A stretch of 64,000 nucleotides of DNA from a virus. Lineage: Duplodnaviria; Caudoviricetes. Every line of letters begins with the position of its first letter. The stretch's first letter is position 1. Location of the stretch: the IMG/VR virus record IMGVR_UViG_3300025913_000019; one strand, 5' to 3'. Positions 1 to 64,000 of the stretch are shown here, in pieces. The position numbers and the translations under genes were made by a program. The notes below the pieces were generated by a model. That model was given only the letters and a program-made list of their open reading frames with translations. It was not told the DNA's origin and did no database searches.

Positions 1-91
1 CACGAACCGACGCTGCCGACCGTCAAGCGTGATCCTCCTGGCCCGGACACGCCCAACGGGTCGGACCTGTGAGGCCCTGACCCCTGCCCCG

Positions 92-126
92 AAACGCCCC
101 GTCCGGACCCCTGGACGGGGCGTTTT
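92..126 (+). terminator. Intrinsic terminator-like hairpin
   Basis: Perfect 13-bp inverted repeat AAACGCCCCGTCC/GGACGGGGCGTTT ending in a T-run. Confidence 0.7.
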
Positions 127-221
127 GTCCTTCAAAACGGGTCAAAATCCACACTTTTTGCCCCAAAACGGACGAAAAAGGTGCCCCGGAGGACGATTTT
201 TGGTGTATTTGGGGTGTAAAA
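123..221. other. Helically phased A/T tracts (curved DNA)
   Basis: Tracts start at 123,134,144,155,165,175,197,208,218 (about 10.5-bp period). Confidence 0.7.
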
Positions 222-299
222 TGGAGGCGAGGGGAGAGGATCATCCGACCCCGCAATTCCCGGGCCTGTCCCGACATCCCACATTCACAGGAGCACATC

Positions 300-557
300 A
301 TGCAAATCGAACAACGCAAGGTCGCATCGCGCACGGGTCGCAACGTCACGGTCACGTTCTACAAGCTCCGCGCCAACGTCAAAAGCGGCATGCTCTACCG
401 CGCTGAGATGCGCGGCGAGCTGCCGATCTTCGTCTACAAGATCAAGGGCTCGACCAAGGTCGAGGCCATGATCCCTGGCGTCTCCAGCCGCATCTACCGA
501 GATGCCAAGCGCGCCTTCGTGTCGCTGTCGACCCGGTACTGGGGCCTGGGCGCCTGA
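300..557 (+). CDS. Hypothetical basic protein
   Basis: SD GGAG upstream; no family recognised. Confidence 0.75.
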   Translation: MQIEQRKVASRTGRNVTVTFYKLRANVKSGMLYRAEMRGELPIFVYKIKGSTKVEAMIPGVSSRIYRDAKRAFVSLSTRYWGLGA

Positions 558-610
558 AGCGCCACGCACAGCACATCGCACACAACCTACCGCATTCACA
601 GAAGCTCATC

Positions 611-1123
611 ATGAACACAATGGACACGCAAACGAATCGTGACGCCTTCATCAACGTGCGCAAGGCGCTGCTCACGCATCGTGAGTTCGTCGCAGGCGTC
701 CGCATGCTGTCGGACGCGCCTTACCGCTCGGACAGCCTGCGCCTCAGCGCCATCCCAGGCTGCAAGAACCTCATGACCGGCAACGTTCTGATTCTCGGCG
801 AGTGCGGCTCTGACGTTCGTGGCACGAGCGCTCGGAAGCTCGCCCCGAAGAATGATGCCCTGGACCGTCTCTCGAACATGGCGGTCAGCACGCTCCGCGG
901 CAAGGACATGATCTACGCCGGCGCCGTCCAATGGCGCGACGGTGGGCACGTCAAGTTTCTCTGGCAACGTCACGGCGAGACGCTGTGCCTCGTCATGATT
1001 CGTGCGGAGCGTTCCTTCCGCATCGGCAAGGAGTACTACCCGCCGTGCTTCCGCGTCTACGTCGAGTTCATGTCGACCCGCACGAAGGATGCACGCGAGT
1101 ACATGATGGGCAAGCTCGGCTGA
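611..1123 (+). CDS. Hypothetical protein
   Basis: Co-oriented ORF; no family recognised. Confidence 0.75.
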   Translation: MNTMDTQTNRDAFINVRKALLTHREFVAGVRMLSDAPYRSDSLRLSAIPGCKNLMTGNVLILGECGSDVRGTSARKLAPKNDALDRLSNMAVSTLRGKDMIYAGAVQWRDGGHVKFLWQRHGETLCLVMIRAERSFRIGKEYYPPCFRVYVEFMSTRTKDAREYMMGKLG

Positions 1124-1130
1124 GGTCAAC

Positions 1131-1535
1131 ATGGCAAAGAAGAAGGACGCTCAACCGTCGAAGACGAGCCTCGTGCTCAAGGCGCTCGAAGCCGCAGACG
1201 ATTTCGTCACGGCTGCGCAGCTGGTGAAGACGATGGCGGCCATCGCCAACCCCAATCAGATCAGCGCGGCGCTGCATCATCTGAAGAACAGACACGCGGT
1301 CGACTGCATGGAGAGCGACGGCAGCCTCTGGTGGTACACGACGCCAGACCTCGATGACCGGACGAAGACGGTTGACGAGCGCGTGGTCGAAGAGAACCCG
1401 CGTCGCCGTCGCGGCTCTCCCGTCATCGTGGACGAGGCGCGACCGCGCGCCGTCGTCAAGAGCACGACGAAGCGCTTCAAGACCGAGGCGCAAGAGGCGA
1501 ATGAGATCGCGGCTCGCATCCGCAAGAAGAACTGA
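1131..1535 (+). CDS. Putative winged-helix DNA-binding protein
   Basis: VLKALEAADDFVTAAQLV..NPNQISAALHHLK..GSLWW pattern; basic C-terminus. Confidence 0.5.
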   Translation: MAKKKDAQPSKTSLVLKALEAADDFVTAAQLVKTMAAIANPNQISAALHHLKNRHAVDCMESDGSLWWYTTPDLDDRTKTVDERVVEENPRRRRGSPVIVDEARPRAVVKSTTKRFKTEAQEANEIAARIRKKN

Positions 1536-1590
1536 ATCCCAACCCAGGGCGCTCGATGCGCCCGCTTCACATTCACACAGGAGCTATATC

Positions 1591-2511
1591 ATGGCCAAGA
1601 CCAAGACCCAAAGCAACTCTCTGTTCATCAAGCGCTCGTTCGAGTACACCCTCGATTCCAGCGACATCCACGACATCGCGCTCAATGCAATCGAGTCTGT
1701 CCTGGACGATTGCCCGCAGAAGAAGCAATGGCCGGAGCTGCGTGAGTGGAGGGTCAAGACCGGCGGCGAGAAGAAGCCCAGCGCCGGTGCGTTGCTGGTG
1801 TGCCTGAAGCACGACGAACTCTGCGATTTCGTACAAGCCGTGTTTCCCGACGACATGGTCCACACAGAACTCTTCGAGTTCTCCTACGGCATGATCCGTG
1901 GCTGGGAAGAGATGACGCTCAGCCAGCGTAGCGTGGAGGCCGCCGCAGACTGGATGAAGGAGCACCTCACCGCCGTGATGCTGTCGGACATCCGCGACAG
2001 CGAAGAAAAAGAGAAGAAGGCCGAGGCGCAGAAGATCGAGGCCGAGCAGCAGAAGCTGCGTGACGCCATCGACCTATGCATCCGCGTGGGTTGCACCGTC
2101 AACGTGCCCGAAGGCGTGGTCAAGCCGGGCCTGAGCCCGAGCCCCGTGACGCCGAAGTTCAAGATCGGCGTCGACAAGGCCACGGCAGGCGCCGTTGTGC
2201 GCAAGGCCTCGTCCTTCCGAGCACTGATCGTGGCCGCGGGTCGCATCATGGGCAGCACCCACGAGGCCATCTACAAGCGCGAGAACTCGGGTGAGACCGC
2301 GTACAAGCTCTTCAACGTCGGCACGAAGGCCAAGTGCGAGAGCATCCAGCAGCTGCTGGCCAAGGTCGGACTCATCCGCTCCAAGGTGACGCGCAATGTC
2401 AGCCGGCCGGGTTACTCCTTCACCGTCTACGTTCCGATCACGAACGGCGACAACTGGGGCTACTTCGAGTCGATCCAGAACTCGCTGGCGAACCTGATCG
2501 CAGGCCTCTGA
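1591..2511 (+). CDS. Hypothetical protein
   Basis: SD CAGGAG; start refined to ATG 1591. Confidence 0.75.
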   Translation: MAKTKTQSNSLFIKRSFEYTLDSSDIHDIALNAIESVLDDCPQKKQWPELREWRVKTGGEKKPSAGALLVCLKHDELCDFVQAVFPDDMVHTELFEFSYGMIRGWEEMTLSQRSVEAAADWMKEHLTAVMLSDIRDSEEKEKKAEAQKIEAEQQKLRDAIDLCIRVGCTVNVPEGVVKPGLSPSPVTPKFKIGVDKATAGAVVRKASSFRALIVAAGRIMGSTHEAIYKRENSGETAYKLFNVGTKAKCESIQQLLAKVGLIRSKVTRNVSRPGYSFTVYVPITNGDNWGYFESIQNSLANLIAGL

Positions 2512-2569
2512 CCTGATCCACGCGACAGGGAGCGCGCTCCCCATTCCACATTCATCACAGGAATACACC

Positions 2570-3091
2570 ATGTCCGAACAGAACCACGTCAACCAGATCG
2601 TCACCGTCATCGAGTACGGTGTCGTTACGAAGAAGTCCAAGAAGCCGGTCGAGCCTCCCATTGTGAGCAAACGTCTCGCGCTCATCACCGCGGGCTCCTA
2701 CCTGGGCGGCTATGGCCGTGTCAGCAATCACTGGGAATGGTCCTACGTGAACGAAGACGGGACGCTCGAAGCCAAGACCACGGCGGGCTACGACAACGGC
2801 GCCCCGTTCCGTCTTCTCCCGGCCGAAGGCTACGTGCTCGAGAAGCGCGTCGTCAAGATCGAGCCGAAGGAGCCAGTCCCGCGCGACTGTGCGTATGTCA
2901 ACGCCGACGAGCTCTGGTTCACGAACCGCCTGACACCAATCAGCTTGACCGGTGCCATCGACGCGGCAGCAAAGCTCGACGGCCAGCTGCGCGAGATCGC
3001 CAACGGCGAGCGCAAGCCGGGCAAGATCGCGGTCGATGACATCGCTGACCTCATCGCCTACGTGCGGCAGATGGCGAAGGCGCAGTTCTGA
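2570..3091 (+). CDS. Hypothetical protein
   Basis: SD CAGGA; co-oriented. Confidence 0.75.
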   Translation: MSEQNHVNQIVTVIEYGVVTKKSKKPVEPPIVSKRLALITAGSYLGGYGRVSNHWEWSYVNEDGTLEAKTTAGYDNGAPFRLLPAEGYVLEKRVVKIEPKEPVPRDCAYVNADELWFTNRLTPISLTGAIDAAAKLDGQLREIANGERKPGKIAVDDIADLIAYVRQMAKAQF

Positions 3092-3092
3092 C

Positions 3093-3497
3093 ATGGAGCT
3101 CGCCCTCAAACACCAGACGCTGCAGGATTGGATTTGGGCGATGCCGGATCTCGGACCCGACATCGGCTCGCTCATCGAGTTCGGCCCGCTGCAGGCGCAT
3201 CTCCACTGGACGAAGCGCGACATCTACGTGGACGCGCTGGACCGCACGCTCGTCGGCCGCAAGTGCATCGTGATCGAGACCATCGAGGTCGAACACGAGC
3301 ACCGCGGCAAGGGCTGGATGAAACGCATGCTCCACACGCTGGCTGTCATGTGCTCGGTCGACTTCATCGTCATCGCCTGCGTCGTCAACCTCGACCTGGA
3401 GCGCAGCTTGCAGCGCGACCGCTGGTCGCCCATCGACATCGAAGGCATCATGGCGAAGGACTTTGCCAAGACGCCCCGCCACATCCTCGGTCTCTGA
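3093..3497 (+). CDS. GNAT-like acetyltransferase
   Basis: IETIEVEHEHRGKGWMKRML resembles acetyl-CoA-binding motif A (R-G-x-G). Confidence 0.5.
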   Translation: MELALKHQTLQDWIWAMPDLGPDIGSLIEFGPLQAHLHWTKRDIYVDALDRTLVGRKCIVIETIEVEHEHRGKGWMKRMLHTLAVMCSVDFIVIACVVNLDLERSLQRDRWSPIDIEGIMAKDFAKTPRHILGL

Positions 3498-3508
3498 AAG
3501 GAATCAAC

Positions 3509-3748
3509 ATGTTCGGAACCCTCTGCGGTGTCGCTCTCGTCATCGCCGCCATCAGCGCCAGCATCCATGCCCTGCGCGATCAACACGCCGACATCAAGGC
3601 CAAGGAGCGCGAAGACGAACTCCGCAAGTTGGAAGCCGGCTTCGTCCAGATCGCGGTCCCCGTCCAGGATAGCGATGATGGCGAGCCCTTCATCCGTTCT
3701 GTCCTCGTCTGGCGCCGCACCGTGAACACTCAACGTCAAGGAGAATGA
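3509..3748 (+). CDS. Small membrane-anchored protein
   Basis: N-terminal hydrophobic helix; SD AAGGA. Confidence 0.65.
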   Translation: MFGTLCGVALVIAAISASIHALRDQHADIKAKEREDELRKLEAGFVQIAVPVQDSDDGEPFIRSVLVWRRTVNTQRQGE

Positions 3749-3762
3749 AGATGATCGATTGA

Positions 3763-4254
3763 GTGTTCAGACTCCCGAGCGACCTCCGCGTCGCCTACGT
3801 CCTCGGTGCTCGCATCGAGCTTCGCTTCTCGAAGAAGATGGGCGGCGTCCGACAAGAACAAGTCGGCGTCTGGCTCTCGGCACGTGACTGGGGCGCCGTC
3901 AGCGACTGCGAGTTCCGTGTCCATCCCGAAGACCAGGAACTGCTCGTGGCCGCACGCTGCGCCATCAACAAGACGAAGCTGTGCTTCTACTTCAAGTCGC
4001 CGCGGCACACGGAGGACGAGGATCGCCCCTGCCGGTACGCTGTACCGGCGCATGTGATCGGCACGGACACGCCGGTTCTCGCGCCCTACGGCATGGGCAC
4101 GTTCGTCGTCATCGACCGCGACCTCAATGCCACGGAGCTGGCCTACGCGGCGTTGCGTGGGCCACTTGGCGACAAGACCAAGAACGACATCGAGTTCGAT
4201 CGCCTGGCGAAGACGGCCTACGTCCTGGCCGAGAAGGCCGACGAAGACGCCTGA
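3763..4254 (+). CDS. Hypothetical protein (start ambiguous, see finding)
   Basis: GTG directly follows an in-frame TGA. Confidence 0.65.
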   Translation: MFRLPSDLRVAYVLGARIELRFSKKMGGVRQEQVGVWLSARDWGAVSDCEFRVHPEDQELLVAARCAINKTKLCFYFKSPRHTEDEDRPCRYAVPAHVIGTDTPVLAPYGMGTFVVIDRDLNATELAYAALRGPLGDKTKNDIEFDRLAKTAYVLAEKADEDA

Positions 4255-4316
4255 GTCGAGTCACCTGTCTCTCAGACCCATCACGCTTCCCATTCACCAC
4301 ACATAAGGAGTTCATC

Positions 4317-5069
4317 ATGGCTCAATCAAAGAAGAGCAAGACCTGGTCGCAGCCTATCGTCCTCGCCTTCACGGGCACAGCTCGCATCGATCCGATCGAC
4401 TCGTGCCTCTGCGTCCGTCAAGCCCTGTGCCACATCTACGGGCTCAGCGTCGACGATGACAACGACGACGAGTTCGACTTCATGGAGTTCCTGGACGATG
4501 ACATGTCCACGGTGCCGACGCCGACGGCCAACGACATGTTCCGCTGGTGGCTCTCCAGTTGCGACGTCGACCAGGCGTTGCAGGAGACCAAGCGCGTCGA
4601 CATCGAGTACGCCCTGCGCCTCATCTGGCCGAAGGAGATGACGACGAAGCAGATGGAGCTGTTCAGCCTGTTCACGGCGCGCCGGACGCTCGAGGACATG
4701 GATGACTTCAGCCTCAACATCACGCAGTCCGACGCGTTGAAGCGCTGGATGAACGAGACGTTCCTGGTCAAGGTCAAGCCGCTGTTCGACGCAGCGTTCT
4801 CCAAGTTCCAGGAGCAGGAGAAGTCGCGCGCCACGACCATCAACCAGGCGCGCAGCGCCGATGCCAAGGACGCGATCACGAAGCTCCAACGCCTGGGCTT
4901 CGAGTTCGGCACCATCGTCTGGCCCGAAGGCCTGGAAGATCCGACGCCGAAGATCGAGGGCAAGGTCGTGGTCCGCAAGCCGGCGGCGAAGCCGCCCGTG
5001 AAGACGACGCCGCGCGATGGCGGTGGCCGGAACGGGGAGCGAGAGCCGTTCCCCACCATGCGCAAATAA
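4317..5069 (+). CDS. Hypothetical protein
   Basis: SD TAAGGAG; start refined. Confidence 0.75.
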   Translation: MAQSKKSKTWSQPIVLAFTGTARIDPIDSCLCVRQALCHIYGLSVDDDNDDEFDFMEFLDDDMSTVPTPTANDMFRWWLSSCDVDQALQETKRVDIEYALRLIWPKEMTTKQMELFSLFTARRTLEDMDDFSLNITQSDALKRWMNETFLVKVKPLFDAAFSKFQEQEKSRATTINQARSADAKDAITKLQRLGFEFGTIVWPEGLEDPTPKIEGKVVVRKPAAKPPVKTTPRDGGGRNGEREPFPTMRK

Positions 5070-5088
5070 GCCACGACCGGAGGGTATC

Positions 5089-5658
5089 ATGGCAAAGAAT
5101 CTCTCACTCGTCATCAACACGCAGATCGACCTCTCAAAGGCGCAGGTCGTGGAGATGATTGCGTCAGTGCTGAGCTCGCACTACGTTGCCTCGCTGGAAG
5201 TCGACGATGGCAATGGAAACGGTGTCGCGTCCCAGGCTCATGCGTGGGCCACCGTCGCAGAAGTCGGCGGCCTTCACGAGCTGCTGTCCGAGCTGCACCG
5301 GAAGACGCTGCAGGAGGCGGTGGACATCATGTTCCCGAACCCGATGTCGGCACAGACATTCAGAGACCTGCTGACTGCCCTCAACATCGAGGACATGACG
5401 GCGATGGTCCTGAATGCCGGGCAGCAGGCGTCGCTCCTGAAATGGGCGATGCTTCGCATCGGCGATGCCGTAGCCGCGAAGTACGAGGAGTTGCTCAAGG
5501 AGTCGGAGCTCGAGCGCAAGGGTCGCGCCTTGATGATGCAACAGCGCGCGGCCGACACACTGAAGGAGGGAGGCTGGGAGCTCCAGCCTCCTACCCACTG
5601 GCATGGCGAACGTCGTCGCGGCTCACGCTCCGACCGACGCAAGTCGAAGAAGGAGTAA
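5089..5658 (+). CDS. Hypothetical protein
   Basis: SD GGAGG; start refined. Confidence 0.75.
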   Translation: MAKNLSLVINTQIDLSKAQVVEMIASVLSSHYVASLEVDDGNGNGVASQAHAWATVAEVGGLHELLSELHRKTLQEAVDIMFPNPMSAQTFRDLLTALNIEDMTAMVLNAGQQASLLKWAMLRIGDAVAAKYEELLKESELERKGRALMMQQRAADTLKEGGWELQPPTHWHGERRRGSRSDRRKSKKE

Positions 5659-5660
5659 AG

Positions 5661-6050
5661 ATGACGAAGAGCCACAAGGCCGTTGCACAGCTGATCGCCC
5701 TGAACGTGCAACGGTACACGCGCGAGAAGCCGGGGCGCAACAACCCGAGGCAGCATCGCATGTCGCTGTCGCAACTGCGCCTCATGTACGGCGTCGTTCA
5801 CCTGCTGCCGAAGGACTGGTTCACCGATCTCCAGTTCGAGCTGTCGGAGATCGGCTTCGTGTTGACGCGCAGCTGCGACACCGAGATCGTCATCACAGCG
5901 ATGGCCTACGTCGACTCGATGGTCAAGCTCAGTATCAAGCGCGTGGCCCTCCAGTGTCGCGACTCGGACGAGGACATCGACACCATGTTCAAGGCCGAGT
6001 ACGAACCCGCGACCTGGAAGCCCCCGGTCCGCGAAATCGAAGGAGAGTGA
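5661..6050 (+). CDS. Hypothetical protein
   Basis: SD AAGGAG; start refined. Confidence 0.7.
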   Translation: MTKSHKAVAQLIALNVQRYTREKPGRNNPRQHRMSLSQLRLMYGVVHLLPKDWFTDLQFELSEIGFVLTRSCDTEIVITAMAYVDSMVKLSIKRVALQCRDSDEDIDTMFKAEYEPATWKPPVREIEGE

Positions 6051-6051
6051 C

Positions 6052-6486
6052 ATGTTCACGATGATCTCGTTTCACGACGACGCCAGGGATCGCACCTGGA
6101 ACTGGAAGCTCGGCTCCGAGTTCCCGTTCGATGGCGCGTTCAACAACGACGCGAAGATCCGCATCATTGCGGACGGCAAGGAGCTCGAGTTCGTGCGTCA
6201 GCACTTCGACAACGTGCGCATGGCACGCGGCACCAACAATGTCGTCTTCAACGGTGAGGACGCACGCTTCATCGGCTCGAACATGAAGTTCGTGGTGTGG
6301 GAGAACACGTCGGTGCTGTACGACTCCAAGGTCGCTGCCTGCGAGAAGGCGATCAACGATTACCACGCAGCTCTCGATCGCAGGCAACACGGAGATGTCG
6401 CGGCCCACGCGTGCGTCTCCGCCATCGAGGACGCGCTGGGCATGCCCTGGCTCCAGGGTCAGAGCCTGGTGAAGAAGGAGAGCTGA
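6052..6486 (+). CDS. Hypothetical protein
   Basis: TGACATG junction, SD present. Confidence 0.7.
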   Translation: MFTMISFHDDARDRTWNWKLGSEFPFDGAFNNDAKIRIIADGKELEFVRQHFDNVRMARGTNNVVFNGEDARFIGSNMKFVVWENTSVLYDSKVAACEKAINDYHAALDRRQHGDVAAHACVSAIEDALGMPWLQGQSLVKKES

Positions 6487-6487
6487 G

Positions 6488-7279
6488 ATGGTGGCTCCCA
6501 AAAAGCGTGACTACGTCATCACGGTGCCGGAGGCTTCGACGAAAGGCGCGCCGTACATAAGCGGCGGTCTGCACTTCCCGACCAAGGAGACATACCAGCG
6601 GTATGAGGAGCAGCTCGAAGCTCTTGAGCTCCGCACCTACTGGGAGGTCCGCGAGCGCCACGGCATTTGGGCCACGAACCAGGACAAGTTCGTCAGCTCA
6701 TATGCCGATCTCAACGAGTGGGACAACCCGACGATGGAGCACCGATGCGTCGCCGTCTACGGACCACGAGGCTTCAACCTCATGGAGTTCCTTCGCTGCG
6801 AGATGCCATACAGCTTCTTCTGCCGTGTCCAGCGATGGAAGGTGAAGCCCGTCATCTCCGAGTTCCTGGCTCTGTCCGAGGACGACGTGATGCGCTGGCC
6901 GAACTGCGGCATCGTCACGTGGGCAGAGGTCGAGCGGTGCCAGCGCCTCTACGTCAGGAACTTCGGGCTCAAGTTCGACCTCTGGACCTTCCTCGAAAAG
7001 ACGATGCCCGTGTCCGTGCTCAGTGATCTGCACGAGATCGGGATCGAGACAGTAAAGGAGTTCATGACTCTCGATGAGACCATGACCCACGCGTACTCGT
7101 CCTTCACATGGGAGCACGTCCGCAACGCTCAACGCCGGCTGGAGGCCGTCTATGGCAATCATCAAGCAATACCTGGGCAAGAAAAAGAAGCGCAAGCCAA
7201 CGGCCGCCGAAAGGGAGCTGGCCGAAAGCTGGGAGAAGCTCAAGCTCCAGCACGCAAAGCCTCTCGAGCGCGGCTCTGA
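6488..7279 (+). CDS. Protein with RNA polymerase alpha-CTD-like (HhH) repeats
   Basis: ISEFLALSEDDVMRWPNCGIVTWAEVER and DLHEIGIETVKEFMTLDE resemble the alpha-CTD pattern [30 protein letters not shown]. Confidence 0.55.
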   Translation: MVAPKKRDYVITVPEASTKGAPYISGGLHFPTKETYQRYEEQLEALELRTYWEVRERHGIWATNQDKFVSSYADLNEWDNPTMEHRCVAVYGPRGFNLMEFLRCEMPYSFFCRVQRWKVKPVISEFLALSEDDVMRWPNCGIVTWAEVERCQRLYVRNFGLKFDLWTFLEKTMPVSVLSDLHEIGIETVKEFMTLDETMTHAYSSFTWEHVRNAQRRLEAVYGNHQAIPGQEKEAQANGRRKGAGRKLGEAQAPARKASRARL

Positions 7280-7538
7280 GGCCAGGGGCAAGCTCGCGGG
7301 CACGAGCCAGCACAAGAAGCAGAAGCACGAGCCCGCTGTCCCCTACAAGCGCCTGACTCCTGACATCCCCAGCCTCCCGATGACAGGAGCAGCTACGAAG
7401 CCCATCGCTGATCCGGCAGCCGCCGAGAAGCACGCAATGAAGGCGCGGGCCGGCATCAACTACAACAAGGGAGGCATCCAGTACCTGTCCGACTTGGACA
7501 TGGCCGAGCAACGCACGGGCGTTCACAAGCGCCGCTAA
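7152..7538 (+). CDS. Basic hypothetical protein (overlaps upstream gene)
   Basis: Lys-rich ORF with C-terminal NYNKGGIQY motif. Confidence 0.65.
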   Translation: MAIIKQYLGKKKKRKPTAAERELAESWEKLKLQHAKPLERGSEARGKLAGTSQHKKQKHEPAVPYKRLTPDIPSLPMTGAATKPIADPAAAEKHAMKARAGINYNKGGIQYLSDLDMAEQRTGVHKRR

Positions 7539-7567
7539 CGCATTCACCAACCACACAGGAGTTCATC

Positions 7568-8224
7568 ATGTCTCAAGCTGCTACCATGAAGGCCATCGAC
7601 GATTCGGGCGCGACCCACGATCAGGTCATCGCCGCCTTCCTCCGCTATATGCAAGGCCCGGACGCAGTACGCGCCCTGCGCCTCGTCCCCATGTCGAAGC
7701 TCGACGCCTTCATGGATCTGACGATGGGGCCCAAGGTCGTGGCCGCCTTCCTCGAACTGGAGACGAAAGCGGATGCGAAGCCGAAGTGGCTCACGGCCAT
7801 GAACGCCTCGGCTCGTGAGCTGCACGAGCGTGAGCAGCGGTATCAGGACGCCGAGCTGATCGAGTGCTTCCTCGCCGTCCTGCTCCAGTACCTGGTCGAT
7901 GAGGACATCGGCTACGGATTCGACCACATCATCGAAGGCAAGTACGGCGGCACCGGCGTCTACAATGGTGGTGTCAGCATCCGCTGCACGGACCTCAATG
8001 GCACGGACCGGCTGAACCTGATCCGTGCCGTCATGCTCGTGGCTTCCCTGTTCGATTCGCGCCTCAGCTCGATGCTGGACCTCGAAGCCATCGAGTTCGA
8101 GCGGGACGGCGACGAGGACTACACGATCCACATCAACTTCTCCGATCTGACGATGACGAATGCCGATCAAGAGCAGGTGATCGCCGCGTCGTTCGCCATG
8201 GACAACGCCTTCTACAAGGTCTGA
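7568..8224 (+). CDS. Hypothetical protein
   Basis: SD CAGGAG. Confidence 0.75.
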   Translation: MSQAATMKAIDDSGATHDQVIAAFLRYMQGPDAVRALRLVPMSKLDAFMDLTMGPKVVAAFLELETKADAKPKWLTAMNASARELHEREQRYQDAELIECFLAVLLQYLVDEDIGYGFDHIIEGKYGGTGVYNGGVSIRCTDLNGTDRLNLIRAVMLVASLFDSRLSSMLDLEAIEFERDGDEDYTIHINFSDLTMTNADQEQVIAASFAMDNAFYKV

Positions 8225-8225
8225 C

Positions 8226-8966
8226 ATGTCAAACTCCCAAACCCTCACGCTCGCCGAGGCAAACGATCGGCAACTGGGGCTCGGCTTCATCGAGTGGCTG
8301 CGCTACAAGGTCGAGTCCGACGAGCCGATCCCGCGCCGTGAGATCGTGCAGCTGCTCGAAGCCGACGGCATCGCTGGCGTCCAGTACTGGGCTCCGGACG
8401 ACGTGACCGACGAGACGGCGTCGCCCGTGACCGACGAGGACATGCCGGTTCGGTTCGTGCCTGACAACGACGACGACCGCAAGGTCGCCGACGGCATGCC
8501 CGATGATGACGAGGAGTTCGAGGATCTGCCGGCGGCGAGTCTCGACTCGACGTGGTCGGCTGCCGACCACGATGCCTACAATATCGAGACCTTCTACGTC
8601 ACGGTGCTGCTCGAACTCGCGCGAGTGAGCAGGGGCTTCATCCACACCGCGGAGCGCACGGTGCGTGAGAGTGCGGACCTCGGGTCCGTCATCACCAACG
8701 ACGGCATCGGTTGGACCTGCGGATTCAAGCTCTCTGCCGCTGACGAACTCGAGTGCCGCAAGATCATCATCGCTGCCCTCGAATTCTTCCCGTACCTGCA
8801 GCCTCTGTTCGGCCTGCGTGTCCGGCACGTTCGCAACGTGCTGTTCGATGACCAGCGACTGGTGCTCGAATGGCGGCCGTCCGTCAGCTCGACGGAAGAC
8901 ACGGAGCTCGACGAGTTCATCGACGAGCTGAAGGAACGCACCGACCTCATCTGGCAGGTGGACTGA
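8226..8966 (+). CDS. Hypothetical acidic protein
   Basis: Co-oriented, coupled start. Confidence 0.75.
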   Translation: MSNSQTLTLAEANDRQLGLGFIEWLRYKVESDEPIPRREIVQLLEADGIAGVQYWAPDDVTDETASPVTDEDMPVRFVPDNDDDRKVADGMPDDDEEFEDLPAASLDSTWSAADHDAYNIETFYVTVLLELARVSRGFIHTAERTVRESADLGSVITNDGIGWTCGFKLSAADELECRKIIIAALEFFPYLQPLFGLRVRHVRNVLFDDQRLVLEWRPSVSSTEDTELDEFIDELKERTDLIWQVD

Positions 8967-9250
8967 TGGATCGGCACGCATTCGGAAATCTCTTCCGCCA
9001 TCCGGAGTTCACGCACCAGATTCGCGTCTGTGCCAGGTGCGGCGTCGTCCGCACCACGGTGAACGGTCAGTTCCACTATTTCGGCAAGGAGCACATGGGC
9101 ACGGGGCATGAGCGCTGCCCCGCGAGTTTCGCTGGCTGCGGTACGAGCCCGTCCGACATCCGCGAGCCGGAGTCGGGGCCAGTGATCGACCTGGAGATCG
9201 CAGACGCAACGGTGGCCGAGCTGCCGTTGCGCGAGCGTCGCCAGCGCTGA
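8966..9250 (+). CDS. Small Cys/His-containing protein
   Basis: TGATG overlap; H..CARC..C. Confidence 0.6.
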   Translation: MDRHAFGNLFRHPEFTHQIRVCARCGVVRTTVNGQFHYFGKEHMGTGHERCPASFAGCGTSPSDIREPESGPVIDLEIADATVAELPLRERRQR

Positions 9251-9266
9251 GCAACAACGAAGAGGA

Positions 9267-9275
9267 GTACGGTAA
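9267..9275 (+). promoter_or_regulatory. Candidate phage promoter motif ACGGTAAAT
   Basis: Copy of recurring motif, intergenic. Confidence 0.45.
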
Positions 9276-9539
9276 ATGAAGACCATCACATACAAGCTCG
9301 GTGAGGTATGCAAATGGAGTCAAGGAGACAGGGTCGAGTTCCGCTACGTGGACATCGGCCTCAAGCTGATGAACGAGGACGGCGATACGTACCACGATTC
9401 GCACCAGGTGCTCGAGCTGCCGGCGGACGACGCCATGGCCCTGGTTACCCGAATGCAGGCGCTCGAGTCCGCACCGCCCGCTTCGGGTACGAACTCGGAG
9501 GCGGCTACAAGCCCGCCGGCCTGTTCTGGTGACGCATGA
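9276..9539 (+). CDS. Hypothetical protein
   Basis: SD AAGGAG. Confidence 0.65.
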   Translation: MKTITYKLGEVCKWSQGDRVEFRYVDIGLKLMNEDGDTYHDSHQVLELPADDAMALVTRMQALESAPPASGTNSEAATSPPACSGDA

Positions 9540-9780
9540 GATGGAGGTCTCACCCTGCACCATCGGGGCAGCCGTCTGCATCATCCTCCTGGCTGTCGCC
9601 GCAGTCCTCCATTGCCTCTGGCTCTGGCTGGCCCCTGAGCGAGCCCTGCAAGAGATCATCGAGCAGTACAGAGCCGACGACGGTTATCGCATCCCCAACC
9701 ACGAAGCCCAGCGCATCCTTGCCGGTCGGCGCCGGTGGATCACGATCCTGGCGTTGAGCCTCGTCTACTACATCGTCTGA
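9529..9780 (+). CDS. Small membrane protein
   Basis: Two hydrophobic stretches. Confidence 0.6.
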   Translation: MTHEMEVSPCTIGAAVCIILLAVAAVLHCLWLWLAPERALQEIIEQYRADDGYRIPNHEAQRILAGRRRWITILALSLVYYIV

Positions 9781-9787
9781 AAAGGAC

Positions 9788-10099
9788 ATGACCAACAAGA
9801 ACCCCTACCGTATGATCCGCCCTTGGGGCGTGTTCAAAGCACAATTCAAGCTCTTCATCCGAGGCCTGTGGGCGCCGTCCATCATCAAGATGGGTCGCAC
9901 CGTCACGTACTCGGAGACCAATGGCGTGGGCCCGCTCCTGACCAGCGTCCACTACGTCCAGATCGGCACCGAGAGCGGAGAGATCCTCTACCGGTCGCCC
10001 CACATGACGGCCAAGGACCGCGCGGAGTTCGTCCGTCGGACCGAAGCGATCCGTGACTACTACAACCGCAAGAACGAGCGAGGCACCTATGAATTCTGA
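9788..10099 (+). CDS. Hypothetical protein
   Basis: SD AAAGGA. Confidence 0.65.
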   Translation: MTNKNPYRMIRPWGVFKAQFKLFIRGLWAPSIIKMGRTVTYSETNGVGPLLTSVHYVQIGTESGEILYRSPHMTAKDRAEFVRRTEAIRDYYNRKNERGTYEF

Positions 10100-10499
10100 C
10101 ACCGGCATGATGACCGATCCCCGATCCATCAAGCGCGCCAATGCGCTGGGCGACATGCACGACGCGCTCCAAGCCGCGCTGCACGCGATGACCAAGTTCC
10201 TGGCGCTGGCCGATCTCTCGATCCCCGAGGTTAAGGCCAAGGCCGAGGCCATGGCGCTGCGCATGACGCAGCTCATCGACATCGCCGAGTCCACGTTCAG
10301 GAACCCGAACTTCGGCCGTGCCCGGAAGCCCAAGTTCCGCAACGACGGCCCGGTCGCCATGGTCGAAGAGGTGGTGGGTGGCGGAGTCCGACTCTACATC
10401 CACGGCGTCCTGATCCGCAGTGTCGGCTTCAACGAAGCGCCTGCGGTCCGTCGTCTCCGGGACATGGTCAACGAAGCCGCCCTGGCGGAGGCAGCATGA
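10089..10499 (+). CDS. Hypothetical protein
   Basis: SD GAGG; start refined. Confidence 0.65.
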   Translation: MNSDTGMMTDPRSIKRANALGDMHDALQAALHAMTKFLALADLSIPEVKAKAEAMALRMTQLIDIAESTFRNPNFGRARKPKFRNDGPVAMVEEVVGGGVRLYIHGVLIRSVGFNEAPAVRRLRDMVNEAALAEAA

Positions 10500-10858
10500 G
10501 CCACAAGACCTATCCGCGTTCGGGCCGCACGACGACGATGCTGACGGCAGCTCTCATGGCACACGACAAGGGCAAGGCTGTCTACGTCATCGGCATCGAT
10601 CATGCGCACGCCGAGTGGATGCGCGATGAAATGCGGGTCATCATGGAGCGCTTCGGCCGCAATCCGGTGGAGCGTGGCATCTCGAGTATCAAGTTCGAAT
10701 GTGAGTCCAGCCTGGCAGACAGCTTCGACTGGCGCACCGGCATACTCCACGGCGCTGCCAAGAACGTCGAGGTCTTCGTCGATCATTTCGCGCTCGAGTC
10801 GCACTTCTCGTGGGCCTTCCGCGAGGCCCATCGATTCGATCACCCGAAGGCGAACTGA
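10496..10858 (+). CDS. Hypothetical protein, degenerate P-loop-like N-terminus
   Basis: RSGRTTTML..KAVYVIG. Confidence 0.6.
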   Translation: MSHKTYPRSGRTTTMLTAALMAHDKGKAVYVIGIDHAHAEWMRDEMRVIMERFGRNPVERGISSIKFECESSLADSFDWRTGILHGAAKNVEVFVDHFALESHFSWAFREAHRFDHPKAN

Positions 10859-10859
10859 C

Positions 10860-11420
10860 ATGGGCATCGAACTCACCAACGACGACGGGTCTCCGATGGA
10901 CCCGCGGGTCAAGGCTGCTCTGTTCCAGGCCAAAGGATCGGCCGTCGGCGATCAGTACGGCGGACAAGCACCGTCGGACGATCACGAGACGGAGGCCCGC
11001 CGAGGACGCCTGCGAATCGCGATCCACAGCGCCTACAGGTCCCTGTGCAGAAGCATCGACGCCTACGGGTCCACCTTCCGAGGTGACGCCTTCAAGGCGC
11101 TCGAGCCCCTGATCGAACCGGCCGCGGCGCTGGAGCCTGTGCTCCGAAAGCACATCGTGGTCGACAGCGAGGATCAATGGCAAGCAGGCGGCCCCGTGGC
11201 CTGGGTAGCTCAACTGCCTAACAGGCCTGACGTCTGGTGCCTCGTCATCCACAACGTACCCGCTCGGTACCTCTTCAAGGACCGGCGTCTCAGTGGGCGC
11301 ATCGGTGGTGGTACTGACGAAGAGAAGTTCGAGAAGACGCTCGCGAGTCTCAAGCGCATCGCCAACGACATCAACAACGCAGCAGCAGAAGGCCGTCGAG
11401 GCGACGGCTACCGTTACTAG
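10860..11420 (+). CDS. Hypothetical protein
   Basis: TGACATG junction. Confidence 0.65.
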   Translation: MGIELTNDDGSPMDPRVKAALFQAKGSAVGDQYGGQAPSDDHETEARRGRLRIAIHSAYRSLCRSIDAYGSTFRGDAFKALEPLIEPAAALEPVLRKHIVVDSEDQWQAGGPVAWVAQLPNRPDVWCLVIHNVPARYLFKDRRLSGRIGGGTDEEKFEKTLASLKRIANDINNAAAEGRRGDGYRY

Positions 11421-11456
11421 ATCAACCACAACGTCTGACAGACTAGGAGTTAGAGA

Positions 11457-13517
11457 ATGGAATTCAAGCCTTTCAAGCAAGCCATCGCCGCGCAGTGGGC
11501 CCGTATGCAGGCCACCGGCAAGGTCTTCCTCACCGGCACGCCCAACGGCGACGAGAACGTCAAGGCCCGTGAGCGCGACCAGCTGTGGGAGCTGTACCTC
11601 GAGTCCTTCCCGGCGGGTACCAACCCGATCTACAAGACGCGCACGGACGCCGACTGCGCGTGCTGCCGCGCCTTCATCCGCACCATCGGCCTGGCTGTCT
11701 CCATCGTGGACGGCAAGCTCGTGTCCGTGTGGGACATCGGCCCCGACTGCGAAGGCGTCGAGCCCGGCTACTACGCGGTCGCGGCCGCCATGTCGAAGCA
11801 CGTCAAGGCGATGCTGCCGGTCGACATCTTCCTGCACTGGCAGAAGGGCGTCGGCACCGACACGTCGAAGAGCCTGACGGGTGACGGCCCGGTCACGGTG
11901 TGGGAGCACTTCCACGTCAACCTCGACCCCAAGTTCCGCCTCGACGAGGACAAGATCCCGACGCGCCAGTCGCAGGTGCGCCAGGCCCAGGCCGTACTCT
12001 ACCGCACGATGGAAGAGATCAGCCTGGACGTCTTCGAGACGGTGGACGAGCTGCTCGCGGTCGACAACCTCTACCGCGGCGAGGAGTTCAAGGACACCTT
12101 CCTGAAGCTCTACGAGGTGGCCAAGAGCTACGACAAGGTCGAGACGGATCGCGCCGGCGTCTACTTCACCTGGATCAAGGTCCTGGAGCTGGGCGAGCGC
12201 GTGACGAAGATGCGCAGCTCGGCCTTCGGCACGCTGCTGATCGATCTCAGCACGGGCATGGATCTCGAAGCGGCCGTGAAGCGCTACGAGGTCGTCATGG
12301 CGCCGACGAACTACCAACGTCCGCAGCCGCTCGTGACGAAGAAGCAGCTCAAGGCCGCGACCGAGAAGGTCGAGGAGCTGGGCTTCACGGGCTCCCTGGC
12401 CCGTCGCTTCGCCAAGCTGGACGACGTCAACGTCGGCAACCTGCTGTTCGTCGATCGCACGAGCCGCGTGAAGCTCGGTGGCAACCCGCTGGACGACCTG
12501 GAAGCGACGGCGACATCCAAGCCGAAGAACCTCGACCGCGTCGAAGAGATGCCGATCGGCGACTTCCTGTCCAACGTGCTGCCGCGTGCCCATCACATCG
12601 AGGTCATGCTCGAGAACCGGCACGCGTCCAACATGGCGGCGCTCATCACGGCGCAGGACCCGACGGCGCCGTCCCTGTTCAAGTGGGGCAACACGTTCAG
12701 CTGGGACTACCAGGGCGGCGTCGCCGACGCGATCAAGGAACGCGTCAAGAGCCGCGGCGGCTCGGTCGAGGGTGACCTGTGCTGCCGTCTCGCCTGGGAG
12801 TACACGGACGATCTCGACCTGCACATGGTCGAGCCGGGTGGCTTCCACATCTACTACCGGAACCGCAACAGCCCGATGGGCGGCCATCTCGACATCGACG
12901 CCAACGGCATGGACGGCCTCATCGAACACCCTGTGGAGAACATCTACTACCCGGACAAGGCCGCGATGCGGGAGGGCATCTACCGGCTGTCGGTCAACAA
13001 CTTCAACCGCCGCAGCATCGGCGTTGGCTTCATCGCCGAGATCGAATTCGGCGGCACCAAGTTCACCTTCGAGTATCCGAAGATGGTTCGCGACAACGAG
13101 ACCGTCGAGATCGCACAGATCAGGTACTCGAAGGCCAAGGGCTTCGAGATCATCGAGTCGCTCCCGCACTCCGAGACGGTAAAGGACGTGTGGGGCCTGA
13201 AGACGCAGAGCTGGCACAAGGTCAACGCCATCATGGTGAGTCCGAATCACTGGGACGGCGGTGCCGAAGGCAACAAGCACTGGTTCTTCATGCTCAACGG
13301 CGCGCGTCATCCCGGCTCGGCGCGCGGCTTCTACAACGAGTTCCTGACCCCGAAGCTGCGCGAGCACCGGCGCGCCTTCGAGCTGGCCGGTGCGAAGCTC
13401 AAGATCGAGGACACCAAGGACCAGCTGTCCGGCCTCGGCTTCAGCTCCACGCTGCCGGCCTCCGTCGTTGTCCGGGTCACCGGCAGCGTCACCCGCATGC
13501 TCCGCGTCGTCTTCTGA
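11457..13517 (+). CDS. Large phage protein with YfaP/DUF2135-like C-terminal domain
   Basis: RLAWEYTDDLDLHMVEPGG..GGHLDIDANG..ENIYY motif; N-terminal DCACC. Confidence 0.6.
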   Translation: MEFKPFKQAIAAQWARMQATGKVFLTGTPNGDENVKARERDQLWELYLESFPAGTNPIYKTRTDADCACCRAFIRTIGLAVSIVDGKLVSVWDIGPDCEGVEPGYYAVAAAMSKHVKAMLPVDIFLHWQKGVGTDTSKSLTGDGPVTVWEHFHVNLDPKFRLDEDKIPTRQSQVRQAQAVLYRTMEEISLDVFETVDELLAVDNLYRGEEFKDTFLKLYEVAKSYDKVETDRAGVYFTWIKVLELGERVTKMRSSAFGTLLIDLSTGMDLEAAVKRYEVVMAPTNYQRPQPLVTKKQLKAATEKVEELGFTGSLARRFAKLDDVNVGNLLFVDRTSRVKLGGNPLDDLEATATSKPKNLDRVEEMPIGDFLSNVLPRAHHIEVMLENRHASNMAALITAQDPTAPSLFKWGNTFSWDYQGGVADAIKERVKSRGGSVEGDLCCRLAWEYTDDLDLHMVEPGGFHIYYRNRNSPMGGHLDIDANGMDGLIEHPVENIYYPDKAAMREGIYRLSVNNFNRRSIGVGFIAEIEFGGTKFTFEYPKMVRDNETVEIAQIRYSKAKGFEIIESLPHSETVKDVWGLKTQSWHKVNAIMVSPNHWDGGAEGNKHWFFMLNGARHPGSARGFYNEFLTPKLREHRRAFELAGAKLKIEDTKDQLSGLGFSSTLPASVVVRVTGSVTRMLRVVF

Positions 13518-13571
13518 CGCGAGCTGCATCGCTCTTTTGTCTTCCCATTCATCAACGCTAGAGGAATTCAC

Positions 13572-14030
13572 GTGAACACGAACAGCAACATTTTCGAGCA
13601 AGCCACGCGCCAGCGCATCCGCTTCGAGACCGGCCGCGGCCTCGTCTCCATCGAAGAGGTGTGGGGCATGCCCCTGAAGCACGATCACCGCTACAGCCTG
13701 GACGACCTGGGCCGCGCACTCCTGACCGAGCAGAAGGAAGCCGAGCGCAAGTCGACGGCCAGCCTGGTCGACGACACGGCCGACAGCACCGAGGACTCCA
13801 CGCTCGAGCTGCGCCTCGCGCTCGTGAAGCACGTCATCGGCGTCAAGAAGGCGGAGGAAGCGGCGCGCAAGAACGAGAAGGCGGCCCGCCAGAACCGTCG
13901 CGACCTGCTCGACCTGCTGCACAACGCCGAGAACGCCGAGCGCGCGAACTGGACGCCGGACCAGATCAAGGCCAAGATCGCCGAGCTCGACCAGCAGCTG
14001 GGCGCCGAGTCCGAAGTCGCCGGCGAGTGA
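13572..14030 (+). CDS. Coiled-coil protein (partner of upstream gene)
   Basis: SD GAGGA; helical E/K/A-rich. Confidence 0.75.
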   Translation: MNTNSNIFEQATRQRIRFETGRGLVSIEEVWGMPLKHDHRYSLDDLGRALLTEQKEAERKSTASLVDDTADSTEDSTLELRLALVKHVIGVKKAEEAARKNEKAARQNRRDLLDLLHNAENAERANWTPDQIKAKIAELDQQLGAESEVAGE

Positions 14031-14197
14031 AGGCCGAGCCCCAGCTGCGTCTCAGGACGCAGCCCGTGGGCTCTGTGATGACGCGCGAGCGCGCGGCGGA
14101 AACGCTGTGGCTCGCGCGCCGTCACATCAAGCGCACCAACAACAAGCAAGGACGGGTGTATCGCATCAGCGACGCACTCGAGATCAACATCAACTGA
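14027..14197 (+). CDS. Small hypothetical protein
   Basis: GTGA overlap fills the gap. Confidence 0.45.
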   Translation: MKAEPQLRLRTQPVGSVMTRERAAETLWLARRHIKRTNNKQGRVYRISDALEININ

Positions 14198-14207
14198 AGG
14201 AGTCCTC

Positions 14208-15002
14208 ATGGACTTTGACATCGACGCGGTTGCCGCGCAGATCAAGGCCAAGTTCAAGAAGCGCATGTGGCTCGCGGGCCTCGCCGTCCTGATCTTGGCC
14301 CCGATCGCTGCGTGGGTCTTGACCGCGCTTCTCACGGCCGCGGCCATCGGTATCGTCTGCACCTTCCTCGCGGCGCTGTCGGTGGTGGTCATCAACGTCC
14401 TCCCCGCGTTCATGGACCGCATGGCCAACATGCGGATCAACCTGATCGTGGCAGAGGCGATGCGGAGCCCGATCCCGACGCTGCAGAACGACATCAACCA
14501 GGACAGGTCGGATCGCAACGAGGACAGCACGCTCATCACCGAGTACGAGAAGCGCATCCTCGCCATCCGGCAGCAGTTCCGCGCCCTGACTGCCGACCTC
14601 GGTCCGGCCGACATCATCGACTTCGAGCAGACGCTCAAGGAGATGGAGGACGACTGCGAAGGCATGAAGCAGGACCTGCAGGCAACCGACGCGCTGATCG
14701 AGGTGAAGGAGAAGCAGCTCCGTCGCCTCAGCGCATGGTGGGATCTCAACGGCGCCATCATCGACATCAAGGACAAGGTCGGGGCCCGCAAGGCCGGCGA
14801 GGCGATCCGCAAGATCAAGACCGACGCCGCTCTGAAGTCGGTGAACGACCAGCTGGCCGAAGCGCGTGCGAAGCTGCGTGAGCGCGTGCGCAATCGCAAG
14901 GACCCGAACTCGGTGCATCCGGCCCTCTCCAACAACCCCAGCCCGGCCGTCATCGAGCACATCGACACGCGCGCCGAGGCCATCGTCAAGGTGCAACGAT
15001 GA
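14208..15002 (+). CDS. Two-TM membrane protein with long coiled coil (PspA-like architecture)
   Basis: Two N-terminal hydrophobic helices, then heptad-rich region; SD AAGGAG. Confidence 0.7.
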   Translation: MDFDIDAVAAQIKAKFKKRMWLAGLAVLILAPIAAWVLTALLTAAAIGIVCTFLAALSVVVINVLPAFMDRMANMRINLIVAEAMRSPIPTLQNDINQDRSDRNEDSTLITEYEKRILAIRQQFRALTADLGPADIIDFEQTLKEMEDDCEGMKQDLQATDALIEVKEKQLRRLSAWWDLNGAIIDIKDKVGARKAGEAIRKIKTDAALKSVNDQLAEARAKLRERVRNRKDPNSVHPALSNNPSPAVIEHIDTRAEAIVKVQR

Positions 15003-15175
15003 AGGCATTCCGCATCACCCTGAGCGTGTTCGTGCTCGTCGTCCTGGCGGGCATCTACATGCTCTTCGCTCCCGCCAGCGGCGAACAGTCGGCAACCGAC
15101 AACTCGGGCCCTGCGTCCTCGCCGACGCAGAGCCAAAGCTCCGACTCCGGGTCCTACTCCGGCATCGGCAAGTGA
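14999..15175 (+). CDS. Small single-TM protein (58 aa, missing from ORF track)
   Basis: ATGA overlap; MKAFRITLSVFVLVVLAGIYMLFAP plus Ser-rich tail. Confidence 0.65.
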   Translation: MKAFRITLSVFVLVVLAGIYMLFAPASGEQSATDNSGPASSPTQSQSSDSGSYSGIGK

Positions 15176-15198
15176 AGTCCCCACTCCAAGGAACAACC

Positions 15199-16194
15199 AT
15201 GAAGCGTTTCTATTCCCTGAGCATCGCTCTCGTACTCGCGGCCTGCTCCGGCCTGGCCATGGCCGCTCCCTTCTCCATCGCGGGCGGCGGCGGTGCCAAG
15301 AACGGCAGCGTCTACTCGCAGGTCGTCGGCGACATCGCCGGCAAGTGCAGTACCGACGACGTGGCCATCGCCGAGACGCAGACCAGCGGCGGCGTGCAGA
15401 ACCTGCAGCTGCTGCAAGGCAACCAGGTGAAGGCCGCAATCGTGCCCTCCGATGTGCTGTTCGCGGCCAAGCTGGAGAACGCGAGCTCGGTGGCGCAGAT
15501 CAAGACCCTGTTCGGCCTGTACCCCGAGTCGGTGCATCTGATCGTCCGCGCCGACGCGAAGATCGAAGGCGGCACCCACATTTGGGGCACCAACAAGGTG
15601 ATCGGCGGCACCGATGTCGTGTTCAATCAGCCCGAGGACCTGAAGGGTCGTCCGGTGGGCGCCGTCGGTGGTTCCGTCGTCACGGCCAAGGTGCTGTCGT
15701 CGATGCTGAAGCTCGGCTTCGTCGTCAAGGAGTACGGATCGACCTCCGACCTGACGGCTGCGCTGACGAAGCACGAGGTGGACGCCATCATCATCGTCGC
15801 CGGCGCTCCGTCGGATGCGGTGAAGAAGATCCAGGGCAGCTTCAAGCTCCTGCCGATCCGCGGCAACAGCGACACGGCCGTGCTCTATCAGCCGACGAAG
15901 CTGGGCGGCTACCCGAACCTGGGCGGCGCCACGGTGGACACGGTCAGCGAGCAGGCCCTCATGGTGACGCGCCAGTGGAAGTCGCAGGCGATGATCGACC
16001 AGCTGTCGGCCCTGCGTTCCTGCTTCTACAAGTCGGTGCCGGAGATCCAGGACACGACGGGCACGCATCCCGTGTGGCAGCTGGTCGCCGGTGACGAGGC
16101 GGCCGACAAGAACGGCAAGTGGACGTGGTACGACCTGCCGTCGGACCAGAAGGTCGCAGCTCCGGCACCGGCCGCGAAGAAGGCGAAGAAGTAG
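15199..16194 (+). CDS. TAXI-family TRAP solute-binding-like protein
   Basis: Signal peptide; G..YSQ, TSGGVQNLQLL, LYPESVHLIVR, DLKGRPV.VG..GG, DAIIIVAGAP motifs. Confidence 0.8.
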   Translation: MKRFYSLSIALVLAACSGLAMAAPFSIAGGGGAKNGSVYSQVVGDIAGKCSTDDVAIAETQTSGGVQNLQLLQGNQVKAAIVPSDVLFAAKLENASSVAQIKTLFGLYPESVHLIVRADAKIEGGTHIWGTNKVIGGTDVVFNQPEDLKGRPVGAVGGSVVTAKVLSSMLKLGFVVKEYGSTSDLTAALTKHEVDAIIIVAGAPSDAVKKIQGSFKLLPIRGNSDTAVLYQPTKLGGYPNLGGATVDTVSEQALMVTRQWKSQAMIDQLSALRSCFYKSVPEIQDTTGTHPVWQLVAGDEAADKNGKWTWYDLPSDQKVAAPAPAAKKAKK

Positions 16195-16491
<297 letters not shown>

Positions 16492-16548
16492 GCCCTGGCA
16501 ACGGACAACGCAACTGATCCATTCACCAACCGATACGAAGGAAGAATC

Positions 16549-17238
16549 ATGGCACTGAACGAGAAGCAACGTCAACGCGCTCTGGAACGCAACCTGGCGA
16601 CCGTGACCGAGAGCCGCTACCGCCTCAACCGGCTGATGGCCGACATCGGCAAGCTCAAGAGCACGGCCGGCGTCTCCAAGGCCGAGGACATGATCCGCAA
16701 CCACGTGCGCAAGATCCGCGATGCGGCCGGCGCCATCGAGACCGAGCTGCTGGATCGCCACGCAGCGCGCTTCGACCTCATGTTCGAGAAGGAGCACAAG
16801 GAAGCGCGCGAGAGGCGCGAACGCGAGGCGGCCAAGGCTGCGAAGAAGGCCGAGAAGCTGAAGGCGAAGCCGAAGAAGGCTGCGAAGGTGGCCGCCAAGA
16901 CGGCGAAGAAGGCGGCGAAGATGGAGATCAAGGCCGCGAAGCCCGTCGCTGCGTTCCCGTTCCCTGCCGACCCGCCGGTGCAGCCCACGAAGCCGGCCAC
17001 CATCGAGCCCTCCAAGCCCATCAAGCCGAAGAAGGCGAAGACCCCGAGCACCAAGCCGTGGCCCAAGAAGAATCCGAAGCCGAGCGCGAAGGCCGTCAAG
17101 CCGAAGAAGGCGAAGTTCGACCACGACAAGATGGCCAACACGCTCGACCCGGGCTCGGCCATCGGCATCATGGCCGCGCGTCCCAGTTCGCACGACCTGC
17201 CGATGGGCAGCCTCCAGTCGGACGGCGGCGCCTACTGA
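16549..17238 (+). CDS. Histone H1-like Lys/Ala/Pro-rich protein
   Basis: Helical N-terminus, then AKKA/KPKK repeats. Confidence 0.6.
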   Translation: MALNEKQRQRALERNLATVTESRYRLNRLMADIGKLKSTAGVSKAEDMIRNHVRKIRDAAGAIETELLDRHAARFDLMFEKEHKEARERREREAAKAAKKAEKLKAKPKKAAKVAAKTAKKAAKMEIKAAKPVAAFPFPADPPVQPTKPATIEPSKPIKPKKAKTPSTKPWPKKNPKPSAKAVKPKKAKFDHDKMANTLDPGSAIGIMAARPSSHDLPMGSLQSDGGAY

Positions 17239-17249
17239 CCACAACCTGA

Positions 17250-17290
17250 CAGAGCGCCCGCCGGTTCACGCCTGCGGGCGCTCTGCTTTG
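17250..17290 (+). terminator. Intrinsic terminator-like hairpin
   Basis: CAGAGCGCCCGC/GCGGGCGCTCTG followed by CTTT. Confidence 0.6.
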
Positions 17291-17294
17291 AGGT

Positions 17295-17303
17295 ACGGTA
17301 AAT
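17295..17303 (+). promoter_or_regulatory. Candidate phage promoter motif ACGGTAAAT
   Basis: Intergenic, just after terminator. Confidence 0.55.
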
Positions 17304-17336
17304 AACGCATATCTTCAACCCTCAACGGAGTCCTTC

Positions 17337-17915
17337 GTGAGCACCATCCTTCTGCTCCTCATCAACCTCGGCATCGCCTGGTGGAACTGCTACGCGGTCG
17401 GGTCGGCGTGGCCCGAGACCAAGGCGGCTGGCGGCTTCACCCGTGTCCTCGCATGGTGCGGTGCGATCCAGTCTGCGGTCGGCTTCTCGATGGCCATCGG
17501 CGCCGTCGAGCTCTGCATCCTCAAGGCTACGGGGCATCTGCCTCCGCGCATCATGAACGGCGCGCTGAGCCTGTGGTACCTGCTCATCATCGTGCCCGTC
17601 ATCGGCTCCGGCCTCGCCATCACGATCCAGTCGTGGATCACCTTCTGGCGCGAGCGCACCATCGGCAATTTCGGCGTCACGGCCTGGAACACCTACGCGC
17701 AGCTGTCGAACATGTACCAGGCTATCGATGGCGTGGGCGCAGCCTTCAAGGGCGTCGGCGATCTCTTCTCCAGCAGCGACGAGGACGATGACTCGAGCTG
17801 GCAGATCGCTGTCGCACTCGTCGCCATCGCACTCCTGGGTGGCGTCCTCCTGACGCGTGCCCTCATCTTCCATTACGCGGGACGCCGGCCCTTGGTCCAG
17901 CGTCAGGCGGCATGA
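17337..17915 (+). CDS. Multi-pass membrane protein
   Basis: About 4 hydrophobic helices. Confidence 0.7.
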   Translation: MSTILLLLINLGIAWWNCYAVGSAWPETKAAGGFTRVLAWCGAIQSAVGFSMAIGAVELCILKATGHLPPRIMNGALSLWYLLIIVPVIGSGLAITIQSWITFWRERTIGNFGVTAWNTYAQLSNMYQAIDGVGAAFKGVGDLFSSSDEDDDSSWQIAVALVAIALLGGVLLTRALIFHYAGRRPLVQRQAA

Positions 17916-18091
17916 GCTCGAAGCGCGAACCCATCAAGTACAAGGACACGCTGGCGATGCCAGGCTCCGAGCTGTGGGAACTCCTCACGGCTGGCAAGAA
18001 GAAGGAGGCCGAAGCCTCCTATCAAGCCACGGAGCTGCGTCTCCAGCGCGCCTTGAAGATGGGCACCGAACCGAAGAAGGAGCAACCGTGA
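17912..18091 (+). CDS. Small hypothetical protein
   Basis: ATGA overlap; 59 aa. Confidence 0.55.
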   Translation: MSSKREPIKYKDTLAMPGSELWELLTAGKKKEAEASYQATELRLQRALKMGTEPKKEQP

Positions 18092-18579
18092 GCAACGAAA
18101 GCCTGTGGCCGCCGGGCGAACCCAAGAGCGAGAAGCTCTACCTCAACCCCAGCGAGATGGATGCCGCCATGCGTGGTCTCTTCACCAAGCTGGTGGCGCC
18201 GAGGCGTGGCTTCAAGCGCGACCTGCTGACGCTCGATCAGGCCATGGAGTTCGGCGGGGTCGCCTTCAACGCAGGAGTCGAGCCCTGGGTCAAGTACGAT
18301 CCGAACGTCGATCCACACTTTGTCTTCAAGCGCAGCCACGCCACCGACGGGACGCTGGCCCTAAGCCAGAAGTTCATGCTGGAGATGCTGCGTCCTCTGC
18401 TCGCGCGCTACATGTTCTACAAGCCTGAGCCGCTGCCCGAGGGCACGCTTCCGTTCTACACCGTGGGTCGCATCCGCGTCGCATCCGTGTTCGGTCGCGT
18501 CGAGCTCAAGGCCGGCACCTACCCAGGGATGCGGGAGTCGATCTCCATCCCTGTCCGTGTTCACCACAAAGGAATCTGA
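18088..18579 (+). CDS. Hypothetical protein
   Basis: GTGA overlap, SD AAGGAG. Confidence 0.65.
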   Translation: MSNESLWPPGEPKSEKLYLNPSEMDAAMRGLFTKLVAPRRGFKRDLLTLDQAMEFGGVAFNAGVEPWVKYDPNVDPHFVFKRSHATDGTLALSQKFMLEMLRPLLARYMFYKPEPLPEGTLPFYTVGRIRVASVFGRVELKAGTYPGMRESISIPVRVHHKGI

Positions 18580-18580
18580 C

Positions 18581-18883
18581 ATGAAGTCCATCGCATCCAC
18601 CCTGGCCGCGGCCATCCTGCTCGCAGCCATGAGCGCACACGCAGTCGTCGTGGTCCCGCACATCGTCGTCGCGCCTCACGTCACGGTCGTGCCGCACGTG
18701 TCGTCGCCTGCGGCCCATGTGGCTCCGGCTGCCCACGTCACGGAAGTCGCGCCTGCAGCTCACGCGACCGAGGCACCGAAGGCGGCGAGCCCGAAGCCCG
18801 CGCCCAAGGCTGTCACGGCCCCGATCATCGCTCACGCTTCGGTCGCGCACCCCGCTGCCAGCGCGGCGTCGGCCAAGAAGTGA
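18581..18883 (+). CDS. Secreted low-complexity V/P/H/A-rich protein
   Basis: Signal peptide ending AHA; VVPH/APAAH repeats. Confidence 0.65.
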   Translation: MKSIASTLAAAILLAAMSAHAVVVVPHIVVAPHVTVVPHVSSPAAHVAPAAHVTEVAPAAHATEAPKAASPKPAPKAVTAPIIAHASVAHPAASAASAKK

Positions 18884-18890
18884 GGACCTG

Positions 18891-20549
18891 ATGGATCTCC
18901 AACTCAAGGTCAAGACGATCCGGGACATGGTGAAGGCTCTCGGCGATGATGCCGAGCAGCTGGGCACCGCGTCCTGGCGACAGAAGGGGATGAAGCCGGG
19001 TGAGACCCTGCTCGTCAACACGCGCGATCTCGATCCGGCGCAGCTCCAGCTGCTGAAGGAGATCATGAAGGCGAACGACGAACCGGCCAACCGCCAGTTC
19101 AGCCGGCTCGTCAACGTCATGAACGATCCGAGCGCCAAGTCGGTTCCCGGCCTGGACAAGTTCGTCCCGCTCTTCAAGCTCTGGCTGAGCAAGCACGGCA
19201 ATCCGTGGCTTTACAGCGCGAATCCGAAGCTGGCCGGCATCGCTTACTGCGTGGTCGAAGCCACCTACCATCCGCCTGAGTACCGTCGCCGTGACGAGGC
19301 CTACGTCACCATCGAGCTCGGGTACAACACGAAGATGGAGTACCGGACGTGGTCGATCACGATCTACAAGGGCGACGTGAACGAGCCGATGGACAAGATC
19401 CTGGAGAAGAAGGGTCTGGTCCTGCCTGATGAAGACCTGGAGGAGCGCTACAAGCGGCTGTACGCGCGCTACCAGGAGTTCGGCGGCATGCATGGCGAGC
19501 AGTTTTGGGTCAGAGGCGAGGCCGCCGTCCGCCCCACCAAGCGCAACCGCGACTACTACTGGTGGGGCGAGAGCAAGATCAGCCTCATGGGCAAGGGTCG
19601 TCCCACGAAGGCGGTGCTGGATCTCGGGCTCGACAACGACCGCATGGATGCCACGCGCTTCTTCCAGCACTCCGAGGTCTACGGGTCCCGCGTCAAGGTT
19701 CCGACCCATCCGGTGCTGCCGTGCTTCAGCCTCGCGCATCACAGCACGGTGTGGGTCAACGTCGCGGACATGAGCCCGTACAAGTACGAGGAAGGCCTGG
19801 GCGAGCGACTCGTGCTGCCCAACTCGCACCGCAAGCTCATCGGCGCCCTGGTCAAGAACCTCGAAGTCCTGAAGATGGAGGCCGAGGTCGAAGGCAAGTC
19901 GCGGACGATCCGGGCTAAAGCCAGCTCGAACATCATCCTGGCGATGGGCAAGGCCGGCACGGGCAAGACCCTGACGGCCGAGGTCTACGCGGAAGAGATC
20001 CAGCGCCCGCTCTACGAGGTGAACTCGGGGCAGCTGGGTTCTACACCGGATGCGATCGAGACGAACCTGTCCGACGTGCTGGAGCGTTCCGTCCGGTTGA
20101 AGATGCCGCTCCTCATCAACGAGGCCGATGTCTTCATCATGACCCGTGGCACCGACATGCTGCAGAACGCCATCGTCACGGTGTTCCTGCGTCTGCTCGA
20201 GTACCACACTGGCCTCGTCTTCATGACGACGAACCGGCCGAAGGACGTGGACGAGGCGATCAAGTCGCGCTGCATCGCCGAGATCACGTACAACGTGCCG
20301 AAGGCTCCGGAGCGCAAGCGCCTGTGGCAAGGCCTGCTCGCCGAGTTCAACGTCGACCTGGACAAGGACGAGCTGAAGCGTGCGGTCGAGGTGTTCCCCA
20401 CCGTGACTGGTCGCGACATCCAGAACCTGATCCGCCTCACGAGCCGCTACTGCACGGCCGTCGAGGAACCGTTCAACCTGCAGGCGCTGATCGACTGCTC
20501 GATCTTCAAGAGCATCGATCTCGCAGAAGGGACCAAGGTCACCGAATGA
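18891..20549 (+). CDS. AAA+ ATPase
   Basis: Walker A GKAGTGKT, Walker B LLINEAD, sensor MTTNRP, DEAIKSR. Confidence 0.85.
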   Translation: MDLQLKVKTIRDMVKALGDDAEQLGTASWRQKGMKPGETLLVNTRDLDPAQLQLLKEIMKANDEPANRQFSRLVNVMNDPSAKSVPGLDKFVPLFKLWLSKHGNPWLYSANPKLAGIAYCVVEATYHPPEYRRRDEAYVTIELGYNTKMEYRTWSITIYKGDVNEPMDKILEKKGLVLPDEDLEERYKRLYARYQEFGGMHGEQFWVRGEAAVRPTKRNRDYYWWGESKISLMGKGRPTKAVLDLGLDNDRMDATRFFQHSEVYGSRVKVPTHPVLPCFSLAHHSTVWVNVADMSPYKYEEGLGERLVLPNSHRKLIGALVKNLEVLKMEAEVEGKSRTIRAKASSNIILAMGKAGTGKTLTAEVYAEEIQRPLYEVNSGQLGSTPDAIETNLSDVLERSVRLKMPLLINEADVFIMTRGTDMLQNAIVTVFLRLLEYHTGLVFMTTNRPKDVDEAIKSRCIAEITYNVPKAPERKRLWQGLLAEFNVDLDKDELKRAVEVFPTVTGRDIQNLIRLTSRYCTAVEEPFNLQALIDCSIFKSIDLAEGTKVTE

Positions 20550-20713
20550 ACAAACTCATCTCTGCGGCCGTCGTCGGCATCGTGTCCGGCCTCGGCTATC
20601 TGGCGATCGGTCCCCGCACTGCGGTGGCCATCATCGTCATCTACGTCGTCCTGGTCGGCCTCGCGCGACTGGTGGCCGACGTGATGGCGCGCAAGAGCCA
20701 CGGCGGCATGTGA
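20546..20713 (+). CDS. Small two-TM protein
   Basis: Hydrophobic; ATGA overlap. Confidence 0.6.
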   Translation: MNKLISAAVVGIVSGLGYLAIGPRTAVAIIVIYVVLVGLARLVADVMARKSHGGM

Positions 20714-20735
20714 GAACGCGATGCTGCTGTGGCTG

Positions 20736-20955
20736 TGCTGGATCGCAGCACTGGTTTTCCTCCGGTTCGCACGTCCAGTCCACGTCGAACCGGTGGCAAA
20801 ACCGGATGCTGTAAATAGGCCCGACGGTGCTTGGACCTAGGTGCTCGAGCTGACCGTCGGCTGACTGGAGCCGTGCGAACTCGCCAACAAGAACGCACCA
20901 CGGTCTTCACCATACAACGAGAGGCACGCCTTGATACCCCGGGCGTGCCTCTTCG
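20736..20955 (+). ncRNA. Candidate structured RNA/leader (4-5 hairpins)
   Basis: Intergenic; stems at 20751-20805, 20821-20860, 20871-20903, 20919-20955. Confidence 0.4.
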
Positions 20956-20974
20956 ACCATTCGGGGGTCAATCG

Positions 20975-21496
20975 ATGAACATCTTCGCGTCCTTTCCTTG
21001 TCCGGAACGCAGCGCCAGGTACCTCGACGACACTCGCATCATCAAGATGGTGCTCGAGTCGTGCCAGTTGATGGCTACCGCGGCGTCGATGCACGGGCGA
21101 TGGGTTGAGGGCTTCCCGTATCCGAGCCACGTCCACCACCCGCTGACGAAATGGGTGGCGGCAGGACGAGAAAATTTCGACTGGCTGTGGGCACACGCCT
21201 GGGCCATGGACTATGAGCGCCGCTGTCGCTACGACAACGACAGGGTGCACAAGACGCTTGACGCGTGCTGGCATGCGAACATGCACAAGGTGCGGTCTGC
21301 ATTGCCGTATGGGCAGACCCCGTTCCACAACAGCGCGCGCAACATGGAGCTCGGCATCGACTTCACGCACATCAAGGACGTGCACAAGGCGTACCGTCTC
21401 TACCTCAAGGCTCGCTGGGAGACGCAGAAGCGCCCCGCGGCCTGCAACATCGCTGGCGTCATGGCACGCGGCGCACACTGGAGAGATCACGAATGA
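20975..21496 (+). CDS. denV: Pyrimidine-dimer DNA glycosylase (endonuclease V family)
   Basis: MNIFASFPCPERSARYLDDTRIIKMVLESCQLM..HVHHPLTKWV..NFDWL. Confidence 0.8.
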   Translation: MNIFASFPCPERSARYLDDTRIIKMVLESCQLMATAASMHGRWVEGFPYPSHVHHPLTKWVAAGRENFDWLWAHAWAMDYERRCRYDNDRVHKTLDACWHANMHKVRSALPYGQTPFHNSARNMELGIDFTHIKDVHKAYRLYLKARWETQKRPAACNIAGVMARGAHWRDHE

Positions 21497-21750
21497 AACC
21501 CTTCGTCGTTGTCACCGCCACTCATTTCGTGACGGCCCTTGGGCACCACCGATACTTCAGGACTCACGCGCATTTCGTCACCGCGAGGACGCAGACGGCC
21601 GCAGTACGGACGGTGGAGAATGAGTTGAAGCTCAAGGGCAAAGAACGCAAGGGTGGATGGGGTCACGCTGTGATTCGCAGCAGCGGATTTCCGGCACAAG
21701 GCGATCGGCTGATCGCGGACTGCTTCCGTCGCAATGGAGTACGAGCATGA
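21493..21750 (+). CDS. Hypothetical protein
   Basis: ATGA overlap. Confidence 0.55.
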   Translation: MKPFVVVTATHFVTALGHHRYFRTHAHFVTARTQTAAVRTVENELKLKGKERKGGWGHAVIRSSGFPAQGDRLIADCFRRNGVRA

Positions 21751-21920
21751 TTGACGAGCAGTATCTGAAGCCGGACTGGGATGGCGGTAACCGCTGCTAC
21801 AACTGGCGCCGCTACATCAGTGATGAGGTCGCTGACATGTGGGATACGTTCACGTCTGAGCAGAAGTCGGCTCTCGGGCGTCAAGCACAGGAAGCAGCCG
21901 ACCGAGAGGAATGGGAATGA
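21747..21920 (+). CDS. Small Trp-rich hypothetical protein
   Basis: ATGA overlap; PDWDGG..NWRRY. Confidence 0.6.
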   Translation: MIDEQYLKPDWDGGNRCYNWRRYISDEVADMWDTFTSEQKSALGRQAQEAADREEWE

Positions 21921-22573
21921 GTGACAAGCATCTGAGGATCGTGGACGAGATGACGGGCATCGAGTACGATCCGCTCAAGCCATCGGTCGGAGTCGACACG
22001 GAGACGAAGCGAGACCGGGAAGCGTCCTTCGATCCCGATTGGCTCTTGAAGACGCTCAAGACCTGGGAGGACAACCCGACTGCGTTCTACATGGCGTCGA
22101 TGTCGAAGCCGCGGCTCGTCAACAACATCATGCAGACGGCCCTGGAGCGCGGCTTCAAGGCGCCGTTGCCGGATGCGAAGCGCGAGCTCAAGCTGTATCC
22201 GCATCAGCAGCGCATGATCGACAAGCTCAAGGCCATGCCGGACTTGTGGCTCTATCCACACGATCCTGCATACGGCTTGCAGATGATGATGGTGGGTGCC
22301 CGGCCGGGTAGAAGCACCATGGTCGAGAGTCTGTGGCGGCAGGTGATGAGCGAGCGCATGAAGCTCTCGGTCTTCGACACTCCGATCCTGCCGACTGGCA
22401 AGAATCAGATCATCATCGACAGCCTGGGTGCGCTGAAGGCCAGCAAGACATTCCTGTCGCCGACCGATCAGCACTGTCACCAGCTGCAGTACGACTGCGA
22501 TCCTCTCATCATCCCGGGCAGGCTCAATCCCATCGTGTCCGGCCTTATCATCTACTACGGAGCACAGCAATGA
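21917..22573 (+). CDS. Hypothetical protein
   Basis: LYPHQQ and GARPGRST resemble degenerate helicase motifs. Confidence 0.65.
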   Translation: MSDKHLRIVDEMTGIEYDPLKPSVGVDTETKRDREASFDPDWLLKTLKTWEDNPTAFYMASMSKPRLVNNIMQTALERGFKAPLPDAKRELKLYPHQQRMIDKLKAMPDLWLYPHDPAYGLQMMMVGARPGRSTMVESLWRQVMSERMKLSVFDTPILPTGKNQIIIDSLGALKASKTFLSPTDQHCHQLQYDCDPLIIPGRLNPIVSGLIIYYGAQQ

Positions 22574-22767
22574 CCGTCTACGTGGGCCCCGGCCCCGACA
22601 ACAGCGTTTCGATCTCCCCGGTCTCGCAGGACGATCCGGGCTACGAGTCGAGTCACGTGATCGTGCTCGATGCCTTCGATCCGAAGCGCACGACTCAGGG
22701 CGCGCTGACCGCCACTCTCATCAACCTGCTCCGCCTCGGCGGCGCTGACGTAGTTCACGAGGCCTGA
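22570..22767 (+). CDS. Small hypothetical protein
   Basis: ATGA overlap. Confidence 0.55.
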   Translation: MTVYVGPGPDNSVSISPVSQDDPGYESSHVIVLDAFDPKRTTQGALTATLINLLRLGGADVVHEA

Positions 22768-22768
22768 C

Positions 22769-24193
22769 ATGGAAGCTCTCAAAGACAAGATCAACGCGAT
22801 GTGCGTGCAACTGATGCCGCTGCACAACGCACGTGGCATGACCAGCAGCATCATGTCGGCCTCGTGCTCGATCCCCGCCCTCAACTACGTGGCCATGGCC
22901 CTGCAGCAAATCACCGACGTTCTCGTCACGCAGGTGACGAGCCCTGTGGTCACAGCGCAGCTGGGCCTGCGCGCCAATCGCGGTCCCCGAGCACAGACGA
23001 TGCTGGATGGTATCCAGCTGGAGCTCGAGCGCAAGTCGATCGAGGCCTTGATCGGCGAGAAGTATCCGCCGCGTGACCAGGTCACGGTCGACTATCGGAA
23101 AGACCTTCTCCGAGGTCTGGTTTCGAGCTCGGAGCCCGCCAACGACGTGCTCGACGTCTGGCCTACCGATCAGGTCCTGCTGAACCTGCTGGGCAATTGG
23201 TCGAACCTGAAGCCCAGCAAGTACACGCGGTCGTGGCTCCACAACTACCAGGAGGATCGCAACGATGAGACGCGTCCTCACGGCTGGTTCGGGACCGCCA
23301 TTGTCAGGATGGAACCGGAGCCGCACTCGAACGGCCTTCAGGACCCGTTCGTCCTCAAGGTCAGGATCGAGTACGACTCTGGCTCCTGGGTCTCGTCCAG
23401 GCTCGTCTTCCGCTATCACCCGAGCAACAGACAGCCGCTCCATGTCGAGTGGGACAACACGCACGACGAGAACTGGAGCATGCTGCGCTCGACGCGCAAC
23501 CAGATCGGCAGCACCAGCTTCGTGACAATCGAAGGCTCGGGCTCGGTCTTCGATTCGTCGACCACGGTGTACAACGCCTACGAGAACCTGCTGTATCCGG
23601 GCGACACGAACTACATGCCGTACTCGCTGATCGACCCGAGCCTGGTGGCCTTCTTCAAGACCAACGGTTACGATCCGCTGAGCCAGGCTGCCGATCCTCT
23701 CATCGAGGTGCGGCACGCGTACTCCGAGTTCCTGCGCGTCGAGGCCGCACAGGGCGGATGGCCGTTGACGCGTCGTGAGCGTATGCGTAGCAAGGAGCGC
23801 AGTGAGCTCGACGACAGGAAGATCGATCTTCCGACGATTCTTCAGGCCTTCGAACACCTGAAGTCCGACTACCGGGCCGATGTCTTCCTCCACCGAGCCT
23901 ACTACGATGCCGAAGGCAAGGAAGGTGAAGGATCGGTCGGCAGCTTCTACACGCTGCGGTACGACACGCTGCGGCAGCTGGCTGACTCGGACTACACCAT
24001 CGGCATCAGCGTCGACCGCAAGCGAGGCGAGGCCAAGGTCCATATCTGGTCGCATCGCAAGAGCAGTTGGGTCGGTGCGACACCGAGGACGCTGCGCACG
24101 ATCTTCAACCTGTGGGTCCAGGCGCGTGCGGCCCACATCGTGCAGCAGACCGAGCGGGTGGCTGCCGAGGAACGCGGCGACGAGGATTACTGA
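22769..24193 (+). CDS. Hypothetical protein (474 aa)
   Basis: Long co-oriented ORF; no family recognised. Confidence 0.75.
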   Translation: MEALKDKINAMCVQLMPLHNARGMTSSIMSASCSIPALNYVAMALQQITDVLVTQVTSPVVTAQLGLRANRGPRAQTMLDGIQLELERKSIEALIGEKYPPRDQVTVDYRKDLLRGLVSSSEPANDVLDVWPTDQVLLNLLGNWSNLKPSKYTRSWLHNYQEDRNDETRPHGWFGTAIVRMEPEPHSNGLQDPFVLKVRIEYDSGSWVSSRLVFRYHPSNRQPLHVEWDNTHDENWSMLRSTRNQIGSTSFVTIEGSGSVFDSSTTVYNAYENLLYPGDTNYMPYSLIDPSLVAFFKTNGYDPLSQAADPLIEVRHAYSEFLRVEAAQGGWPLTRRERMRSKERSELDDRKIDLPTILQAFEHLKSDYRADVFLHRAYYDAEGKEGEGSVGSFYTLRYDTLRQLADSDYTIGISVDRKRGEAKVHIWSHRKSSWVGATPRTLRTIFNLWVQARAAHIVQQTERVAAEERGDEDY

Positions 24194-24194
24194 C

Positions 24195-24653
24195 GTGAGC
24201 CGCAACAACATCAAGGTCCTGGACCCGGGTCATGTCTACCAGCTGCCGGACATCGATCACGATCACCTGTTGCCGCGGCCCGAGGCACACAACCAGTACC
24301 TCGTGTTCATCAAGCGCTCGGGCGGTGCCATCCAATACGAGGATGAGCACCATGGGACGAACGTCCAGTCCGTCGTGCGCGTCCTCATCGACCGCACGAA
24401 GTACCTGGACTCAATCATCCCTGCAGTCGAGAACGCGGATGTCCTGTACCACCTGCGCATGGTCCTGCTCTCCTACGAGGGCCGTGCGTGGCGGCGCAAG
24501 CTCGACAAGGTGAACCGTGGCGCCGATGAGCATCACTCGTTCCGCGAGCGAGACAAGGACCTGCCCTTCGACGAGCTTGGGCTCAAGTCAGACCCCGACC
24601 GTGACGGCATCGAGAACTGCGCACTCGGTGACGACGGTCACATCCTCATCTGA
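24195..24653 (+). CDS. Hypothetical phage protein
   Basis: GHVYQL..LVFIKR..GTNVQSVVRVLIDRTKYL. Confidence 0.7.
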   Translation: MSRNNIKVLDPGHVYQLPDIDHDHLLPRPEAHNQYLVFIKRSGGAIQYEDEHHGTNVQSVVRVLIDRTKYLDSIIPAVENADVLYHLRMVLLSYEGRAWRRKLDKVNRGADEHHSFRERDKDLPFDELGLKSDPDRDGIENCALGDDGHILI

Positions 24654-24666
24654 AAGGAAACACCGT

Positions 24667-24927
24667 ATGGAAGTCAAGATCACAGTGTCCGGCACTCAGG
24701 GTGCAGGCAAGTCCGCGATCGCCCAGTCGATCTCCAACCTGCTCACCTCGCATGGGTTCATCACGAAGATGGAGGGACAGGTCGTGGTGCGCGATCCGGA
24801 GCGCCTCGCAGTCTGCATGAGAAGCCTGGCCGACCTCACGATGGTGACCATCGTGGAGCAAGGCGGCCTGAGCGTCTTCGCGCCGAAGGGCGGCCCCGTC
24901 ACCGGCATCAAGGGGATCGATGTATGA
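24667..24927 (+). CDS. Tiny P-loop protein (86 aa)
   Basis: ITVSGTQGAGKS Walker A; SD AAAGGA. Confidence 0.6.
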   Translation: MEVKITVSGTQGAGKSAIAQSISNLLTSHGFITKMEGQVVVRDPERLAVCMRSLADLTMVTIVEQGGLSVFAPKGGPVTGIKGIDV

Positions 24928-25421
24928 AGAGGCACGAGCACGCCTTGGAGGCGCGCCCGATGGGGAAGAACGAGATCGATCATTGGTACGCGCTCGGGCG
25001 CTGGCCGTGCGGTCATCACGAGTCGAGCCGCTTCCTCTACGGCCCGAGCGGGGAGCAGACGCGGCAGGTGCTGTGTCCTACCTGTGGCCTTCACCTCCGA
25101 GTCCTGGTCGAAGAGCATCCGCGTCTCCCATACGGCGAGGTCCTGTTCGAGCCGGATAACTATCGGCAGCCGAAGATCGTCTGGCGCGAGACGCACCTGT
25201 GGCGTACCTTCATCGGCCGGCGCAAGCTGCCCGGCGGCAAGGGTTCGATCACGCGCATGGCATCGTGGCTCACGGTGCTCTACTGCGTCTACTGCTTGGG
25301 CTTCGCAGCGTTGCTCATCTGGAAGAACGAGTGGAAGTACGGACTCTTCGGCATCCTCGGGCTGCTGCCGCTGCTCCTCGTCTCGACGATGGTGCGGCTC
25401 CTTCTGAAACGGAGATCATGA
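24924..25421 (+). CDS. Membrane protein with N-terminal Zn-binding-like motif
   Basis: CGHH..CPTC; two C-terminal TMs. Confidence 0.65.
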   Translation: MKRHEHALEARPMGKNEIDHWYALGRWPCGHHESSRFLYGPSGEQTRQVLCPTCGLHLRVLVEEHPRLPYGEVLFEPDNYRQPKIVWRETHLWRTFIGRRKLPGGKGSITRMASWLTVLYCVYCLGFAALLIWKNEWKYGLFGILGLLPLLLVSTMVRLLLKRRS

Positions 25422-25912
25422 TGGGCTATGCCAAGACTGTTTTCGGTGCCAGACCGATCTTCGAGATCTACTCGATGGGCGGCAACTACGGAGCGTCGGC
25501 TTTCCGCCGTCGCATCGTTCATGCACACGTCGGCAGCGCCGAAGAGGCTGAGGCCTACATCAACAGGCCCGAGCACCGGCAGCGTTCCATGAAGGCGCTG
25601 CGTCGCTGGGCTTTCCGCGTCGTCGGCGAGTGGTACCTCCTGGCTTCGGTAGCACCGATCCACATCCTCAACGAGGCCAGGTCAAATCGCTACGCGGAGA
25701 TCGATGCCGCGATTCAGAATGAGTGCGCACCGGCTCTGGCTCACATCGTCGAAGGCCAAGCCGAAGTGATCCGACAGCAAGGCGAGCTGCTGGATCGTTG
25801 TCTCCAAGTCCTGCAAGACCCTGCCAACCTTCTCGAGCGCCGCAAGCTCATCAACGCAATCCGACACAACCTCACGGAGATTCCCGATGGACACGAAGAT
25901 GCCGTTCGCTGA
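25418..25912 (+). CDS. Hypothetical protein
   Basis: ATGA overlap. Confidence 0.65.
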   Translation: MMGYAKTVFGARPIFEIYSMGGNYGASAFRRRIVHAHVGSAEEAEAYINRPEHRQRSMKALRRWAFRVVGEWYLLASVAPIHILNEARSNRYAEIDAAIQNECAPALAHIVEGQAEVIRQQGELLDRCLQVLQDPANLLERRKLINAIRHNLTEIPDGHEDAVR

Positions 25913-26420
25913 CGAATACCTGCGCGTGCCGCTCAACAGCGGCGCCATGCTCCGGGTGCTGCAAGCCCTGTGCGGCCCCGATCACCTGGTCCGAGAACTG
26001 CAGGTGCTGGCCAACAGTCAGTTCCTGCCTGCGGGACAAGACAACCCGCTGCGACTCGTCATCGACGAGTTCAACTCCTTCGCCCAGGATCACAAGGGCG
26101 CCCATTACGGATGGGTCGTGCTGCCGGCCATCATGGGGCTGAATGCAGTCTTCAACGACGGTTTCCGCTTCTTCGGTCACGGTGATCGCCGTCGTCCTAT
26201 GGTCTACGGTCGTCGCCATGTCGCAGTCAAGGCAACACAGGACGACTGCAACCGGTATGCGCCGGGCATGATCCGTTCGCCGATCGTCCGTGTCCGCCTC
26301 GATGGACTCAAGTATCGGGAGGAAGGTGATCTCGTCCGGTTCGATGAAGACCTCGAAGGGCTCGAAGCCTGGCGCTTCGATGGCTCGGACATCGAGATCA
26401 TTCAGCGCAGGGCCGACTGA
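25887..26420 (+). CDS. Hypothetical protein
   Basis: SD GGAG. Confidence 0.65.
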   Translation: MDTKMPFADEYLRVPLNSGAMLRVLQALCGPDHLVRELQVLANSQFLPAGQDNPLRLVIDEFNSFAQDHKGAHYGWVVLPAIMGLNAVFNDGFRFFGHGDRRRPMVYGRRHVAVKATQDDCNRYAPGMIRSPIVRVRLDGLKYREEGDLVRFDEDLEGLEAWRFDGSDIEIIQRRAD

Positions 26421-26644
26421 TGCGGGCCCTCATCGTCCTGCTGGCGCTGGCTGGTTGTGAGCGACACGCAGAACCGACGCCGGTCCCGGTCGTGGCGGCC
26501 GTCGCATCGGCTCCGGCTTCTGCTCCTGCTTCTGCTCCTGCGTCGGCACCGCCTCCGGTCTGGCACTACCATCCGACGCCCAAGCAACAACACGCGTGTC
26601 TGTACGCCGACTTCGACTACAGACGTGATCGCTACTGTCATTGA
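26420..26644 (+). CDS. Small lipoprotein
   Basis: Lipobox LAGC; APAS repeats. Confidence 0.65.
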   Translation: MRALIVLLALAGCERHAEPTPVPVVAAVASAPASAPASAPASAPPPVWHYHPTPKQQHACLYADFDYRRDRYCH

Positions 26645-26654
26645 AGGAGTTCAC

Positions 26655-27572
26655 ATGAGCAACGAAATCAAGTACGCACCCGCTGACGATCCGAACGTGC
26701 AGCTGATTGCCGACACCCTGGTCGATGCGCTGGGGCTCAAGGTCCTGCCGCACGTCGCACTCGTGGAGATCGCACAGCGCGTCGTCGCCAAGATGAAGAT
26801 CGAGGCGGGCGAACCCGAACCCTTCTTCGTCGGCAACACGTACCGGACGCAGGACGGCCAGCTCGTCAAGTTCGTAGGCGTCGCCAACGAAGGCAACAGC
26901 TACGAGACGATGGTCGACGAGAACGGGCATCATCGCTACACGCGGCGCGGTGCCGACAGTGGCCGGCTCACGGGCACGAACGGCGAGTTCGGCGAAGGCG
27001 GCAACGTGCGACCGCTGTACGCACGACCGCCTGCCTACGCCATCCCGCCCATGACGCTCATGGTGCCCGAGGGCTACAAGATCCTCAAGACCACGACATT
27101 CGAGGAGCGCAAGTGGCCGGGTGGCGACTACTACGGCAAGTGCTGTGACTGCGGCCGCGAGTTCATGGGCCCGAAGCGTCAGCACATCTGCAACGTCTGC
27201 GTCAACGAGGTCGAAGCCCCGCTGATTCCGACCGCGATCCACGGCCTGGGCAACGGCGCGTTCAAGATCGGACACTTCAACGTCTTCACCGACGTGAAGA
27301 ACGATCCCGAGTACAAGGGCGAGGCCGTGGTCTCCTACGGCGAGCGTCTGGTCTACAAGGAGCCGAAGGCGCCCGAGGCAATGACCAACATGGAGCTCAG
27401 CGGCGCCATCATCAAGATGCAGCGGCTGCTCGAACATCGCCTGGCAGTCATCAACGGCGAAGAGAAGCCCGACGCAGCACAGAACGCGGGCTTGAAGATG
27501 TGGAAGGCCGCAGGTGGTCACACCGATCTCAGCTCGGCGCCGCTGTCGGAGTCGGACGGCATGCCGACCTGA
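26655..27572 (+). CDS. Modular hypothetical protein with Zn finger
   Basis: CCDCGREF..HICNVC; SD AAGGAG. Confidence 0.7.
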   Translation: MSNEIKYAPADDPNVQLIADTLVDALGLKVLPHVALVEIAQRVVAKMKIEAGEPEPFFVGNTYRTQDGQLVKFVGVANEGNSYETMVDENGHHRYTRRGADSGRLTGTNGEFGEGGNVRPLYARPPAYAIPPMTLMVPEGYKILKTTTFEERKWPGGDYYGKCCDCGREFMGPKRQHICNVCVNEVEAPLIPTAIHGLGNGAFKIGHFNVFTDVKNDPEYKGEAVVSYGERLVYKEPKAPEAMTNMELSGAIIKMQRLLEHRLAVINGEEKPDAAQNAGLKMWKAAGGHTDLSSAPLSESDGMPT

Positions 27573-27580
27573 CTGTAAAG
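27572..27580 (+). promoter_or_regulatory. Candidate phage promoter motif ACTGTAAAG
   Basis: Intergenic, 26 nt before Nudix gene. Confidence 0.6.
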
Positions 27581-27605
27581 ATGGACGTAACCGTTAGGAG
27601 CACAC

Positions 27606-28124
27606 ATGGACCACAACGACATCCCGAACCGATTCTCGATCGGTTTCCCCATCGACCTCGAGCGCATGGAGGTGGCGCTCGTGCGCAAGAAGCGCGGGCC
27701 GGTCTTCAACGTCGGTCGACTCAATGGCTGCGGCGGCCACATCAAGATCGGTGAGTCCGCGGTCGGTGCCATGCGGCGCGAGGCCAACGAAGAGCTGGGC
27801 CTGTGGCTGCCGGCGTCCGGTCAGTGGCAGCAGTTCCATTACGAGCGCCGCATCGGCAACGACAACTGCCTGTCCTTCTTCGTCGCCAACGTGCCGGATG
27901 TTCGGAACAAAGCGAAGAAGATGACCGACGAGGACGTCGAGATCATCATGATCGAGGGCCTGTTGAGCCGCATGGCCGGTCAGACGTACATGGGTGGCGA
28001 CGGCAAGAATTCCATCCGTTCCCTCGGCAAGGAGCACTCCGACTTCGTCTACAACCTCGGCTATCTGATCCCGATGGCCGTCTGCTGGCTGCTCAATCCC
28101 GAGCACGCCTACACGGGAGCGTGA
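27606..28124 (+). CDS. Nudix hydrolase
   Basis: Nudix box GHIKIGESAVGAMRREANEELG. Confidence 0.85.
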   Translation: MDHNDIPNRFSIGFPIDLERMEVALVRKKRGPVFNVGRLNGCGGHIKIGESAVGAMRREANEELGLWLPASGQWQQFHYERRIGNDNCLSFFVANVPDVRNKAKKMTDEDVEIIMIEGLLSRMAGQTYMGGDGKNSIRSLGKEHSDFVYNLGYLIPMAVCWLLNPEHAYTGA

Positions 28125-28540
28125 TGATGCTGACGCAAGAGCAACTCGCGCGTTTCACGGCCGAACCCTGCGACTTCGAGGTCAGCGCCTGGGTCTTCAC
28201 CGGCTGGGGCAACAACGGGGAGGAGCGCTGCTTCCCGCCCAAGCCGGGCATCTACGAGATCGAGGAATCGAACCCGTACCTTGGCTCCGGCGAGGATCAC
28301 TGCCCTGCGACGACCTTCTTCGAGTGGCGGGGCCAAGGTCGGCACCAGATGCACCTCTACTCCGTCGACCCGCGCATCCCGAGCACGCAGCACATGGGCG
28401 CCTTCACCTGGCGCGGCATGCTCGTCAACGGCGTGGTCGAGCCCTTCATCGACATGACGCCGCTGAGCCTGGGGCCCAACTCGAGCGTCACCCTCGACGA
28501 CGATGAAGATTCCGACGAGGAACTCGACTCCAACATCTAG
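28124..28540 (+). CDS. Hypothetical protein
   Basis: TGATG overlap. Confidence 0.65.
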   Translation: MMLTQEQLARFTAEPCDFEVSAWVFTGWGNNGEERCFPPKPGIYEIEESNPYLGSGEDHCPATTFFEWRGQGRHQMHLYSVDPRIPSTQHMGAFTWRGMLVNGVVEPFIDMTPLSLGPNSSVTLDDDEDSDEELDSNI

Positions 28541-28549
28541 GAGAACACG

Positions 28550-28939
28550 ATGACGAGACGCTATTGCACAGCCGCAGGCTGCACCGTCCCTTGCGCAGAG
28601 CTGCGTGCCTCAGGTGGTGACGTGTGCCCGCTTGATGTGGAACGCAGCAAGCCGCCCAAGCTCGTGATCGAGCCTGGGTCCGGTCTGAGCCCCGCACTGA
28701 CGAAGCTGCAATCGGAGGGTCGGGCACTGAAGCCGAAGGTCGTGCCGGAGATCGTGCAGTACGACGTGAACCCGAGTGTCGGATTCTCGCAATCGTCCGC
28801 GCATTGGGTGGAGTCGAAGGACAAGAAGCTCAAGACCGATCTCCGGTTCAACGATCCGACCCTGCCGGCTGTCCTCGGCAACAACAACCTGACCCAGGGT
28901 CGCTTCGAGTCCCTGGGTGAGCAGCAAGGAATGCGATGA
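28550..28939 (+). CDS. Hypothetical protein, N-terminal Cys cluster
   Basis: C..C..C..C; SD AGGAG. Confidence 0.65.
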   Translation: MTRRYCTAAGCTVPCAELRASGGDVCPLDVERSKPPKLVIEPGSGLSPALTKLQSEGRALKPKVVPEIVQYDVNPSVGFSQSSAHWVESKDKKLKTDLRFNDPTLPAVLGNNNLTQGRFESLGEQQGMR

Positions 28940-29199
28940 ACGAACCCAAGCGAGGGCCGAACTGGCCCTTCCCTCAGTCCACGGCTCCGGCCCTCAGTGA
29001 CGTTGTCGACTTGATCCCGATCCCCGAGGGCGAGGTCGTGAAGGTCAAGGTCACGGGCGACTGGAGACCGCTGGACCCCGAGCAGGACGAAGCCCGGCTC
29101 GAAGAACGCCAGGACCCGGACATCAAGGCGATGAAGAACCAAGGTCTCGGTGCATTCCCGACCACGACCTTCACCCACGTACCGAAGGAGAAGAAGTGA
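28936..29199 (+). CDS. Hypothetical protein
   Basis: ATGA overlap. Confidence 0.6.
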   Translation: MNEPKRGPNWPFPQSTAPALSDVVDLIPIPEGEVVKVKVTGDWRPLDPEQDEARLEERQDPDIKAMKNQGLGAFPTTTFTHVPKEKK

Positions 29200-29477
29200 C
29201 GACACCGATGCTCCATGCCATCGTCACGATGAGCAAGGTCGATCGCGTCCTGCTCGATGGCAAGCCCACCCGCGGCTACATCCACGGAGCCAACCTGTGG
29301 CGAGTGCGAAATGAGCCATTCGATCAGGCCCGTCCCGAACGTGGCTTCTACGCGTTCCGAGACCAGCCGGTTGTCCTCGACGCGACGGGTACGACTACGC
29401 TCGACGACACCAACGGCAAGCAGCACACGGCAACCTTCTTGAAGATGAAACCCGCAACTACCGAGGACCTCCAATGA
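29196..29477 (+). CDS. Hypothetical protein
   Basis: GTGA overlap, SD. Confidence 0.6.
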   Translation: MTTPMLHAIVTMSKVDRVLLDGKPTRGYIHGANLWRVRNEPFDQARPERGFYAFRDQPVVLDATGTTTLDDTNGKQHTATFLKMKPATTEDLQ

Positions 29478-30013
29478 GCAACGGCGACCCCGCAACCAAT
29501 CCGATGCACGAGGCACACCCGCAGGTGTTCCTGCGCCTCAACAAGCAGGCACTCGATGCCCTGTTCCCCGAGGACTCGCAAGCACGCATCGACCTCCAGA
29601 ACTCGGTCATCAAGCACCTGATCGAGAAGCTGGAGGGCAAGCACCTGCACGAGACGCTGGCGCAGCACGTGGCCAAGCTGGAAGACTACGCACGCACGCA
29701 GGCCGGTCAGTTCGAGACGCAGATCGAGCAGCACGCGAACGCGGCCATCAAGGCCTACTTCCCCGCCGGCGATGCGGTCTGGAACTACTCGCAGCGCAAG
29801 CTCGGCGCGGAAACGATCAAGCGCATCCAGGATCTCGTGGCACTCAACATCAACTCGACCATCCAGCAGGAGCTGATGAAGCTGATGCCGAGCGAGGTCA
29901 TCCAGGCTGCGATCACGACGAAGCTGGCCGAGATCGTCGGCTCCGATGTCACGACGGTGAAGCACAAGATGCGGCTGCTCATCAAGGAAGTGATGAAGGA
30001 GTCGCTGGGATGA
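29474..30013 (+). CDS. Hypothetical helical protein
   Basis: ATGA overlap. Confidence 0.7.
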   Translation: MSNGDPATNPMHEAHPQVFLRLNKQALDALFPEDSQARIDLQNSVIKHLIEKLEGKHLHETLAQHVAKLEDYARTQAGQFETQIEQHANAAIKAYFPAGDAVWNYSQRKLGAETIKRIQDLVALNINSTIQQELMKLMPSEVIQAAITTKLAEIVGSDVTTVKHKMRLLIKEVMKESLG

Positions 30014-30303
30014 GCGACAACACCGTGACCCCTGAGCGCCTGGTCTCGTACCTGCGCACGCGCCGACACGATGCGGCCAACGTCTGCATCGTCATCGAGG
30101 ACGGGACGGATCGCCGCACATGGCTCGACAAGATCATCAAGCTGCTCGACGCCGAAGAAGGCTTCAAGCTCTGGTACTCCCTCAGTGAGGCCAAGCTGGC
30201 CGTGCAGTGGACGGCCGTGAGCCCGGAGCAGAAGGTGCGCGTCTTCAGTTCGTACCGGAAGGCGTGCGAGGCAGCTTTCGACACGGTCGCTCTCGGCGGC
30301 TGA
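30010..30303 (+). CDS. Hypothetical protein
   Basis: ATGA overlap. Confidence 0.65.
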   Translation: MSDNTVTPERLVSYLRTRRHDAANVCIVIEDGTDRRTWLDKIIKLLDAEEGFKLWYSLSEAKLAVQWTAVSPEQKVRVFSSYRKACEAAFDTVALGG

Positions 30304-30340
30304 CCACAACCACAGAGCAACAGAGCACTAGGAGAGAATC

Positions 30341-30886
30341 ATGAGTGAGAAGAAACAGTGGGAACTCGTCTACGACGAGAACGGCGAGAACCCCGTGGTC
30401 GCGAAGGTCGAAGCGTACCGCGCGCTGATGATGCTGGCCGACTTCGACTACACGTCGGAACATCGGCTGGTCAACGGGTACTGCAGTAATCGCGGCACCG
30501 GCAATCCGCAGTACAGCCAGCCGTGGATGATGTTCATGACCGAGTGGGGTCCGATCGTCATCGGCTGGCGCAAGCGCGTCATCAACATCGAGTGGCGCGA
30601 TTCCAAGTTCCCCGACCTGCTGATCGAACCGCCGGACCTCTGGATCACGCACGGCCCCGGCTACATCCACTGCTACGGCTACGAGCAGGCGATCCGCGCA
30701 CTCGAGCGTCTCAAGTTCATGTTCGGCCGCAAGTCCTACCTGGCGGCGTTGCCCGAAGGTGCACGACAGGCTGACATCGACCGTCTGGCGAAGGCAGAAG
30801 CCGAGGAACGGATCGGCAAGGCCGAGTCGCGACTCGAAGCCGCGCAGCGTCACCTCCTCGCTGTCAAAGTCGGAAAGGAGAACTGA
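30341..30886 (+). CDS. Hypothetical protein
   Basis: SD AGGAG. Confidence 0.7.
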   Translation: MSEKKQWELVYDENGENPVVAKVEAYRALMMLADFDYTSEHRLVNGYCSNRGTGNPQYSQPWMMFMTEWGPIVIGWRKRVINIEWRDSKFPDLLIEPPDLWITHGPGYIHCYGYEQAIRALERLKFMFGRKSYLAALPEGARQADIDRLAKAEAEERIGKAESRLEAAQRHLLAVKVGKEN

Positions 30887-30887
30887 C

Positions 30888-31223
30888 ATGGCGATGACCT
30901 ACTGGCCCACGCGCGAAGAAGACAAGCCGCGGCTCGACATCCTGCAACTCGAGATCCTGATCTTCTACTTCCGCAACCAGGACGACCGGTACTCCGACGT
31001 GCGAGCCGACGGCACCATGAGCGGTCACGCGAAGGAGGCTCACTTCAAGCTCATCGAGTGGGCCATGATCCAGACCTCCGACTCGTCGACGCCCGACTAC
31101 GGCAACGACTCATGTCGCTTCGACATCACCGACCGCGGCTCCGAGCACATCAAGCGCCTGCTCAAGACCGCACTGCCCGTCGGTCGTGTCGTCTACACGC
31201 TGCCGGAGGACGATCCCAAGTGA
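30888..31223 (+). CDS. Small winged-helix-like protein
   Basis: FDITDRGSEHIKRLL wing/helix pattern. Confidence 0.55.
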   Translation: MAMTYWPTREEDKPRLDILQLEILIFYFRNQDDRYSDVRADGTMSGHAKEAHFKLIEWAMIQTSDSSTPDYGNDSCRFDITDRGSEHIKRLLKTALPVGRVVYTLPEDDPK

Positions 31224-31432
31224 ACTGGCGCGCTCAACGCGACGAGATGGAGGCTCGCAGCCAGCGTTGGTCCGAACGGACTGCGCTGGCAGAGCTCTCC
31301 CTGACCCACACCATCGACAAGGGCCTGATTCGTGCGAAGGGTAAAGAGGGGCTGACGGCCCATCAAGCCGACGCTCTGCAGTACCTGATCGATGACCACG
31401 ATTACCGAAAGGATGACGATGCCGACGAATGA
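31220..31432 (+). CDS. Small hypothetical protein
   Basis: GTGA overlap. Confidence 0.5.
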   Translation: MNWRAQRDEMEARSQRWSERTALAELSLTHTIDKGLIRAKGKEGLTAHQADALQYLIDDHDYRKDDDADE

Positions 31433-31682
31433 CCGCGAGCCCGTGCTCACGGACCTGGACCTCGCGCTCCTGGTTTTCCACGGACAGCTCGCACAGAACC
31501 CGACACCCGACGAGGTGGCCGAGAGTCGAGAGCGGCTCATCTTCCTCGGTCTTCTGCACGAGCCGAGCGAAGATGAAAGCGAGGATGCGACGCCGCTGAC
31601 CGAACGCGGCGAGATCCATCTCGAGTATCTGCTGACCACGGGCTTGCCGCAACGCCGCCGCGTTTGGGTGCACGACGACTAA
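31419..31682 (+). CDS. Small winged-helix-like protein (paralog of 30888)
   Basis: PLTERGEIHLEYLLTTGLP. Confidence 0.55.
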   Translation: MPTNDREPVLTDLDLALLVFHGQLAQNPTPDEVAESRERLIFLGLLHEPSEDESEDATPLTERGEIHLEYLLTTGLPQRRRVWVHDD

Positions 31683-31924
31683 TGCAGTTCCTCATCGCAT
31701 TCCTTGTCTCACTCGCAACCGTGGGCCTCAAGATCACGCAGCAGCAGAACGTCAACCACGGTCGCAAGCAATGGGCCGTGGTTTGCTCGTTTTCGATGGC
31801 CGCGCTTGACGTCTGTGTCATCGGCCTCATCGTCAAGAACAGCTACTGGATCTGGCTGCCCGTTGGTGCGGGCGGCGCTCTCGGCTGCGTTCTCTCCATG
31901 CACTTCTACCCCAAGAGGAAATGA
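31682..31924 (+). CDS. Small three-TM protein
   Basis: Hydrophobic; GGALG helix. Confidence 0.6.
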   Translation: MQFLIAFLVSLATVGLKITQQQNVNHGRKQWAVVCSFSMAALDVCVIGLIVKNSYWIWLPVGAGGALGCVLSMHFYPKRK

Positions 31925-32265
31925 TGGGACATCTGACATTCAAGCCCGTAGGTCTCAGCGATGACGACCTGCGCGATCTCCGCTTTCTGCTCTCGCGCGG
32001 CGTCGAGCTCTACTACAAGGACACGCACCAGGCCACTGGCGGCTTCCGCACTGCATCCTGTGCTGCCAGCTACCGCGTGCAAGGCCTCATCGACAACATC
32101 GGCAACCCGCAGTTCGCGATGGTGCCGACGAACATGATGGCCACGAGCCTGCCGCCGACCATGTTCGCGGCCAACAGCATCCACGTCAATGACTTCTTCG
32201 TCCTCGAGCGTCACTCGATTGGCTCCGCCATCGATCGCTTCCTCGACGCACCGCCGGCGCTCTGA
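31921..32265 (+). CDS. Hypothetical protein
   Basis: SD GAGGA. Confidence 0.65.
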   Translation: MMGHLTFKPVGLSDDDLRDLRFLLSRGVELYYKDTHQATGGFRTASCAASYRVQGLIDNIGNPQFAMVPTNMMATSLPPTMFAANSIHVNDFFVLERHSIGSAIDRFLDAPPAL

Positions 32266-32266
32266 C

Positions 32267-33064
32267 ATGGACAATCTCCAACCCGACGATGAAGACGAGG
32301 GCATCGTCTACTTCCCGCCGAGCCGCGAGTCGATCCAGGCTGCCATCGACTACGCGAACCGTATGGACGCCTACGTGCGTTCTGTCTACGGGTCCGGCAT
32401 CATGTACACGTACCACGATCCGCTCGACGTTCGCGACTTCGCACAGTTCTTCCGGCGCACGAAGGCCGAGGTCGAAGGCGCTCGGCCGCTGCCCTCCAAT
32501 GTGGACAAGCTCTACACGGAGCGATTGACGGTGCCCGATGTACGTCACCCGGACATTCGTCCGGTCGAAGGCATTCCCTTCTACGACCAGAAGCCGCAGA
32601 GCGCAGAGCTGCAGCGCGTGACCAAGCCCTGGGCCAACTACCCGGTGCAGGGCTTCATCGCTGACATCAGCGCGAAGATCGGCAAGGCCTTCGCGGTCGA
32701 CCGCGAGCTCCTGGGCCAGATTGGGCGCGAGAGCACAGCCGACGCAATGACGATGACGTTCAAGGCCGCCGAGTCCTACTTCGACAAGATCAGGGACAAG
32801 ATCCCGATGCCGACGATGGAAGGCTGGACCATCGAGTCCTGGTTCATCGTCTACATACGGCGTCGGCCGTGCGTCTTCACCTGTGGGTTCAGCCCCAATG
32901 GAACGTACCACGAGATAGGGCCGAAGCCCTTCAAGCACGGACGTGCAGCACGCAAGTGGGCACGCCGGCAAGTCGGGCAGCTCATCATCGAGATGGTGCT
33001 GAAGCCTCCCGTCCCGCTCAACTGGACCAGCATCGAGATCATCACCGAGGGTCAACATGATTGA
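32267..33064 (+). CDS. Hypothetical protein
   Basis: TGACATG junction. Confidence 0.7.
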   Translation: MDNLQPDDEDEGIVYFPPSRESIQAAIDYANRMDAYVRSVYGSGIMYTYHDPLDVRDFAQFFRRTKAEVEGARPLPSNVDKLYTERLTVPDVRHPDIRPVEGIPFYDQKPQSAELQRVTKPWANYPVQGFIADISAKIGKAFAVDRELLGQIGRESTADAMTMTFKAAESYFDKIRDKIPMPTMEGWTIESWFIVYIRRRPCVFTCGFSPNGTYHEIGPKPFKHGRAARKWARRQVGQLIIEMVLKPPVPLNWTSIEIITEGQHD

Positions 33065-33644
33065 AGAAACCGCGATCCGTTCCATGCTCATGGAGCTGGA
33101 TGTCCCGCCTCACAAGCTGGACGTGTCGAAGCCCGACACCACCAAGTGGCTGCTCGACAACCTGCGAGTCCGCAACGTCGGCCACGTGGCCTACGCGCCG
33201 ATCATGGAGAACCTGATCCTCCTGTGCGAGCGCAAGAACTGGCTGAAGCACACGCGGCTCAAGTCCTATCGTGAGCACGTGGCGGAGGTGAAGAACAACG
33301 ACGCCTACCAGGCCTTGAAGGCCATGGTGAAGACGCCGGGGCCGTCCACCGGCCGCATGGACTCGGGCCGGACTCCTCCCTACCACAGCATCCCGGCTGG
33401 CCTGACGATCAAGCGTGCGCGGGAAGAGGCAGACAAGATGCTTCTGATCCCAAGGCAAGAGCCGAAGCCGGGTGCCAGGCTCATCATCACGATGCCCAAG
33501 GCCCGGCCTCCGGGCACCGGCATGGCCGTGATGGATGCACCTTACGGCCTTGGCAAGAGCAATGGCCCGCGTCGGCAGCGCGGTCGCATCAACGAAGAGG
33601 CCACTGCGGTTCGACTCGAAGAGGAGCTGAACCGCAAGACCTAA
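33057..33644 (+). CDS. Hypothetical basic protein
   Basis: SD GAGG. Confidence 0.65.
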   Translation: MIEETAIRSMLMELDVPPHKLDVSKPDTTKWLLDNLRVRNVGHVAYAPIMENLILLCERKNWLKHTRLKSYREHVAEVKNNDAYQALKAMVKTPGPSTGRMDSGRTPPYHSIPAGLTIKRAREEADKMLLIPRQEPKPGARLIITMPKARPPGTGMAVMDAPYGLGKSNGPRRQRGRINEEATAVRLEEELNRKT

Positions 33645-33675
33645 TTTCATTTCCTTCCAGTGAGAGGAGCGGATC

Positions 33676-34431
33676 ATGATGATTGCACTTGCGATCGCAG
33701 CAGCAACCCACGCGGCACCCGATGCGTGCTCGTGGGCTCAGCCTGGCCGCGATCCTTACCGAACCCGTGGTGAGCTGACGCGCGCCCTGGCCGACATGAA
33801 CATCGATTCGGCCGACAAGGCGCTCATCAAGGACAAGATGGAGCGCGTCGCGTACACCGAGATCGTGTCCATCGGTCGCGACCAGATCGACGGCTACGCG
33901 AACCTGCGCGACATGCACAGCGGTCACAGCACGTGCCATGGCCCTGTCAAGCGCGAGAGCTGGGACGCGAACCACGTCGAGCTCGCGCTCGTCTACTGCG
34001 GCAACGGTCCGACCTGCGTCGCCGTCCCCATCGTCTGCGACAACGTATCGCTGATCGACCGCGTGCCTCACGAGCAGGAGCCGGTGGCCGAGCTGGAGTT
34101 CGCACCGCCGGCTGCGGGCACACCCGTGACTGATCCCGCACCCGCGCCGGTCGAAGATCGCTCGTTCGCATTCGTGCCGGACGTGCCGACTGGCGGCTCC
34201 TACGGTGGAGGCGGCTTCGGCGGCGGTGACTATGGAGGTGGTGGAGGCGGCGGTCCCGTCTGGCCTCCGCACCCGCCCGCATCCGGTCCGGACTGTGGCT
34301 GCAAGCCGCCGCCTCCCGTGTGCCCGCCTCCGCCGCCCCCGATCAGCTCGGTGCCGGAGCCGGCTTCGCTCTGGCTCGCGGTTGCGGGTCTGCTGGTCCT
34401 GCGTTTCGTCAGGAAGATGAAGAAGAACTAG
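33676..34431 (+). CDS. MHFG-family-like PEP-CTERM surface protein
   Basis: Signal peptide; CSWAQPGRDPY..RDMHSG..C..W..ALVYC..C.AVPIVCDNVS; G/P linker; VPEPASLWLAVAGLLVLRFVRKMKKN. Confidence 0.88.
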   Translation: MMIALAIAAATHAAPDACSWAQPGRDPYRTRGELTRALADMNIDSADKALIKDKMERVAYTEIVSIGRDQIDGYANLRDMHSGHSTCHGPVKRESWDANHVELALVYCGNGPTCVAVPIVCDNVSLIDRVPHEQEPVAELEFAPPAAGTPVTDPAPAPVEDRSFAFVPDVPTGGSYGGGGFGGGDYGGGGGGGPVWPPHPPASGPDCGCKPPPPVCPPPPPPISSVPEPASLWLAVAGLLVLRFVRKMKKN

Positions 34432-34465
34432 AGGGTTGTGTCGTCCGATCAACTGGGAGATTCCT

Positions 34466-34657
34466 ATGGCATCCGACATTTGGCAACCGGTCAAGCGAGT
34501 TCCGACCCGTCGTGAAGAAGAGGCAAAGGCCGCCGAGCGCAAGGCGCAAGCTGCTCAGCCTCATCCCGTGCCCGGCAAGCCCGGGTTCTTCATCGACGGC
34601 CAGGGCCGCATGAGCTACAACCCCGATCTCGACAAGAACAAGCAAGCGTACAAGTGA
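34466..34657 (+). CDS. Small hypothetical protein
   Basis: SD GGGAG. Confidence 0.6.
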   Translation: MASDIWQPVKRVPTRREEEAKAAERKAQAAQPHPVPGKPGFFIDGQGRMSYNPDLDKNKQAYK

Positions 34658-34683
34658 GGAGGGACTCAACCAAGGAGTCTCAA

Positions 34684-34881
34684 ATGGCACTCAGCTCTCT
34701 GCTCGTCGTGATCCTCGTTCTCATCGTCATCGGCTTTCTGCTGTGGCTGGTGCAGACGAAGATCCCGATGGACCCGACGATCAAGACCATCATCTATTTC
34801 GTGGTGGTGCTCGCGGTCGTTCTCTGGCTGCTGAACGTGTTCGGCGTCCTCCACGCACTGACCGGCGTCCGCGTCGGATGA
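34684..34881 (+). CDS. Thivi_2564-like two-TM membrane protein
   Basis: LLVVILVLIVIGFLLWLVQTKIPMDPTIKTIIYFVVVLAVVLWLLNVFG. Confidence 0.7.
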   Translation: MALSSLLVVILVLIVIGFLLWLVQTKIPMDPTIKTIIYFVVVLAVVLWLLNVFGVLHALTGVRVG

Positions 34882-34888
34882 TCCACAG

Positions 34889-34897
34889 ACTGTAAAG
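34889..34897 (+). promoter_or_regulatory. Candidate phage promoter motif ACTGTAAAG
   Basis: Intergenic. Confidence 0.6.
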
Positions 34898-34941
34898 ACA
34901 AGGAGGTGACACATGTTATAGTCCAACAACGGAGCTATACC

Positions 34942-35127
34942 ATGAGTCGTTCGTACTACCACCGTCGCCATCGTCAATACTGGCGCACTCCGCATTACTG
35001 GATCACGCTGAACAACACCAAGCCCTGGCGTCAGGCGACTCGTCGCTTCTGTCAGGACCTGGTCAAGGGTCGTCGTGAGCTGGATGATGTGGAGCCGGTG
35101 GTTCAGCCCCTGCCCTACTGGGACTGA
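34942..35127 (+). CDS. Small basic/aromatic protein
   Basis: SD GGAG. Confidence 0.55.
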   Translation: MSRSYYHRRHRQYWRTPHYWITLNNTKPWRQATRRFCQDLVKGRRELDDVEPVVQPLPYWD

Positions 35128-35129
35128 GA

Positions 35130-35138
35130 ACTGTAAAG
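35130..35138 (+). promoter_or_regulatory. Candidate phage promoter motif ACTGTAAAG
   Basis: Intergenic, heads the RNA island. Confidence 0.6.
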
Positions 35139-35291
35139 AAGGAGTACAAGGGCTTCGGCCCCCGTCAACAGGATAGCACCTGGCGAAACGGATGATGAAC
35201 ACGGCAAGCTGAACGTGCGAGTTGAGAAACGCACGGGCAGTTTTCGGGTAGCCACTCCCGATTCTTCATCAACGCCGTTAGGAGCTACACC

Positions 35292-35696
35292 ATGATCGCA
35301 TCGCAACAACCCCTGAACCTGACCGTCAACGTCTCCGGCTTCGTGCCGGTGGATGTGACCCTGCAACCGCTGCCGAGCCCCGCGACCAGTTCCGTGGCTG
35401 CGCCGGCGGTCATCAAGGAAGACGTGGTCCGTCGTGTCAACCTGCGGGACTTCATGTTCAAGCAGGTGGGCAAGTTCGTGACCATCGACTTCGTCAAGAA
35501 CGACGGCACCGACCGTATGCTGAACGGTCGCCTTGGAGTGCGGAAGCACCTGAAGGGCGGCGACAGCACGTTGGCCGATGCCGACAAGCCGTACTTGGTG
35601 GTCTATGACATGAAGGCGAAGGGTTACCGGGCAGTCAACCTGGAGACCGTGAAGGAAGTGCGTGCTCAACGGACGCGCTACACCGTGATCGGCTGA
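35292..35696 (+). CDS. SH3-barrel/WYL-like protein
   Basis: FVTIDFVKNDGTDRMLNGRLG..LVVYDMKAKGYRAVNLETV. Confidence 0.65.
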   Translation: MIASQQPLNLTVNVSGFVPVDVTLQPLPSPATSSVAAPAVIKEDVVRRVNLRDFMFKQVGKFVTIDFVKNDGTDRMLNGRLGVRKHLKGGDSTLADADKPYLVVYDMKAKGYRAVNLETVKEVRAQRTRYTVIG

Positions 35697-35784
35697 TGGA
35701 ATTCCTGTAGGTGAGTAAGCCTGGACCCTCCCTAGCTTATTCGCGCGCACAGGCGGTGGGACTATTGCGAAGGTCCCAACCCCT

Positions 35785-35860
35785 GCTGTCTTAGCTCAGT
35801 TGGTAGAGCATCTGCCTTGTAAGCAGGAGGTCAAGGGTTCGAGTCCTTTAGGCAGCACCA
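35785..35860 (+). tRNA. tRNA-Thr(UGU)
   Basis: 76-nt canonical cloverleaf, loop CTTGTAA, GGTTCGAGTCC, encoded ACCA. Confidence 0.96.
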
Positions 35861-35879
35861 AACAACAAGAGGAGCCACT

Positions 35880-36308
35880 ATGTGGACGTGGAAGAGTGAA
35901 CTGAAGCGCTTCGGCGCAATCGTCGTGGTCGCAGCCGTCGGCATTGTCCTGATGGCCTCGACCACGAAGGCCAAGGCCACCGGCTACATGTACGGCGTGC
36001 CTCCGGGCGTCAAGGTCGACCACGATGTGAGCGGCGCCTTCGACGACACGGTCACGTTCGTGAGCCCGGCAACGGGCATCTACAACGTGACGTTCGAGGC
36101 CACGGACCTCCGTCCCATCAAGGTCGCAACCAAGTTCAAGATGGTGCAGCTGTCGACGACCCTCAAGGACGGCCGGCAGTTCTACAACATCACGCACAAC
36201 CCGGATGCCGCGATCTACGCAGAGCGCGGGCAGGTGTGGACCATCCGCTTCATCGGCACCTCGGCGGAACGCGGCGGCTCCTATTCGCTGCTGATCGATC
36301 CGCAGTAA
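35880..36308 (+). CDS. Secreted beta-sandwich-like protein with FxDx(F/V)-type motif
   Basis: Signal/TM N-terminus; VSGAFDDTVTF; no PEP-CTERM tail. Confidence 0.6.
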   Translation: MWTWKSELKRFGAIVVVAAVGIVLMASTTKAKATGYMYGVPPGVKVDHDVSGAFDDTVTFVSPATGIYNVTFEATDLRPIKVATKFKMVQLSTTLKDGRQFYNITHNPDAAIYAERGQVWTIRFIGTSAERGGSYSLLIDPQ

Positions 36309-36339
36309 GACAAAGGCTGTGCCCGCTGCAGTCCTGGAG

Positions 36340-36519
36340 TCCTAGGCTCCAAAACCCTTCGGGGTAATAGCGGGAGACCGGGAGGCATGCCTCCCGGCAC
36401 CTATTCCGGGGGTGTCCAATGGGGGCCGCTAGTAGGGCGGGGCAAGGTACGAGACGCTGACGCGTTGCTTCCGAGCCCTGTGGCCAAACGCGCCAGGTTC
36501 GAATCCTGGAACCCGACCA
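36340..36519 (+). ncRNA. Structured RNA ending in T-arm plus ACCA (tRNA-like 3' end, no canonical cloverleaf)
   Basis: CCAGG-TTCGAAT-CCTGG-AACCCG-A-CCA; upstream hairpins. Confidence 0.5.
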
Positions 36520-36523
36520 ACCC

Positions 36524-36654
36524 GAGTGCAGAGCTACGGGCCGAGGACCATGGGCCGTAATGGCGGTCACCGAGAACAAGCGGGAAGAAGTTGGTCACCT
36601 GACGGAGACCAGACCGGCGATGCTTGCGCGGCCTCGGTTCGTAGCTCTGCACTC
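36524..36654 (+). ncRNA. Unknown RNA closed by a 23-bp stem
   Basis: 36524-36546 pairs with 36632-36654 (21 WC + 2 GU). Confidence 0.6.
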
Positions 36655-36686
36655 TTGTCCCCCAACCACAAACGAAGGTTCACCAC

Positions 36687-37067
36687 ATGAAGATCAAGCC
36701 CCGCAACGAGCACGTCGTCGTTCGCCGCATCCCCAGCCGTGAGAAGAGCAGCGGCATCATCATCCCGGGCCAGGAAACCGAGCGCGATCTCTTCGCCGTC
36801 ACCGCGGTGGGCCCCGGCGGCTTCACACCGGCCGGCACGCGTGCACCCATCGAGCTCGACGTCGGTCAGCCGATCGTTCCCGGCATGCTCGTCTTCGTCC
36901 GCCCCGGCGACTACGAGATGTTCGACTCGGACCCGAACAGCCCGGGCGACGAAAGCCTGCGCATGGTGATCCCGCAGTCGGCCATCATCGGCGTCGAGGT
37001 CGACGACAACGACCAGCCGCTGATGTTCGCCGAGCCCGCGCAGTCGATGATCGCGACCCTCAACTGA
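36687..37067 (+). CDS. groES: GroES-like co-chaperonin
   Basis: MKIKPRNEHVVVRR..SSGIIIPG..AVTAVGPG. Confidence 0.85.
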   Translation: MKIKPRNEHVVVRRIPSREKSSGIIIPGQETERDLFAVTAVGPGGFTPAGTRAPIELDVGQPIVPGMLVFVRPGDYEMFDSDPNSPGDESLRMVIPQSAIIGVEVDDNDQPLMFAEPAQSMIATLN

Positions 37068-37080
37068 CCAAGGAGCTGCC

Positions 37081-37380
37081 ATGAGCACAACCTGGAAGGA
37101 CGCGCTGGCGGACAAGCCGAGCGTCATCGATTTCGTGCAATCCATCGTCGACCAAGTTCCGACCACGGGCGGCGCCCAGGACGCATTCGAGATGGCGCTC
37201 AACGGCCTGGCGACCTTCGTGCCCGAAGAGATCCAGATCAAGGCCGACAAGTTCGACGCGCTGGTCGACGAAGGCGTCGACGAGTGGGCCGGCTACGAGT
37301 CCGCCATGGCCGAGTTCGAGGACGAGGACGGCGATGACGACTCAGATTCGGACGACGGCGACGAAGACGACGAGGACTGA
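37081..37380 (+). CDS. Small acidic protein
   Basis: SD AAGGAG; D/E tail. Confidence 0.7.
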   Translation: MSTTWKDALADKPSVIDFVQSIVDQVPTTGGAQDAFEMALNGLATFVPEEIQIKADKFDALVDEGVDEWAGYESAMAEFEDEDGDDDSDSDDGDEDDED

Positions 37381-37382
37381 CC

Positions 37383-37661
37383 ATGGGCTGGCGCTCGTGG
37401 TTCGGCCTCAAGGAGCCGGTCCGGTTCATGGATGAGAGCGACGAGAAGGTTCGTGGCGCCCTCACCCTGCTGTCCCAGCTCGGTAGCAACAACGTCCACT
37501 GGAACGACGTGGACGTGATGGCGACGGCGAAGGCCGCGCTGTTCGAGGAACCCAGGTACGCACGCGCGGGCCTGGAACGCATCGCTGCCGCGGTGTCGCC
37601 CGGTGATCTCTTCATCAACGGAGTTGACATCGGCCTCCTGGCCGAGCGCGGCTTGCAATGA
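37383..37661 (+). CDS. Hypothetical protein
   Basis: Coupled start. Confidence 0.6.
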   Translation: MGWRSWFGLKEPVRFMDESDEKVRGALTLLSQLGSNNVHWNDVDVMATAKAALFEEPRYARAGLERIAAAVSPGDLFINGVDIGLLAERGLQ

Positions 37662-37668
37662 GCAACGA

Positions 37669-37708
37669 AGGTACCCGGCACCTGGTTCGATCCCAGGGCC
37701 CGGTATCT
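37669..37708 (+). ncRNA. T-loop-capped minihelix
   Basis: AGGTACC/GGTATCT + GGC/GCC + CCTGG-TTCGATC-CCAGG. Confidence 0.35.
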
Positions 37709-37717
37709 CCGGCAGGG

Positions 37718-37832
37718 TGGAGAGTGACGAAATTGGTAGACGTGCTGCCTTGGCAAGGGTGGTGCCCCTCGGGTCTCGGCCGCCAACTGAGACAATGAGG
37801 ACCGCGTGCTGGTTCGAGTCCAGCCTCTCCAT
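37718..37832 (+). tRNA. Non-canonical type-II tRNA-like gene (GGC loop, about 43-nt variable arm, no encoded CCA)
   Basis: TGGAGAG/CTCTCCA acceptor, Leu-type D arm ACG-AAATTGGTAGA-CGT, T arm GCTGG-TTCGAGT-CCAGC. Confidence 0.6.
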
Positions 37833-37841
37833 TTCTCCGAA

Positions 37842-37850
37842 ACGGTAAAG
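37842..37850 (+). promoter_or_regulatory. Candidate phage promoter motif ACGGTAAAG
   Basis: Intergenic, before structured region. Confidence 0.55.
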
Positions 37851-37857
37851 AAGTAAC

Positions 37858-38075
37858 ATCGCGTTGCAGCGATAGGGCAAGCTGATCGTGCCCTGGTTTG
37901 CGCCTGACCAAATTCGGCGTTCGCGCTCGTAGTGGTCGGCCGTAGTTGACATGTGCCTGGCATGTCTGCGCCTAAGCACTCTGTGCACAGATTAGAGGCC
38001 CGCCGGGTTGGTTGCAGATCCTTGCCGGCGGCCACCTACATGTAGCTTGCGTGCCAGACACGCGAGCCTGATTCC
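37858..38075 (+). ncRNA. Candidate structured RNA
   Basis: Non-coding gap with several stems (37858-73, 37874-94, 37957-64/38050-57, 37997-38033). Confidence 0.4.
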
Positions 38076-38099
38076 CCAACCACAGCCTAGGAGCTGAAG

Positions 38100-38252
38100 A
38101 TGAAGAAGACCCTGTTCTCCGCCGCACTGCTGATCGCGGTCGCCCTCGGTGGCGTCGCCATGGCCCAGGATTCGACGCCGGACGGCTGCATGCCCGGCAA
38201 CGGCGGCTCGGCCCCCATCTGCACCCCGGGCACGGGCCCCGGCGGCAAGTAA
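38100..38252 (+). CDS. 50-aa secreted peptide with two Cys (missing from ORF track)
   Basis: SD AGGAG; MKKTLFSAALLIAVALGGVAMA|QDSTPDGCMPGNGGSAPICTPGTGPGGK. Confidence 0.7.
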   Translation: MKKTLFSAALLIAVALGGVAMAQDSTPDGCMPGNGGSAPICTPGTGPGGK

Positions 38253-38299
38253 AGATCAACGCAGCGAGGGCGAAAGAAGAGTCACCCGCAGTTGCAGTG

Positions 38300-38760
38300 A
38301 GAAGTCCCGCCTCCCCAGGGACGACGTAGTGTCCGAGCAATCGGGCGTGTGTCAAACCATAGGGAACATGGTCGTGTGTCGGCACTCGCCGACGAGAGTC
38401 TGAAGCTGACGGATGTTGGACGGGGGTTCGATTCCCCCCGGCTCCACCACTAGCGCCTGCGTACATGCGGGTGCTAGTGATGGGGCCGACCAGGTTTCGA
38501 CAGCGTTGCTGATGTGGAGGACGACGACTCGCGCGTATGGCCTAGTCTAGCTCAGCGTTACAGAGCCGACAGGGTACAAAACTAACTGCCAACGACGAGC
38601 AATTCGCTCAGGCCCTCGCGGCCTAAGCGCAGAACAGCTGCGGGTTCTACCTAGGCAACTAGGTGTGTACGCAGCCGGGCCGGACACAGCGGATAACCTC
38701 TGCTGTGTGTCTGAGTAAGCCGGGGCCGCAAGGTCCAGGTTAGGGACGGTGGGCTTCGGC
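38300..38760 (+). ncRNA. ssrA: Circularly permuted two-piece tmRNA (outer ends uncertain)
   Basis: Acceptor half ends CGGCTCCACCA at 38449; 5' half GGGGCCG starts 38482; G3-U70; tag ANDEQFAQALAA* at 38588-38626. Confidence 0.92.
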
Positions 38761-38805
38761 TCTCTGCTCCCGAACGTCCGGCCCACCCCTAACAATGAGG
38801 CATCG

Positions 38806-39201
38806 ATGACTGAACTGAAGACCGCACCGGTGGACACGGCCTACGCCGAGATGCAGGCCTACGTCGCCAAGTTGGAAGCCGCCGGCGTCAAGAGCGACAA
38901 CGGCTGGTACCCGATCATGACGGCTCCGTGGGAGATCGAGATCATGATCGGCCGCTGGCAGACGATCGGCAACAAGGAGCCGCAGTTCATCACCTGCAAG
39001 TCGAGCCAGGAGCACGACCCGGGCAACGAGTTCGAGGGCGAAGCCGCCTACGACTACTGGGCGACCGATGACGACACAGCAGGCGTGGTCGACTCGGCGA
39101 TGCCTGATGTCTGGCGTCCCATCTTTCCCCAGCCTGCGTTCATCAACACCTACGAAGACCAGCTGGCCGAACAGGCCGCGGCTGCCGAGGGAGAAGGCTG
39201 A
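38806..39201 (+). CDS. Hypothetical acidic protein
   Basis: SD GAGG; start refined. Confidence 0.7.
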   Translation: MTELKTAPVDTAYAEMQAYVAKLEAAGVKSDNGWYPIMTAPWEIEIMIGRWQTIGNKEPQFITCKSSQEHDPGNEFEGEAAYDYWATDDDTAGVVDSAMPDVWRPIFPQPAFINTYEDQLAEQAAAAEGEG

Positions 39202-39449
39202 TGGGAGTCGTCGTGTTTCCTGGCCACGAAGGTTCGGCGCTCGAAGCTCTGGCAAAGGCGAAGACCGCGGTCGACGAGATCGGCCCGGATGCACGGATCT
39301 TCATCTTCGTCCGCGATCCGAAGAAGCAGGCCACGCGCTCTCTGAGTTCGGAGTTCAATACCATCGATCTCGCAGTCGTGACCGCCTACGTCAACGCATA
39401 TTGCTCGGATCACATGATGCGAGCGCAGGGCGAGGACGGCGACGATTAG
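39201..39449 (+). CDS. Hypothetical protein
   Basis: TGATG overlap. Confidence 0.65.
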   Translation: MGVVVFPGHEGSALEALAKAKTAVDEIGPDARIFIFVRDPKKQATRSLSSEFNTIDLAVVTAYVNAYCSDHMMRAQGEDGDD

Positions 39450-39506
39450 TACAACGAGCCCCGGGTCGAGCAGTCGATGCCGGGGCTACCCATTTCTGGA
39501 GCACAC

Positions 39507-39935
39507 ATGATCGAGCACCACACCAAAGACGGTGAAGTACCACCGGTTCGTTTTCCTCGGCGCATGCTGCAGCTGTGGAGCCTGGGTCGTGCTCAGCGTC
39601 GACCCGACTGGCTCGCGCGCTTTCGACTCCGTCCTGACCACGAGCAGATCGATCTCGAATGGGGTCTCTTCCAGGTCTTCCACGATCTCGGCATCACCAA
39701 CCTGCAGACCGCGAAGGAATGGGCGCTCCTGCAGTACAACAGGCCCGAGTGCTTCGATGCATTTCCGATCATGGGCACTCGTGACATGTGCTGGCAGCTG
39801 AGCTGGTACGTCGAGACGTTGGAGGGTCGCTACCCCGAGGACATCAGCGCCCAGTACGCGCCGAACTTCTACCTGAACTCCAGGTACGGGACCGACATCT
39901 ACTCCTACATCTTCCATCCGCAAGCGAGGACATGA
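39507..39935 (+). CDS. Hypothetical protein
   Basis: SD GGAG. Confidence 0.65.
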   Translation: MIEHHTKDGEVPPVRFPRRMLQLWSLGRAQRRPDWLARFRLRPDHEQIDLEWGLFQVFHDLGITNLQTAKEWALLQYNRPECFDAFPIMGTRDMCWQLSWYVETLEGRYPEDISAQYAPNFYLNSRYGTDIYSYIFHPQART

Positions 39936-40408
39936 TGGCACACGAGTATCACATCGACGCCCTGTTCGGCGCGCACCTGGACGCGGCAGTCATCGCGACC
40001 TTGGGCAAGCCCTGGCGCATTGAAGTCTTCTGCGTCCGCTACCCGCACCCGGAGCGCCACATGACTGCGCGAGTCGTCAATGAGCACGGTCGCGTCATCA
40101 ACTTCAATCACGACAACCGGTTCCATCGTGACTGGCTGCACGCCGGTTACCTCATGGAGACCGGGAAGATCAGCATCTCCTGGCCTCAAGATCCGGTCAA
40201 GGGTCGACCGTGTGCCTGGGGTACGCCCGAGTCCGAGACGAGGTCATTCGGTCGGACCATGCCGGAGGCGATCACGCGTGCGTACCTGAAGCAGCACACG
40301 AAGTCCCCGTTCGTCGAGCTCGACCAGAAACTCGAGCTCTACATACCCTACCAAGACGACCTGCTGGCGCAGCTGGCGGGTGTCACCGAAGTGAAGAAGG
40401 ACTACTGA
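39932..40408 (+). CDS. NinX/DUF2591-like phage protein
   Basis: LDAAV..DWLHAGYLMETGKISI..GRTMPEAITRAYL. Confidence 0.55.
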   Translation: MMAHEYHIDALFGAHLDAAVIATLGKPWRIEVFCVRYPHPERHMTARVVNEHGRVINFNHDNRFHRDWLHAGYLMETGKISISWPQDPVKGRPCAWGTPESETRSFGRTMPEAITRAYLKQHTKSPFVELDQKLELYIPYQDDLLAQLAGVTEVKKDY

Positions 40409-40409
40409 C

Positions 40410-40901
40410 ATGAATCCGACTCGCCGTGGTTTCCTAGGTGCGATGCTGGCTGCGGCGGCCGCACCTGCAATCGTCAAGGCCGACTCGTTGATGAAGGTCG
40501 TGGTGCCCAAGCACGTGGCTGACGGGCACTTCATCACGATCTACGACTACAAGATCGGCAACGGTCCCACCACGTTCGACAAGCAGTTCAAGTCGGACGT
40601 GGTCGATGCGTACACGCGTGGCGATTGCCTGCAGCAGCAGTACGCGGACGTCATTGAGCGCGTCATGCTCGACGAAGACCAGGCGCCACTCATCTCGGGT
40701 GAACTCGGCTACGTGAATGGATTCACGGTCGTCGTCAGCGAGATCGACAAGTCGAATGTCGTCTTCGACCGCGGCGTCACCCAGCCCATGTTCATGGGTG
40801 CGAAGCGTGGGCCCAAGCCAGCACGTCGGCTCGGACGCAATCAGATCGAGTCGCTGTTCGACAAGGCACGCGACCTCGCCTATCTCAAGATCAGGAGCTG
40901 A
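40410..40901 (+). CDS. Twin-arginine (Tat) leader protein 1
   Basis: MNPTRRGFLGAMLAAAAAPAIVKADSLMK. Confidence 0.7.
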   Translation: MNPTRRGFLGAMLAAAAAPAIVKADSLMKVVVPKHVADGHFITIYDYKIGNGPTTFDKQFKSDVVDAYTRGDCLQQQYADVIERVMLDEDQAPLISGELGYVNGFTVVVSEIDKSNVVFDRGVTQPMFMGAKRGPKPARRLGRNQIESLFDKARDLAYLKIRS

Positions 40902-40903
40902 CC

Positions 40904-41203
40904 ATGCAGTATCCGCGAATCGTGATCGACGGCACGGACTGCCAGACACCGAGTGGTGATCTCAAGTCGGGCTGGATCATCACCTACGAGGTGACGCTCG
41001 ACGCTCAGGGTCGTGAGCAGCGCAGAGAGAAGAAGCGTCAATGGGCGCAGGACCCGAAGCCCGTTGTTTTCGACAACGGTATGACCTCGCAACAACATGC
41101 GGCGGCTGTCGCACGTGGCGAGAATCCCGGACCCCTGGTCAAGACAGGTATCTTCTATCCGCACAAGATGCTGGAGCTGATGCCAACTGAAGGAGTGCAC
41201 TGA
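40904..41203 (+). CDS. Hypothetical protein
   Basis: SD AGGAG. Confidence 0.6.
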   Translation: MQYPRIVIDGTDCQTPSGDLKSGWIITYEVTLDAQGREQRREKKRQWAQDPKPVVFDNGMTSQQHAAAVARGENPGPLVKTGIFYPHKMLELMPTEGVH

Positions 41204-41625
41204 TGTCAACACGTCGTGGTTTCCTGGGCGCCATGCTCGCAGCAGCCGTGGCACCCGCCGTCGTCAGAGCCGAGTCGCTGATGAGGCTGCCGTCGGCTCC
41301 GAAGATCCTGCGTACCTACTGGGATGGCTCGAACTGGCGTTGCGAGCCGGTGACTGTCGAGTCGCAGATAACTGCCGACCCGTGGTACACGCCGCCCGAG
41401 CGCATCATTCACGCACGGCCCTACGTCTCGGGTGACGAGATCAAGACGGCATCGGGCATCGACGAATTCGTCGACCGCGCGGTCGAACAGCTCTCGCGCG
41501 AGACCGGCATCTCCAAGCCCATGCTTCTCGGCCAGTCGTACAGCGATGGTCTGTACGCGGCATCGCGGCAGCCCTCGAAGTTGCCGTTCCTCATCGAGCG
41601 CGGGTTCATCAAGCGTCGAGTCTGA
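41203..41625 (+). CDS. Twin-arginine (Tat) leader protein 2
   Basis: MSTRRGFLGAMLAAAVAPAVVRAESLMR. Confidence 0.7.
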   Translation: MSTRRGFLGAMLAAAVAPAVVRAESLMRLPSAPKILRTYWDGSNWRCEPVTVESQITADPWYTPPERIIHARPYVSGDEIKTASGIDEFVDRAVEQLSRETGISKPMLLGQSYSDGLYAASRQPSKLPFLIERGFIKRRV

Positions 41626-41626
41626 C

Positions 41627-41803
41627 ATGGCACCGACCCATGTCTCAACAGATTGCAACGGCATGATCGCAGTCACGGTCATGCCGGAAGCAGAGGAGTC
41701 TGCAGCGGAGGGTAGCGAGCAGACCGAAGAGGAGCGCGGGCCAGACCTCAAAGACTGTAAAGAGGATCGTCCGCGTGACAATCAACTCAACCAAAGCCGT
41801 TAG
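41627..41803 (+). CDS. Small acidic hypothetical protein
   Basis: TGACATG junction. Confidence 0.4.
   Translation: MAPTHVSTDCNGMIAVTVMPEAEESAAEGSEQTEEERGPDLKDCKEDRPRDNQLNQSR
41754..41762 (+). promoter_or_regulatory. Candidate phage promoter motif ACTGTAAAG
   Basis: 44 nt before glycosyltransferase. Confidence 0.55.
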
Positions 41804-41806
41804 CAC

Positions 41807-42592
41807 ATGACCATCACTGCCAAAGAGATCGGAGAGAACTACCCGCTCTCCATCGACGACGCCAAGGAGTACGCTGGCCGCACCATCGCGAGCCGCGCCT
41901 TCTACCACACCGTCTTCTCCGCCGTCAAGAACAAGCTGCCGCTGTCCGTCGTCCGCATGGGTGATGGCGAGCGTCACCTCTTCATCGACTGCGCGACTGC
42001 TGCCGCCAACAAGGTGTCTGGCCTCCCGGTCGATTCGTTCGACACCGCGTGGCGCACGCGCATGGGCATCGAGGGCATGACCTTCGAGCAGCTCAACGAT
42101 TCGATGCGCGCGTCGATCGCTCTCACCAACTACTTCGGGCCGAACGTCAACGGCCTGATGCAGCCCAACTACAGCGTCTACCCGTGGTACAAGATCCACG
42201 GCAAGGGTCAGCCGCTGGTCGACAACTTCTTCGTCAACGAGTGGGACCTGGAACATCGCACCGCGCTCCTGAAGGCGGCCGGCAATGTCCTGGTGCTGCA
42301 CGCGAACCCGGTGACGGCCATCACGTTCGCACGCCGTGCGCGGGCCTACCTCAACGTCGGCATCCGCCACGTGAGCCTCAAGTCCTGGCGTGATGCCGAC
42401 GCGGCCCTCACGGAGTGCGCGAAGTGGGACTACCCGCTGGTCCTCGTCAGCGCCGGTCCGGCCTCCAAGTGGATCATCCCTGGGATCGCCCGACAAGGCA
42501 AGGTCGCGCTCGACATCGGCAACGCCATGGACCACTGGCTGCTGCTCGAACTCTACAAGGCCGACCCGTCGAAGCTGGACGCCGTCAAGTGA
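41807..42592 (+). CDS. GT-D-fold glycosyltransferase-like protein
   Basis: SVVRMGDGE and LVLVSAGPASK..GKVALDIGN match GT-D (DUF1792) signatures. Confidence 0.75.
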   Translation: MTITAKEIGENYPLSIDDAKEYAGRTIASRAFYHTVFSAVKNKLPLSVVRMGDGERHLFIDCATAAANKVSGLPVDSFDTAWRTRMGIEGMTFEQLNDSMRASIALTNYFGPNVNGLMQPNYSVYPWYKIHGKGQPLVDNFFVNEWDLEHRTALLKAAGNVLVLHANPVTAITFARRARAYLNVGIRHVSLKSWRDADAALTECAKWDYPLVLVSAGPASKWIIPGIARQGKVALDIGNAMDHWLLLELYKADPSKLDAVK

Positions 42593-43074
42593 CCGAGATC
42601 CACGTCCTTCCGTACCGCGAACCACCGCCCAGGTTGACCGCGACCGCAAGGTCGAAGACGTTGAAGGCGCACTACGAGGCCTTCCTCGCACATCATCGGT
42701 CTGACCAGCGCGTCGAGATCGAGGAAACGCTGCAAGACGAAACCATCGGCGACATCCTGACCTTCATCGGTCTGGAGCCGCTGGTGTCGATCAAGCACAT
42801 GCGGTCGATGGCGCGTCGCATTCGCATGCTGAGTCGTGGCAAGATTGGCTATCAGCAGGCGATCGAGTTGCAGGCTCGGGCTCTTGGCTACCGGACGCAG
42901 GCAGCCATGTTCGCGGCGAACCCGCGGAAGGTCGTGGCTCTCAACATTCGAGGCGGCAACGAGGTCCCATTCTCGATGTCGCTCTTCATGAACGAGAAGG
43001 AAACGCGTGGTGATCGTGTGCAGCGACGCAAGCGCACGCTCTACCTGCGCGACAACCCAGGAGCTCAAGCTTGA
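42589..43074 (+). CDS. Hypothetical protein with small helical domain
   Basis: AIELQARALGYRT resembles glyoxalase-superfamily-associated helical motif. Confidence 0.55.
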   Translation: MTEIHVLPYREPPPRLTATARSKTLKAHYEAFLAHHRSDQRVEIEETLQDETIGDILTFIGLEPLVSIKHMRSMARRIRMLSRGKIGYQQAIELQARALGYRTQAAMFAANPRKVVALNIRGGNEVPFSMSLFMNEKETRGDRVQRRKRTLYLRDNPGAQA

Positions 43075-43313
43075 GCGACTACAAGCAACCGATGCAGCAC
43101 GGCCCGGGCACTGGCCCCATGTACGTCAATGACATGCCTCTGAAGCTGACACCGCGGCTGAAGCGCTGCGCCCGATGCAACACCGATCGGGAGCCTCAAG
43201 GTGGCTGCCAGGTCACGGTCGATAAGTGGGTGTGCGGCAAGTGCTGGCGTCCCAGCCTTCACACCCAGCGGCTCAAGAGCAAGTCCAAGGCGGTCACGGC
43301 CCCGGCGGCCTGA
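43071..43313 (+). CDS. Small Zn-ribbon protein
   Basis: CARC..CGKC. Confidence 0.6.
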   Translation: MSDYKQPMQHGPGTGPMYVNDMPLKLTPRLKRCARCNTDREPQGGCQVTVDKWVCGKCWRPSLHTQRLKSKSKAVTAPAA

Positions 43314-43324
43314 TCAAATCCGAA

Positions 43325-43333
43325 ACTGTAAAG
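43325..43333 (+). promoter_or_regulatory. Candidate phage promoter motif ACTGTAAAG
   Basis: Intergenic. Confidence 0.6.
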
Positions 43334-43401
43334 AAGACAAGTGCACGTTTGCAAACACGCATAGCACTTCTTCACCACACAACGCAAGAGGTTACACCAA
43401 C

Positions 43402-44487
43402 ATGACGACGATCGACGCAGCGACCAAGACCATCCTGGTGCCTGGCTCCGTCTGGACCCGCGAGACCAAGAACGGCAACAAGGACGTCACGGTCCTGTTC
43501 ATCACGAACCAGGGCCTGCCGCCCGAGACGCTGGCCAAGTGCCCGCAGCAGGTGGTCTTCCTCAACGACGAGGGCGCCGTCCTGTCGATGAAGCCCGAGC
43601 AGTTCGTGGCCAAGCGCAACTTCTCGACGATGAACCCCGAAGCCGAGGTGATCCTCCGGCACATCGTCGAGGGCTTCGACGACGAGGACGAAGAAGGCGA
43701 CGACGAGATCGACCTGGACTCGATCCAGCTGCCCGAGTCGTCCGAAGGCGATGCCGACGTGAGCCTGGAAACCGAGCCGGTCGCCGAGAACTTCGAGACC
43801 ACGGGCAACCTCCTGGCCGTGCAGGCGCAGCAGCAGGCGCAGATGAACAACACGTCGCCGGTGCTGCAGCTGCAGGACGGCCTGAACGCCGCGCTGGTGC
43901 ACCTGCTGACGAGCCGCTTCGTCTCCTACTCCGAGTCCGTGGCGCCGAACGGCACCGGCGACACGCTGCACACGATGCGCTTCGCCCTGAGCCCGGAACT
44001 CGACCTCGACATGCTCAACAAGGCGTTCGGCCTCGAAGGCCCGATCACCAAGTTCACGATCAACAGCGCTGTCGCGCCGACGACGGTGGACATCGACGGC
44101 TTCTTCCAGGTCTGGCTCGAAGTCGTGGCACCGATGGGCAAGTTCCCGTCGCAGTCCTACGGCCTGGTCCAGCTGACGAGCCGCGGCGACTTCCGTGAAC
44201 AGCAGGTCGTGCAGCAGAAGCCGCAGCCCGCAGCCGCGCCGGTGGCCGCCGATCCGATGGAGACCCCGAGCGGCCTGTACCAGGCGCCGGAAGTCGAAGC
44301 CGAGACGGCCGACGAGCAGGCGGTGGCCAAGGCGGCGCCGGCTCACAGCTCGTTCATCAGCGACGCGACCATCGTGGGCCAGAAGCCGACGCCGCCGGCC
44401 GCCGAGCCGACGATCAACCTGGCTGCGATCCCGACCGAGACGCCTGCGGCGCCGCAGATGCCGGGTCTCAACATCGTGAACGCGTGA
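43402..44487 (+). CDS. Hypothetical acidic protein
   Basis: SD AGAGG; strong codon bias. Confidence 0.75.
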   Translation: MTTIDAATKTILVPGSVWTRETKNGNKDVTVLFITNQGLPPETLAKCPQQVVFLNDEGAVLSMKPEQFVAKRNFSTMNPEAEVILRHIVEGFDDEDEEGDDEIDLDSIQLPESSEGDADVSLETEPVAENFETTGNLLAVQAQQQAQMNNTSPVLQLQDGLNAALVHLLTSRFVSYSESVAPNGTGDTLHTMRFALSPELDLDMLNKAFGLEGPITKFTINSAVAPTTVDIDGFFQVWLEVVAPMGKFPSQSYGLVQLTSRGDFREQQVVQQKPQPAAAPVAADPMETPSGLYQAPEVEAETADEQAVAKAAPAHSSFISDATIVGQKPTPPAAEPTINLAAIPTETPAAPQMPGLNIVNA

Positions 44488-44551
44488 GCTGATCCGATCA
44501 ACTGGCAACTGCGAACCTACGACTAGAACGACAACGATTTGTTCCTGAACC

Positions 44552-44585
44552 GAAGGGGCCCCACTCGGGGCCCCTTCTGCCTTTT
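44552..44585 (+). terminator. Terminator-like hairpin
   Basis: GAAGGGGCCCC-ACTC-GGGGCCCCTTC then CTTTT. Confidence 0.65.
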
Positions 44586-44610
44586 CCGGGCCAAAATTCG
44601 AGGTGAAAAC

Positions 44611-45672
44611 GTGAAAAATCAGGCATCTGTGACCGTCTCTGAAGGAGACTACGTAATCGGCAAAATCAGGACCGCGGAGTCGCATGTCCTGGTTTTTGGC
44701 AAGGTCGATGAACTGGCCAAGGGCTATGTCGTCGGCACGGTCGAGAAGAACCGCCACATCAAGCAGCTCCGCAAGGGCTTCGAGGTCGTGAACAAGGACA
44801 TCGTTCTGAACCTGGGGCCGAAGCCCTACGGCGGCACGATCCTGAAGTTCGACACGAGCCACATCTACACGGGCCGGAAGATCACCCACGACTTCTTCGG
44901 CGCCATCCACTTCTTCTACGCGATCCAGACCGAGGTCGGCAAGACGCTGATGAAAGCGTTCGACAAAGCCGCCGAGATCCTGCGCAAGGCAGGGCTCCCC
45001 GAACCCGTGAACACGGTGTGGGAGGTCAACCCGAAGGAAGCGAAGCCGACGAAATACGCCGGCTACTACAAGCACAGTCGCACGCCGGCCAAGAAGCCGC
45101 ACACCCTGGCGATCAAGCCGGAGGCCGTCCCCATGACGGTCAGCGACTACCTGTACGTGATCCTCCACGAGTACGCGCACTACCTCCACTACAACCACCT
45201 GCGGAATCCCAAGGTCAATGCCGCCTGGATCAAGCTCTTCAACACCTCGATCAAGCCGCAGACCATCGACCGCGAGGCCTCGAAGAAGCTGCTCAAGCAG
45301 CTGATCGACGGCGAGGAGCGTCCTTCCGACCTCAAGGGCCAGCTCGACGAGGCGGACCGCAACGCCTGGAACTGGATCATGCGGACCATCAAGCAGGATC
45401 ACGCGGTCGGTATCAAGGAACTCGACTTCCTGTTCGAGGCCGAGCAGAAGCCCGAGATCGAAGCCCTGTGGCCGCGCCGCACGCTCATGAAGAAGGAGCT
45501 GGCTCCCGTCATCAGCGAGTACGCTACGACGAACTACCGCGAGACCTGGGCCGAGGCCTTCAGCTTCCACTTCACGAAGCGCAAGCTGCCCGCCGTCGTC
45601 ACGACCCTGCTCGAGAAGACGCTGCGCAAGGTCGAGGCTTTGGAAGAAGCGGCCGAGGAGTCCGAGGAATGA
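44611..45672 (+). CDS. Zincin-like metallopeptidase
   Basis: VILHEYAHYLH plus downstream EYATTNYRETWAEAF; GTG start after GAGGT. Confidence 0.7.
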   Translation: MKNQASVTVSEGDYVIGKIRTAESHVLVFGKVDELAKGYVVGTVEKNRHIKQLRKGFEVVNKDIVLNLGPKPYGGTILKFDTSHIYTGRKITHDFFGAIHFFYAIQTEVGKTLMKAFDKAAEILRKAGLPEPVNTVWEVNPKEAKPTKYAGYYKHSRTPAKKPHTLAIKPEAVPMTVSDYLYVILHEYAHYLHYNHLRNPKVNAAWIKLFNTSIKPQTIDREASKKLLKQLIDGEERPSDLKGQLDEADRNAWNWIMRTIKQDHAVGIKELDFLFEAEQKPEIEALWPRRTLMKKELAPVISEYATTNYRETWAEAFSFHFTKRKLPAVVTTLLEKTLRKVEALEEAAEESEE

Positions 45673-46028
45673 GCGCGCAGCGTCCGTTCGGCTACCTGTA
45701 CGAGAACGTCGGCGGCGCCATTGTCTTCCATCGGGAGGGTAGCTGCAACAGGGACGTTCTGAATGCGGACATGGAAGCCGCCGCCATGTACCCGAAGGGA
45801 CATGTGCTGACGCCTCTGTTCACGCAACCAGTGGTCACACCGGAAGAAGAAGAGCTGCTGCTCGCCACCGGTCGTCTCTGGAACGACTTCTGCCAGCTGC
45901 CTGACAGCGCGGCATCTGACACCGACGACTTCTACCGAGCTGTCCACGAACTGCAGCGCATCATCGCACTTCGTGGCATGCGACGTGCCGTGCCTGCCCT
46001 CTTCACCCAGCACAAGGATCGGACATGA
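45669..46028 (+). CDS. Hypothetical protein
   Basis: ATGA overlap. Confidence 0.65.
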   Translation: MSAQRPFGYLYENVGGAIVFHREGSCNRDVLNADMEAAAMYPKGHVLTPLFTQPVVTPEEEELLLATGRLWNDFCQLPDSAASDTDDFYRAVHELQRIIALRGMRRAVPALFTQHKDRT

Positions 46029-46456
46029 AGACCATCATCTACGACATCGACGGCTGCTGCATCGACTCGACGTTCCGCCACGAGCACGTGCAGGTCGACT
46101 TCAAGCGCTATCTGGAACTGCACCCGACTGACAAGCCGATCATGCAAGGCGTGCTCGTCTACACGCTGCTGCTCGAGCTCCAGGACTTCCGGCACGTCTT
46201 CATCACCGGCCGCGGCGAGGAAGAGCGTGATTCCACGACCGCGATCCTCGAGCGCCTCTTCCACGGCAAGACCTTCGAGCTGCTGATGCGGCCGGCCGAT
46301 GATCGACGGCCTGACGTCGAGATCAAGGGCGAGCTCATGCAGCAGAACGGCATCTGGCCCAAGGACGTGTTCCTGGCCTTCGATGATCGTCCGGTCATGG
46401 TCGAGTTCTACCGGAGCCTCGGCATCGTCGCCTACCAAACCGCGGAGGGTTACTGA
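46025..46456 (+). CDS. HAD phosphatase (polynucleotide kinase 3'-phosphatase-like)
   Basis: IYDIDG, FITGR, LLMRPADDRRPD..K, AFDDR. Confidence 0.85.
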   Translation: MKTIIYDIDGCCIDSTFRHEHVQVDFKRYLELHPTDKPIMQGVLVYTLLLELQDFRHVFITGRGEEERDSTTAILERLFHGKTFELLMRPADDRRPDVEIKGELMQQNGIWPKDVFLAFDDRPVMVEFYRSLGIVAYQTAEGY

Positions 46457-46457
46457 C

Positions 46458-46685
46458 ATGAAGCTGCCTCAAGACCCGGCTCGCAGGTTCCTGCTGGCCG
46501 CACTCGTCGCCTACATGCTCTTCGTCGTTGGCTGGCTGTGCTTCTACGCCGGCCCTGACCTCAAGCTGCCGCCGCACCTCTTCATGTGGCAAGTGATCGG
46601 CCTCATCGTCGTCCTCGTCATCTACGTGCTGCTGATCTGGCGCGAGGTCGTGGCGGATCGCAAGGAGCGCGAGGGCGATGCCTGA
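46458..46685 (+). CDS. Small two-TM protein
   Basis: Hydrophobic helices. Confidence 0.65.
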   Translation: MKLPQDPARRFLLAALVAYMLFVVGWLCFYAGPDLKLPPHLFMWQVIGLIVVLVIYVLLIWREVVADRKEREGDA

Positions 46686-46726
46686 CGTGACCCTCATTTT
46701 GATCCTCCACTGAAGGAGAGTGACCG

Positions 46727-47146
46727 ATGATGAAACTCGACAAGCTGGTTCGTCTCAGCGAACGGATGCGCCGGCTCAACAGCCGCCTGGTCAAGGTCGT
46801 CGGCTACAAGACCGGCACCGGCAAGGACGGCATCCCGACCGCGGTGGCGCGCACCTACACGCCCCTCGAGTACAGCCTCGGCGGCCGCCGCATCATGCGT
46901 GCTCGGGACAAGAACAAGTACACGTCGTCGATCAAGTTTCTCGACCGCGGACTCCACGTCCGTGTCTCGTGCTCGTGTCCCGACTACATGTACCGGTGGG
47001 AGTACGCCAACAACCTGGTCGGTGCCTCGCACATCATCTACGGCAACGGTGAGGCGCCGGACGAGACCAACCCGCAGTACAGGCCCGGTCTTTGCAAGCA
47101 CCTGCTTGCGCTCCGGACCTTGGTGAAGGAGCAGCACGGGATATGA
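46727..47146 (+). CDS. SWIM zinc-finger protein
   Basis: VSCSCPDY..GLCKHLLAL. Confidence 0.8.
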   Translation: MMKLDKLVRLSERMRRLNSRLVKVVGYKTGTGKDGIPTAVARTYTPLEYSLGGRRIMRARDKNKYTSSIKFLDRGLHVRVSCSCPDYMYRWEYANNLVGASHIIYGNGEAPDETNPQYRPGLCKHLLALRTLVKEQHGI

Positions 47147-48093
47147 CGAGCAACTACACCCACAGCGCTACGTTCGCGTCGCTGAAGGGCATCAAGGAAG
47201 AGCTGACCGAGAACTACACGACGTTCCAGCTGCTGACGACCCTCGACTACTTCATCGAGAACGCGATCGATCCGATCATCAGCGCCCATCCGGACCTGAC
47301 CGACGTGTACTTCTCCAAGGTCATCGCCTACCAGTTCGACAACCCGAACGTGAAGTGCAGCCGCAATGAGAAGGCGTCGCTGCCGCAACTTCTGTTCAAC
47401 GCGGTGACGACGCAGGGACGACGCAAGCGGGAGTTCCAGCGCAAGATGCTGCTCAACCGCGGGCTGCTCTTCGGACTCGTCTCGGTCTTCCTCAAGACTG
47501 TAAATACGTATCGGAAGTTGCACAGCCCGCACGTGAAGTTGCGTCGGGCTCAGCGACTGGTACTTCGTCAGCTTGCCGAGGAGCGGACGGGCTCGTCCCA
47601 CATCTTCCCTGCGATCCTGCAGGTGGAGTTCTGGATTCAGCACGCCTACCACTTCAAGGAACTGATCGTCCAGAAGTACACGCGCCTGGCGTCGAACCAG
47701 GCGCGCAAGACATACATGGACGTCAACTGCGACAAGAGCCTGGACGACATCATCCAGGTGTACATGGTCTTCCTCGCCAAAGCGATCGACCGATGCGACA
47801 GTCGGCAGGGCGTGCTGACGGAGTACATCAAGTACTGGTTCTACTCGGCGAAGTCCGAGATCATGAAGGAGGTAGCCAAGGACGGGCTCAACACGAGTTA
47901 CGATCAGCTGCTCGAATCGGGCATCGACTCGCAGTCGGTTGATCCTGACACCCAGTTCGAGGCGGCGCAGCACATCTGTGCGACCGCCAAGGGACTCGAT
48001 CCAACGGGAGCGTATCGGTTTGCGCTCCACATCCCCGAGCACTACAGCAACGCGGATCTCCGCAAGCTGCAACTTTTCACCACAACCAACTGA
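47143..48093 (+). CDS. Divergent sigma70-like transcription factor
   Basis: DDIIQVYMVFLAKAIDRCDSRQGVLTEYIKYWFYSA aligns with region 2 DLIQEG..L.KAVDKF..RG..FSTYA.WWIRQA. Confidence 0.55.
   Translation: MTSNYTHSATFASLKGIKEELTENYTTFQLLTTLDYFIENAIDPIISAHPDLTDVYFSKVIAYQFDNPNVKCSRNEKASLPQLLFNAVTTQGRRKREFQRKMLLNRGLLFGLVSVFLKTVNTYRKLHSPHVKLRRAQRLVLRQLAEERTGSSHIFPAILQVEFWIQHAYHFKELIVQKYTRLASNQARKTYMDVNCDKSLDDIIQVYMVFLAKAIDRCDSRQGVLTEYIKYWFYSAKSEIMKEVAKDGLNTSYDQLLESGIDSQSVDPDTQFEAAQHICATAKGLDPTGAYRFALHIPEHYSNADLRKLQLFTTTN
47497..47505 (+). promoter_or_regulatory. Internal candidate promoter ACTGTAAAT
   Basis: Formed by rare ACT GTA AAT codons upstream of SSB/UvsX. Confidence 0.45.
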
Positions 48094-48101
48094 GAGAACA
48101 C

Positions 48102-49682
48102 ATGGATCTCGACGACGCAAAAACAAGCCGCGGTGGCGACCGCGTTCCCGGCATGGCCGACCTCGTGGAGGTCTTCAAGTTCCCGCCGAAGAAGTGGGCG
48201 CCGGTTCGTCTGCTGAAGGGCATCGTCTCGACCGCGGGCTACTGGGTCAAGACCACGTCGAAGGACGGGAAGAAGACGGCGTTCTACACGGTGTGCCCGA
48301 GCTACGATCCGGCGACGCAGGAGCGCGACTCCACGAAGTTCGACCCGTGGCGCGACCTCCAGTCGGCCGAGCAGGCCAAGCTCGAAGCCGACGGGGTGGA
48401 CAAGGCCAAGTGGCGCGACAAGATGCATGTCCAGTACTCGCAGTACTACTGGATCAACGCCATCATCCGCGCGCTGCAGAAGGCCGAGCCGGCGTCGCTG
48501 CCGAAGCACACGAAGAAGGAAGCCAAGTCGGGCTTCAAGGAGAAGGAGAGCGACAGCTGGACGCCGGTGCGTGTGCTCCGCGTCAGCCGCTCGCTGGCCG
48601 AGAAGATCAAGAAGCTCAAGGGCCTCAACATCGTCGAGTCGAGCTCCGGCGCCTCGAAAGCGTTCCCGCTCGATGACCCGAAATTCGGCCGCGATCTCCG
48701 CATCCAGCACGACCCCGACGTGTCGCCGTCCGAGCAGTACAGCCTCTCGATGGGCGACAAGCGCACGAAGCTGACCGAGGAAGAGCTGGCCTACCTGACG
48801 TGGGACCTGGAAGGCGCGGCCGAGAAGTGCTCGGTGACGTCGAGCGAGGACGAAGTCCTGCGCGACTACGAGTCCTGGGCCAAGCGCAACGGCATCAAGA
48901 CCAAGATCAAGTCGAAGAAGGCGAAGGCCAAGGACGACGACGAGGACGAAGACGCCGACGACTCGGATGATGACGAGGACGACGAAGACGAGAAGCCAAA
49001 GTCGAAGTCGAAGAAGGCCGCGGCCGCGAAGTCCAAGTCGAAGAAGACCGACGACGAGGACGATGAAGACGACTCGGACGACGGCGAGGATGATGACCTC
49101 GACGAGGACGACGAGGACGAGAAGCCCAAGGGCAAGAAGGCAGCTGCGAAGAAGGCGCCGGCCAAGAAGAAGGCCAAGTCGGACGACGACGAGGACGACG
49201 ACTTCGATGATGAAGACGACGACGGCGATGACGACGAGGACGAGGACGAGAAGCCCAAGTCGAAGTCGAAGAAGGCGTCGCCGGCCAAGGGCAAGGCCAA
49301 GAAGAAGTCGGACGACGAAGACGACCTCGATGAAGACGACGAGGACTCCGATTCGGACGACGACGAGGACTCGGACGACTTCGATGACGACGAGGACGAG
49401 AAGCCCAAGTCGAAGAAGGGTGCCAAGGCCAAGCCGGCTGCGAAGAAGGCGCCGGCCAAGAAGAAGGCCAAGGACGAGGACGAAGACGACGACTTCGATG
49501 ATGAAGACGAAGACGACGACTCGGATTCGGACGACGACGAGGACGACGAGGACGAGAAGCCCAAGTCGAAGTCGAAGAAGCCTGCTGCGAAGAAGGCACC
49601 GGCGAAGAAGACGGCGGCCAAGGGCAAGAAGAAGCCCGCCGACGACGAAGACGAAGACGAAGACGACTTCGACGACGAGTAA
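48102..49682 (+). CDS. Single-stranded DNA-binding-like protein with very long D/E and K/A block tail
   Basis: About 240-aa folded N-terminus (YYWINAII..VRVLRV..KIKKL..FGRDLRI), acidic end, adjacent to UvsX. Confidence 0.6.
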   Translation: MDLDDAKTSRGGDRVPGMADLVEVFKFPPKKWAPVRLLKGIVSTAGYWVKTTSKDGKKTAFYTVCPSYDPATQERDSTKFDPWRDLQSAEQAKLEADGVDKAKWRDKMHVQYSQYYWINAIIRALQKAEPASLPKHTKKEAKSGFKEKESDSWTPVRVLRVSRSLAEKIKKLKGLNIVESSSGASKAFPLDDPKFGRDLRIQHDPDVSPSEQYSLSMGDKRTKLTEEELAYLTWDLEGAAEKCSVTSSEDEVLRDYESWAKRNGIKTKIKSKKAKAKDDDEDEDADDSDDDEDDEDEKPKSKSKKAAAAKSKSKKTDDEDDEDDSDDGEDDDLDEDDEDEKPKGKKAAAKKAPAKKKAKSDDDEDDDFDDEDDDGDDDEDEDEKPKSKSKKASPAKGKAKKKSDDEDDLDEDDEDSDSDDDEDSDDFDDDEDEKPKSKKGAKAKPAAKKAPAKKKAKDEDEDDDFDDEDEDDDSDSDDDEDDEDEKPKSKSKKPAAKKAPAKKTAAKGKKKPADDEDEDEDDFDDE

Positions 49683-49700
49683 CCGTCACCCGTGAGCGCC

Positions 49701-49735
49701 AAGGGCCCGCTGGATTCTGGTCCAGCGGGCCCTTT
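49701..49735 (+). terminator. Intrinsic terminator
   Basis: AAGGGCCCGCTGGA/TCCAGCGGGCCCTTT. Confidence 0.7.
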
Positions 49736-49760
49736 CCATTTCAGACTCTCAAGGATAGCA

Positions 49761-51353
49761 ATGGCTACCAAGACTCCCACGAAGCCAGTGAAAAAGGCGG
49801 CTGCGAAGCCTGCGGTCAAGAAGCCGAGCCCGAAGGCGCGTGCTGCCGCGAAGGAAGAAGCCACGAAGGCGATCGCCAAGGCGAAAGCGAAGCCGGTCAA
49901 GAAGGCGCAGGTCGAGGCCGACGAGCCGCCGCAGCGCAAGAAGAAGGGTGTGGTCGGCCTCGACCTCATCTCCATGTACAGCGAGACCATGGACGTGATC
50001 GCGAAGCGGCAAGGCTTCGAGTCCTCCAGCCTGGAAGCAAGCCCGCCCATGAGCACGGGCCTGCTGACGGTCGACATGCTGCTGGGCGGCGGTGCGCGTC
50101 CGTGTATGCTGACCGGCGCGGGCAACGAGCAATGCGCGAAGACGACCCTGGCGCTGGTCGCCATGGCGAACTCGATCAAAGAGCAGATCCCGGTCATCGC
50201 CTTCATCGACTACGAGGGCTCGACCAAGAACTCGAAGCCTTACGTGGCATCGATCCTCAAGACCTGCGGCATCAACATGTCGGTCGACCAGCTCTTCGGG
50301 AAGAAGGACAAGAAGACCGGCAAGTGGATCACGCCGCCGCGCGTCCGGTACCGCTCCGAGACCATCCTGGAGAAGTTCTACGACTGGATGTCGGAGATCC
50401 TTCGCGACCTGCCGGACAAGCGCTTCGTCGAGAACGAGTGGTGGCTCATCTTCGAGGACAACAAGAAGAAGGGCATGCGTGCCAAGCTCGGCGACAACAT
50501 CGACCAGGGCATGACCCGCAAGTACGGCAACGGCCTGTGGGTCAAGGCCGACGACGGCAAGATGCAGGGCATCGTCTTCGTCGACTCGTACACGGCGATG
50601 CAGCCGAAGATCAAGGACGAGGAAGAGATCGGCAACCAGTTCTCGGTCAAGGCCTCGGCGTTCTCGAAGCAGCTCGAGCGCATCAAGGGCCGCATGGCCG
50701 AGAAGATGGTCATGGTGTGGGGCCTGAACCACCTGCGCCAGAACCCCGGCCAGATGTACGGCCCGAAGGAAACCGAGAAGGGCGGCGAAGCCCTGAAGCA
50801 GTTCTCCGATGTCCGCATCCGCCAGACCTCCAGGTCCGACTCCGCGCATCCGTTCAAGGCCGGCATGGTCACGAACAAGAAGTTCAAGGAAGTCGAAGCC
50901 TCGGTCGAGCACAAGGGCACGCAGGACAAGTACCGCCTGGTCCACCTGAAGACGGTGAAGAACAAGCTCTGGACTCCGGAGCGCGAGACCTTCATCCGCA
51001 TTTGGGTCGAGGACGGCGCCGGCGAAGCTCGTGGCATCGACCCGGTCTTCGACACGCTGCTGTTCCTGAAGGAGACCGGCCAGATCAGCGGCAGCCGCAA
51101 GGCCTTCAAGCTGAACTTCGGCGATCAGGGCGTTTCCAAGCCCATCACGTGGCAGGACCTGAAGCTGTGGATTCTCGGCTCCAAGGAAGAGATGGTCGCC
51201 ATGTCGAAGAAGGCTGGCTACAAGCCGATGAACCTGCGCTCCCTCTGCTTCAAGCAGATCAAGAGCGGCGTTGCCGAGGACAAGTATGTCGAGGCCATGA
51301 ACGGCAAGGCCAGCGGTGGCGAGGACGAAGACGACGAGGACAGCGAGGACTGA
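49761..51353 (+). CDS. uvsX: RecA/UvsX-like recombinase
   Basis: MSTGLLTVDMLLGGG, GNEQCAKTT, IVFVDS, LNHLR, KGGEALKQFSDVRI, GID. Confidence 0.9.
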   Translation: MATKTPTKPVKKAAAKPAVKKPSPKARAAAKEEATKAIAKAKAKPVKKAQVEADEPPQRKKKGVVGLDLISMYSETMDVIAKRQGFESSSLEASPPMSTGLLTVDMLLGGGARPCMLTGAGNEQCAKTTLALVAMANSIKEQIPVIAFIDYEGSTKNSKPYVASILKTCGINMSVDQLFGKKDKKTGKWITPPRVRYRSETILEKFYDWMSEILRDLPDKRFVENEWWLIFEDNKKKGMRAKLGDNIDQGMTRKYGNGLWVKADDGKMQGIVFVDSYTAMQPKIKDEEEIGNQFSVKASAFSKQLERIKGRMAEKMVMVWGLNHLRQNPGQMYGPKETEKGGEALKQFSDVRIRQTSRSDSAHPFKAGMVTNKKFKEVEASVEHKGTQDKYRLVHLKTVKNKLWTPERETFIRIWVEDGAGEARGIDPVFDTLLFLKETGQISGSRKAFKLNFGDQGVSKPITWQDLKLWILGSKEEMVAMSKKAGYKPMNLRSLCFKQIKSGVAEDKYVEAMNGKASGGEDEDDEDSED

Positions 51354-51354
51354 C

Positions 51355-52023
51355 ATGATCGAGACTCTAGTTGGTGCCAGTCAGGCCCAGCTGGATCATG
51401 AGGACGCCCTCACCCGAGGGCTCCTCACGGTCGCGTACTCTGATCCCGCGGCACCCAAGGCTGAGAAGCCGAAGGTCAGCCGCTTCGGGACACGTCAGAG
51501 TCGCTTCTGGTTCCGGCTGGAGACACTGACCGAAGAAACGAACCGCCGCAAGGCGCAGTTCAAGCCGAAGGAGCTCGAGCACATCGACTCCGCGGTCGTC
51601 GCTCGCCTCAGGTCCTTCACGAAGGAGATCCCACTCGACCTCAAGACCCGAATCGAGCAGGTACGCGAGTTCTTCCTCAAGGAGTTGTCGCCGCTGACCA
51701 TGGCGTCGTCGGGCGGCGCACTGCAGGCCAAGGAGGTTGCCGAGCGCATGTTCAAGACCGAGGTTGACCCGGCCTTGTTCTCGCGCTTCGACAACATGGT
51801 CAATCGCGCCGCAACCATCAAGGTTGCCCTGTTCGTCAAGTCCTATTTTGATTTGCCGGACGAGTACATCTCGTCGCTGCTCGGACCACAGCAGCACAAT
51901 CCTGACTCGGACTTCCAGAAGCTGCAAGCGATGATGAAGCAGCTCGTCGAATCGCAGACCGAGCATGGACGGCAACTCAAGAAGGTGGCAACCAATGTCT
52001 CACAACGAAAACCTCGACCGTAA
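51355..52023 (+). CDS. Hypothetical protein
   Basis: TGACATG junction. Confidence 0.7.
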   Translation: MIETLVGASQAQLDHEDALTRGLLTVAYSDPAAPKAEKPKVSRFGTRQSRFWFRLETLTEETNRRKAQFKPKELEHIDSAVVARLRSFTKEIPLDLKTRIEQVREFFLKELSPLTMASSGGALQAKEVAERMFKTEVDPALFSRFDNMVNRAATIKVALFVKSYFDLPDEYISSLLGPQQHNPDSDFQKLQAMMKQLVESQTEHGRQLKKVATNVSQRKPRP

Positions 52024-54100
52024 GGTCGCAGCCATGTTCCCCGGGCTCATGCCCGGGGGTTACGTTCCGGAGCACGAACCCGCTTCGGAAGACTCGACCA
52101 TCCTGGTGCCGAAGAAGCACTACGATGACGACTTCGACATCGTCAAGCTGATGGCCGAGTCGAAGGACCCGGACACGGGTCTGCTGCGCGATCTGAAGAT
52201 CGACGACCGCGACCTCGCGTCTGCCGGCTCGTACTACGACTACTGCTTCAACATCATCGGCAAGGATGCGCACCCGCCGTGGATCGTGCAGATGTGGATC
52301 GGCCTCATGCTGTTCGCAGAGGTGTGCCCGTGCTGCTCGAACAAGAAGTGGTTGAACCTCGAGTGGTTCGTTGCCAACGTGCCGAAGCAGAAGCCCAGCT
52401 TCGACATCAAAGAAGGTATCGAGATCCTGCATCACGGCAAGTGCCCGAAGTGCAAGCGCAAGAAGTGGGAGCTCATCACCGACCACGGGCTGCACAACTT
52501 CACCGAACTCGTGAACGTGCTGGGTCAGCGCTCGGGCAAGTCGTCCAGTGCTGCATCGTACGCCAGCTACCACACGCATCGGATGCTGAAGTTCCCTCGA
52601 CTCGCCGACTTGACCACGTCGATGCAGAAGTCGACCGAGCTGACGACTACGTTCGTGAGCTTGACCTACGACAAGGCTTTCGCGCTGCTGTGGACGCCGT
52701 ACCGCAACATTATCAACGAGAGCGCGTGGTTCGACCAGTACCACGAGATGCTGGACTACTACGGCAACAAGTACGGCATGGAGCTGTACCGGAAGAAGGA
52801 CGAGTTCATCAAGTACTTCCATCGTGGGCTGAAGATGTACCCCACGAACCCGAAGTCGCAGACCCTTCGCGGTGACACGCGTGTCATGGCGCTGGTTGAC
52901 GAGTTGGGCCTGTTCCCGCTGCCGACCGGCAACGACGAGGAAGATGAGAAGTCGGATCGCGCGAACAGCGACGAAGCCCACAAGTCGCTGACCAACTCGC
53001 TGGTGACCGTGCAGGCGATTCAGAACCGCCTGCTGTCGGAAGGCCTGAACTGCCCGCCGGCATTGATGCTCGGCGTCTCCAGCCCGATCTCGATCCGCGA
53101 CAAGGTCATGCGTCTGCTCGCCGACTCTCGGACCGAGGAAGGCAAGAAGTACATCCTGGGCGTCAACCTGCCGACGTGGCACGTCAACCCCAGCATCGAG
53201 CGTGACACGCCGATCATCGCGCTGGCGTACGCACGCAATGCTGAGAAGGCAGAACGTGACTTCGGCGCCAACCCGCCGCGAGTCCACCAGACGTACATCA
53301 AGCCGGAGCAGGTGCCGCACAAGCTGTTCGCCGGCAAGAACACGCACATCCTGCGCCACCACTACGACCAGCCGGGTCTCGTCTACGGCAAGCTGCAGCA
53401 GGTCTACACGCCCCGATTCCCGTCGGTGGTGTGCCTCGATGCCGGCCACTCGAACAACAGCTTCACGCTGGTGGGTGCGCACTTCGACTTCGTGCGGCAG
53501 AAGACCGTGATCTCGACGATCCTCGAAGTCATGGCACACGACGGTCGCAAGGTCGACTTCAACCTCGTCTACACCAACGTGATCCTGCCGGTCATGAAGG
53601 ACCTGAACGCGGTGGCGTTGATCGCTGACCAGTGGCAGTCGCTCGACATCCTGAGCCGTGCACGTGCCGACATGGGCAAGGCGCTCATCAATGGCAAGGA
53701 GAAGGATCGGTGTCTGACCAAGCAGTACAGCCCGCGCCCGAAGGACTTCGAGTCGCTGGTGTCGATGCTTGAGAACGGCAGCTACGAGCTTCCCTTCCTG
53801 TCGGAAGCGGACTACAAGCACGTGTGCACCGAGTACATCGAGTTCAAGACGCTGCGGGAGCAGCCGACCAAGCATCTGCTGCTGCAGATGCTGACCGTGG
53901 CCGACGGCGGGTTCAACAAGTGCCCGACCAAAGGCCCTGGCTTCACCGACGACATCTTCCGCGCTACGGTGCTGACGACCCTGATCCATTTGCCCGCGGT
54001 TATGGAGCGACTGGTCGAGGCCAACAACAGCTACGTGAAGGAAGCAAAAGCGATGCCCATGCCGGCATTCCTGGGTCGCTCGGCAGTGCATTATCGCTGA
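51995..54100 (+). CDS. terL: Terminase large subunit
   Basis: Walker A GQRSGKS, Walker B ALVDE, motif SSP, nuclease CLDAG..DD; N-terminal CxxC pairs. Confidence 0.85.
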   Translation: MSHNENLDRKVAAMFPGLMPGGYVPEHEPASEDSTILVPKKHYDDDFDIVKLMAESKDPDTGLLRDLKIDDRDLASAGSYYDYCFNIIGKDAHPPWIVQMWIGLMLFAEVCPCCSNKKWLNLEWFVANVPKQKPSFDIKEGIEILHHGKCPKCKRKKWELITDHGLHNFTELVNVLGQRSGKSSSAASYASYHTHRMLKFPRLADLTTSMQKSTELTTTFVSLTYDKAFALLWTPYRNIINESAWFDQYHEMLDYYGNKYGMELYRKKDEFIKYFHRGLKMYPTNPKSQTLRGDTRVMALVDELGLFPLPTGNDEEDEKSDRANSDEAHKSLTNSLVTVQAIQNRLLSEGLNCPPALMLGVSSPISIRDKVMRLLADSRTEEGKKYILGVNLPTWHVNPSIERDTPIIALAYARNAEKAERDFGANPPRVHQTYIKPEQVPHKLFAGKNTHILRHHYDQPGLVYGKLQQVYTPRFPSVVCLDAGHSNNSFTLVGAHFDFVRQKTVISTILEVMAHDGRKVDFNLVYTNVILPVMKDLNAVALIADQWQSLDILSRARADMGKALINGKEKDRCLTKQYSPRPKDFESLVSMLENGSYELPFLSEADYKHVCTEYIEFKTLREQPTKHLLLQMLTVADGGFNKCPTKGPGFTDDIFRATVLTTLIHLPAVMERLVEANNSYVKEAKAMPMPAFLGRSAVHYR

Positions 54101-54118
54101 TGACCAGGTGGTGCTGTC

Positions 54119-54133
54119 GCAATTTTATGCCAA
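54119..54133 (+). promoter_or_regulatory. Candidate late-promoter motif CAATTTTATG.CAA
   Basis: Second copy at 59535-59549; both intergenic. Confidence 0.4.
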
Positions 54134-54157
54134 TACAGAGACTGAGGCAGCACCACC

Positions 54158-54817
54158 ATGGTACGCAAGAGCAAGAAGCCGCCCAAACCCAACACACCAT
54201 ACACGCTGCCGAAACACCTCGGCGGTGATCCCGAGAAGCTGGTCCTGGCGATGGACCCGGGGTCGCGCAATTTCGGAATCGCACTCGTCGGACTCGAGAA
54301 CGGACAGCCCAGGTGCTACCTGAACTCGGTGATGATGCGGCCGGTCAATGACCTGGTCGCCTTCGCTCGAACTCGGAAGAACTTCTTGATCGAGGTCGCG
54401 GCGTGGATGAAGTATCAGCCCGGTGGCGTAGTCGCTGAGCGGTTTCAGACCCGCGGCGGCTCCAGCATGGGCCCGCTGATCGAACAGGTCTCGGCCATGC
54501 TCGGCCTCATCGCAGGTTCGTACCCGAACGTCCCGATCAAGCTGACCATCGCGTCCGTGTGGAAGAACTCGATGCAGCGTCGCTTCGCCGACGAGTATCG
54601 CGGCCACGTGGACTACGCGAATGACGAGGGCGAGTTCGATCTGCGCGCTGTCTACAAGCGCATCAAGGTCGAGCCGCATCAACTCGACGCCAGCCTCATC
54701 GGCATCTACGGCCTCGAGCAAGGTCTCAACATCGTGATCGACTTCGACTTCGAGGACTGGGTGTCTCAAGTCGAGGCGAGCTCTCGCATTCCGCTGCGCA
54801 AGAGGCGCGGCACCTGA
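54158..54817 (+). CDS. ruvC: RuvC-like Holliday junction resolvase/RNase H-fold nuclease
   Basis: VLAMDPGSRNFG, VVAERFQ, HQLDA. Confidence 0.75.
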   Translation: MVRKSKKPPKPNTPYTLPKHLGGDPEKLVLAMDPGSRNFGIALVGLENGQPRCYLNSVMMRPVNDLVAFARTRKNFLIEVAAWMKYQPGGVVAERFQTRGGSSMGPLIEQVSAMLGLIAGSYPNVPIKLTIASVWKNSMQRRFADEYRGHVDYANDEGEFDLRAVYKRIKVEPHQLDASLIGIYGLEQGLNIVIDFDFEDWVSQVEASSRIPLRKRRGT

Positions 54818-54832
54818 CATCAAGGAGTCACC

Positions 54833-56152
54833 ATGAAAGTCCCGAAGGCATGGGCCAACGGCAAGGCGCCGACAAGCCTCACCGCGTTCCAACTCGACGC
54901 ACACAACCTGGTGCCGAAGCCGGCCGCGCGTCTGGCCTCGAAGGTCGAGCCGACGAAGACCAAGATCGTGGCTCGTGGCGACACGCTGATCGAGCAGCCG
55001 GGCACCAAGATCGAAGCCGACGGTGACGTCGCGCGCTGGTGGGTCGAGATGAGCCCGGAGTCGAAGAAGGAGTACGTGGCCGAGCACCCGAACTCCAAGT
55101 ACGCGGACATGCACCGCAAGGAAACGGGTGAGAGCCCGGCTCCGAAGACCGACAACGAGGTCAAGCCTGCGGGTCCTGCCAAGGAGCAGCCGGCTCCGAA
55201 GTCCCAGCCGAAGAAGCACGGTCCCGGCCACAAGGGCCATGCACCTGCGCAGAAGCCGAAGGCTCCGAGCCAACAGCCGCCTGCCAGCGCCGAACACGAG
55301 AAGGTCGGCACACCGGACAAGGCTTCGGTGCTCAAGTCGCTTCACGACGATCCGCACATGCAGCCGAACAGCCCGGAGCGCAAGGGCGCCGTCGGCTTCC
55401 TGCGAAAGAAGACCGGCCACATCATCTCGCACCTGAAGAAGGATGCGAAGGAGTGGAAGGTCGCTGGCGTCGCGATGAAGAAGCTGGCGACCCGTCAGCC
55501 GCTCGATCATGCCGACAAGCACGCGATGGGTGCGGTCGCCGCCGACATCGCAGCCGTGACCGTGAGCCTGGCTCTGACCGGTGGTGCCGCTCACGGCATC
55601 GTCGCATTCCTCCAGCACTTCGGCACCCACATGGCGCAAGAAGCAATGCTGAAGGCCGCGATCAAGGGTGCAGCCGGTGCCGCAGCTCATGCGTCGGTCA
55701 AGGTCCTCAGCTCGGACCCGGAAGAAGATCGCGCGATGCAGAACGTCATCAAGGAGATGATGGACATGCTCGAGCACGGCGACCTCGAAGAGCTGGCGCG
55801 CAAGTTCGAGGCCGAAGCGCAGAAGGAAGGCAAGGGCGGCGAAGCCAAGAAGGAAATGCGCGAGGCCTCCGTGACTGCTACGACCTTCAACGATGCCATT
55901 CGCGGACTGCGCAAGGATTTCGTCGAGGTCAGCGCCAAGCTGGACATGAGCGCCGAAGTGGCCGGGGCTGGCAACTGCCCCGAGTGCAAGAAGCCCATGA
56001 CCATCGCCCTCGTGTCGGCCACCGGCGCAGACGGCGACGAAGCCCCGAGTTACGCGTGCAGCGCCTGCCGCATCTCCATTCCCATCCCGGACGATCATGA
56101 CTACTTCAACAGCAACGCTCCTGAAAAAGAAGGCCAAGCTCAAGTCGGGTGA
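54833..56152 (+). CDS. Hypothetical (possibly virion) protein with C-terminal Zn ribbon
   Basis: WW..EYVAEHPNSKYA; CPEC..CSAC. Confidence 0.7.
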   Translation: MKVPKAWANGKAPTSLTAFQLDAHNLVPKPAARLASKVEPTKTKIVARGDTLIEQPGTKIEADGDVARWWVEMSPESKKEYVAEHPNSKYADMHRKETGESPAPKTDNEVKPAGPAKEQPAPKSQPKKHGPGHKGHAPAQKPKAPSQQPPASAEHEKVGTPDKASVLKSLHDDPHMQPNSPERKGAVGFLRKKTGHIISHLKKDAKEWKVAGVAMKKLATRQPLDHADKHAMGAVAADIAAVTVSLALTGGAAHGIVAFLQHFGTHMAQEAMLKAAIKGAAGAAAHASVKVLSSDPEEDRAMQNVIKEMMDMLEHGDLEELARKFEAEAQKEGKGGEAKKEMREASVTATTFNDAIRGLRKDFVEVSAKLDMSAEVAGAGNCPECKKPMTIALVSATGADGDEAPSYACSACRISIPIPDDHDYFNSNAPEKEGQAQVG

Positions 56153-56891
56153 CGGCCTCACCAAGGTGCCGCAACGCAAGACCGTGAAGCACGCCAACGA
56201 TGACATCCCCGTCAAGCGTCGCGCGCGGTCTCTCGTCATCGGCGGTACCGCCTCGAAGCGGAACCCCGCGGTCGAAGAGCTGGAACACGAGCGCGCGAAG
56301 AAGAAAAAGAAGAAGCCCAGCCACGCGCTCGTGATCCCGAAGCTGAAGAAGGACAACCTGCCGGCGCGACTGGAGAAGCCTGCGACCAAGCGCATCTCGA
56401 AGCTCAACCCGAACAAGCTGAAGTCGATCCTGGGCGACAGTGCCGAGCAGATCAACCAGCTGCTGGAGTCGGATGCGAACGAGAGTGCGCAAGCCCTGTT
56501 GCTGAAGCGCCTCGCGCAGGCCACGCTCGACATGCTGCCGTATGCGGAACACGCGATCCGCAAGACCAAGGGTGCGCGCGGCGTCTACCAGTACAACTCC
56601 CTCATCACGTCGATCCGTGAACTCGTGATCGACATGCAGTCCAGCCGTGACAAGGGAGCACTGGGCGACGCACTGATCGAGAAGATCCTGCGGCCGGTGT
56701 TCCTCGACATCGCGGTGACGCTGATGAAGGAAGACCAGATGCTGAACAACTCGGTCAAGGCCGTGACTTCGGTCGAGGTCGCGAAGCACATCGAGCAGGA
56801 GAAGAAGGCCTCGATGGTCCGCATCTCCGAGTTCATCCAGCGCAAGTACGACGACGTGAAGCGCGACACGATCTCGTTCCTGCAGCAGTGA
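56097..56891 (+). CDS. Basic N-terminus plus helical domain (possible terminase small subunit)
   Basis: Position between TerL and portal only; no motif. Confidence 0.55.
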   Translation: MTTSTATLLKKKAKLKSGDGLTKVPQRKTVKHANDDIPVKRRARSLVIGGTASKRNPAVEELEHERAKKKKKKPSHALVIPKLKKDNLPARLEKPATKRISKLNPNKLKSILGDSAEQINQLLESDANESAQALLLKRLAQATLDMLPYAEHAIRKTKGARGVYQYNSLITSIRELVIDMQSSRDKGALGDALIEKILRPVFLDIAVTLMKEDQMLNNSVKAVTSVEVAKHIEQEKKASMVRISEFIQRKYDDVKRDTISFLQQ

Positions 56892-56898
56892 GGCTCAA

Positions 56899-57399
56899 GT
56901 GAGCAGACGCAGAAGAACAAAGGCCATGAGCTACGGCGCGCTCGCGGCGGCGCTACCAAAGCGCAACACGAGTATCGCCGACAGCATCAAGCACGCGGTT
57001 GCGAAGTACTACGTGGGCAAGATGCGGATGTGCTTCTTCGAGATCGGCCTGGTCCCTGGTGGCAGACTCCGGGCCGATGTCCTTGCTCTGGCGATGAACG
57101 GCTACCTCGTCATCGTCGAAGTCAAGTCGTCGGTCGCTGACTTCCGGGCCGACAAGAAGATGGACCAGTACGAGGAGTACTGCAACCAAAGTTACGTGGC
57201 GATGCCGCAGGCCGTTTACGCAAAGGTTAAAGAGAAGGTCCTCCCAGGCTGGGGCGTCTTCATCATGACCGACGACGGTACTCGAATCCTGAAGGTGAAG
57301 GGCGCCAAGCCCTTTGAAGTTGAACCGGAGACCGCAAGAAGTCTCTACATCCGTGCCGCGTTCCGGTCTGCGGATACGAACGCGGCGAAGAGCAAGTAA
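56899..57399 (+). CDS. MmcB-like PD-(D/E)XK nuclease
   Basis: RADVLAL..IVEVKSSVADFRADKKM..YEEYCN. Confidence 0.75.
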   Translation: MSRRRRTKAMSYGALAAALPKRNTSIADSIKHAVAKYYVGKMRMCFFEIGLVPGGRLRADVLALAMNGYLVIVEVKSSVADFRADKKMDQYEEYCNQSYVAMPQAVYAKVKEKVLPGWGVFIMTDDGTRILKVKGAKPFEVEPETARSLYIRAAFRSADTNAAKSK

Positions 57400-57418
57400 A
57401 CCTCTCACGAGGTGCTTC

Positions 57419-57598
57419 ATGTTCACACGCCACCACCGTCCGACGCCCTCTGTTCTGGAGGCGCGACGTGAACGTCACCACCGCAAACAAGCGCTGCTCC
57501 GTGTGAGGCTGCGCGAAGAGTTTGTCGCTTTGATCGATGCCTTCCGCTCGGATCGTGTCGAAGATCGCTTCGATACTCCACGCAGCCTATACCTCTGA
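57419..57598 (+). CDS. Small basic hypothetical protein
   Basis: SD GAGGT. Confidence 0.4.
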   Translation: MFTRHHRPTPSVLEARRERHHRKQALLRVRLREEFVALIDAFRSDRVEDRFDTPRSLYL

Positions 57599-57614
57599 CA
57601 GCATAGGAAGACCC

Positions 57615-59531
57615 ATGTTCCCCAAGAATCGTGTGACCGCCGTGACCTCCAAGGGCGAGATCAAGACCACCGCAGACATCCCGGCGCAGAATCAAGTGCA
57701 GGCCTCGATCGGCGGCTCCAGCGGCACGTTCGGCACCTCGAACGTGAGCACGCAGTTCTACGCGGCCTCGCAATACAACTACCTGTTCTCCGGTCTGCTG
57801 CCTGCGACCCCGGACATCCCGGACTCGACGGCGCTGCAGTACTTCTACCGCGATATGTACCTGCACGACAACGTCGCAGGTTCGGCCATCGACATCCAGA
57901 GCGTGTTCCCGTTCAGTGACTGGGAGCTGCTGGGTCTCGAAGACCACGAGAAGGACGTGTTCGATTCGGCGCTGGCTCGCCTGAACCTGCAAGAGCTGAT
58001 GCCGCAGCTCAGCGTCGCGTACCTGACCGACGGCTTCTTCTGCGGCTCGCTCATCTACGACGCGGGTGCGAAGAACTTCATGGACATCCTGATCCACGAC
58101 GCGCTGCAGTGCGGCGTGAGCCCGAGCCCGCTCAACAACGTCGACCCGACTGTTCGCGTCAGCGTCAGCGGTCCGACGCTGCGCTTCCTCGACAGCGCCA
58201 CGGACTACGCCAAGGCCTACATCCGAACCATGCCGAAGGCGTTCGTGAATCTGCTGCGCGAGGGCTCGTTCGTCCTCGACCCGATCACGACGCTGTGGCT
58301 GGGCCGCCGCGGTCTCACGGATCGCGCGTACCAGTCGTACCTGCATCGCATCCTGCCGATGTACCTGATCGAGAAGACGATGTTCCGCGGCACGCTGATC
58401 GAAGCGCAGCGCCGCCAACGCGCCATGAGCCACATCACGGCCGGCGACGACATCTGGACTCCGACTGGTCAGGAGCTGCAAGCTCTGGTCCAGCAGTTCA
58501 TGGATGCCGAGAAGGACCCGCTCGGCGGCTGGCTGTCGACCCGCAACGCGGTGCAAGTCCAGGACCTTCGCCCCGGTGGCGACTTCTGGAAGTGGACCGA
58601 CATGGTCGACGTCATGAACAACTACAAGTACCGTGGCCTCGGCATCAGTGAAGCGCTGCTCAGCGGTGACGCGTCGTATGCAGCGGCCGAGTCGGCGTAC
58701 TCGACGTTCCTGGAGTCGACCAACGCGTATCGCACGCACCTGACCAACTCCATCTTCTACAAGAAGCTGTTCCCGCTCATCGCGATCTCGAACGAGATGT
58801 TCCGTGACCCGGCGAAGCGGAAGAAGACCGACAGCCTGGTCGACTTCATGTTCAACGCGTCGAACCGGCAGAACCTGAAGATCCCTGTCCTGCACTGGCA
58901 CAAGGACCTGACCGCGAAGTCGGAAGAGAACATGATGGACATGCTCGAGAAGGTCGAGCAGCACGGCGTGCCGGTGCCGCTGAAGATGTGGCTCGCGGCC
59001 GCCGGCGTCGACAAGGACACGCTGATCCGTGACGCGCGCGAGAACGAAGAGATCCGCAAGGAAATCTCGAAGTACATGAAGCTGCCTGACAACGTCGCGA
59101 ACAACGGCGAAGGCGGCGATGACATGAGCGGCGACGGCTCGGGCAACGACGAGTTCGGTGACGGTGGTGGCTCGGGTGACGACAGCCTGGCGCCGACGCA
59201 AGGTCAGAAGGCCGACGCGACTCAGCTGGCATCGGCTCTCCGGTCGAAGGTGCTGACGTCTACGTCTGCGAAGACCGGCCTCGGTAACTGGACGAAGGGC
59301 ATCCTGAACCGCGAGTTCACGCACGAGGAGTTCACCGAGACCGTGACCGGGAAGAAGAAGCACATCCCGTCGGCGGCACAGCCGCGCATGAAGGCGCGCG
59401 ACATGAATGCCCGCATCGCACGGCTGGCCGCGCAGGTCGAAGCGAGCCCGCACTATCGTCGCAAGCTCGCGGCCGAGAACCAGAAGCGCGGCATCGGTAT
59501 GCTGCGTGGTCTCCCCGGCACCGGCCTCTGA
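57615..59531 (+). CDS. Portal protein
   Basis: FYRDMYLHDNVAGSAIDI (T4 gp20-like N-terminal pattern); size and synteny with TerL. Confidence 0.7.
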   Translation: MFPKNRVTAVTSKGEIKTTADIPAQNQVQASIGGSSGTFGTSNVSTQFYAASQYNYLFSGLLPATPDIPDSTALQYFYRDMYLHDNVAGSAIDIQSVFPFSDWELLGLEDHEKDVFDSALARLNLQELMPQLSVAYLTDGFFCGSLIYDAGAKNFMDILIHDALQCGVSPSPLNNVDPTVRVSVSGPTLRFLDSATDYAKAYIRTMPKAFVNLLREGSFVLDPITTLWLGRRGLTDRAYQSYLHRILPMYLIEKTMFRGTLIEAQRRQRAMSHITAGDDIWTPTGQELQALVQQFMDAEKDPLGGWLSTRNAVQVQDLRPGGDFWKWTDMVDVMNNYKYRGLGISEALLSGDASYAAAESAYSTFLESTNAYRTHLTNSIFYKKLFPLIAISNEMFRDPAKRKKTDSLVDFMFNASNRQNLKIPVLHWHKDLTAKSEENMMDMLEKVEQHGVPVPLKMWLAAAGVDKDTLIRDARENEEIRKEISKYMKLPDNVANNGEGGDDMSGDGSGNDEFGDGGGSGDDSLAPTQGQKADATQLASALRSKVLTSTSAKTGLGNWTKGILNREFTHEEFTETVTGKKKHIPSAAQPRMKARDMNARIARLAAQVEASPHYRRKLAAENQKRGIGMLRGLPGTGL

Positions 59532-59534
59532 GCG

Positions 59535-59549
59535 CCAATTTTATGGCAA
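59535..59549 (+). promoter_or_regulatory. Candidate late-promoter motif CAATTTTATG.CAA
   Basis: Matches 54119 copy. Confidence 0.4.
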
Positions 59550-59595
59550 CCGCGGGCCCTTGATTGGGCCCGCCCTCCTTCAACCTGGAGTCCAC

Positions 59596-59853
59596 ATGAA
59601 GCTCAATGCGAAGTCTCGCCTGCAGGCTGACGATGCAGCAGCCGACGCCGACAAGAAGGCGAAGGAGAACATCGACAAGCGGATCGAGAACAACAAGCAG
59701 AAGGTCGAGCACCTGAAGCACTCGATGCCGAGCCGCGAGAACCGGCAGTCCGAGAACCAATTCCAACGCAACACGACCGAGAAGCAGATCAACCGCACGA
59801 AGGAGGAAAACTCCGACCTGCGGCTCCGCAAGTCTCAGATCGGGAACCACTGA
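59596..59853 (+). CDS. Small coiled-coil protein
   Basis: SD GGAG. Confidence 0.65.
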   Translation: MKLNAKSRLQADDAAADADKKAKENIDKRIENNKQKVEHLKHSMPSRENRQSENQFQRNTTEKQINRTKEENSDLRLRKSQIGNH

Positions 59854-59854
59854 C

Positions 59855-60115
59855 ATGTTCGCCTACCTCCTGGATGCCCGGATCAAACCGGAGTCCGCAT
59901 ACGAGTTCTTCACCTACCAAGGTGCAAAGCCGGTGACGGTCGACTTCCGTGGCAAGCCGATCACCATCAAGCAGGGCACGCGCTTCGGCGTCCGCCCGAG
60001 CTCGAATGGCAAGCACATCCGGCTCGTGTTTCCTCAAGACCAGACGCGCGTCATCACCATCGACCTGCCGACTGCCGAGCAGCTGGCCAAGGGCGTGAAG
60101 CGGGAGTCGAAATGA
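59855..60115 (+). CDS. Hypothetical protein
   Basis: TGACATG junction. Confidence 0.7.
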   Translation: MFAYLLDARIKPESAYEFFTYQGAKPVTVDFRGKPITIKQGTRFGVRPSSNGKHIRLVFPQDQTRVITIDLPTAEQLAKGVKRESK

Positions 60116-60537
60116 CCATCCACTCCGTCGGCATTCAGTACGACCAGATGAATGGCGACGTGGAGGTGCAGGTGCTGCGGGATCTCATGATCCTGCAAGG
60201 CACCTTCGGCAACGTGTGGGTCAACGACCCGGCCGGCAAGATGGACCCCGAGATGCTGAAGCGTATCGGAGTCAGCCGCACGTCCGATGCACCGGAGCTC
60301 ATCATCAACTACAAGGTGGGCTCCGAGTTCCTCCCCGTCGACCCCAACATGGAAGTCGTCGAGCGTGACCTGTCGCCACCGAACGGTGCGCCGACCCTCG
60401 ATGGTTCGGAGCGACCTGGCTACTACCTGAAGCCGCAAGGGCGCGACTGCACGAACTTCACCGAGCTGTACCTCAACCGTGCCCACCCGCGGGGCAACGG
60501 CGTGACTGATCCCCTGGTCATCTATCTGTGGTCCTAA
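60112..60537 (+). CDS. Hypothetical protein
   Basis: ATGA overlap. Confidence 0.7.
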   Translation: MTIHSVGIQYDQMNGDVEVQVLRDLMILQGTFGNVWVNDPAGKMDPEMLKRIGVSRTSDAPELIINYKVGSEFLPVDPNMEVVERDLSPPNGAPTLDGSERPGYYLKPQGRDCTNFTELYLNRAHPRGNGVTDPLVIYLWS

Positions 60538-60646
60538 GGCTGCTCCTGTTTTAAGGACGGCCTCCACAGCCTCATATCCTGGCGATTGGCTGTCGTCTGT
60601 GATTCACACTTCAGCCATTCTCGCTCTCAACTTCGCAGAGCAAACA

Positions 60647-61492
60647 ATGCCCTCCATCAACGATTACCTCGGTGTAGCGTCCTCCCTGAAAGGTACAGGG
60701 CTGACGCTCGCCAACCAAGTTGCACAAGGCAACGTCGAAGGCGGTGTCGCAGGCGCCATCGGATCGGTTCAGACACTGTCCGGCAGCCTCGGTTCCTTCG
60801 GCGGCACAAGCCTCGGCGATGACTTCGCTGGCATCAACGCGCGCGGCGATGCCGTGCAGTCGTGGTGCTGGTACGCCGTCATGCCTGACATCTCGAACAC
60901 GAGCGCTCTCAACGCCGGCGTCGTCTCTGGCACGAACGTGGGTGCCCCGCTGGTCGGTCTGCCCTGGTACTACGTGCAGACGGCCAACCTCCCGATGCGC
61001 CAGTTCGGCCTCGACACGATCAAGCGCAATGGCCACAGCGTGCACTATGCTCAAGGCTACGAAGTTGGGACGCTGAGCCTGGGCCTCTTCATGGACTCGA
61101 GCTCGAAGGCGCATCAGTACCTCAAGGCCTGGCAGGGTCTCGTCCTCGCCAACACGAATCCGAAGTCGGTCCAGAACCAGGGCAACTGGGGCTATCCGGC
61201 CGACTACAAAAAGGACATCGTCATCGTCGTCCTCTCGGTCGACAAGAAGGTGCTGCTGAACGTCAAGCTCATCAACTGCTGGCCGTCGGAGCCGACCGCC
61301 ACCGAGCTGACGAGCGGTGAGGCCACACCACTTGTCCAGACGGTAACTTTCGTCGTCGAGGATGTCGACATCACTGTAAATAACGACCGGGGTCTGCTGG
61401 ATACCCTGACCAGTACTGCGACCGGATACGCAACTTCGGCCCTGACTGGCGCCCTGAATTCCCAGCTCAACGACATCATCACGAACTTCTAA
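60647..61492 (+). CDS. Tail tube/baseplate tube-initiator-like protein (gp19/gp54 fold)
   Basis: ANLP..TLSLGLFMD..YLKAWQ..YPADYKKDI..LINCWPS..TVTF. Confidence 0.7.
   Translation: MPSINDYLGVASSLKGTGLTLANQVAQGNVEGGVAGAIGSVQTLSGSLGSFGGTSLGDDFAGINARGDAVQSWCWYAVMPDISNTSALNAGVVSGTNVGAPLVGLPWYYVQTANLPMRQFGLDTIKRNGHSVHYAQGYEVGTLSLGLFMDSSSKAHQYLKAWQGLVLANTNPKSVQNQGNWGYPADYKKDIVIVVLSVDKKVLLNVKLINCWPSEPTATELTSGEATPLVQTVTFVVEDVDITVNNDRGLLDTLTSTATGYATSALTGALNSQLNDIITNF
61373..61381 (+). promoter_or_regulatory. Internal candidate promoter ACTGTAAAT
   Basis: Rare ACT GTA AAT codons, 114 nt before next gene. Confidence 0.45.
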
Positions 61493-61494
61493 CC

Positions 61495-62628
61495 ATGACA
61501 GACTTCACCGCACCGCAACCGACACCTGGCTTCGAGTTCCCTGCGTCGATGAACGCGGATGTCATCGATGCAAAGCTGAAGCAGGGCATCCACAACCCGG
61601 TCGACTCGATGGCGAGGCCGAAACTCGAGTCCGTCAGGCCCGAGCGTCGCAAGCCCGTGATTCCCGAAATGGCGGCGCCACCGACGGTCATGCAAGCACC
61701 CGAAGCCGTGCGTCAACAAACGCAGGCGCTGGTGCAGCAGGCGCGCAAGATCGTGGACTCGGGCATCCAGCCCTTCATGATCGACAACGAGCACCCGCCG
61801 ATCACTCCGATCTCGGACCCGAACTACACGTCGATCGACCTGCCGTCGAAGTTCGTGTACTACCCGTTCAAGGACCTATACATCAAGCCGTTCCGGGTCA
61901 CGCACCTGGCGAAGTTGGCGAAGGCCAACGAAGTCGACTCGATGCAGCTGGTCTGCGAGGTCGTGTCGTCGGTGCTAATGACGCCGCAGGGCCACAAGAA
62001 CATCGGCTTCGGCCTCTCGGTCAACGACTTCAACGCGATCCTGTACTGGCTGCGGGCTCACAGCTTCGAGAAGCAGACGATGCGTGTCGTCACGCACTGT
62101 CAGAATCCGAAGCACCACGCGCTGGTCATCGACGGCAAGCTCCAGAAGGAGACGCTGAAGTCGGAGTCGGTGCACGACGTGTCGAAGCTCGTGACCAACT
62201 ACCTGCACAAGATCCCGGACCCCGAGGTCTACCACATCATGGTCACGCTCGGCAACGGAGAGACCAAGCGTGTCGATCTCCGGCCCGAGACCATGATGGA
62301 CAGCATCGAGTTCCTGGACGATCCGCGGTTCATCGACGAGGAGTTCCAGTACCTGGCGCGCATCGCCTCGATGCTGGACCTGGACACGCCGTTCCCGCTC
62401 ACCGCGGAGAAGGCAGGTGATCCGACTCGCTGGACGCTGCAGTCGAAGATCCAGGTGGTCGAGGAGTACCTGACCAACGAGCAGTGCCTGCTGGTGCTGC
62501 AATTCTCGGACCTCGTCGACGAGTTCGGCGTGGATGAACTGGTCGAAGTCAAGTGCAAGGAGTGCGGACACGTCGAGCTTACCAAGCTGACGATCGACGC
62601 ACGTACCTTTTCTGCCCCGCGTTTCTAG
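61495..62628 (+). CDS. Baseplate hub assembly/tail chaperone (T4 gp26-like)
   Basis: IDLPSK..YIKPF..D...ILYWLRAHSF..C; C-terminal CKECG; upstream of tape measure. Confidence 0.65.
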   Translation: MTDFTAPQPTPGFEFPASMNADVIDAKLKQGIHNPVDSMARPKLESVRPERRKPVIPEMAAPPTVMQAPEAVRQQTQALVQQARKIVDSGIQPFMIDNEHPPITPISDPNYTSIDLPSKFVYYPFKDLYIKPFRVTHLAKLAKANEVDSMQLVCEVVSSVLMTPQGHKNIGFGLSVNDFNAILYWLRAHSFEKQTMRVVTHCQNPKHHALVIDGKLQKETLKSESVHDVSKLVTNYLHKIPDPEVYHIMVTLGNGETKRVDLRPETMMDSIEFLDDPRFIDEEFQYLARIASMLDLDTPFPLTAEKAGDPTRWTLQSKIQVVEEYLTNEQCLLVLQFSDLVDEFGVDELVEVKCKECGHVELTKLTIDARTFSAPRF

Positions 62629-62644
62629 CTCGGAGCTTCAGTGG

Positions 62645-62791
62645 ATGAAGCGCAGCATCGCTCAGGAGCTGCACCTCAACGCTGAGGACATGCTATCGTC
62701 CGACCTCTTCTACTACACGGGCTTCGTCAAAGACGTGTGGAAGAAGAAGGCTGAGGCGGCGAAGAACGGGGAGCTCTACATCGGAGGTTGA
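62645..62791 (+). CDS. 48-aa chaperone-tail-like ORF (possible frameshift extension)
   Basis: Frame open from 62591; GGAG upstream of ATG. Confidence 0.55.
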   Translation: MKRSIAQELHLNAEDMLSSDLFYYTGFVKDVWKKKAEAAKNGELYIGG

Positions 62792-62792
62792 G

Positions 62793-64000
62793 ATGGCCAA
62801 GAAAGTCAAGGGTCCGTCGACAGCGGCGCGACCCGGACAGAAGCGGTCGGTTGCTGCGAACCAGGCGACTGATCGCCTGAAGAAAGCGCAGGACCTGTAC
62901 GACGAGGTCGAGTCCAACCCGCAAGGCCCTGACCTCAAGCACTTGATCTCGCAGGTGAAGGGTCTGGCCGAACAGCAGTCGAAGCAAGAGCAGCGGCTGA
63001 CCAAGAAGCAGATCAAGAACCTGAAGACCGAGCTGGATCGCGAGGCACAGCTGCAGGCGCGCAAGGAGAAGCTGCTGCAGGCCGAAGCCGAAGTCGCTGC
63101 TGAAGAGGCCGCCGAGAAGGAACAGGAGCTCAAGGAGCGCGAGGACGATCTCAAGACTGAGAAGGTCGAGCTGCCCAAGGCGAAGAAGGAAAAGGAGAAG
63201 AAGAAAAAGAAGGAGAAGGAGGTCTCCGACTTCGACAAGGCGCTCACCGACTTCCGGACCATGCTGGACAAGAAGCGCAAGAGCCTCCAGACGCTCAGCG
63301 GCAAGGACACGTCGAAGCTGAAGGCGGCGCTCCTTGGCCTGTGGCAGCTGTACCAGAAGCTGAAGACGAAGGTCAACGATCCCGACGGGTCGAAGCTCGC
63401 AGCCGCTGACAAGCACGGCAACGTCGACGAGATGCTGAAGGACTACAAGCGCGAGATCGACGCGATGGACCTCATGGCCCAGCGCAACGATCGCCAGCTT
63501 GCGGCTCACAAGGCCCGTCACCCGGACGCGAAGCCGACGGGCTACGACGACCTGTACCAGTCGAAGTTCTCCAAGTTCCTGGCTCTCGGGCGCGACGAGA
63601 AGGGTGGCGCGAGCCTCAGCCGGTCGATGATGAAGGCCGCTGCCATGTTCGGTCGCAGCCTCCAGAACAGCGCATCGAAGCTGAAGCCTTCGGAGCTCTA
63701 CGGGTCTGGCGTCAGCTGGGCTCTGAGCAAGGCAGGATCGAATCCGAAGGCGATCAATGCGATCCTCAAGGTCGACAAGAGCCTGCGCTGGGTTGGTGAG
63801 AACGTCAAGGACCTGGGCATCTCGACGGCGCAGTGGTTGCACAAGTCGATGTCGGACATCTTCGGCTACCTCAAGCGCAAGTGGAGCTCGCTCTCCAGCG
63901 GTGAGGGCATGGGTGCGCTGGGCAAGCTCGTCGGCCTCGGTGCTCTCTTCACGTCGCTGATCCAACCGCTGCTCGACGGCATCAATACCGAACTCGAGAA
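62793..64000 (+). CDS. Probable tape measure/tail-length protein (runs off window)
   Basis: SD GGAGG; long helical K/E/A-rich ORF open to window end; synteny. Confidence 0.6.
   Translation, partial: MAKKVKGPSTAARPGQKRSVAANQATDRLKKAQDLYDEVESNPQGPDLKHLISQVKGLAEQQSKQEQRLTKKQIKNLKTELDREAQLQARKEKLLQAEAEVAAEEAAEKEQELKEREDDLKTEKVELPKAKKEKEKKKKKEKEVSDFDKALTDFRTMLDKKRKSLQTLSGKDTSKLKAALLGLWQLYQKLKTKVNDPDGSKLAAADKHGNVDEMLKDYKREIDAMDLMAQRNDRQLAAHKARHPDAKPTGYDDLYQSKFSKFLALGRDEKGGASLSRSMMKAAAMFGRSLQNSASKLKPSELYGSGVSWALSKAGSNPKAINAILKVDKSLRWVGENVKDLGISTAQWLHKSMSDIFGYLKRKWSSLSSGEGMGALGKLVGLGALFTSLIQPLLDGINTELE

Follow-up and report, generated by a model that had tools for sequence, protein, structure and literature searches.

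A candidate single-box promoter shared by phiRSL1-like jumbo phages, and a sigma-like protein as its likeliest reader

Most jumbo phages encode no RNA polymerase, and their takeover of the host enzyme is poorly understood; reviews state only that the sigma homologues of jumbo phages "likely" read phage-specific promoters. The locus analyzed here, a stretch of 64,000 nt (the window) that is a fragment of an uncultivated phiRSL1-like jumbo (giant) phage, raises the question in a concrete form. It carries repeated copies of a short box and an ORF at 47143 that was originally predicted to encode a sigma-like factor reading that box as a promoter. Is the box a promoter, and if so, what reads it?

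A ten-base box on the coding strand

All genes in the window are on the + strand and 8.4% of it is intergenic. Exact copies of the word ACKGTAAA (class A) number 11 on the + strand and none on the - strand, compared to 0.43 expected, and none of 100 shuffles reached 11 copies, which agrees with the original estimate of well under one by chance. The list of copies given in the original prediction was recovered with the same coordinates, except that the first starts at 9269 rather than 9267, and the near-matches mentioned there are also present (ACAGTAAA at 7049 and GCTGTAAA at 20808 on the + strand, GCTGTAAA at 19210-19217 on the - strand). Most copies were indeed intergenic (8/11, 73%), in a fraction of the window where 0.055 would be expected. 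Because one-mismatch variants are not enriched as a class (22 matches, including the 11 exact ones, vs. 23.7 expected), the word is sharply defined. Alignment of 14 sites extends it by two bases to the 10-mer ACKGTAAAKA, with G or T at position 9 in 14/14 and A at position 10 in 11/14, and the information content is restricted to these 10 positions. The + strand of the window has the core GTAAAKA 13 times and the - strand not once; the class-A copies take the form ACTGTAAA(G/T)A in seven cases and ACGGTAAA(G/T)N in four. As had been predicted, no -35-like box is shared: nothing is conserved 15-40 nt upstream in the 14 aligned sites, nor is there a second conserved element at a fixed distance on either side of the box.

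Several of the sites, all on the + strand, stand shortly before genes. The copy at 17295..17304 (ACGGTAAATA) is intergenic, 33 nt before a GTG start at 17337, and directly 5' of it a GC-rich 12-bp hairpin followed by CTTTG (17250..17285, +) can be read from the sequence; this hairpin, absent from the terminator scan output, is possibly a terminator closing the previous transcription unit. Five copies read ACTGTAAAGA. One of these (27572..27581) covers the end of ORF 26457-27572, overlapping its stop codon, with 25 nt between the box and the start codon ATG at 27606, and another (41754..41763) is 44 nt 5' of a GT-D-like glycosyltransferase gene (41807-42592) and is kept in three relatives with differing flanks. 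The copy at 43325..43334 precedes the ATG at 43402 by 68 nt, and when seven orthologous upstream regions were aligned there, the sole conserved block was the box (as the variant ACTATAAATA in relative L025). The remaining two are intergenic: 34889..34898 is followed by a stretch without a strong ORF and overlaps a sigma70-like match with TGnTATAGT, and 35130..35139 lies 153 nt before ORF 35292-35696, after which comes a tRNA-Thr gene (35785-35860, +). The copy ACGGTAAAGA at 37842..37851 heads an ORF-free stretch running to a permuted tmRNA gene (38357..38717, +; ARAGORN; Rfam RF04321, 87.5 bits), a non-coding gene downstream of class-A boxes, and the variant CAAGTAAAGA (38246..38255) is found about 100-130 nt 5' of the same gene. 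Two further variants are intergenic as well, GCTGTAAATA at 20808..20817 (5' of ORF 20831-21496) and AGGGTAAAGA at 31338..31347 (5' of ORF 31392-31682). The distance from box to start codon ranges from about 16 nt, in a near-twin contig, to more than 100 nt. A purine-rich, Shine-Dalgarno-like sequence is found directly 3' of several class-A copies.

Three copies are intragenic, each of them in frame and encoding Thr-Val-Lys/Asn. They are ACGGTAAAGG at 13176..13185, inside the 686-aa ORF 11457-13517 (Thr-Val-Lys; next gene 387 nt on), and ACTGTAAATA both at 47497..47506, within the sigma-like gene (Thr-Val-Asn; a gene for single-stranded DNA-binding protein, SSB, at 48102 is 596 nt on), and at 61373..61382, at the end of ORF 60599-61492 (Thr-Val-Asn; gene 61495-62628 is 113 nt on). 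The remark in the original prediction that such copies use rare codons was borne out, as GTA accounts for 2.4% of the codons for Val, ACT for 6.3% of those for Thr and AAT for 10.1% of those for Asn. The weakest candidate is ACGGTAAATG at 9269..9278, which runs into the start codon (ATG, 9276) of the ORF that follows and is unable to serve it. Position 10 is G in this site, in 13176 and in a site of relative L010, all three of which are possibly weak or accidental.

Conservation in relatives and a second box

For comparison we used 42 related loci around homologues of the sigma-like gene, spanning 38-62% GC. In this set GTAAATA was the top strand-specific intergenic 7-mer, with 59 occurrences on the + strand vs. 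1 on the - strand, in 34/42 loci. The copy embedded in the sigma gene at 47497 retains GTA and AAT as its Val and Asn codons in 10 relatives, and in 7 of these (42-62% GC) 3/3 synonymous positions are unchanged. This embedded box marks the clade of the window, whereas phiRSL1 and BcepSauron have none, and clades without the embedded copy carry a box in the gap between the sigma and SSB genes instead. Relative L034 has a box whose end lies 9 nt 5' of a tRNA-like gene. In the near-twin contig a divergent gap of only 70 bp contains a class-A box facing the + gene (Cas4-like nuclease), 16 nt from its ATG, and a box of a second class facing the - gene.

Whole genomes of cultured phages gave the same picture when the motif was counted against its backwards form as control: 35 vs. 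4 in phiRSL1, 29/3 in BcepSauron, 42/7 in Motura and 38/2 in BCSR5, and in Lu11 CTGTAAAT occurs 48 times vs. 6 for the control, arranged in strand blocks. In the annotated parts of phiRSL1 that were examined, the strand of the box also switches in blocks that agree with gene direction. Lu11, Motura, BCSR5, Y3 and PaBG all have sigma homologues, and class A is enriched in the first four of these, yet it is unenriched in the whole genome of PaBG despite the homologue there.

The second conserved single-box motif in these phages is CAATTTNAT (class B). In the window it is found on the + strand as AATTTCAT at 33643..33650, 26 nt 5' of the ATG at 33676, and as AATTTTAT at 54121..54128, just 3' of the terminase gene and 30 nt before a resolvase-like gene at 54158, and at 59537..59544, just 3' of the portal gene. 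A class-B box occupies the equivalent position after the terminase gene of phiRSL1. Spacing of class-B boxes to start codons is tight (20-29 nt). In Lu11 and BCSR5 the class-B signal is weak or lacks orientation. Both classes vary between clades, so that they cannot be told apart by covariation with the sigma.

Position, strand, conservation in relatives and the divergent intergenic region give good support to the original reading of class A as a single-box promoter. Because the box is conserved, forms strand blocks matching the genes, recurs at orthologous positions and appears within the 70-bp divergent gap, we infer that it is very probably a promoter. ACKGTAAAKA would then be the local form of an element common to Mieseafarmvirus, BcepSauron, Motura, BCSR5 and Lu11, with the core GTAAA(T/G)A, and would act as a lone -10-like element without a -35 partner. 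Transcription is expected to start a few bases downstream, about 5-9 nt past the last A of the box. The units headed in this way would include small genes, the glycosyltransferase, tRNA and tmRNA genes, and the SSB/RecA block may be driven from the copy embedded in the sigma gene.

The sigma-like protein and other possible readers

Rifampicin blocks the phage phiRSL1, which encodes no RNA polymerase (PMC5468394). In phages without a polymerase of their own, the host core RNA polymerase would have to carry a specificity factor supplied by the phage, and the likeliest candidate is the product of ORF 47143 (47143..48093, +; 316 aa). The gene order around it, sigma-SSB-RecA-terminase-portal, matches that of Mieseafarmvirus/'Lupandier' phages, and the ORF is an orthologue of the phiRSL1 ORF224 / PaBG gene 118 sigma family, with the same gene order. 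PaBG gene 118 has been described as a sigma-70-like factor (PMC7412058). In the literature searched, no promoter assigned to the Mieseafarmvirus/'Lupandier' sigma family was found.

The predicted sigma-like character of ORF 47143 withstood structural and profile comparison. Its AlphaFold model (pLDDT 88) was aligned by VIA-align over residues 5-261 with sigma70 residues 95-450 (Z 11.3-14.3, rmsd 3-7 A, 216-258 residues aligned), and the best 50 structural matches were all primary sigma factors (50/50). In a profile search of PDB sequences RpoD accounted for 20/21 matches (E ~0.005), and the ORF matches PHROG 17569, "RNA polymerase sigma factor" (E 1.5e-46). The Pfam match to Sigma70_r2 (residues 176-230) is weak, below the gathering score (16 bits vs. 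24, E 0.011), and every match to NCBIfam sigma models falls under the cut-off. The protein comprises sigma1.2, an insertion resembling the non-conserved region of sigma70, sigma2 and the start of sigma3; structural matches end at residue 261 and the remaining 55 residues are modelled as three short helices. No Sigma70_r4 or r4_2 match was found in the whole of phiRSL1 or the near-twin contig. Judged from its modelled fold and these profiles, ORF 47143 is a sigma-70-family protein without detectable sigma4, which agrees with a box that has no -35 element. It would thus keep the promoter-melting sigma2, while sigma4, which recognizes -35 boxes, is undetected. The ORF upstream (139 aa; 46727..47146, +), whose stop overlaps the start of the sigma gene (ATGA), had been called a SWIM protein; the CxC...CxH pattern is there, although the Pfam match is sub-threshold (E 0.017), and the SWIM-like product is a candidate partner of the sigma.

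The original proposal that this protein reads the motif is sound as regards the sigma-like character of the protein; its link to class A is a candidate one. A single clear Sigma70_r2-like gene was detected in phiRSL1 and likewise in BcepSauron, and with two box classes either could be its target. Because of this second motif we lean only slightly towards the ORF 47143 sigma as the reader of class A. The explanation as a whole, a shared single-box phage promoter whose likeliest reader is the sigma of ORF 47143-48093, we consider evenly poised between right and wrong.

One doubtful but serious alternative is that class A is read by another factor (an unrecognised phage protein, one delivered with the virion, or a modified host holoenzyme) and that the sigma, itself driven from class A, switches on CAATTTNAT before virion-type genes in a middle-to-late cascade like those of T4 and SPO1. 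Two conserved single-box classes set against one detectable sigma are in keeping with this, as are the tight start-codon spacing of class B and its location, just 3' of the terminase and portal genes of the window and of the terminase gene in phiRSL1. Furthermore, the sigma gene appears to lie downstream of the class-A site 43325 in its gene run with no class-B site between, so a sigma reading class A would need another route to its first synthesis; and since sigma70-type promoter consensus matches are at or below chance in the 8-48 kb part of the window, class-A transcription must be set off in some way before any of the sigma is made. In favor of the sigma as reader, class A tracks the sigma family in cultured genomes better than class B does, being strong in Lu11 and BCSR5, it shows two hallmarks of the -10 elements that sigma2 domains read, the dinucleotide TA and a stretch rich in A, and it is 1-2/8 positions off the box of the T4 factor gp55. 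No candidate second factor was found.

Could the host sigma-70 itself suffice, with the box as an extended -10 element or as an activator site beside a host-type -10? Phages such as Thermus P23-45 divert the holoenzyme of the host to promoters with an extended -10 and no -35 element; TG precedes TAAA in the ACTG form of the box, and copy 34889 coincides with the sigma70-like match noted above. However, TAAAKA ends in A and lacks the final T of the -10 hexamer, the TG touches the hexamer directly where one spacer base is usual and is replaced by AG in phiRSL1 and BcepSauron, no TTGACA-like box (16-18 nt upstream of a TAnnnT -10 in host promoters) or other element stands at a fixed distance, and the paucity of sigma70-type matches applies here as well, so that this reading appears improbable. 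A signal acting on RNA (processing, stability or translation) or on DNA outside transcription (Chi-like, replication, packaging or modification) is very improbable indeed, since co-orientation with transcription and the Shine-Dalgarno-like sequence after several copies are outweighed by a start-codon distance that varies from about 16 to over 100 nt, by boxes 5' of tRNA-like and tmRNA genes, which argue against a role in translation, by the 70-bp divergent gap, which offers no upstream transcript for processing, and by 73% of copies lying in 8.4% of the DNA where Chi-like or replication words would be mostly intragenic.

Returning to the sigma as the reader of class A, a fuller but tentative scheme, which we would not expect to hold in all its parts, is that two single-box classes, GTAAAKA and CAATTTNAT, run most of the genome and the lone sigma reads GTAAAKA. 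The bases just upstream (ACK in the clade of the window) might then be used like an extended -10 element, and the embedded copy could be kept by selection at synonymous sites, tying SSB/RecA expression to the sigma's own activity. Class B would need a reader of unrecognised kind, possibly involving the SWIM-like protein that appears translationally coupled to the sigma.

Relation to Lu11 and T4 promoters

The late promoters of T4, TATAAATA, are read by gp55 together with gp33 and the gp45 clamp; the reader consists of host core polymerase and a phage sigma without sigma4. In the T4 late promoters and class A alike, a lone A/T-rich box stands near -10 and a -35 element is missing, and the window form TGTAAATA is one position apart from TATAAATA. 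Nevertheless the boxes are not the same, as KGTAAAKA agrees with that of T4 at 6-7/8 positions and every copy carries G in place of A as its second base. The candidate reader is also longer, with 316 aa vs. 185 aa for gp55. In its sigma1.2, insertion and sigma2 it is closer to primary sigma70 than to gp55, and the structure and sequence matches listed for ORF 47143 include no gp55 chain. Unlike in the T4 late system, the box of the window heads DNA-metabolism and RNA genes along with some virion-region genes, and a second box class exists alongside.

A closer counterpart is Pseudomonas phage Lu11 (Adriaenssens et al. 2012, J Virol 86:6369). The Lu11 record (NC_017972.1) already labels the same box "putative middle/late promoter", an annotation that is a prediction without a mapped start or assigned reader. 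The two annotated features examined are CTGTAAATAGTAAGAA, with AA before it, and CTGTAAATGGTAGGTA; they are 16 nt long with an extra conserved GTA downstream, and read CTGTAAATAG and CTGTAAATGG at the core shared with the window, CTGTAAAT(A/G). As in the window, the copies in Lu11 are many and co-oriented with genes (in strand blocks in Lu11; 8/11 intergenic in the window), and Lu11 encodes the same sigma, the profile of ORF 47143 homologues matching 129296-130282 (E 1.5e-27), with one box 200 nt past that gene. Lu11 differs in belonging to the sister 'Lupandier' group, and the window box, unlike that of Lu11, tolerates G at position 9.

While the box as a putative promoter is thus already known from the Lu11 record, to which the phage of the window adds another member, the present analysis defines a concrete candidate promoter word that is sharp, kept from 38% to 62% GC and found 29-48 times in each of the cultured phages phiRSL1, BcepSauron, Motura, BCSR5 and Lu11. 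It comes with a second word and a single candidate sigma, and is open to bench tests in phages that can be grown. Annotators gain a simple marker of transcription units in phiRSL1-like phages, and orthogonal promoter/sigma parts may be on offer for Burkholderia, Ralstonia and Pseudomonas.

Sequence, strand and placement of the class A box

As judged from protein matches, the window belongs to a phiRSL1-like jumbo phage. The SSB, terminase and portal proteins encoded there show 44-54% identity to those of Ralstonia phage phiRSL1, Burkholderia phages BcepSauron and BCSR5 and Achromobacter phage Motura, and its genes run in the order sigma-SSB-RecA-terminase-resolvase-portal, as in phiRSL1 ORF224-211. 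A megablast search with 12 kb of the window against a phage collection gave no match, and the genome-scale motif work was based on a 91-kb near-twin contig (IMGVR_UViG_3300005577_000028) and on relatives.

The 64-kb window contains 11 exact matches to ACKGTAAA on the + strand and none on the - strand. Dinucleotide-preserving shuffles give an expectation of 0.43, and none of 100 reached 11 matches. This confirms the strand-biased repeat of the original prediction, the box coordinates of which are accurate with the sole exception of the first copy (start at 9269, not 9267). The near twin likewise carries 10 copies on the + strand and none on the other. Allowing one mismatch gives no enrichment in the window (22 found vs. 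23.7 expected), which means that the word is sharply defined and not accompanied by degenerate copies. Alignment of the 11 window sites with three from the near-identical contig extends it to the 10-mer ACKGTAAAKA, here called class A, with G or T at position 9 in all 14 sites and A at position 10 in 11 of them, both positions being outside the search pattern. Neither a -35-like box upstream nor a second box downstream was found in the 14 aligned sites; any upstream signal is confined to a G 18 nt 5' of the motif, present in 11. When 8-mers of the window were ranked without prior choice by their over-representation relative to a Markov model, ACTGTAAA came second, the remaining ones listed being acidic-codon repeats. 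The core, GTAAAKA, occurs 13 times on the + strand and never on the - strand, adding intergenic variants at 20808, 31338 and 38246.

All window genes with a clear coding signal (GC3) are on the + strand, the few short ORFs on the - strand being probably spurious. Intergenic DNA makes up 8.4% of the window yet carries eight of the 11 class A copies, where 0.055 would be expected. Five intergenic copies on the + strand are followed, 25-153 nt downstream, by the gene starts at 17337, 27606, 35292, 41807 and 43402. The intergenic box at 17295 (+) is just 3' of a 12-bp GC-rich hairpin, the one at 34889 (+) opens a stretch that lacks a strong ORF, and the one at 37842 (+) opens an ORF-free stretch with a permuted tmRNA at its end. 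The three intragenic copies each read Thr-Val-Lys/Asn and, as had been remarked, use codons that are rare in the window (GTA, 2.4% of Val; AAT, 10.1% of Asn), to which ACT (6.3% of Thr) can be added. Scans of 8-48 kb of the window for sigma70-type promoters and for intrinsic terminators both gave matches at chance level.

Between 34889 and 35290 there is no ORF with a strong coding signal. Directly 3' of the box at 34889, in 34895-34922, are a Shine-Dalgarno sequence and a two-codon mini-ORF (ATG TTA TAG), overlapped by a sigma70-like match with an extended -10 element (TGTTATAGT). The phage-encoded, circularly permuted tmRNA is at 38357-38717 (Rfam match 38387-38626), several hundred bases 3' of class A boxes and separated from them by an ORF-free, hairpin-rich stretch. 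Its tag peptide, ANDEQFAQALAA, is identical to that of the tmRNA at positions 1163-1608 of L034, a locus from a relative with 69% sigma identity.

Conservation among relatives and a second motif class

Homologues of the sigma-like protein number 119, many of them encoded on contigs of about 200 kb, and an identical sigma is encoded on a 212-kb contig. The comparative set comprised 42 loci around sigma homologues with 38-62% GC. ACTGTAAA is kept at homologous places in relatives with 80% and 70% sigma identity and a GC content of only 51% and 42%, and 5' of the homologues of the GT-D-like gene and of gene 43402 the box is the sole conserved block between unalignable flanks. The most strand-specific intergenic 7-mer is GTAAATA, found 59 times on the gene strand vs. 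once on the opposite strand, in 34 of the 42 loci. The three bases 5' of the core are clade-dependent: ACT, ACG or ACC in the clade of the window, mostly TAG or xAG in that of phiRSL1 and BcepSauron. In four of six orthologous sites a hairpin is predicted to start 5 nt 3' of the box, none individually significant (z -2.4 to 0.04).

In whole genomes of cultured phages, with the same word read backwards as control, GTAAATA was counted 35 vs. 4 times in phiRSL1, 29 vs. 3 in BcepSauron, 42 vs. 7 in Motura, 38 vs. 2 in BCSR5 and 48 vs. 19 in Erwinia phage Y3, and CTGTAAAT 48 vs. 6 times in Lu11. ACKGTAAA as an exact 8-mer shows no enrichment in phiRSL1 (4 vs. 4), which had suggested a clade-restricted motif, a notion overturned by the count of the core. 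The phiRSL1 copies are on the + strand at 2-71 kb and 205-231 kb and on the - strand at 90-204 kb, in the direction of the genes wherever annotation was at hand. PaBG (NC_022096.1) encodes a sigma homologue, and neither GTAAATA (3 vs. 6) nor TGTAAAT (10 vs. 4) is enriched in its genome; its promoter word, if any, must differ.

In the copy inside the sigma gene, the Val and Asn codons remain GTA and AAT in 10 relatives with 42-62% GC, and in seven of the 10 all three synonymous positions are unchanged amid variable neighbouring residues. Clades without the internal copy have a box in the sigma-SSB gap instead, so that the SSB block is always preceded by a box.

A k-mer screen of the relatives' loci revealed a second strand-specific intergenic word, (C)AATTTNAT(G), here called class B and also given as CAATTTNAT. 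Its three window copies, all on the + strand and 26-51 nt before a start, are at 33643-33650, at 54121-54128 just 3' of the terminase gene and at 59537-59544 just 3' of the portal gene. Class B occurs 19 times vs. 0 in the control in phiRSL1, including the matching place after the terminase gene, and the 9-mer with the leading C 11 vs. 0 times in BcepSauron and 9 vs. 0 in Motura; the 8-mer reaches only 7 vs. 1 in BCSR5 and 48 vs. 20, without strand blocks, in Lu11. Both classes differ between the close and the middle clade, the far clade having given no clear motif, and covariation thus cannot assign the sigma factor to one of them.

The sigma factor of ORF 47143 as candidate reader

ORF 47143 (47143-48093, + strand, 316 aa) matches PHROG 17569, ‘RNA polymerase sigma factor’, with an E value of 1.5e-46, and its Pfam and NCBIfam matches, each below cut-off, concern sigma region 2 only. 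A profile of 45 homologues compared with PDB sequences hit RpoD chains in 20 of 21 matches (E about 0.005), aligning xLDDIIQxYL...CDSRQGVLTTFIQxWFYSA with sigma70 regions 2.1-2.3. The AlphaFold model is confident (pLDDT 88), and its best 50 structural matches are primary sigma factors without exception (VIA-align Z 11.3-14.3), with model residues 5-261 matching sigma70 residues of about 95-450, a span that runs from region 1.2 through the non-conserved insertion and sigma2 into the beginning of sigma3. By profile and predicted structure the protein is a member of the sigma-70 family, in agreement with its earlier label of sigma-like and with the PaBG paper, where HHpred had already led to the family being named a sigma70 factor (PMC7412058). 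No match to the Sigma70_r4 model was found anywhere in phiRSL1 or the near twin, and the last 55 residues of the ORF 47143 model form three short helices. A sigma2 domain without a detected sigma4 fits a promoter with a -10-like box and no -35 element.

Apart from the orthologue of ORF 47143, the complete genomes of phiRSL1 and BcepSauron gave no clear Sigma70_r2-like gene, a second phiRSL1 match being negligible (E 0.14, internal stop codons). phiRSL1 has no RNA polymerase of its own and is blocked by rifampicin (PMC5468394). As for the SWIM protein proposed as a neighbour, the 139-aa ORF at 46727-47146 has a CxC...CxH pattern and its SWIM match is below threshold (E 0.017). The stop codon of this ORF and the start codon of the sigma gene overlap, relatives likewise have a similarly sized protein encoded ahead of the sigma gene, and the product of the ORF could be a partner of the sigma factor.

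Provided that class A is a promoter, the ORF 47143 sigma, the only one detectable, would be a somewhat favoured candidate for its reader. The link is circumstantial. In its favour, the architecture of the sigma factor matches a box without a -35 element, the box is similar to that of T4 gp55, and in Lu11 and BCSR5 the presence of the sigma family is matched more distinctly by class A than by class B. On the other side, there are two motif classes and one detectable sigma, the sigma gene is downstream of the class A site at 43325 with no class B site between, and PaBG has the sigma factor and lacks the class A box. A cascade in which the sigma factor reads class B instead would be equally natural. 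The interval from the 43325 site to the sigma gene also contains a strong hairpin followed by a T-run (44552-44577). It is a perfect 11-bp GC-rich hairpin with a T-rich tail, between gene 43402-44487 and a peptidase-like gene, for which the longest-ORF start (TTG, 44539) is probably wrong and GTG at 44611, with GAGGTGA upstream, fits better.

Promoter status and relation to known systems

The class A box is very probably a promoter, and it is this part of the original prediction, a single-box promoter, that strand, position and conservation favour. A search for RNA sequencing runs containing window positions 34001-44000 listed none. In a 70-bp divergent gap of the near twin two conserved boxes stand back to back, 31 nt apart (76653-76693, the same stretch as 1470-1510 of locus L011); the class A box faces the + gene, for a Cas4-like nuclease, 16 nt before its ATG, and the class B box faces the - gene, which matches the PHROG ‘starvation-inducible transcriptional regulator’. 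At such a divergence point there is no upstream transcript to process, which counts against a role at the RNA level and led us to reject an RNA processing site. The box in L034 that ends 9 nt 5' of a tRNA-like gene also counts against an RNA-level role, and a translation signal was rejected because the box precedes tRNA-like and tmRNA genes. That tRNA-like gene (438-519) has a four-base anticodon (ggcc) according to ARAGORN. A host sigma-70 extended -10 element was rejected because TAAAKA does not end in the T of a -10 hexamer and has no second element at a fixed distance, sigma70-type matches in the 8-48 kb scanned being at chance, and a Chi-like or replication-oriented word because it would be mostly intragenic.

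The box agrees with that of T4 gp55 at 6-7 of eight positions and is predicted to work as T4 late promoters do. However, the box differs and the candidate reader resembles primary sigma70 rather than gp55, so class A is not a strict member of the T4 late system. The RefSeq record of Lu11 (NC_017972.1), a phage that also encodes a sigma homologue, annotates ‘putative middle/late promoter’ features, two of which, CTGTAAATAGTAAGAA (preceded by AA) and CTGTAAATGGTAGGTA, share their core with the window motif; a predicted form of the element is thus on record for a cultured relative. Our literature search, which included the core GTAAATA, turned up no publication describing the motif, a mapped start or an assigned reader; for Lu11 it was the record annotation that was read. 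New here are the conservation of class A throughout the family with clade-specific upstream bases, the copy embedded in the sigma gene, the evidence from the divergent gap and the coexistence of a second class. PaBG would lend itself well to asking whether sigma factor and box co-evolve.

Follow-up and report, generated by a model that had tools for sequence, protein, structure and literature searches.

The stretch shown here belongs to a 64-kb window (the whole of the DNA analysed, 64,000 nucleotides, whose coordinates are used throughout) and is the accessory region for tRNA and tmRNA genes in a soil jumbo phage, a member of the phiRSL1/BcepSauron group. Assignment to this group follows the large terminase, which is 45-54% identical to those of phiRSL1, BCSR5, BcepSauron and Motura. 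The host is probably a betaproteobacterium with a two-piece tmRNA. [quoted passage not shown] GroES was already embedded in this array; in BcepSauron, it lies inside the tRNA array between tRNA-Tyr and tRNA-Asn. The island contains one decoding tRNA, a genuine two-piece tmRNA and three non-decoding tRNA-derived modules that are conserved, referred to as Elements A, B and C. All annotated genes and RNA elements of the island lie on the + strand.

Protein genes and structured RNAs of the island

The WYL_2-like (Sm-like beta-barrel) protein of 134 amino acids (35292-35696) matches phrog_2267 at 1.5e-14 and Pfam WYL_2 at 23.5 bits, below the cut-off of 26.7, and its gene is syntenic in L018 and L019, two metagenomic relatives. 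The preliminary description had listed a WYL-like gene, which is present, but as this gene and not as the 92-amino-acid frame at 37383-37661, for which no family is found. A 142-amino-acid protein with a hydrophobic N-terminus (35880-36308; GC3 0.89) has no Pfam or PHROG family, and the protein database returns only its own cluster. The GroES-like co-chaperonin (126 amino acids, 36687-37067) matches Cpn10 at 31.1 bits (cut-off 21.1) and phrog_3188, consistent with its earlier identification, and has homologues of 55-61% identity in syntenic contigs. An acidic, gp5.9-like protein of 99 amino acids (37081-37380) shows a borderline match of 25.4 bits (cut-off 24.5) to PF25708, the family of the T7 gp5.9 RecBCD inhibitor. 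Its PHROG matches to RecBCD inhibitors are weak, and the gp5.9 match may be inflated by its acidic, low-complexity tail. A 50-amino-acid protein with a signal-peptide-like N-terminus (38100-38252; GC3 0.92) is conserved in a further relative, L032.

The decoding tRNA is a canonical class-I tRNA-Thr(UGU) with an encoded CCA (35785-35860; Rfam tRNA, 71.2 bits) and is 80% identical to the BcepSauron tRNA-Thr(UGU). The permuted tmRNA lies at 38387-38626 and matches Rfam RF04321 at 87.5 bits, where the gathering score is 47; ARAGORN and Rfam both find the canonical tRNA and the permuted tmRNA reported previously. The tmRNA acceptor piece (38367-38449, from RF04321) comprises a T-arm at 38422-38438, the 3' strand CGGCTCC, A73 and CCA. 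In the Rfam alignment, it is followed by an intervening hairpin (38450-38481) that is removed from the permuted precursor. In L032 and L019, longer inserts take the place of this hairpin; the one in L019 is about 626 nt long and contains remnants of HNH-like ORFs. The coding piece (38482-38720, from ARAGORN and Rfam) carries the 5' acceptor strand GGGGCCG, with a G3-U70 pair, and the downstream helices; its tag frame (38588-38626) encodes ANDEQFAQALAA and ends in a stop. Compensatory changes occur in both L019 and L032, where acceptor pair 2-71 shifts from G-C to U-A and a helix shifts from CUGCG/CGCAG to CUCCG/CGGAG. Permuted tmRNA precursors are cut by tRNA-processing enzymes (PMC11915505). 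No SmpB is found in a near-identical 91-kb contig that overlaps only about half of the window, so the tmRNA presumably depends on host SmpB. Upstream of the tmRNA lies a highly conserved block (38255-38366), a candidate phage promoter, processing region or precursor part, with identical runs of up to 33 nt in L019 and L032 and 70-80% identity otherwise. In another relative, L001, the 5' border of the acceptor piece is the exact site of a tRNA-shaped insert.

The island also contains at least two other long-stem RNAs, as had been proposed: a structured leader and a 131-nt RNA. The 5' leader of the WYL_2-like gene (35128-35291) opens with the motif GTAAAGAAG (35133-35141), includes a hairpin followed by a U-rich tail (35244-35270), which resembles an attenuator and forms a terminator-like site, and has zero variable sites among strains. 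It is 85% identical to L018 over 166 nt, whereas the GroES of that relative is only 61% identical, and a consensus fold over three relatives retains conserved pairs together with 5 compensatory pairs. The window has 3 copies of the GTAAAGAAG motif where 0.15 would be expected, and the motif also opens the leader in L018. The second copy (37845-37853), in the wider context GAAAC-N-GTAAAGAAG, is a candidate phage promoter or processing signal, and in L032 a tRNA-like gene (from 429) follows the motif (413-421) after 7 nt.

A conserved multi-hairpin leader (36309-36399) has a homologous block in L018 (3940-4054) that precedes a true tRNA-Ser, with the hairpins kept by different sequences; a strain SNP at 36394 turns one of its G-C pairs into G-U. 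The 131-nt RNA (36524-36654) begins 4 nt downstream of Element A's CCA and is closed by an uninterrupted 23-bp helix with two G-U pairs (36524-36546 with 36632-36654; fold of the region, z = -3.76). Here too a strain SNP, at 36633, converts G-C to G-U. The hairpin-rich spacer at 37855-38099 includes a hairpin kept in L019 (37857-37874) and a hypervariable end with indels among strains (38040-38075).

The tRNA-derived modules

Scanning both strands of the whole 64-kb window for a 5-bp stem with a TTCRANN loop identifies 9 perfect T-arm sites. Five of these, all + strand, cluster at 35.8-38.4 kb (35833, 36493, 37681, 37808 and 38422), far above the background expectation of ~0.08 in 2.6 kb, and the remaining four are dispersed in coding DNA. 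The cluster of five therefore indicates three extra T-loop modules besides the tRNA and tmRNA, at 36493, 37681 and 37808, the same number as in the preliminary description.

Element A (36400-36519) is an orphan tRNA 3' part in which a perfect T-arm (36493-36509) is followed by AACCCG-A-CCA. It has no canonical D or anticodon arm, the partner test finds no convincing 5' acceptor strand, and there is no Rfam tRNA match at E<=10. Element B (37669-37708) begins 8 nt past a stop codon and is a T-loop hairpin of 15 bp (7+3+5) with a canonical T-loop cap (T-arm 37681-37697), resembling an acceptor/T-arm minihelix. Neither element has a homologue in L018, L019 or L032, so any role of A and B is lineage-specific and dispensable over longer times.

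Element C (37718-37831) is a complete class-II cloverleaf, with all helices intact in the stem table, that is unable to decode normally. Its acceptor is paired at 7/7 Watson-Crick positions, including U1-A72, and ends in U73 with no CCA; shuffling produces a perfect 7-mer partner in 1% of cases. The element has a Leu-type D-arm, a 5-bp anticodon stem, an 8-nt anticodon loop (TTGGCAAG), a 45-nt two-helix variable arm and a canonical T-arm. ARAGORN calls it only with introns allowed, and it has no Rfam tRNA match. A positional homologue with different acceptor and T-stem sequences is found in L019, whose GroES is only 55% identical. Further tRNA-shaped RNAs in relatives, with 8-, 9- or 5-nt anticodon loops, are found at L032 429-510, at L019 2861-2970 and in the L001 insert.

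Turnover and constraint

The region is remodelled in relatives by cassette replacement and HNH homing endonucleases. Between strains about 97% identical, a 90-nt class-II tRNA(UGU) replaces the class-I tRNA-Thr(UGU), and a 114-nt tRNA-shaped insertion is present. In L018, an HNH ORF is followed by the 3' half of a tRNA-Thr; in BcepSauron, tRNA-Leu 5' fragments adjoin an HNH gene; and HNH-like remnants split the tmRNA of L019. WYL_2, tRNAs, GroES, GT-D and HAD_PNKP are carried by the syntenic relatives L018 and L019.

Among co-circulating strains, 8/921 non-coding sites vary against 28/598 third codon positions (p = 2.7e-6). Non-coding variation is equal to that of first plus second positions, the level of non-synonymous sites, and 5-fold below that of third positions, so these stretches look constrained, an estimate drawn from few SNPs in recombining strains. 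For Element A, 5.6 variable sites are expected and 0 are seen; for Element C, 5.5 are expected and 1 is seen. Of 5 SNPs in predicted stems, 2 keep pairing and 3 break it.

Outside the island, the + strand encodes the HAD-type phosphatase domain of a polynucleotide kinase-phosphatase (46025-46456; PF25109, 56.7 bits; phrog_415, 9.6e-27), exactly where the preliminary description had located one. The gene has no kinase domain and is syntenic in L018 and L032 whatever their RNA content, making it a conserved backbone gene. No family, and hence no ligase family, is found among its scanned neighbours, two of the three downstream ones being represented only by longer overlapping ORF calls (46299-46685 and 47092-48093). 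Its link to the RNA island is weak.

Possible roles of the non-decoding modules

With ACA making up only 6% of Thr codons, the earlier argument against codon supply, that only one decoding tRNA is present, is reasonable. The explanation we favour, if tentatively, is that the island is a remodelled tRNA/tmRNA region whose tRNA-derived modules were preserved because they give host tRNA-processing enzymes a handle. The modules would be derived from ancestral-array tRNA genes of Leu type and of Pro or Ser position. They appear to have been retained because they still carry features that these enzymes recognise, which would be the acceptor/T-stem stack, the T-loop/D-loop elbow and the CCA end. A promoter scan of 34400-39300 gives one sigma-70-like match (34895-34922), upstream of the island, and a terminator scan of the same interval gives one + strand site, inside the WYL_2 leader; neither count is above shuffles. 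The island lacks sigma-70 promoters and, except for the leader hairpin, coding-strand intrinsic terminators, so that long precursor transcripts are probable. These would be processed at the handles in A, B and C by RNase P, RNase Z and the CCA-adding enzyme, and at the 23-bp helix by RNase III; the products would be the tRNA and the pieces of the tmRNA, together with stable small RNAs and mRNAs fit for translation, that of GroES among them. One tRNA-like Y RNA, whose acceptor has 7 bp, is a substrate of RNase P and acquires CCA (PMC4201824). On the other side, simpler RNase E or RNase III sites could serve processing, and a full cloverleaf with a 45-nt variable arm is not obviously required for it. 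The lineage restriction of A and B, the small SNP sample and the RNA-library coverage described below also count against this reading.

Alternatively, the non-decoding tRNA-shaped RNAs might be decoys or sponges for the nucleases with which host immunity attacks tRNAs (anticodon nucleases, PARIS AriB, retron or Septu effectors and CCA-tail cutters, for example), absorbing or misdirecting them while tRNA-Thr restores decoding and the tmRNA rescues stalled ribosomes. Phage tRNAs counter and neutralise tRNA-cleaving defences (PMC10264068, PMC11555353, PMC11464382, PMC13096335). Element C fits such a role in retaining every tRNA helix and the elbow, yet with an abnormal anticodon loop, as do the tRNA-shaped RNAs with odd loops in L032, L019 and L001. 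Quick turnover between relatives combined with constraint in the strain cluster resembles an arms-race locus, one UGU anticodon occurs on two co-circulating tRNA bodies, and the gp5.9-like gene lies within the island. However, Elements A and B lack the anticodon arm, the part most known nucleases recognise, and the phosphatase is a backbone gene with no kinase or ligase partners. Descent from a tRNA array accounts for the same features: the island is simply the clade's tRNA-gene region, and half-tRNA remnants in relatives are by-products of HNH insertions. Moreover, in the one RNA library with this phage, exactly matching contigs cover the WYL_2 leader and gene only (one spans 35160-35322, from leader into gene), and none matches the tRNA-like elements. 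We regard this alternative, the decoy or protective function that the preliminary description had proposed for the island RNAs, as less likely than retention for RNA processing. Less probable again is that A, B and C are functionless recent debris of homing-endonuclease-driven cassette replacement, still undecayed. The half-tRNAs beside HNH genes in L018 and BcepSauron are debris of this kind, A and B are confined to this lineage in the comparison with L018, L019 and L032, and A has no 5' partner. Neutral debris would, however, sit poorly with the low non-coding variation, above all in Element A, with the intact helices of Element C (6/6), and with its positional homologue in a relative as diverged as L019.

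An 8-nt anticodon loop is a hallmark of frameshift-suppressor tRNAs. Element C and the 8-nt-loop tRNA-like gene of L032 might therefore be charged and read four-base or shifted codons, leading to +1 frameshift suppression or recoding of phage genes. The two loops have a core UGGC in common, and the L032 element encodes CCA. Nevertheless, no essential gene with a frameshift was noticed in the window, and the loop of Element C can alternatively fold as a 7-bp stem with a triloop. Element C also fits no known synthetase identity set, because of its U73, U1-A72, missing CCA and 45-nt variable arm, and decoding of this kind is very unlikely. A last proposal, that the elements are Y-RNA-like (YrlA-type) tRNA mimics tethering a Ro60/Rsr protein to RNA decay enzymes, is close to refuted for the window. 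No YrlA match is found there at E<=10, and its elements do not show the permuted T-AS-D order. No Ro is found in the near-identical 91-kb contig, and no TROVE protein in this contig or in four related phages. What suggested this proposal is the syntenic non-coding region of phiRSL1. There, two units run T-arm, closed acceptor, D-arm, and one of the two matches Rfam YrlA; its 32 bits (E 7e-5) fall far short of the gathering score, 69.

RNA genes and tRNA-derived modules of the island

The island, an RNA-rich part of the window spanning about 3.6 kb (35130-38760), belongs to a known type of locus, the phage tRNA/tmRNA cluster; what is new is its set of conserved non-decoding tRNA-derived modules. 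With default settings, ARAGORN calls two RNA genes in the 64-kb window: a tRNA-Thr(UGU) at 35785-35860 (+ strand), matched by Rfam RF00005 at 71.2 bits against a gathering score of 29, and a permuted tmRNA on the same strand at 38357-38717. Rfam RF04321 places the latter at 38387-38626, with 87.5 bits against a gathering score of 47 over the full model (1-213), and shows that the T-arm/CCA piece precedes the 5' acceptor piece. The tag reading frame, ANDEQFAQALAA, has hydrophobic residues at its end and is followed by a stop. The acceptor strands GGGGCCG and CGGCTCC give a G3-U70 alanine identity pair, which stays constant in two more distant metagenomic relatives, L019 (GUGGCCG/CGGCUAC) and L032 (GGGGGUG/CACCUCC), while adjacent pairs are altered. 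The helix 3' of the tag, read from the sequences, changes from CUGCG/CGCAG to CUCCG/CGGAG among relatives. On all sequence criteria, the tmRNA gene is functional. No SmpB was found in a 91-kb near-identical contig (covering window 30.4-64 kb) or in four related phages, and the tmRNA partner is presumed to be host SmpB.

The beta_tmRNA model (RF01850) reaches 69.7 bits, under its gathering score of 84. In its permuted order (T-arm, CCA, spacer, 5' acceptor) the gene can be aligned to ssrA loci of Azonexus and Dechloromonas, with about 72% identity, and the tag codons are present in Rhodocyclales ssrA genes, so the tmRNA appears to resemble the betaproteobacterial form in order and tag. Because both features match Rhodocyclales ssrA, we infer that the host is probably a betaproteobacterium with a two-piece tmRNA. 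Phage-borne two-piece tmRNAs have already been described: tmRNA occurs in about 2.3% of phage genomes, with 53 distinct two-piece forms, and the marine methylophage Melnitz likewise carries a permuted ssrA in a lytic phage (PMC9004378). Reported phage two-piece tmRNAs are mostly marine or aquatic and alpha-type, whereas that of the window comes from soil and rhizosphere and is betaproteobacterial-like. No riboswitch is seen upstream of it. In the block upstream of the tmRNA (38255-38366), stretches as long as 33 nt recur unchanged in L019 and L032, two relatives that otherwise differ by 20-30%. A 10-bp pairing of this block with the coding piece was rejected, as it is absent in L019, where the covariation is that of a local helix. 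The Ro-binding motif GNCGAA(N)G, present there as a single copy, was likewise set aside as matching chance expectation.

Both strands of the window were scanned for T-arms, defined as a TTCRANN loop on a 5-bp stem. Five of the nine perfect sites lie on the + strand at 35833 (the tRNA), 36493, 37681, 37808 and 38422 (the tmRNA), and the remaining four are scattered in coding DNA. Because five sites cluster on the + strand, the three extra T-loop modules, termed Elements A, B and C, are real and far above background. ARAGORN, Rfam and the T-arm scan together thus bear out the inventory of the preliminary description, which had listed one canonical tRNA, a permuted tmRNA and three T-loop modules. 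None of the three Elements gives an RF00005 match at E<=10 in a 5-kb Rfam scan or a default ARAGORN call. Low-threshold ARAGORN calls are mostly noise and were used only for an intron-mode call on Element C.

Element C (37718-37831) has all tRNA helices: a perfect 7-bp acceptor (U1-A72), a Leu-type D-arm, a 5-bp anticodon stem, a 45-nt variable arm with two helices and a canonical T-arm. It departs from a standard tRNA in that variable arm and in an 8-nt, rather than 7-nt, anticodon loop (TTGGCAAG), and it has U73 and no CCA. A perfect 7-mer acceptor partner arises by chance in 1% of shuffles. L019 2861-2970 is its positional homologue, with different acceptor and T-stem sequences, and the hairpin CGCGTTGCAGCG found 3' of Element C recurs behind it; the two were compared by hand and script because MAFFT and RNAalifold gave no alignment. 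In L032, the intergenic position of Elements B and C is occupied by an 82-nt tRNA-like gene (429-510) with a canonical D-arm, T-arm and CCA, whose anticodon loop is also 8 nt (ARAGORN anticodon 'ggcc').

Elements A and B lack D and anticodon arms. Element A is a perfect T-arm (36493-36509) that runs on into AACCCG-A-CCA and lacks a convincing 5' strand, and its conserved multi-hairpin leader precedes a normal tRNA-Ser(UGA) in L018, a 238-kb contig from another distant relative. Element B (37669-37708) is a 15-bp hairpin with a T-loop cap. A further 131-nt RNA (36524-36654), closed by a 23-bp helix, begins 4 nt past the CCA of Element A. A low-threshold ARAGORN call of a 'tRNA-Arg with 73-nt intron' at 36360-36519 was rejected, since its 6/7 acceptor requires a UUCG hairpin that is still a hairpin in L018.

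Constraint and transcription signals

Constraint was assessed in six strain sequences, with the tRNA swap described below and indels excluded. Variable sites account for 8 of 921 non-coding positions against 28 of 598 third codon positions (Fisher p = 2.7e-6), and for 11 of 1196 first plus second codon positions. At the third-position rate, Element A shows 0 changes where 5.6 are expected, Element C 1 against 5.5, and the leader of the WYL_2-like gene 0 against 7.7. Two SNPs in stems convert G-C to G-U and three break a pair. Because the sample is small and the strains recombine, this constraint is suggestive rather than conclusive.

Judged by GC3, the whole window is coded on the + strand. 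A scan of 34400-39300 gives a single sigma-70-like promoter match, upstream of the island at 34895-34922, and a single + strand terminator-like site, an attenuator-like hairpin within the leader of WYL_2; shuffled sequence yields no fewer of either. Three copies of the motif GTAAAGAAG, in the context GAAAC-N-GTAAAGAAG, are present in the window where 0.15 would be expected (35133-35141, 37845-37853 and 43328-43336, + strand), all of them intergenic. In L018 the motif is conserved ahead of the leader, and in L032 it stands 7 nt 5' of the tRNA-like gene, making it a candidate phage-specific promoter or processing signal. Long precursors are likely, given the sparse promoter and terminator matches and the position of GTAAAGAAG before RNA genes and leaders.

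The WYL_2 leader (35128-35291) is 85% identical in L018 and its structure is conserved in L019. The U-rich tail of its attenuator-like hairpin could alternatively pair with upstream GAUGAUGAA, and the leader may be a cis-regulatory RNA. One rhizosphere metatranscriptome contains exact contigs over 35160-35322 and 35590-35747 only, which could reflect either transcription of the WYL_2 leader and gene or DNA carried over. The remaining metatranscriptome pieces are tRNA and tmRNA of other organisms.

Proteins, relatives and turnover of the RNA genes

The neighbouring proteins named in the preliminary description are present. GroES (36687-37067, + strand; phrog_3188) is confirmed, with a Cpn10 match of 31.1 bits against a cut-off of 21.1 that covers residues 2-64 only. 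The reported WYL-like gene (35292-35696, + strand) falls under the Pfam WYL_2 cut-off (PF10902, 23.5 against 26.7 bits) and appears related to WYL_2 at the family level through phrog_2267 (1.5e-14); phage homologues of the protein show no linkage to tRNAs, of which L003 has none. The PNKP-type HAD phosphatase (46025-46456, + strand, 143 aa) has a solid domain match (PF25109, 56.7 bits against 27.6), but its link to the RNA island is weak: it consists of the HAD domain alone, without a P-loop kinase domain, and, since the gene order common to relatives includes it in L018, it is a backbone gene. The downstream ORFs scanned (46299-48093, two as longer overlapping calls) match no Pfam family at all. 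Measured against T4-type Pnkp and Rnl repair, the phosphatase is present, and kinase and ligase are missing from the span scanned.

The island also encodes, on the + strand, 142-aa and 92-aa proteins of no family and a 50-aa protein with a signal-peptide-like N-terminus. Neither of the first two has a match in the protein atlas, and the sole homologue of the 142-aa protein is its own cluster. An acidic 99-aa protein (37081-37380) matches PF25708, the T7 gp5.9 RecBCD inhibitor family, at a borderline 25.4 against 24.5 bits, the match falling on an acidic low-complexity tail; it is possibly a DNA-mimic anti-defence gene inside the island. One strain carries a 6-nt indel in this tail. Upstream of the island, a 251-aa protein (33676-34431) ends in a PEP-CTERM-like motif (20.2 bits, cut-off 20.7), and so faintly suggests that the host has an exosortase.

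In its large terminase the phage shows 45-54% identity to phiRSL1 (Ralstonia), BCSR5, BcepSauron and BcepSaruman (Burkholderia) and Motura (Achromobacter), all jumbo phages of betaproteobacterial hosts. A GT-D-like protein (41807-42592) is 40% identical to RSL1 ORF259, which adjoins the phiRSL1 tRNA genes. In BcepSauron, ten tRNA genes form an array (115.5-121.1 kb) in which GroES separates tRNA-Tyr from tRNA-Asn, and the tRNA-Thr(UGU) of this phage is 80% identical to that of the window. These three matches (ORF259, the BcepSauron array and tRNA-Thr) identify the island as the tRNA-gene region of the clade, with GroES as an old resident.

A near-identity DNA search of the island against 50,697 phage records gives no match, and related contigs were reached through GroES homologues or, for L032, through the conserved block upstream of the tmRNA. 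L001 and L020-L024 are strain variants (DNA identity 96-99.97%). GroES is 61% identical in L018 and 55% identical in the 56-kb L019, and DNA identity to L032 is roughly 70-80%. WYL_2, tRNAs, GroES and GT-D follow one another in this order in both L018 and L019, with HAD_PNKP after them in L018. L017, a relative by GT-D, has no RNA genes, and a metagenome scan with a GroES profile returns, apart from the window's own strain, only unrelated GroES loci that carry no tRNAs. DNA of the phage is present in rhizosphere and soil metagenomes from many studies, the locus being represented in soil runs of 15 studies.

The RNA genes turn over among strains and relatives. In strains about 97% identical, the class-I tRNA-Thr is swapped flank to flank for a 90-nt class-II tRNA that keeps the UGU anticodon, and both alleles are found in independent soil runs. 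Class-II tRNA(UGU) genes of 88-90 nt occur at L001 5085-5174, L020 3085-3174, L021 2777-2866 and, conserved at greater distance, L018 4541-4628; they have a long variable arm, a Ser/Tyr-type D-loop, A73 and CCA. To our knowledge, no class-II Thr tRNA is known in bacteria. L001 further carries a 114-nt insert (7745-7858) between window positions 38366 and 38367, right on the 5' boundary of the acceptor piece of the tmRNA. It comprises a hairpin and a tRNA-shaped RNA with a 7-bp acceptor, a D-arm, a 4-bp stem with a 5-nt loop and a 6-bp arm without the T-loop motif.

In L018 (4628-5065), the class-II tRNA(UGU) is directly followed by an HNH-type ORF and then by a class-I tRNA-Thr 3' half that comprises T-arm, acceptor strand and CCA, an arrangement that looks like a homing-endonuclease cassette carrying its own tRNA. 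The BcepSauron HNH gene sits between two tRNA-Leu genes, and two tandem partial copies of the tRNA-Leu 5' part (GGCGAAATTGGTA...; L013 4095-4180, BcepSauron 116094-116179) lie between tRNA-Leu(CAA) and this gene. In L019 the two tmRNA pieces are separated by a spacer of about 626 nt (7280-7905), where the window has 32 nt; it contains out-of-frame ORF fragments with an HNH-like motif, suggesting that a homing endonuclease has decayed within a permuted tmRNA gene. Together, the tRNA swap and the L018, BcepSauron and L019 cases indicate that homing endonucleases reshape these RNA genes. SegB, likewise a homing endonuclease, reshapes RNA genes in T-even phages and is linked to tRNA loci and anti-defence (PMC13096335).

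Like the island, the tRNA clusters of T4, T5 and BcepSauron hold tRNAs among small ORFs in one direction and are remodelled by homing endonucleases; BcepSauron shares with it GroES inside the tRNA array. The T4 tRNA cluster also contains two stable non-tRNA RNAs of obscure role, co-located with the tRNAs as in the island. Unlike these clusters, the island retains only one decoding tRNA, its other positions being taken by non-decoding tRNA-shaped or partial modules, and it includes a two-piece tmRNA.

Possible roles of the non-decoding modules

We tentatively favor the reading that the island is a tRNA/tmRNA region that has been remodelled: its modules, derived from tRNAs, would act as handles for RNA processing, and RNase III would be likely to cut at the 23-bp helix. 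The features retained by the Elements would be exactly those recognized by RNase P, RNase Z and the CCA-adding enzyme. [quoted passage not shown] The preliminary description had instead proposed RNA decoys and rescue factors that would counter defences targeting tRNAs or stalling ribosomes. Its functional frame is that of phage tRNAs acting against PARIS, retron effectors, PrrC-type anticodon nucleases and Septu, and it matches the arms-race pattern and current literature, in which phage tRNA variants restore or protect translation under tRNA-cleaving immunity (PMC11464382, PMC11555353, PMC10264068). The known cases are decodable tRNAs with altered loops or higher dosage, whereas Elements A, B and C are non-decoding. 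A decoy role for them is conceivable but less likely than that of processing handles. Mycobacteriophage DS6A offers a precedent for an inhibitory non-decoding T-arm RNA: its tag-less tmRNA, reduced to the acceptor/T-arm domain, reportedly inhibits the tmRNA of the host upon expression in E. coli (PMC11915505). Elements A and B resemble this RNA, yet they carry no tmRNA-specific sequence, and Element B, which has a third-pair G-U, differs in its 15-bp helix and missing CCA. More speculative still is a clade-wide version, in which soil jumbo phages would maintain fast-turnover non-decoding RNAs of the A, B and C types as decoys or inhibitors of immune nucleases or trans-translation, and would swap class I and II bodies of tRNA(UGU) to escape recognition.

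That the modules are neutral relics of tRNA genes is unlikely, being disfavored by the constraint data. Quadruplet decoding by unusual tRNAs seems very improbable. Identity with Y RNAs is the least credible reading: YrlA Y RNAs (RF02553) are tRNA mimics with a T-arm, D-arm and acceptor-like stem, as are the modules here, and the syntenic region of phiRSL1 alone gives a sub-threshold YrlA match of 32 bits, but the window has no YrlA match at E<=10, its elements lack the permuted order of T-arm, closed acceptor and D-arm, and the 91-kb near-identical contig contains no TROVE (Ro60) gene, which would be expected on the same strand at a distance of up to about 4 kb.

Phage tRNA clusters have lately come to be seen as anti-defence loci, a role tied so far to decoding tRNAs only. 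The island is a natural case in which an array has shrunk to one tRNA and a tmRNA while keeping non-decoding tRNA-shaped modules, apparently under constraint. If these are processing handles, the phage would have its long precursors matured by the RNase P, RNase Z and CCA-adding enzyme of the host; if they are decoys, they would form a new class of RNA counter-defence. On either reading, the locus provides defined, testable RNAs and shows homing endonucleases reshaping RNA genes.

The phiRSL1 segment contains two unannotated tRNA-like units on the - strand (L012 4709-5192; phiRSL1 189208-189691), the second of which is the 32-bit YrlA match. Both have the order T-arm, 3' acceptor strand, hairpin, 5' acceptor strand, D-arm, with seven complementary acceptor pairs each. 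A third tRNA, at phiRSL1 188801-188924, carries a 62-nt insert in its anticodon arm.

What the first reader, a model, noticed from the sequence alone, without database searches (positions are those of the whole stretch)
36340..36519. tRNA-like 3' end (T-arm plus ACCA) on a non-cloverleaf RNA
Seen: a perfect T arm, then AACCCG-A-CCA (tRNA-Pro-like ending, one base short). No matching D/anticodon arms lie 70 nt upstream. Instead there are stems CCGGGAGG/CCTCCCGG, AATAG/CTATT and CGCGTT/AACGCG. A possible 5' partner (T)CGGGGT lies about 160 nt upstream. Established: T-arm mimicry occurs in tmRNA, YrlA Y RNAs and viral tRNA-like structures. Inference: a new tRNA mimic, perhaps a decoy for anticodon nucleases or uncharged-tRNA sensors.
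Basis: partly seen in the sequence, partly recalled or inferred. Interest (0 to 1): 0.6.

Follow-up and report, generated by a model that had tools for sequence, protein, structure and literature searches.

The report
Leftover tRNA end in phage
A large soil phage carries the intact tail end of a tRNA gene (T arm plus ACCA) joined to sequence that is not tRNA-like; it is most likely a remnant of a proline tRNA gene rather than a proven new tRNA mimic, and the stems upstream belong to a separate, conserved folded RNA.

Summary
A perfect T arm (36493-36509) is followed by AACCCG-A-CCA, and no tRNA detector accepts the region.

The interval is not one RNA. It holds two modules.

(1) 36311-36405 is a four-hairpin element. 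It is conserved in a related phage contig (61 bits, 9 compensatory pairs), where it precedes a normal tRNA-Ser.

(2) 36407-36519 ("X") carries the T arm and ACCA. Its 80-nt body is no more tRNA-like than shuffled sequence. It has no homologue outside near-identical strains.

X sits where a relative has an intact tRNA-Pro, directly upstream of the GroES-like gene. It lies in a 3-kb RNA island of a phiRSL1-like jumbo phage that also holds a tRNA-Thr, other aberrant tRNA-like genes and a two-piece tmRNA. A relative's island contains tRNA fragments.

Best reading, about 0.5: a tRNA-Pro 3' remnant that no longer decodes. It may still serve as an RNase P/CCA-type processing signal. A decoy or mimic function is neither supported nor excluded. 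No expression data were available.

Earlier notes of this scan had already flagged this stretch and the island, on the same genome only.

The parts
36311..36405 (+). Conserved four-hairpin RNA module ('leader').
   Evidence: nhmmer hit to L042 2953-3068, E 5e-5. CM R3 hits L042 2948-3048 at 61.2 bits, E 2e-13, and weakly L043 1997-2093 at 17.7 bits. 98.9% of cells are paired and 9 pairs change on both sides, reached by 0/500 shuffles; slid controls give <=1. The strain SNP 36394 C>T keeps a G-U pair.
36407..36519 (+). 'X': tRNA-derived element. Non-tRNA body plus T arm, acceptor 3' strand and ACCA.
   Evidence: No tRNA or tmRNA call. The isolated fold is no better than shuffles, z +0.12. The body is no more tRNA-like than shuffled bodies. 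Identical in the near-identical strain contigs that cover it, L045-L048, L050 and G001.
36493..36509 (+). T arm: 5-bp stem and canonical 7-nt T loop.
   Evidence: Read directly. Pair probabilities 0.93-0.95. One of five + strand T arms, all in the island.
36510..36519 (+). Acceptor 3' strand, one base short of canonical if the end is read as A73-CCA, then discriminator A and CCA. A near-repeat of AACCCGA follows at 36519-36525.
   Evidence: Read directly. The G72/A73/CCA ending matches the tRNA-Pro genes of L042 and L044.
36407..36410 (+). Candidate acceptor 5' strand, CGGG, giving 4 G-C pairs with 36512-36515.
   Evidence: Pair probability about 0.9 when X is folded alone. Four pairs are easily found by chance in 66% GC sequence, and they are not formed in the fold of the longer 36340-36522 stretch.
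36524..36655 (+). Separate 132-nt hairpin closed by a 23-bp helix with two G-U pairs. It starts 4 nt after the CCA.
   Evidence: MFE -77.4 kcal/mol, z -6.1, 0/200 shuffles. The strain SNP 36633 C>T turns a G-C pair into G-U.
35785..35857 (+). Context: canonical tRNA-Thr(UGU).
   Evidence: ARAGORN and Rfam, 71.2 bits.
36687..37067 (+). Context: GroES-like gene. In relative L044 an intact tRNA-Pro lies directly upstream of its homologue.
   Evidence: PHROG and Pfam Cpn10. Homologues P0002-P0004 and their loci.
38357..38717 (+). Context: two-piece (permuted) tmRNA gene.
   Evidence: ARAGORN, tag ANDEQFAQALAA; Rfam tmRNA_permuted, 87.5 bits.

Best explanation
X (36407-36519) is what remains of a tRNA gene, most likely the tRNA-Pro that related phages keep directly upstream of the GroES-like gene. 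Only the 3' end is still tRNA: the T arm, the acceptor 3' strand and the encoded ACCA, with perhaps a trace of the variable loop. The 5' two-thirds have been replaced by, or have diverged into, sequence with no detectable tRNA features, so X cannot decode.

This module happens to abut X. In a related phage it abuts a normal tRNA-Ser.

Shown: the T arm and ACCA; no tRNA score; the two-module anatomy; the covariation of the leader; the synteny with tRNA-Pro; the tRNA fragments in a relative's island.

Inferred: that the origin is tRNA-Pro, and that the state is a relic. If the remnant still does anything, the most likely activity is passive. A short acceptor/T-arm helix with a 3' RCCA could be recognised by RNase P and 3'-end enzymes. 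These would cut the island transcript at about 36406/36407 and 36519.
For: Anatomy and detectors:
- T arm plus ACCA is present.
- There is no tRNA or tmRNA hit at any threshold. A 5'-truncated scan of the last 47 nt gives only 10 bits to the tRNA clan.
- Body control: with the ends kept and the body shuffled, 37 of 70 shuffles gave an ARAGORN tRNA after some single deletion. The real X gave one such hit. The body therefore carries no tRNA signal.

Synteny:
- L044 has tRNA-Ser, Thr and Pro, then GroES 29 nt later.
- L042 has the leader plus tRNA-Ser, then Thr, Pro, one ORF and GroES.
- X ends ...CCCG-A-CCA like those tRNA-Pro genes, and its T arm differs from L044's tRNA-Pro mainly at one loop base and the closing pair.

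Fragments and degeneracy in relatives:
- L042 has a 3' tRNA piece at about 4010-4055 and a 5' piece at about 4286-4330.
- The acceptor is degenerate, 4 pairs, and the 3' strand is one base short.
- No homologue of X was found in phiRSL1, BCSR5, BcepSauron or Motura. There is only a borderline match in L043: 23.9 bits with one assumed fold, 16.4 with another, and sequence z about 1.

The leader is independent of X.
Against: - The T arm is flawless and CCA is encoded while the rest is unrecognisable. Uniform neutral decay would not leave this pattern. It needs either a recent rearrangement or selection on the 3' module.
- About 350 nt of non-coding DNA is kept in a tightly packed phage genome. 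X is identical in every near-identical strain contig that covers it, while nearby spots are hypervariable. Overall strain divergence is only 1-3%, so this is weak evidence.
- The same island holds other non-decoding T-arm elements, and relatives hold long tRNA-like genes with perfect acceptor stems. This hints that the lineage keeps tRNA look-alikes on purpose.
- No 5' half of a tRNA-Pro and no breakpoint partner were found.
- The assignment to Pro rests on about 10 nt and on synteny in a single 1.8-kb contig.
Confidence: 0.5

Rival explanations
1. Processing handle ('punctuation'). The acceptor/T-arm helix with 3' ACCA is kept by selection because RNase P and 3'-end enzymes cut there. This would release the upstream four-hairpin RNA with a defined 3' end and separate it from the GroES mRNA, as plant mitochondrial t-elements do.
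For: - In L042 the same leader is followed 10 nt later by a real tRNA. In the window it is followed 1 nt later by X.
- T-arm elements alternate with small ORFs across the island.
- A T arm flanked by a 7-nt acceptor-like stem with 6 of 7 pairs lies at 37673-37704.
- t-elements are a documented precedent (PMC1920247, found).
Against: - The acceptor has only 4 pairs and is separated from the T stem by two unpaired A, which makes a poor RNase P substrate on paper.
- The weak leader-like copy in L043 is not followed by any T arm.
- No transcript data exist.
Confidence: 0.22
2. Functional tRNA mimic or decoy. X folds into a tRNA-like shape and titrates a host tRNA-targeting nuclease, a tRNA-binding sensor or a tRNA enzyme.
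For: - The T arm and CCA are intact.
- Several anticodon-less tRNA look-alikes occur in this island and in relatives.
- Phage tRNAs are known to counter tRNA-cleaving defences (PMC10264068, PMC11464382).
- A PNKP-type phosphatase gene lies at 46025-46456.
Against: - The fold is not supported: z +0.12, and the body is indistinguishable from shuffles.
- The acceptor is degenerate, and there is no D or anticodon arm.
- There is no homologue and no covariation.
- The known counter-defence cases are full, decoding tRNAs.
Confidence: 0.13
3. One ~160-nt RNA whose acceptor stem joins TCGGGGT (36359-36365) to AACCCGA (36510-36516), a tmRNA-like layout.
For: Six of seven pairs are possible. ARAGORN draws this layout only at a 70% threshold.
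Against: - TCGGGGT is half of hairpin H3. In L042, H3 keeps its place with a different sequence and sits before a tRNA that has its own acceptor stem.
- The 70% threshold gave 32 calls in 3 kb.
- No tmRNA family matches here. There is no G3-U70 pair and no tag frame.
Confidence: 0.05
4. Protein-coding: the 57-codon ORF 36387-36560 that metagenome gene callers annotate.
For: It was called as a gene on several contigs.
Against: - Its ATG lies in the loop of the H4 hairpin.
- The frame stops after 8 codons in L042.
- The only SNP inside it, 36394, is non-synonymous but keeps an RNA pair.
- It runs through the T arm and into the long hairpin.
Confidence: 0.02
5. attP-type copy of the 3' end of a host tRNA gene, used for integration.
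For: Integrating elements carry exactly such T-arm-to-CCA fragments (PMC9897764).
Against: - No integrase among 81 ORFs.
- The 21-mer spanning the T loop and acceptor occurs in none of 185,579 species genomes.
- The phage belongs to the phiRSL1-like jumbo group.
Confidence: 0.02

Closest known systems
tRNA gene 3' fragments (partial tRNA genes; van der Gulik et al. 2023, PMC9897764)
   Same: A T arm plus acceptor 3' strand without a matching 5' half. Such fragments are mis-scored or missed by tRNA finders.
   Different: The known cases arise mostly at integration junctions in cellular genomes and have a full copy nearby. Here the fragment lies inside a lytic-type jumbo phage's tRNA island, with no integrase, no host match and no full copy.
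Phage tRNAs with 'enigmatic introns' (Lak megaphages, PMC6784885)
   Same: Oversized tRNA-like genes in huge phages that bacterial tRNA finders reject. Relatives of this phage have such genes with 21-65-nt inserts.
   Different: Those keep full acceptor, D and T arms and a readable anticodon after the insert is removed. X does not.
Plant mitochondrial t-elements (PMC1920247)
   Same: Acceptor/T-arm mimics next to ORFs that need no decoding parts.
   Different: Processing there is shown experimentally. Here it is only inferred, and the acceptor helix is much weaker.
YrlA / bacterial Y RNAs (RF02553; PMC4201824)
   Same: T-arm mimicry on a non-tRNA. phiRSL1 has a weak YrlA-like hit of 32 bits.
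   Different: X has no YrlA hit, no acceptor-like hairpin abutting the T arm, no D arm and no Ro60/TROVE gene.
tmRNA tRNA-like domain
   Same: A T arm plus ACCA 3' end without an anticodon arm. A true two-piece tmRNA lies 1.8 kb downstream.
   Different: No tmRNA family hit at X, no G-U Ala identity pair, no tag reading frame and no helix 2.

Membership tests
Canonical tRNA (Rfam RF00005 / ARAGORN) | Cloverleaf scoring at or above the family threshold (29 bits) | tested here: not met
   No hit at gathering score, nor at E<=10 on 3.4 kb or on 231 nt. ARAGORN gives none at default settings, with or without introns.
Canonical tRNA (Rfam RF00005 / ARAGORN) | T arm with 5-bp stem and UUCRANY loop | tested here: met
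   36493-36509.
Canonical tRNA (Rfam RF00005 / ARAGORN) | 7-bp acceptor stem, D arm, and anticodon arm with a 7-nt loop | tested here: not met
   The acceptor has 4 pairs. The body is no more tRNA-like than shuffled bodies: 37/70 shuffles do as well or better.
tRNA gene 3' fragment | T arm plus acceptor 3' strand (with or without CCA) and no cognate 5' half | tested here: met
tRNA gene 3' fragment | Traceable parent: a full tRNA at the same place in relatives, or a full copy nearby | tested here: inconclusive
   An intact tRNA-Pro lies directly before GroES in L044, and before an ORF plus GroES in L042. Sequence identity to it is limited to the T arm and end, and no full copy exists in the window.
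tmRNA | tRNA-like domain with Ala identity plus a tag ORF; match to a tmRNA model | tested here: not met
   The tmRNA models hit only 38319-38686. ARAGORN tmRNA calls in this region appear only at a 70% threshold and have implausible tags.
YrlA / Y RNA | T arm, acceptor-like hairpin and D arm enclosed by a Ro60-binding stem; rsr (TROVE) gene present | tested here: not met
   No RF02553 hit. No TROVE in G001 or four related phages, nor among 81 window ORFs.
RNase P/Z processing element (t-element-like) | Cleavage by RNase P or RNase Z at the mimic | not testable with these tools
   No RNA run was listed.

The most novel reading that the evidence does not exclude
X, the T-arm minihelix at 37673-37704 and the 115-nt tRNA look-alike at 37717-37833 are a deliberately kept set of anticodon-less tRNA mimics in phiRSL1-like soil phages. 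They would act as decoys or sponges for host tRNA-cleaving defences or tRNA-processing enzymes. Alternatively, they would act as tRNA-type handles that mature a new class of phage small RNAs, such as the conserved four-hairpin RNA at 36311-36405.
Probability: 0.13. Interest if true: 0.75.

Novelty: new member of a known kind. Interest (0 to 1): 0.33.

Why it matters
If X is a relic, it documents how fast tRNA islands of jumbo phages are rearranged. It also warns against reading every T arm as a mimic.

The by-product matters more. There is a well-supported, unclassified four-hairpin RNA conserved between distant phages. There is also a recurring pattern of non-decoding tRNA look-alikes in this phage group. 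Both are worth transcript mapping, because phage tRNAs are now known to take part in defence and counter-defence.

Tried and rejected
- Phage database DNA search with 36310-36690: no match.
- IMG/VR scans with flanking proteins, the terminase, the T-arm/end 24-mer and a leader pattern: only the near-identical contig G001 and one chance hit.
- Metagenome scan with an H4 pattern: 119+ stretches. The 80 returned loci held no true leader (best 17 bits, a bacterial intergenic region).
- Genome scan for a host tRNA with this end: none.
- RNA runs: none was listed.
- X as a tRNA with one insertion: deleting 36444-36467 gives an ARAGORN tRNA-Gly(UCC). This was rejected because shuffled bodies do as well.
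- X as homologue of the L043 tRNA-like at 1859-1973 (ARAGORN Arg(CCU) plus a 35-nt insert at a 90% threshold). The CM score depends on the assumed fold (23.9 vs 16.4 bits) and sequence z is about 1. That element is also followed by the same 16-nt motif (CGCGTTGCAGCGATAG) that follows 37717-37833, so it looks like the positional counterpart of that element instead. Left open.
- Search for a tRNA-Pro 5' half or a perfect acceptor partner upstream: none.
- Antisense targets of the element in the window: only chance-length matches.
- Sigma-70 promoter and terminator scan: nothing informative.
- The ACTGTAAAGA motif does not precede the leader.

Full report
**Setting**

The window is part of a large phage genome. 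It is 61-65% GC, and the ORF set used here lies wholly on the + strand. Its terminase, portal, UvsX-like and SSB genes are phage-type. The terminase is 54% identical to that of Ralstonia phage phiRSL1. It is 45-52% identical to those of Burkholderia phages BCSR5 and BcepSauron and Achromobacter phage Motura.

The window's own assembly is not held. The nearest record, G001 (an IMG/VR contig of 91 kb), is about 94-99% identical over the region.

**The observation**

At 36493-36509 there is a perfect 5-bp T stem with the canonical loop TTCGAAT. It is followed by AACCCG, A and CCA, ending at 36519.

ARAGORN finds only a tRNA-Thr (35785-35860) and a two-piece tmRNA (38357-38717). Rfam agrees. Nothing from the tRNA clan is reported over the element in any of these searches:
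- at E<=10 on 3.4 kb;
- at E<=10 on a 231-nt slice;
- with ARAGORN's intron search at default stringency.

A scan for T-arm-shaped sites finds five on the + strand of the window. All lie between 35.8 and 38.4 kb. The only other two are on the - strand. The T arm is therefore not a chance motif; it lies in an island of tRNA-type genes.

**Two modules, not one RNA**

Homologues of the downstream GroES-like protein led to three related contigs:
- L042, a 238-kb contig, 61% identity;
- L043, a 56-kb contig, 55% identity;
- L044, 1.8 kb, 58% identity.
They also led to six near-identical strain contigs.

In L042 the stretch 2948-3048 is homologous to window 36306-36410. nhmmer gives E 5e-5. A covariance model of the window sequence gives 61.2 bits, E 2e-13.

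The shared structure is four hairpins: H1 36315-36333, H2 36336-36350, H3 36354-36365 and H4 36366-36405. On the model-fitted alignment 98.9% of cells pair. Nine pairs change on both sides. No shuffle out of 500 reaches this, and versions with the partners slid by 1-3 columns give at most one such pair. The alignment was fitted to the structure, so these counts lean towards it, but the margin is large.

In L042 this module ends 10 nt before a normal tRNA-Ser(UGA). In the window it ends 1 nt before the element that carries the T arm.

Three consequences follow:
H3 keeps its place in L042 with a different sequence.
- A long-range acceptor stem from H3 to the 3' end is therefore unlikely.

**The T-arm element itself (X, 36407-36519)**

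*Fold.* Folded alone, X forms a 4-bp G-C acceptor-like helix (36407-10 with 36512-15), a small arm, a long imperfect arm and the T arm. The energy is no better than that of shuffles, z +0.12. In the longer 36340-36522 context the acceptor helix is not predicted at all.

*Insertion test.* I asked whether X is a tRNA carrying one insertion by deleting every possible segment and running ARAGORN. One variant, lacking 36444-36467, is called tRNA-Gly(UCC). The control removes this result. With the two ends kept and the body shuffled, 37 of 70 shuffles gave at least one such call, and many gave dozens. The body of X has no tRNA signal beyond what the ends supply.

*Homologues.*
- A covariance model of X finds nothing in phiRSL1, BCSR5, BcepSauron or Motura.
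- It finds a 115-nt tRNA-like element in L043 (1859-1973) at 23.9 bits. A second model with the alternative fold gives only 16.4 bits. Sequence similarity of the bodies has z of about 1.
- That L043 element is followed by the same 16-nt motif (CGCGTTGCAGCGATAG) that follows the window's other tRNA look-alike at 37717-37833. It is more likely the counterpart of that element.
- X is thus an orphan outside its own near-identical strains. These differ by 1-3% overall. They show one change in the leader and two in the downstream hairpin. Two of those three changes convert G-C to G-U on the + strand.

**Where X comes from**

L044 has tRNA-Ser, tRNA-Thr and tRNA-Pro(UGG). The GroES-like gene starts 29 nt after the Pro CCA. 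L042 has the leader plus tRNA-Ser, then Thr and Pro, then one ORF, then GroES.

In the window, X occupies the place just upstream of GroES, separated from it by the 132-nt hairpin. X ends in ...CCCG-A-CCA as both tRNA-Pro genes do. Its T arm is close to that of L044's tRNA-Pro.

L042 also carries loose tRNA pieces: a 3' piece at about 4010-4055 and a 5' piece at about 4286-4330. So these islands do generate fragments.

An attP-type origin is unlikely. There is no integrase among 81 ORFs. No bacterial genome of 185,579 species holds the 21-mer that spans the T loop and acceptor.

The 57-codon ORF that gene callers place here is not credible:
- it starts in a hairpin loop;
- it is closed after 8 codons in L042;
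- its only polymorphism is non-synonymous yet keeps an RNA pair.

**Interpretation**

The simplest account is a 3' remnant of a tRNA, probably tRNA-Pro, joined to non-tRNA sequence. This is a known kind of object (PMC9897764).

Two facts keep a functional reading alive. First, the T arm and CCA are flawless although everything 5' of them is unrecognisable. Second, this phage group repeatedly carries non-decoding tRNA look-alikes:
- a T arm flanked by a 7-nt acceptor-like stem with 6 of 7 pairs at 37673-37704;
- a 115-nt element at 37717-37833;
- two long elements with perfect 7-bp acceptor stems in L044;
- in phiRSL1, a tRNA with a 62-nt insert and a weak YrlA-like module.

Huge phages with tRNAs bearing unexplained inserts have been reported (PMC6784885).

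If X is still used, the least demanding role is as a cleavage signal for RNase P and 3'-end enzymes, as with plant mitochondrial t-elements (PMC1920247). That would also explain why the conserved leader is followed by a tRNA in one phage and by X in another. The 4-bp acceptor is a weak substrate on paper.

The decoy idea has no direct support. The known counter-defence cases are complete tRNAs (PMC10264068, PMC11464382). The window offers only a PNKP-type phosphatase as a possibly related gene.

No RNA run was listed for this sequence, so expression and ends remain untested.

**Verdict**

- The architecture is corrected to two modules.
- The interpretation as a new tRNA mimic is not established.
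- Odds: relic about 0.5, processing handle about 0.2, mimic or decoy about 0.13, other readings below 0.1 together.

Earlier notes of this scan had flagged this same stretch and the RNA island on the same genome. No look-alike on other DNA was on record.

Noticed in passing
window 36311-36405; L042 2948-3048; L043 1997-2093: An unclassified four-hairpin RNA module conserved between phages whose proteins are only about 60% identical. It scores 61 bits with 9 compensatory pairs. No Rfam family matches it. It sits directly after a stop codon and before a tRNA or tRNA-like gene in two of the phages.
   Followed up: partly
window 36524-36655: A 132-nt hairpin closed by a 23-bp helix with two G-U pairs (z -6.1). 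A strain SNP converts a further G-C to G-U, which points to RNA-level selection on the + strand. No family matches it.
   Followed up: partly
window 37673-37704: A T arm flanked directly by a 7-nt acceptor-like stem (6 of 7 pairs), a tRNA 'minihelix' without D or anticodon arms. It lies just upstream of the 115-nt tRNA look-alike at 37717-37833, which ARAGORN calls tRNA-Ala(GGC) with a 21-nt insert.
   Followed up: no
window 35600-35900 vs G001 5654-5743 and L045 2085-2174: Near-identical strains carry two different tRNA-Thr(UGU) alleles. One is a 73-nt ordinary form (this window). The other is an 87-90-nt form with a long extra arm and a Ser/Leu-like D arm. L042 and L044 also have the long form. 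A class-II-shaped tRNA with a Thr anticodon is unusual.
   Followed up: no
window 38000-38350: A second hypervariable spot between strains (28-39% variable columns). It covers the small secreted-peptide gene and the 5' flank of the tmRNA.
   Followed up: no
window 5655, 27575, 31341, 34892, 35133, 37845, 38249, 41757, 43328 (+ strand): GTAAAGA, often as ACTGTAAAGA, occurs 9 times on the + strand, and several copies lie between genes. GTAARGA matches total 10 on both strands against about 3 expected, and 0/100 shuffles reach that. It is a candidate phage promoter or processing motif.
   Followed up: partly
window 36661-36671 and 38075-38085: The motif CCCAACCACA lies about 15 nt upstream of the start codons of the GroES-like gene and of the secreted-peptide gene.
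   Followed up: no
L041 (phiRSL1 NC_010811.2 188801-188924 and 189208-189691, - strand): phiRSL1 has an unannotated tRNA with a 62-nt insert in the anticodon arm. It also has a 484-nt gap holding two permuted tRNA-like modules (T arm, acceptor-like hairpin, D arm). One of them gives a weak YrlA hit (32 bits), yet the phage has no TROVE gene.
   Followed up: partly
L044 1481-1632 and 1652-1763: Two long tRNA-like genes (152 and 112 nt) with perfect 7-bp acceptor stems and T arms but 65- and 22-nt inserts in the anticodon region. They lie downstream of the GroES-like gene of a related phage.
   Followed up: no
L042 4010-4055 and 4286-4330: A loose 3' tRNA piece (anticodon loop to ACCA) and a loose 5' tRNA piece (acceptor and D arm). 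They flank a small zinc-finger-like ORF in a related phage's tRNA island.
   Followed up: no
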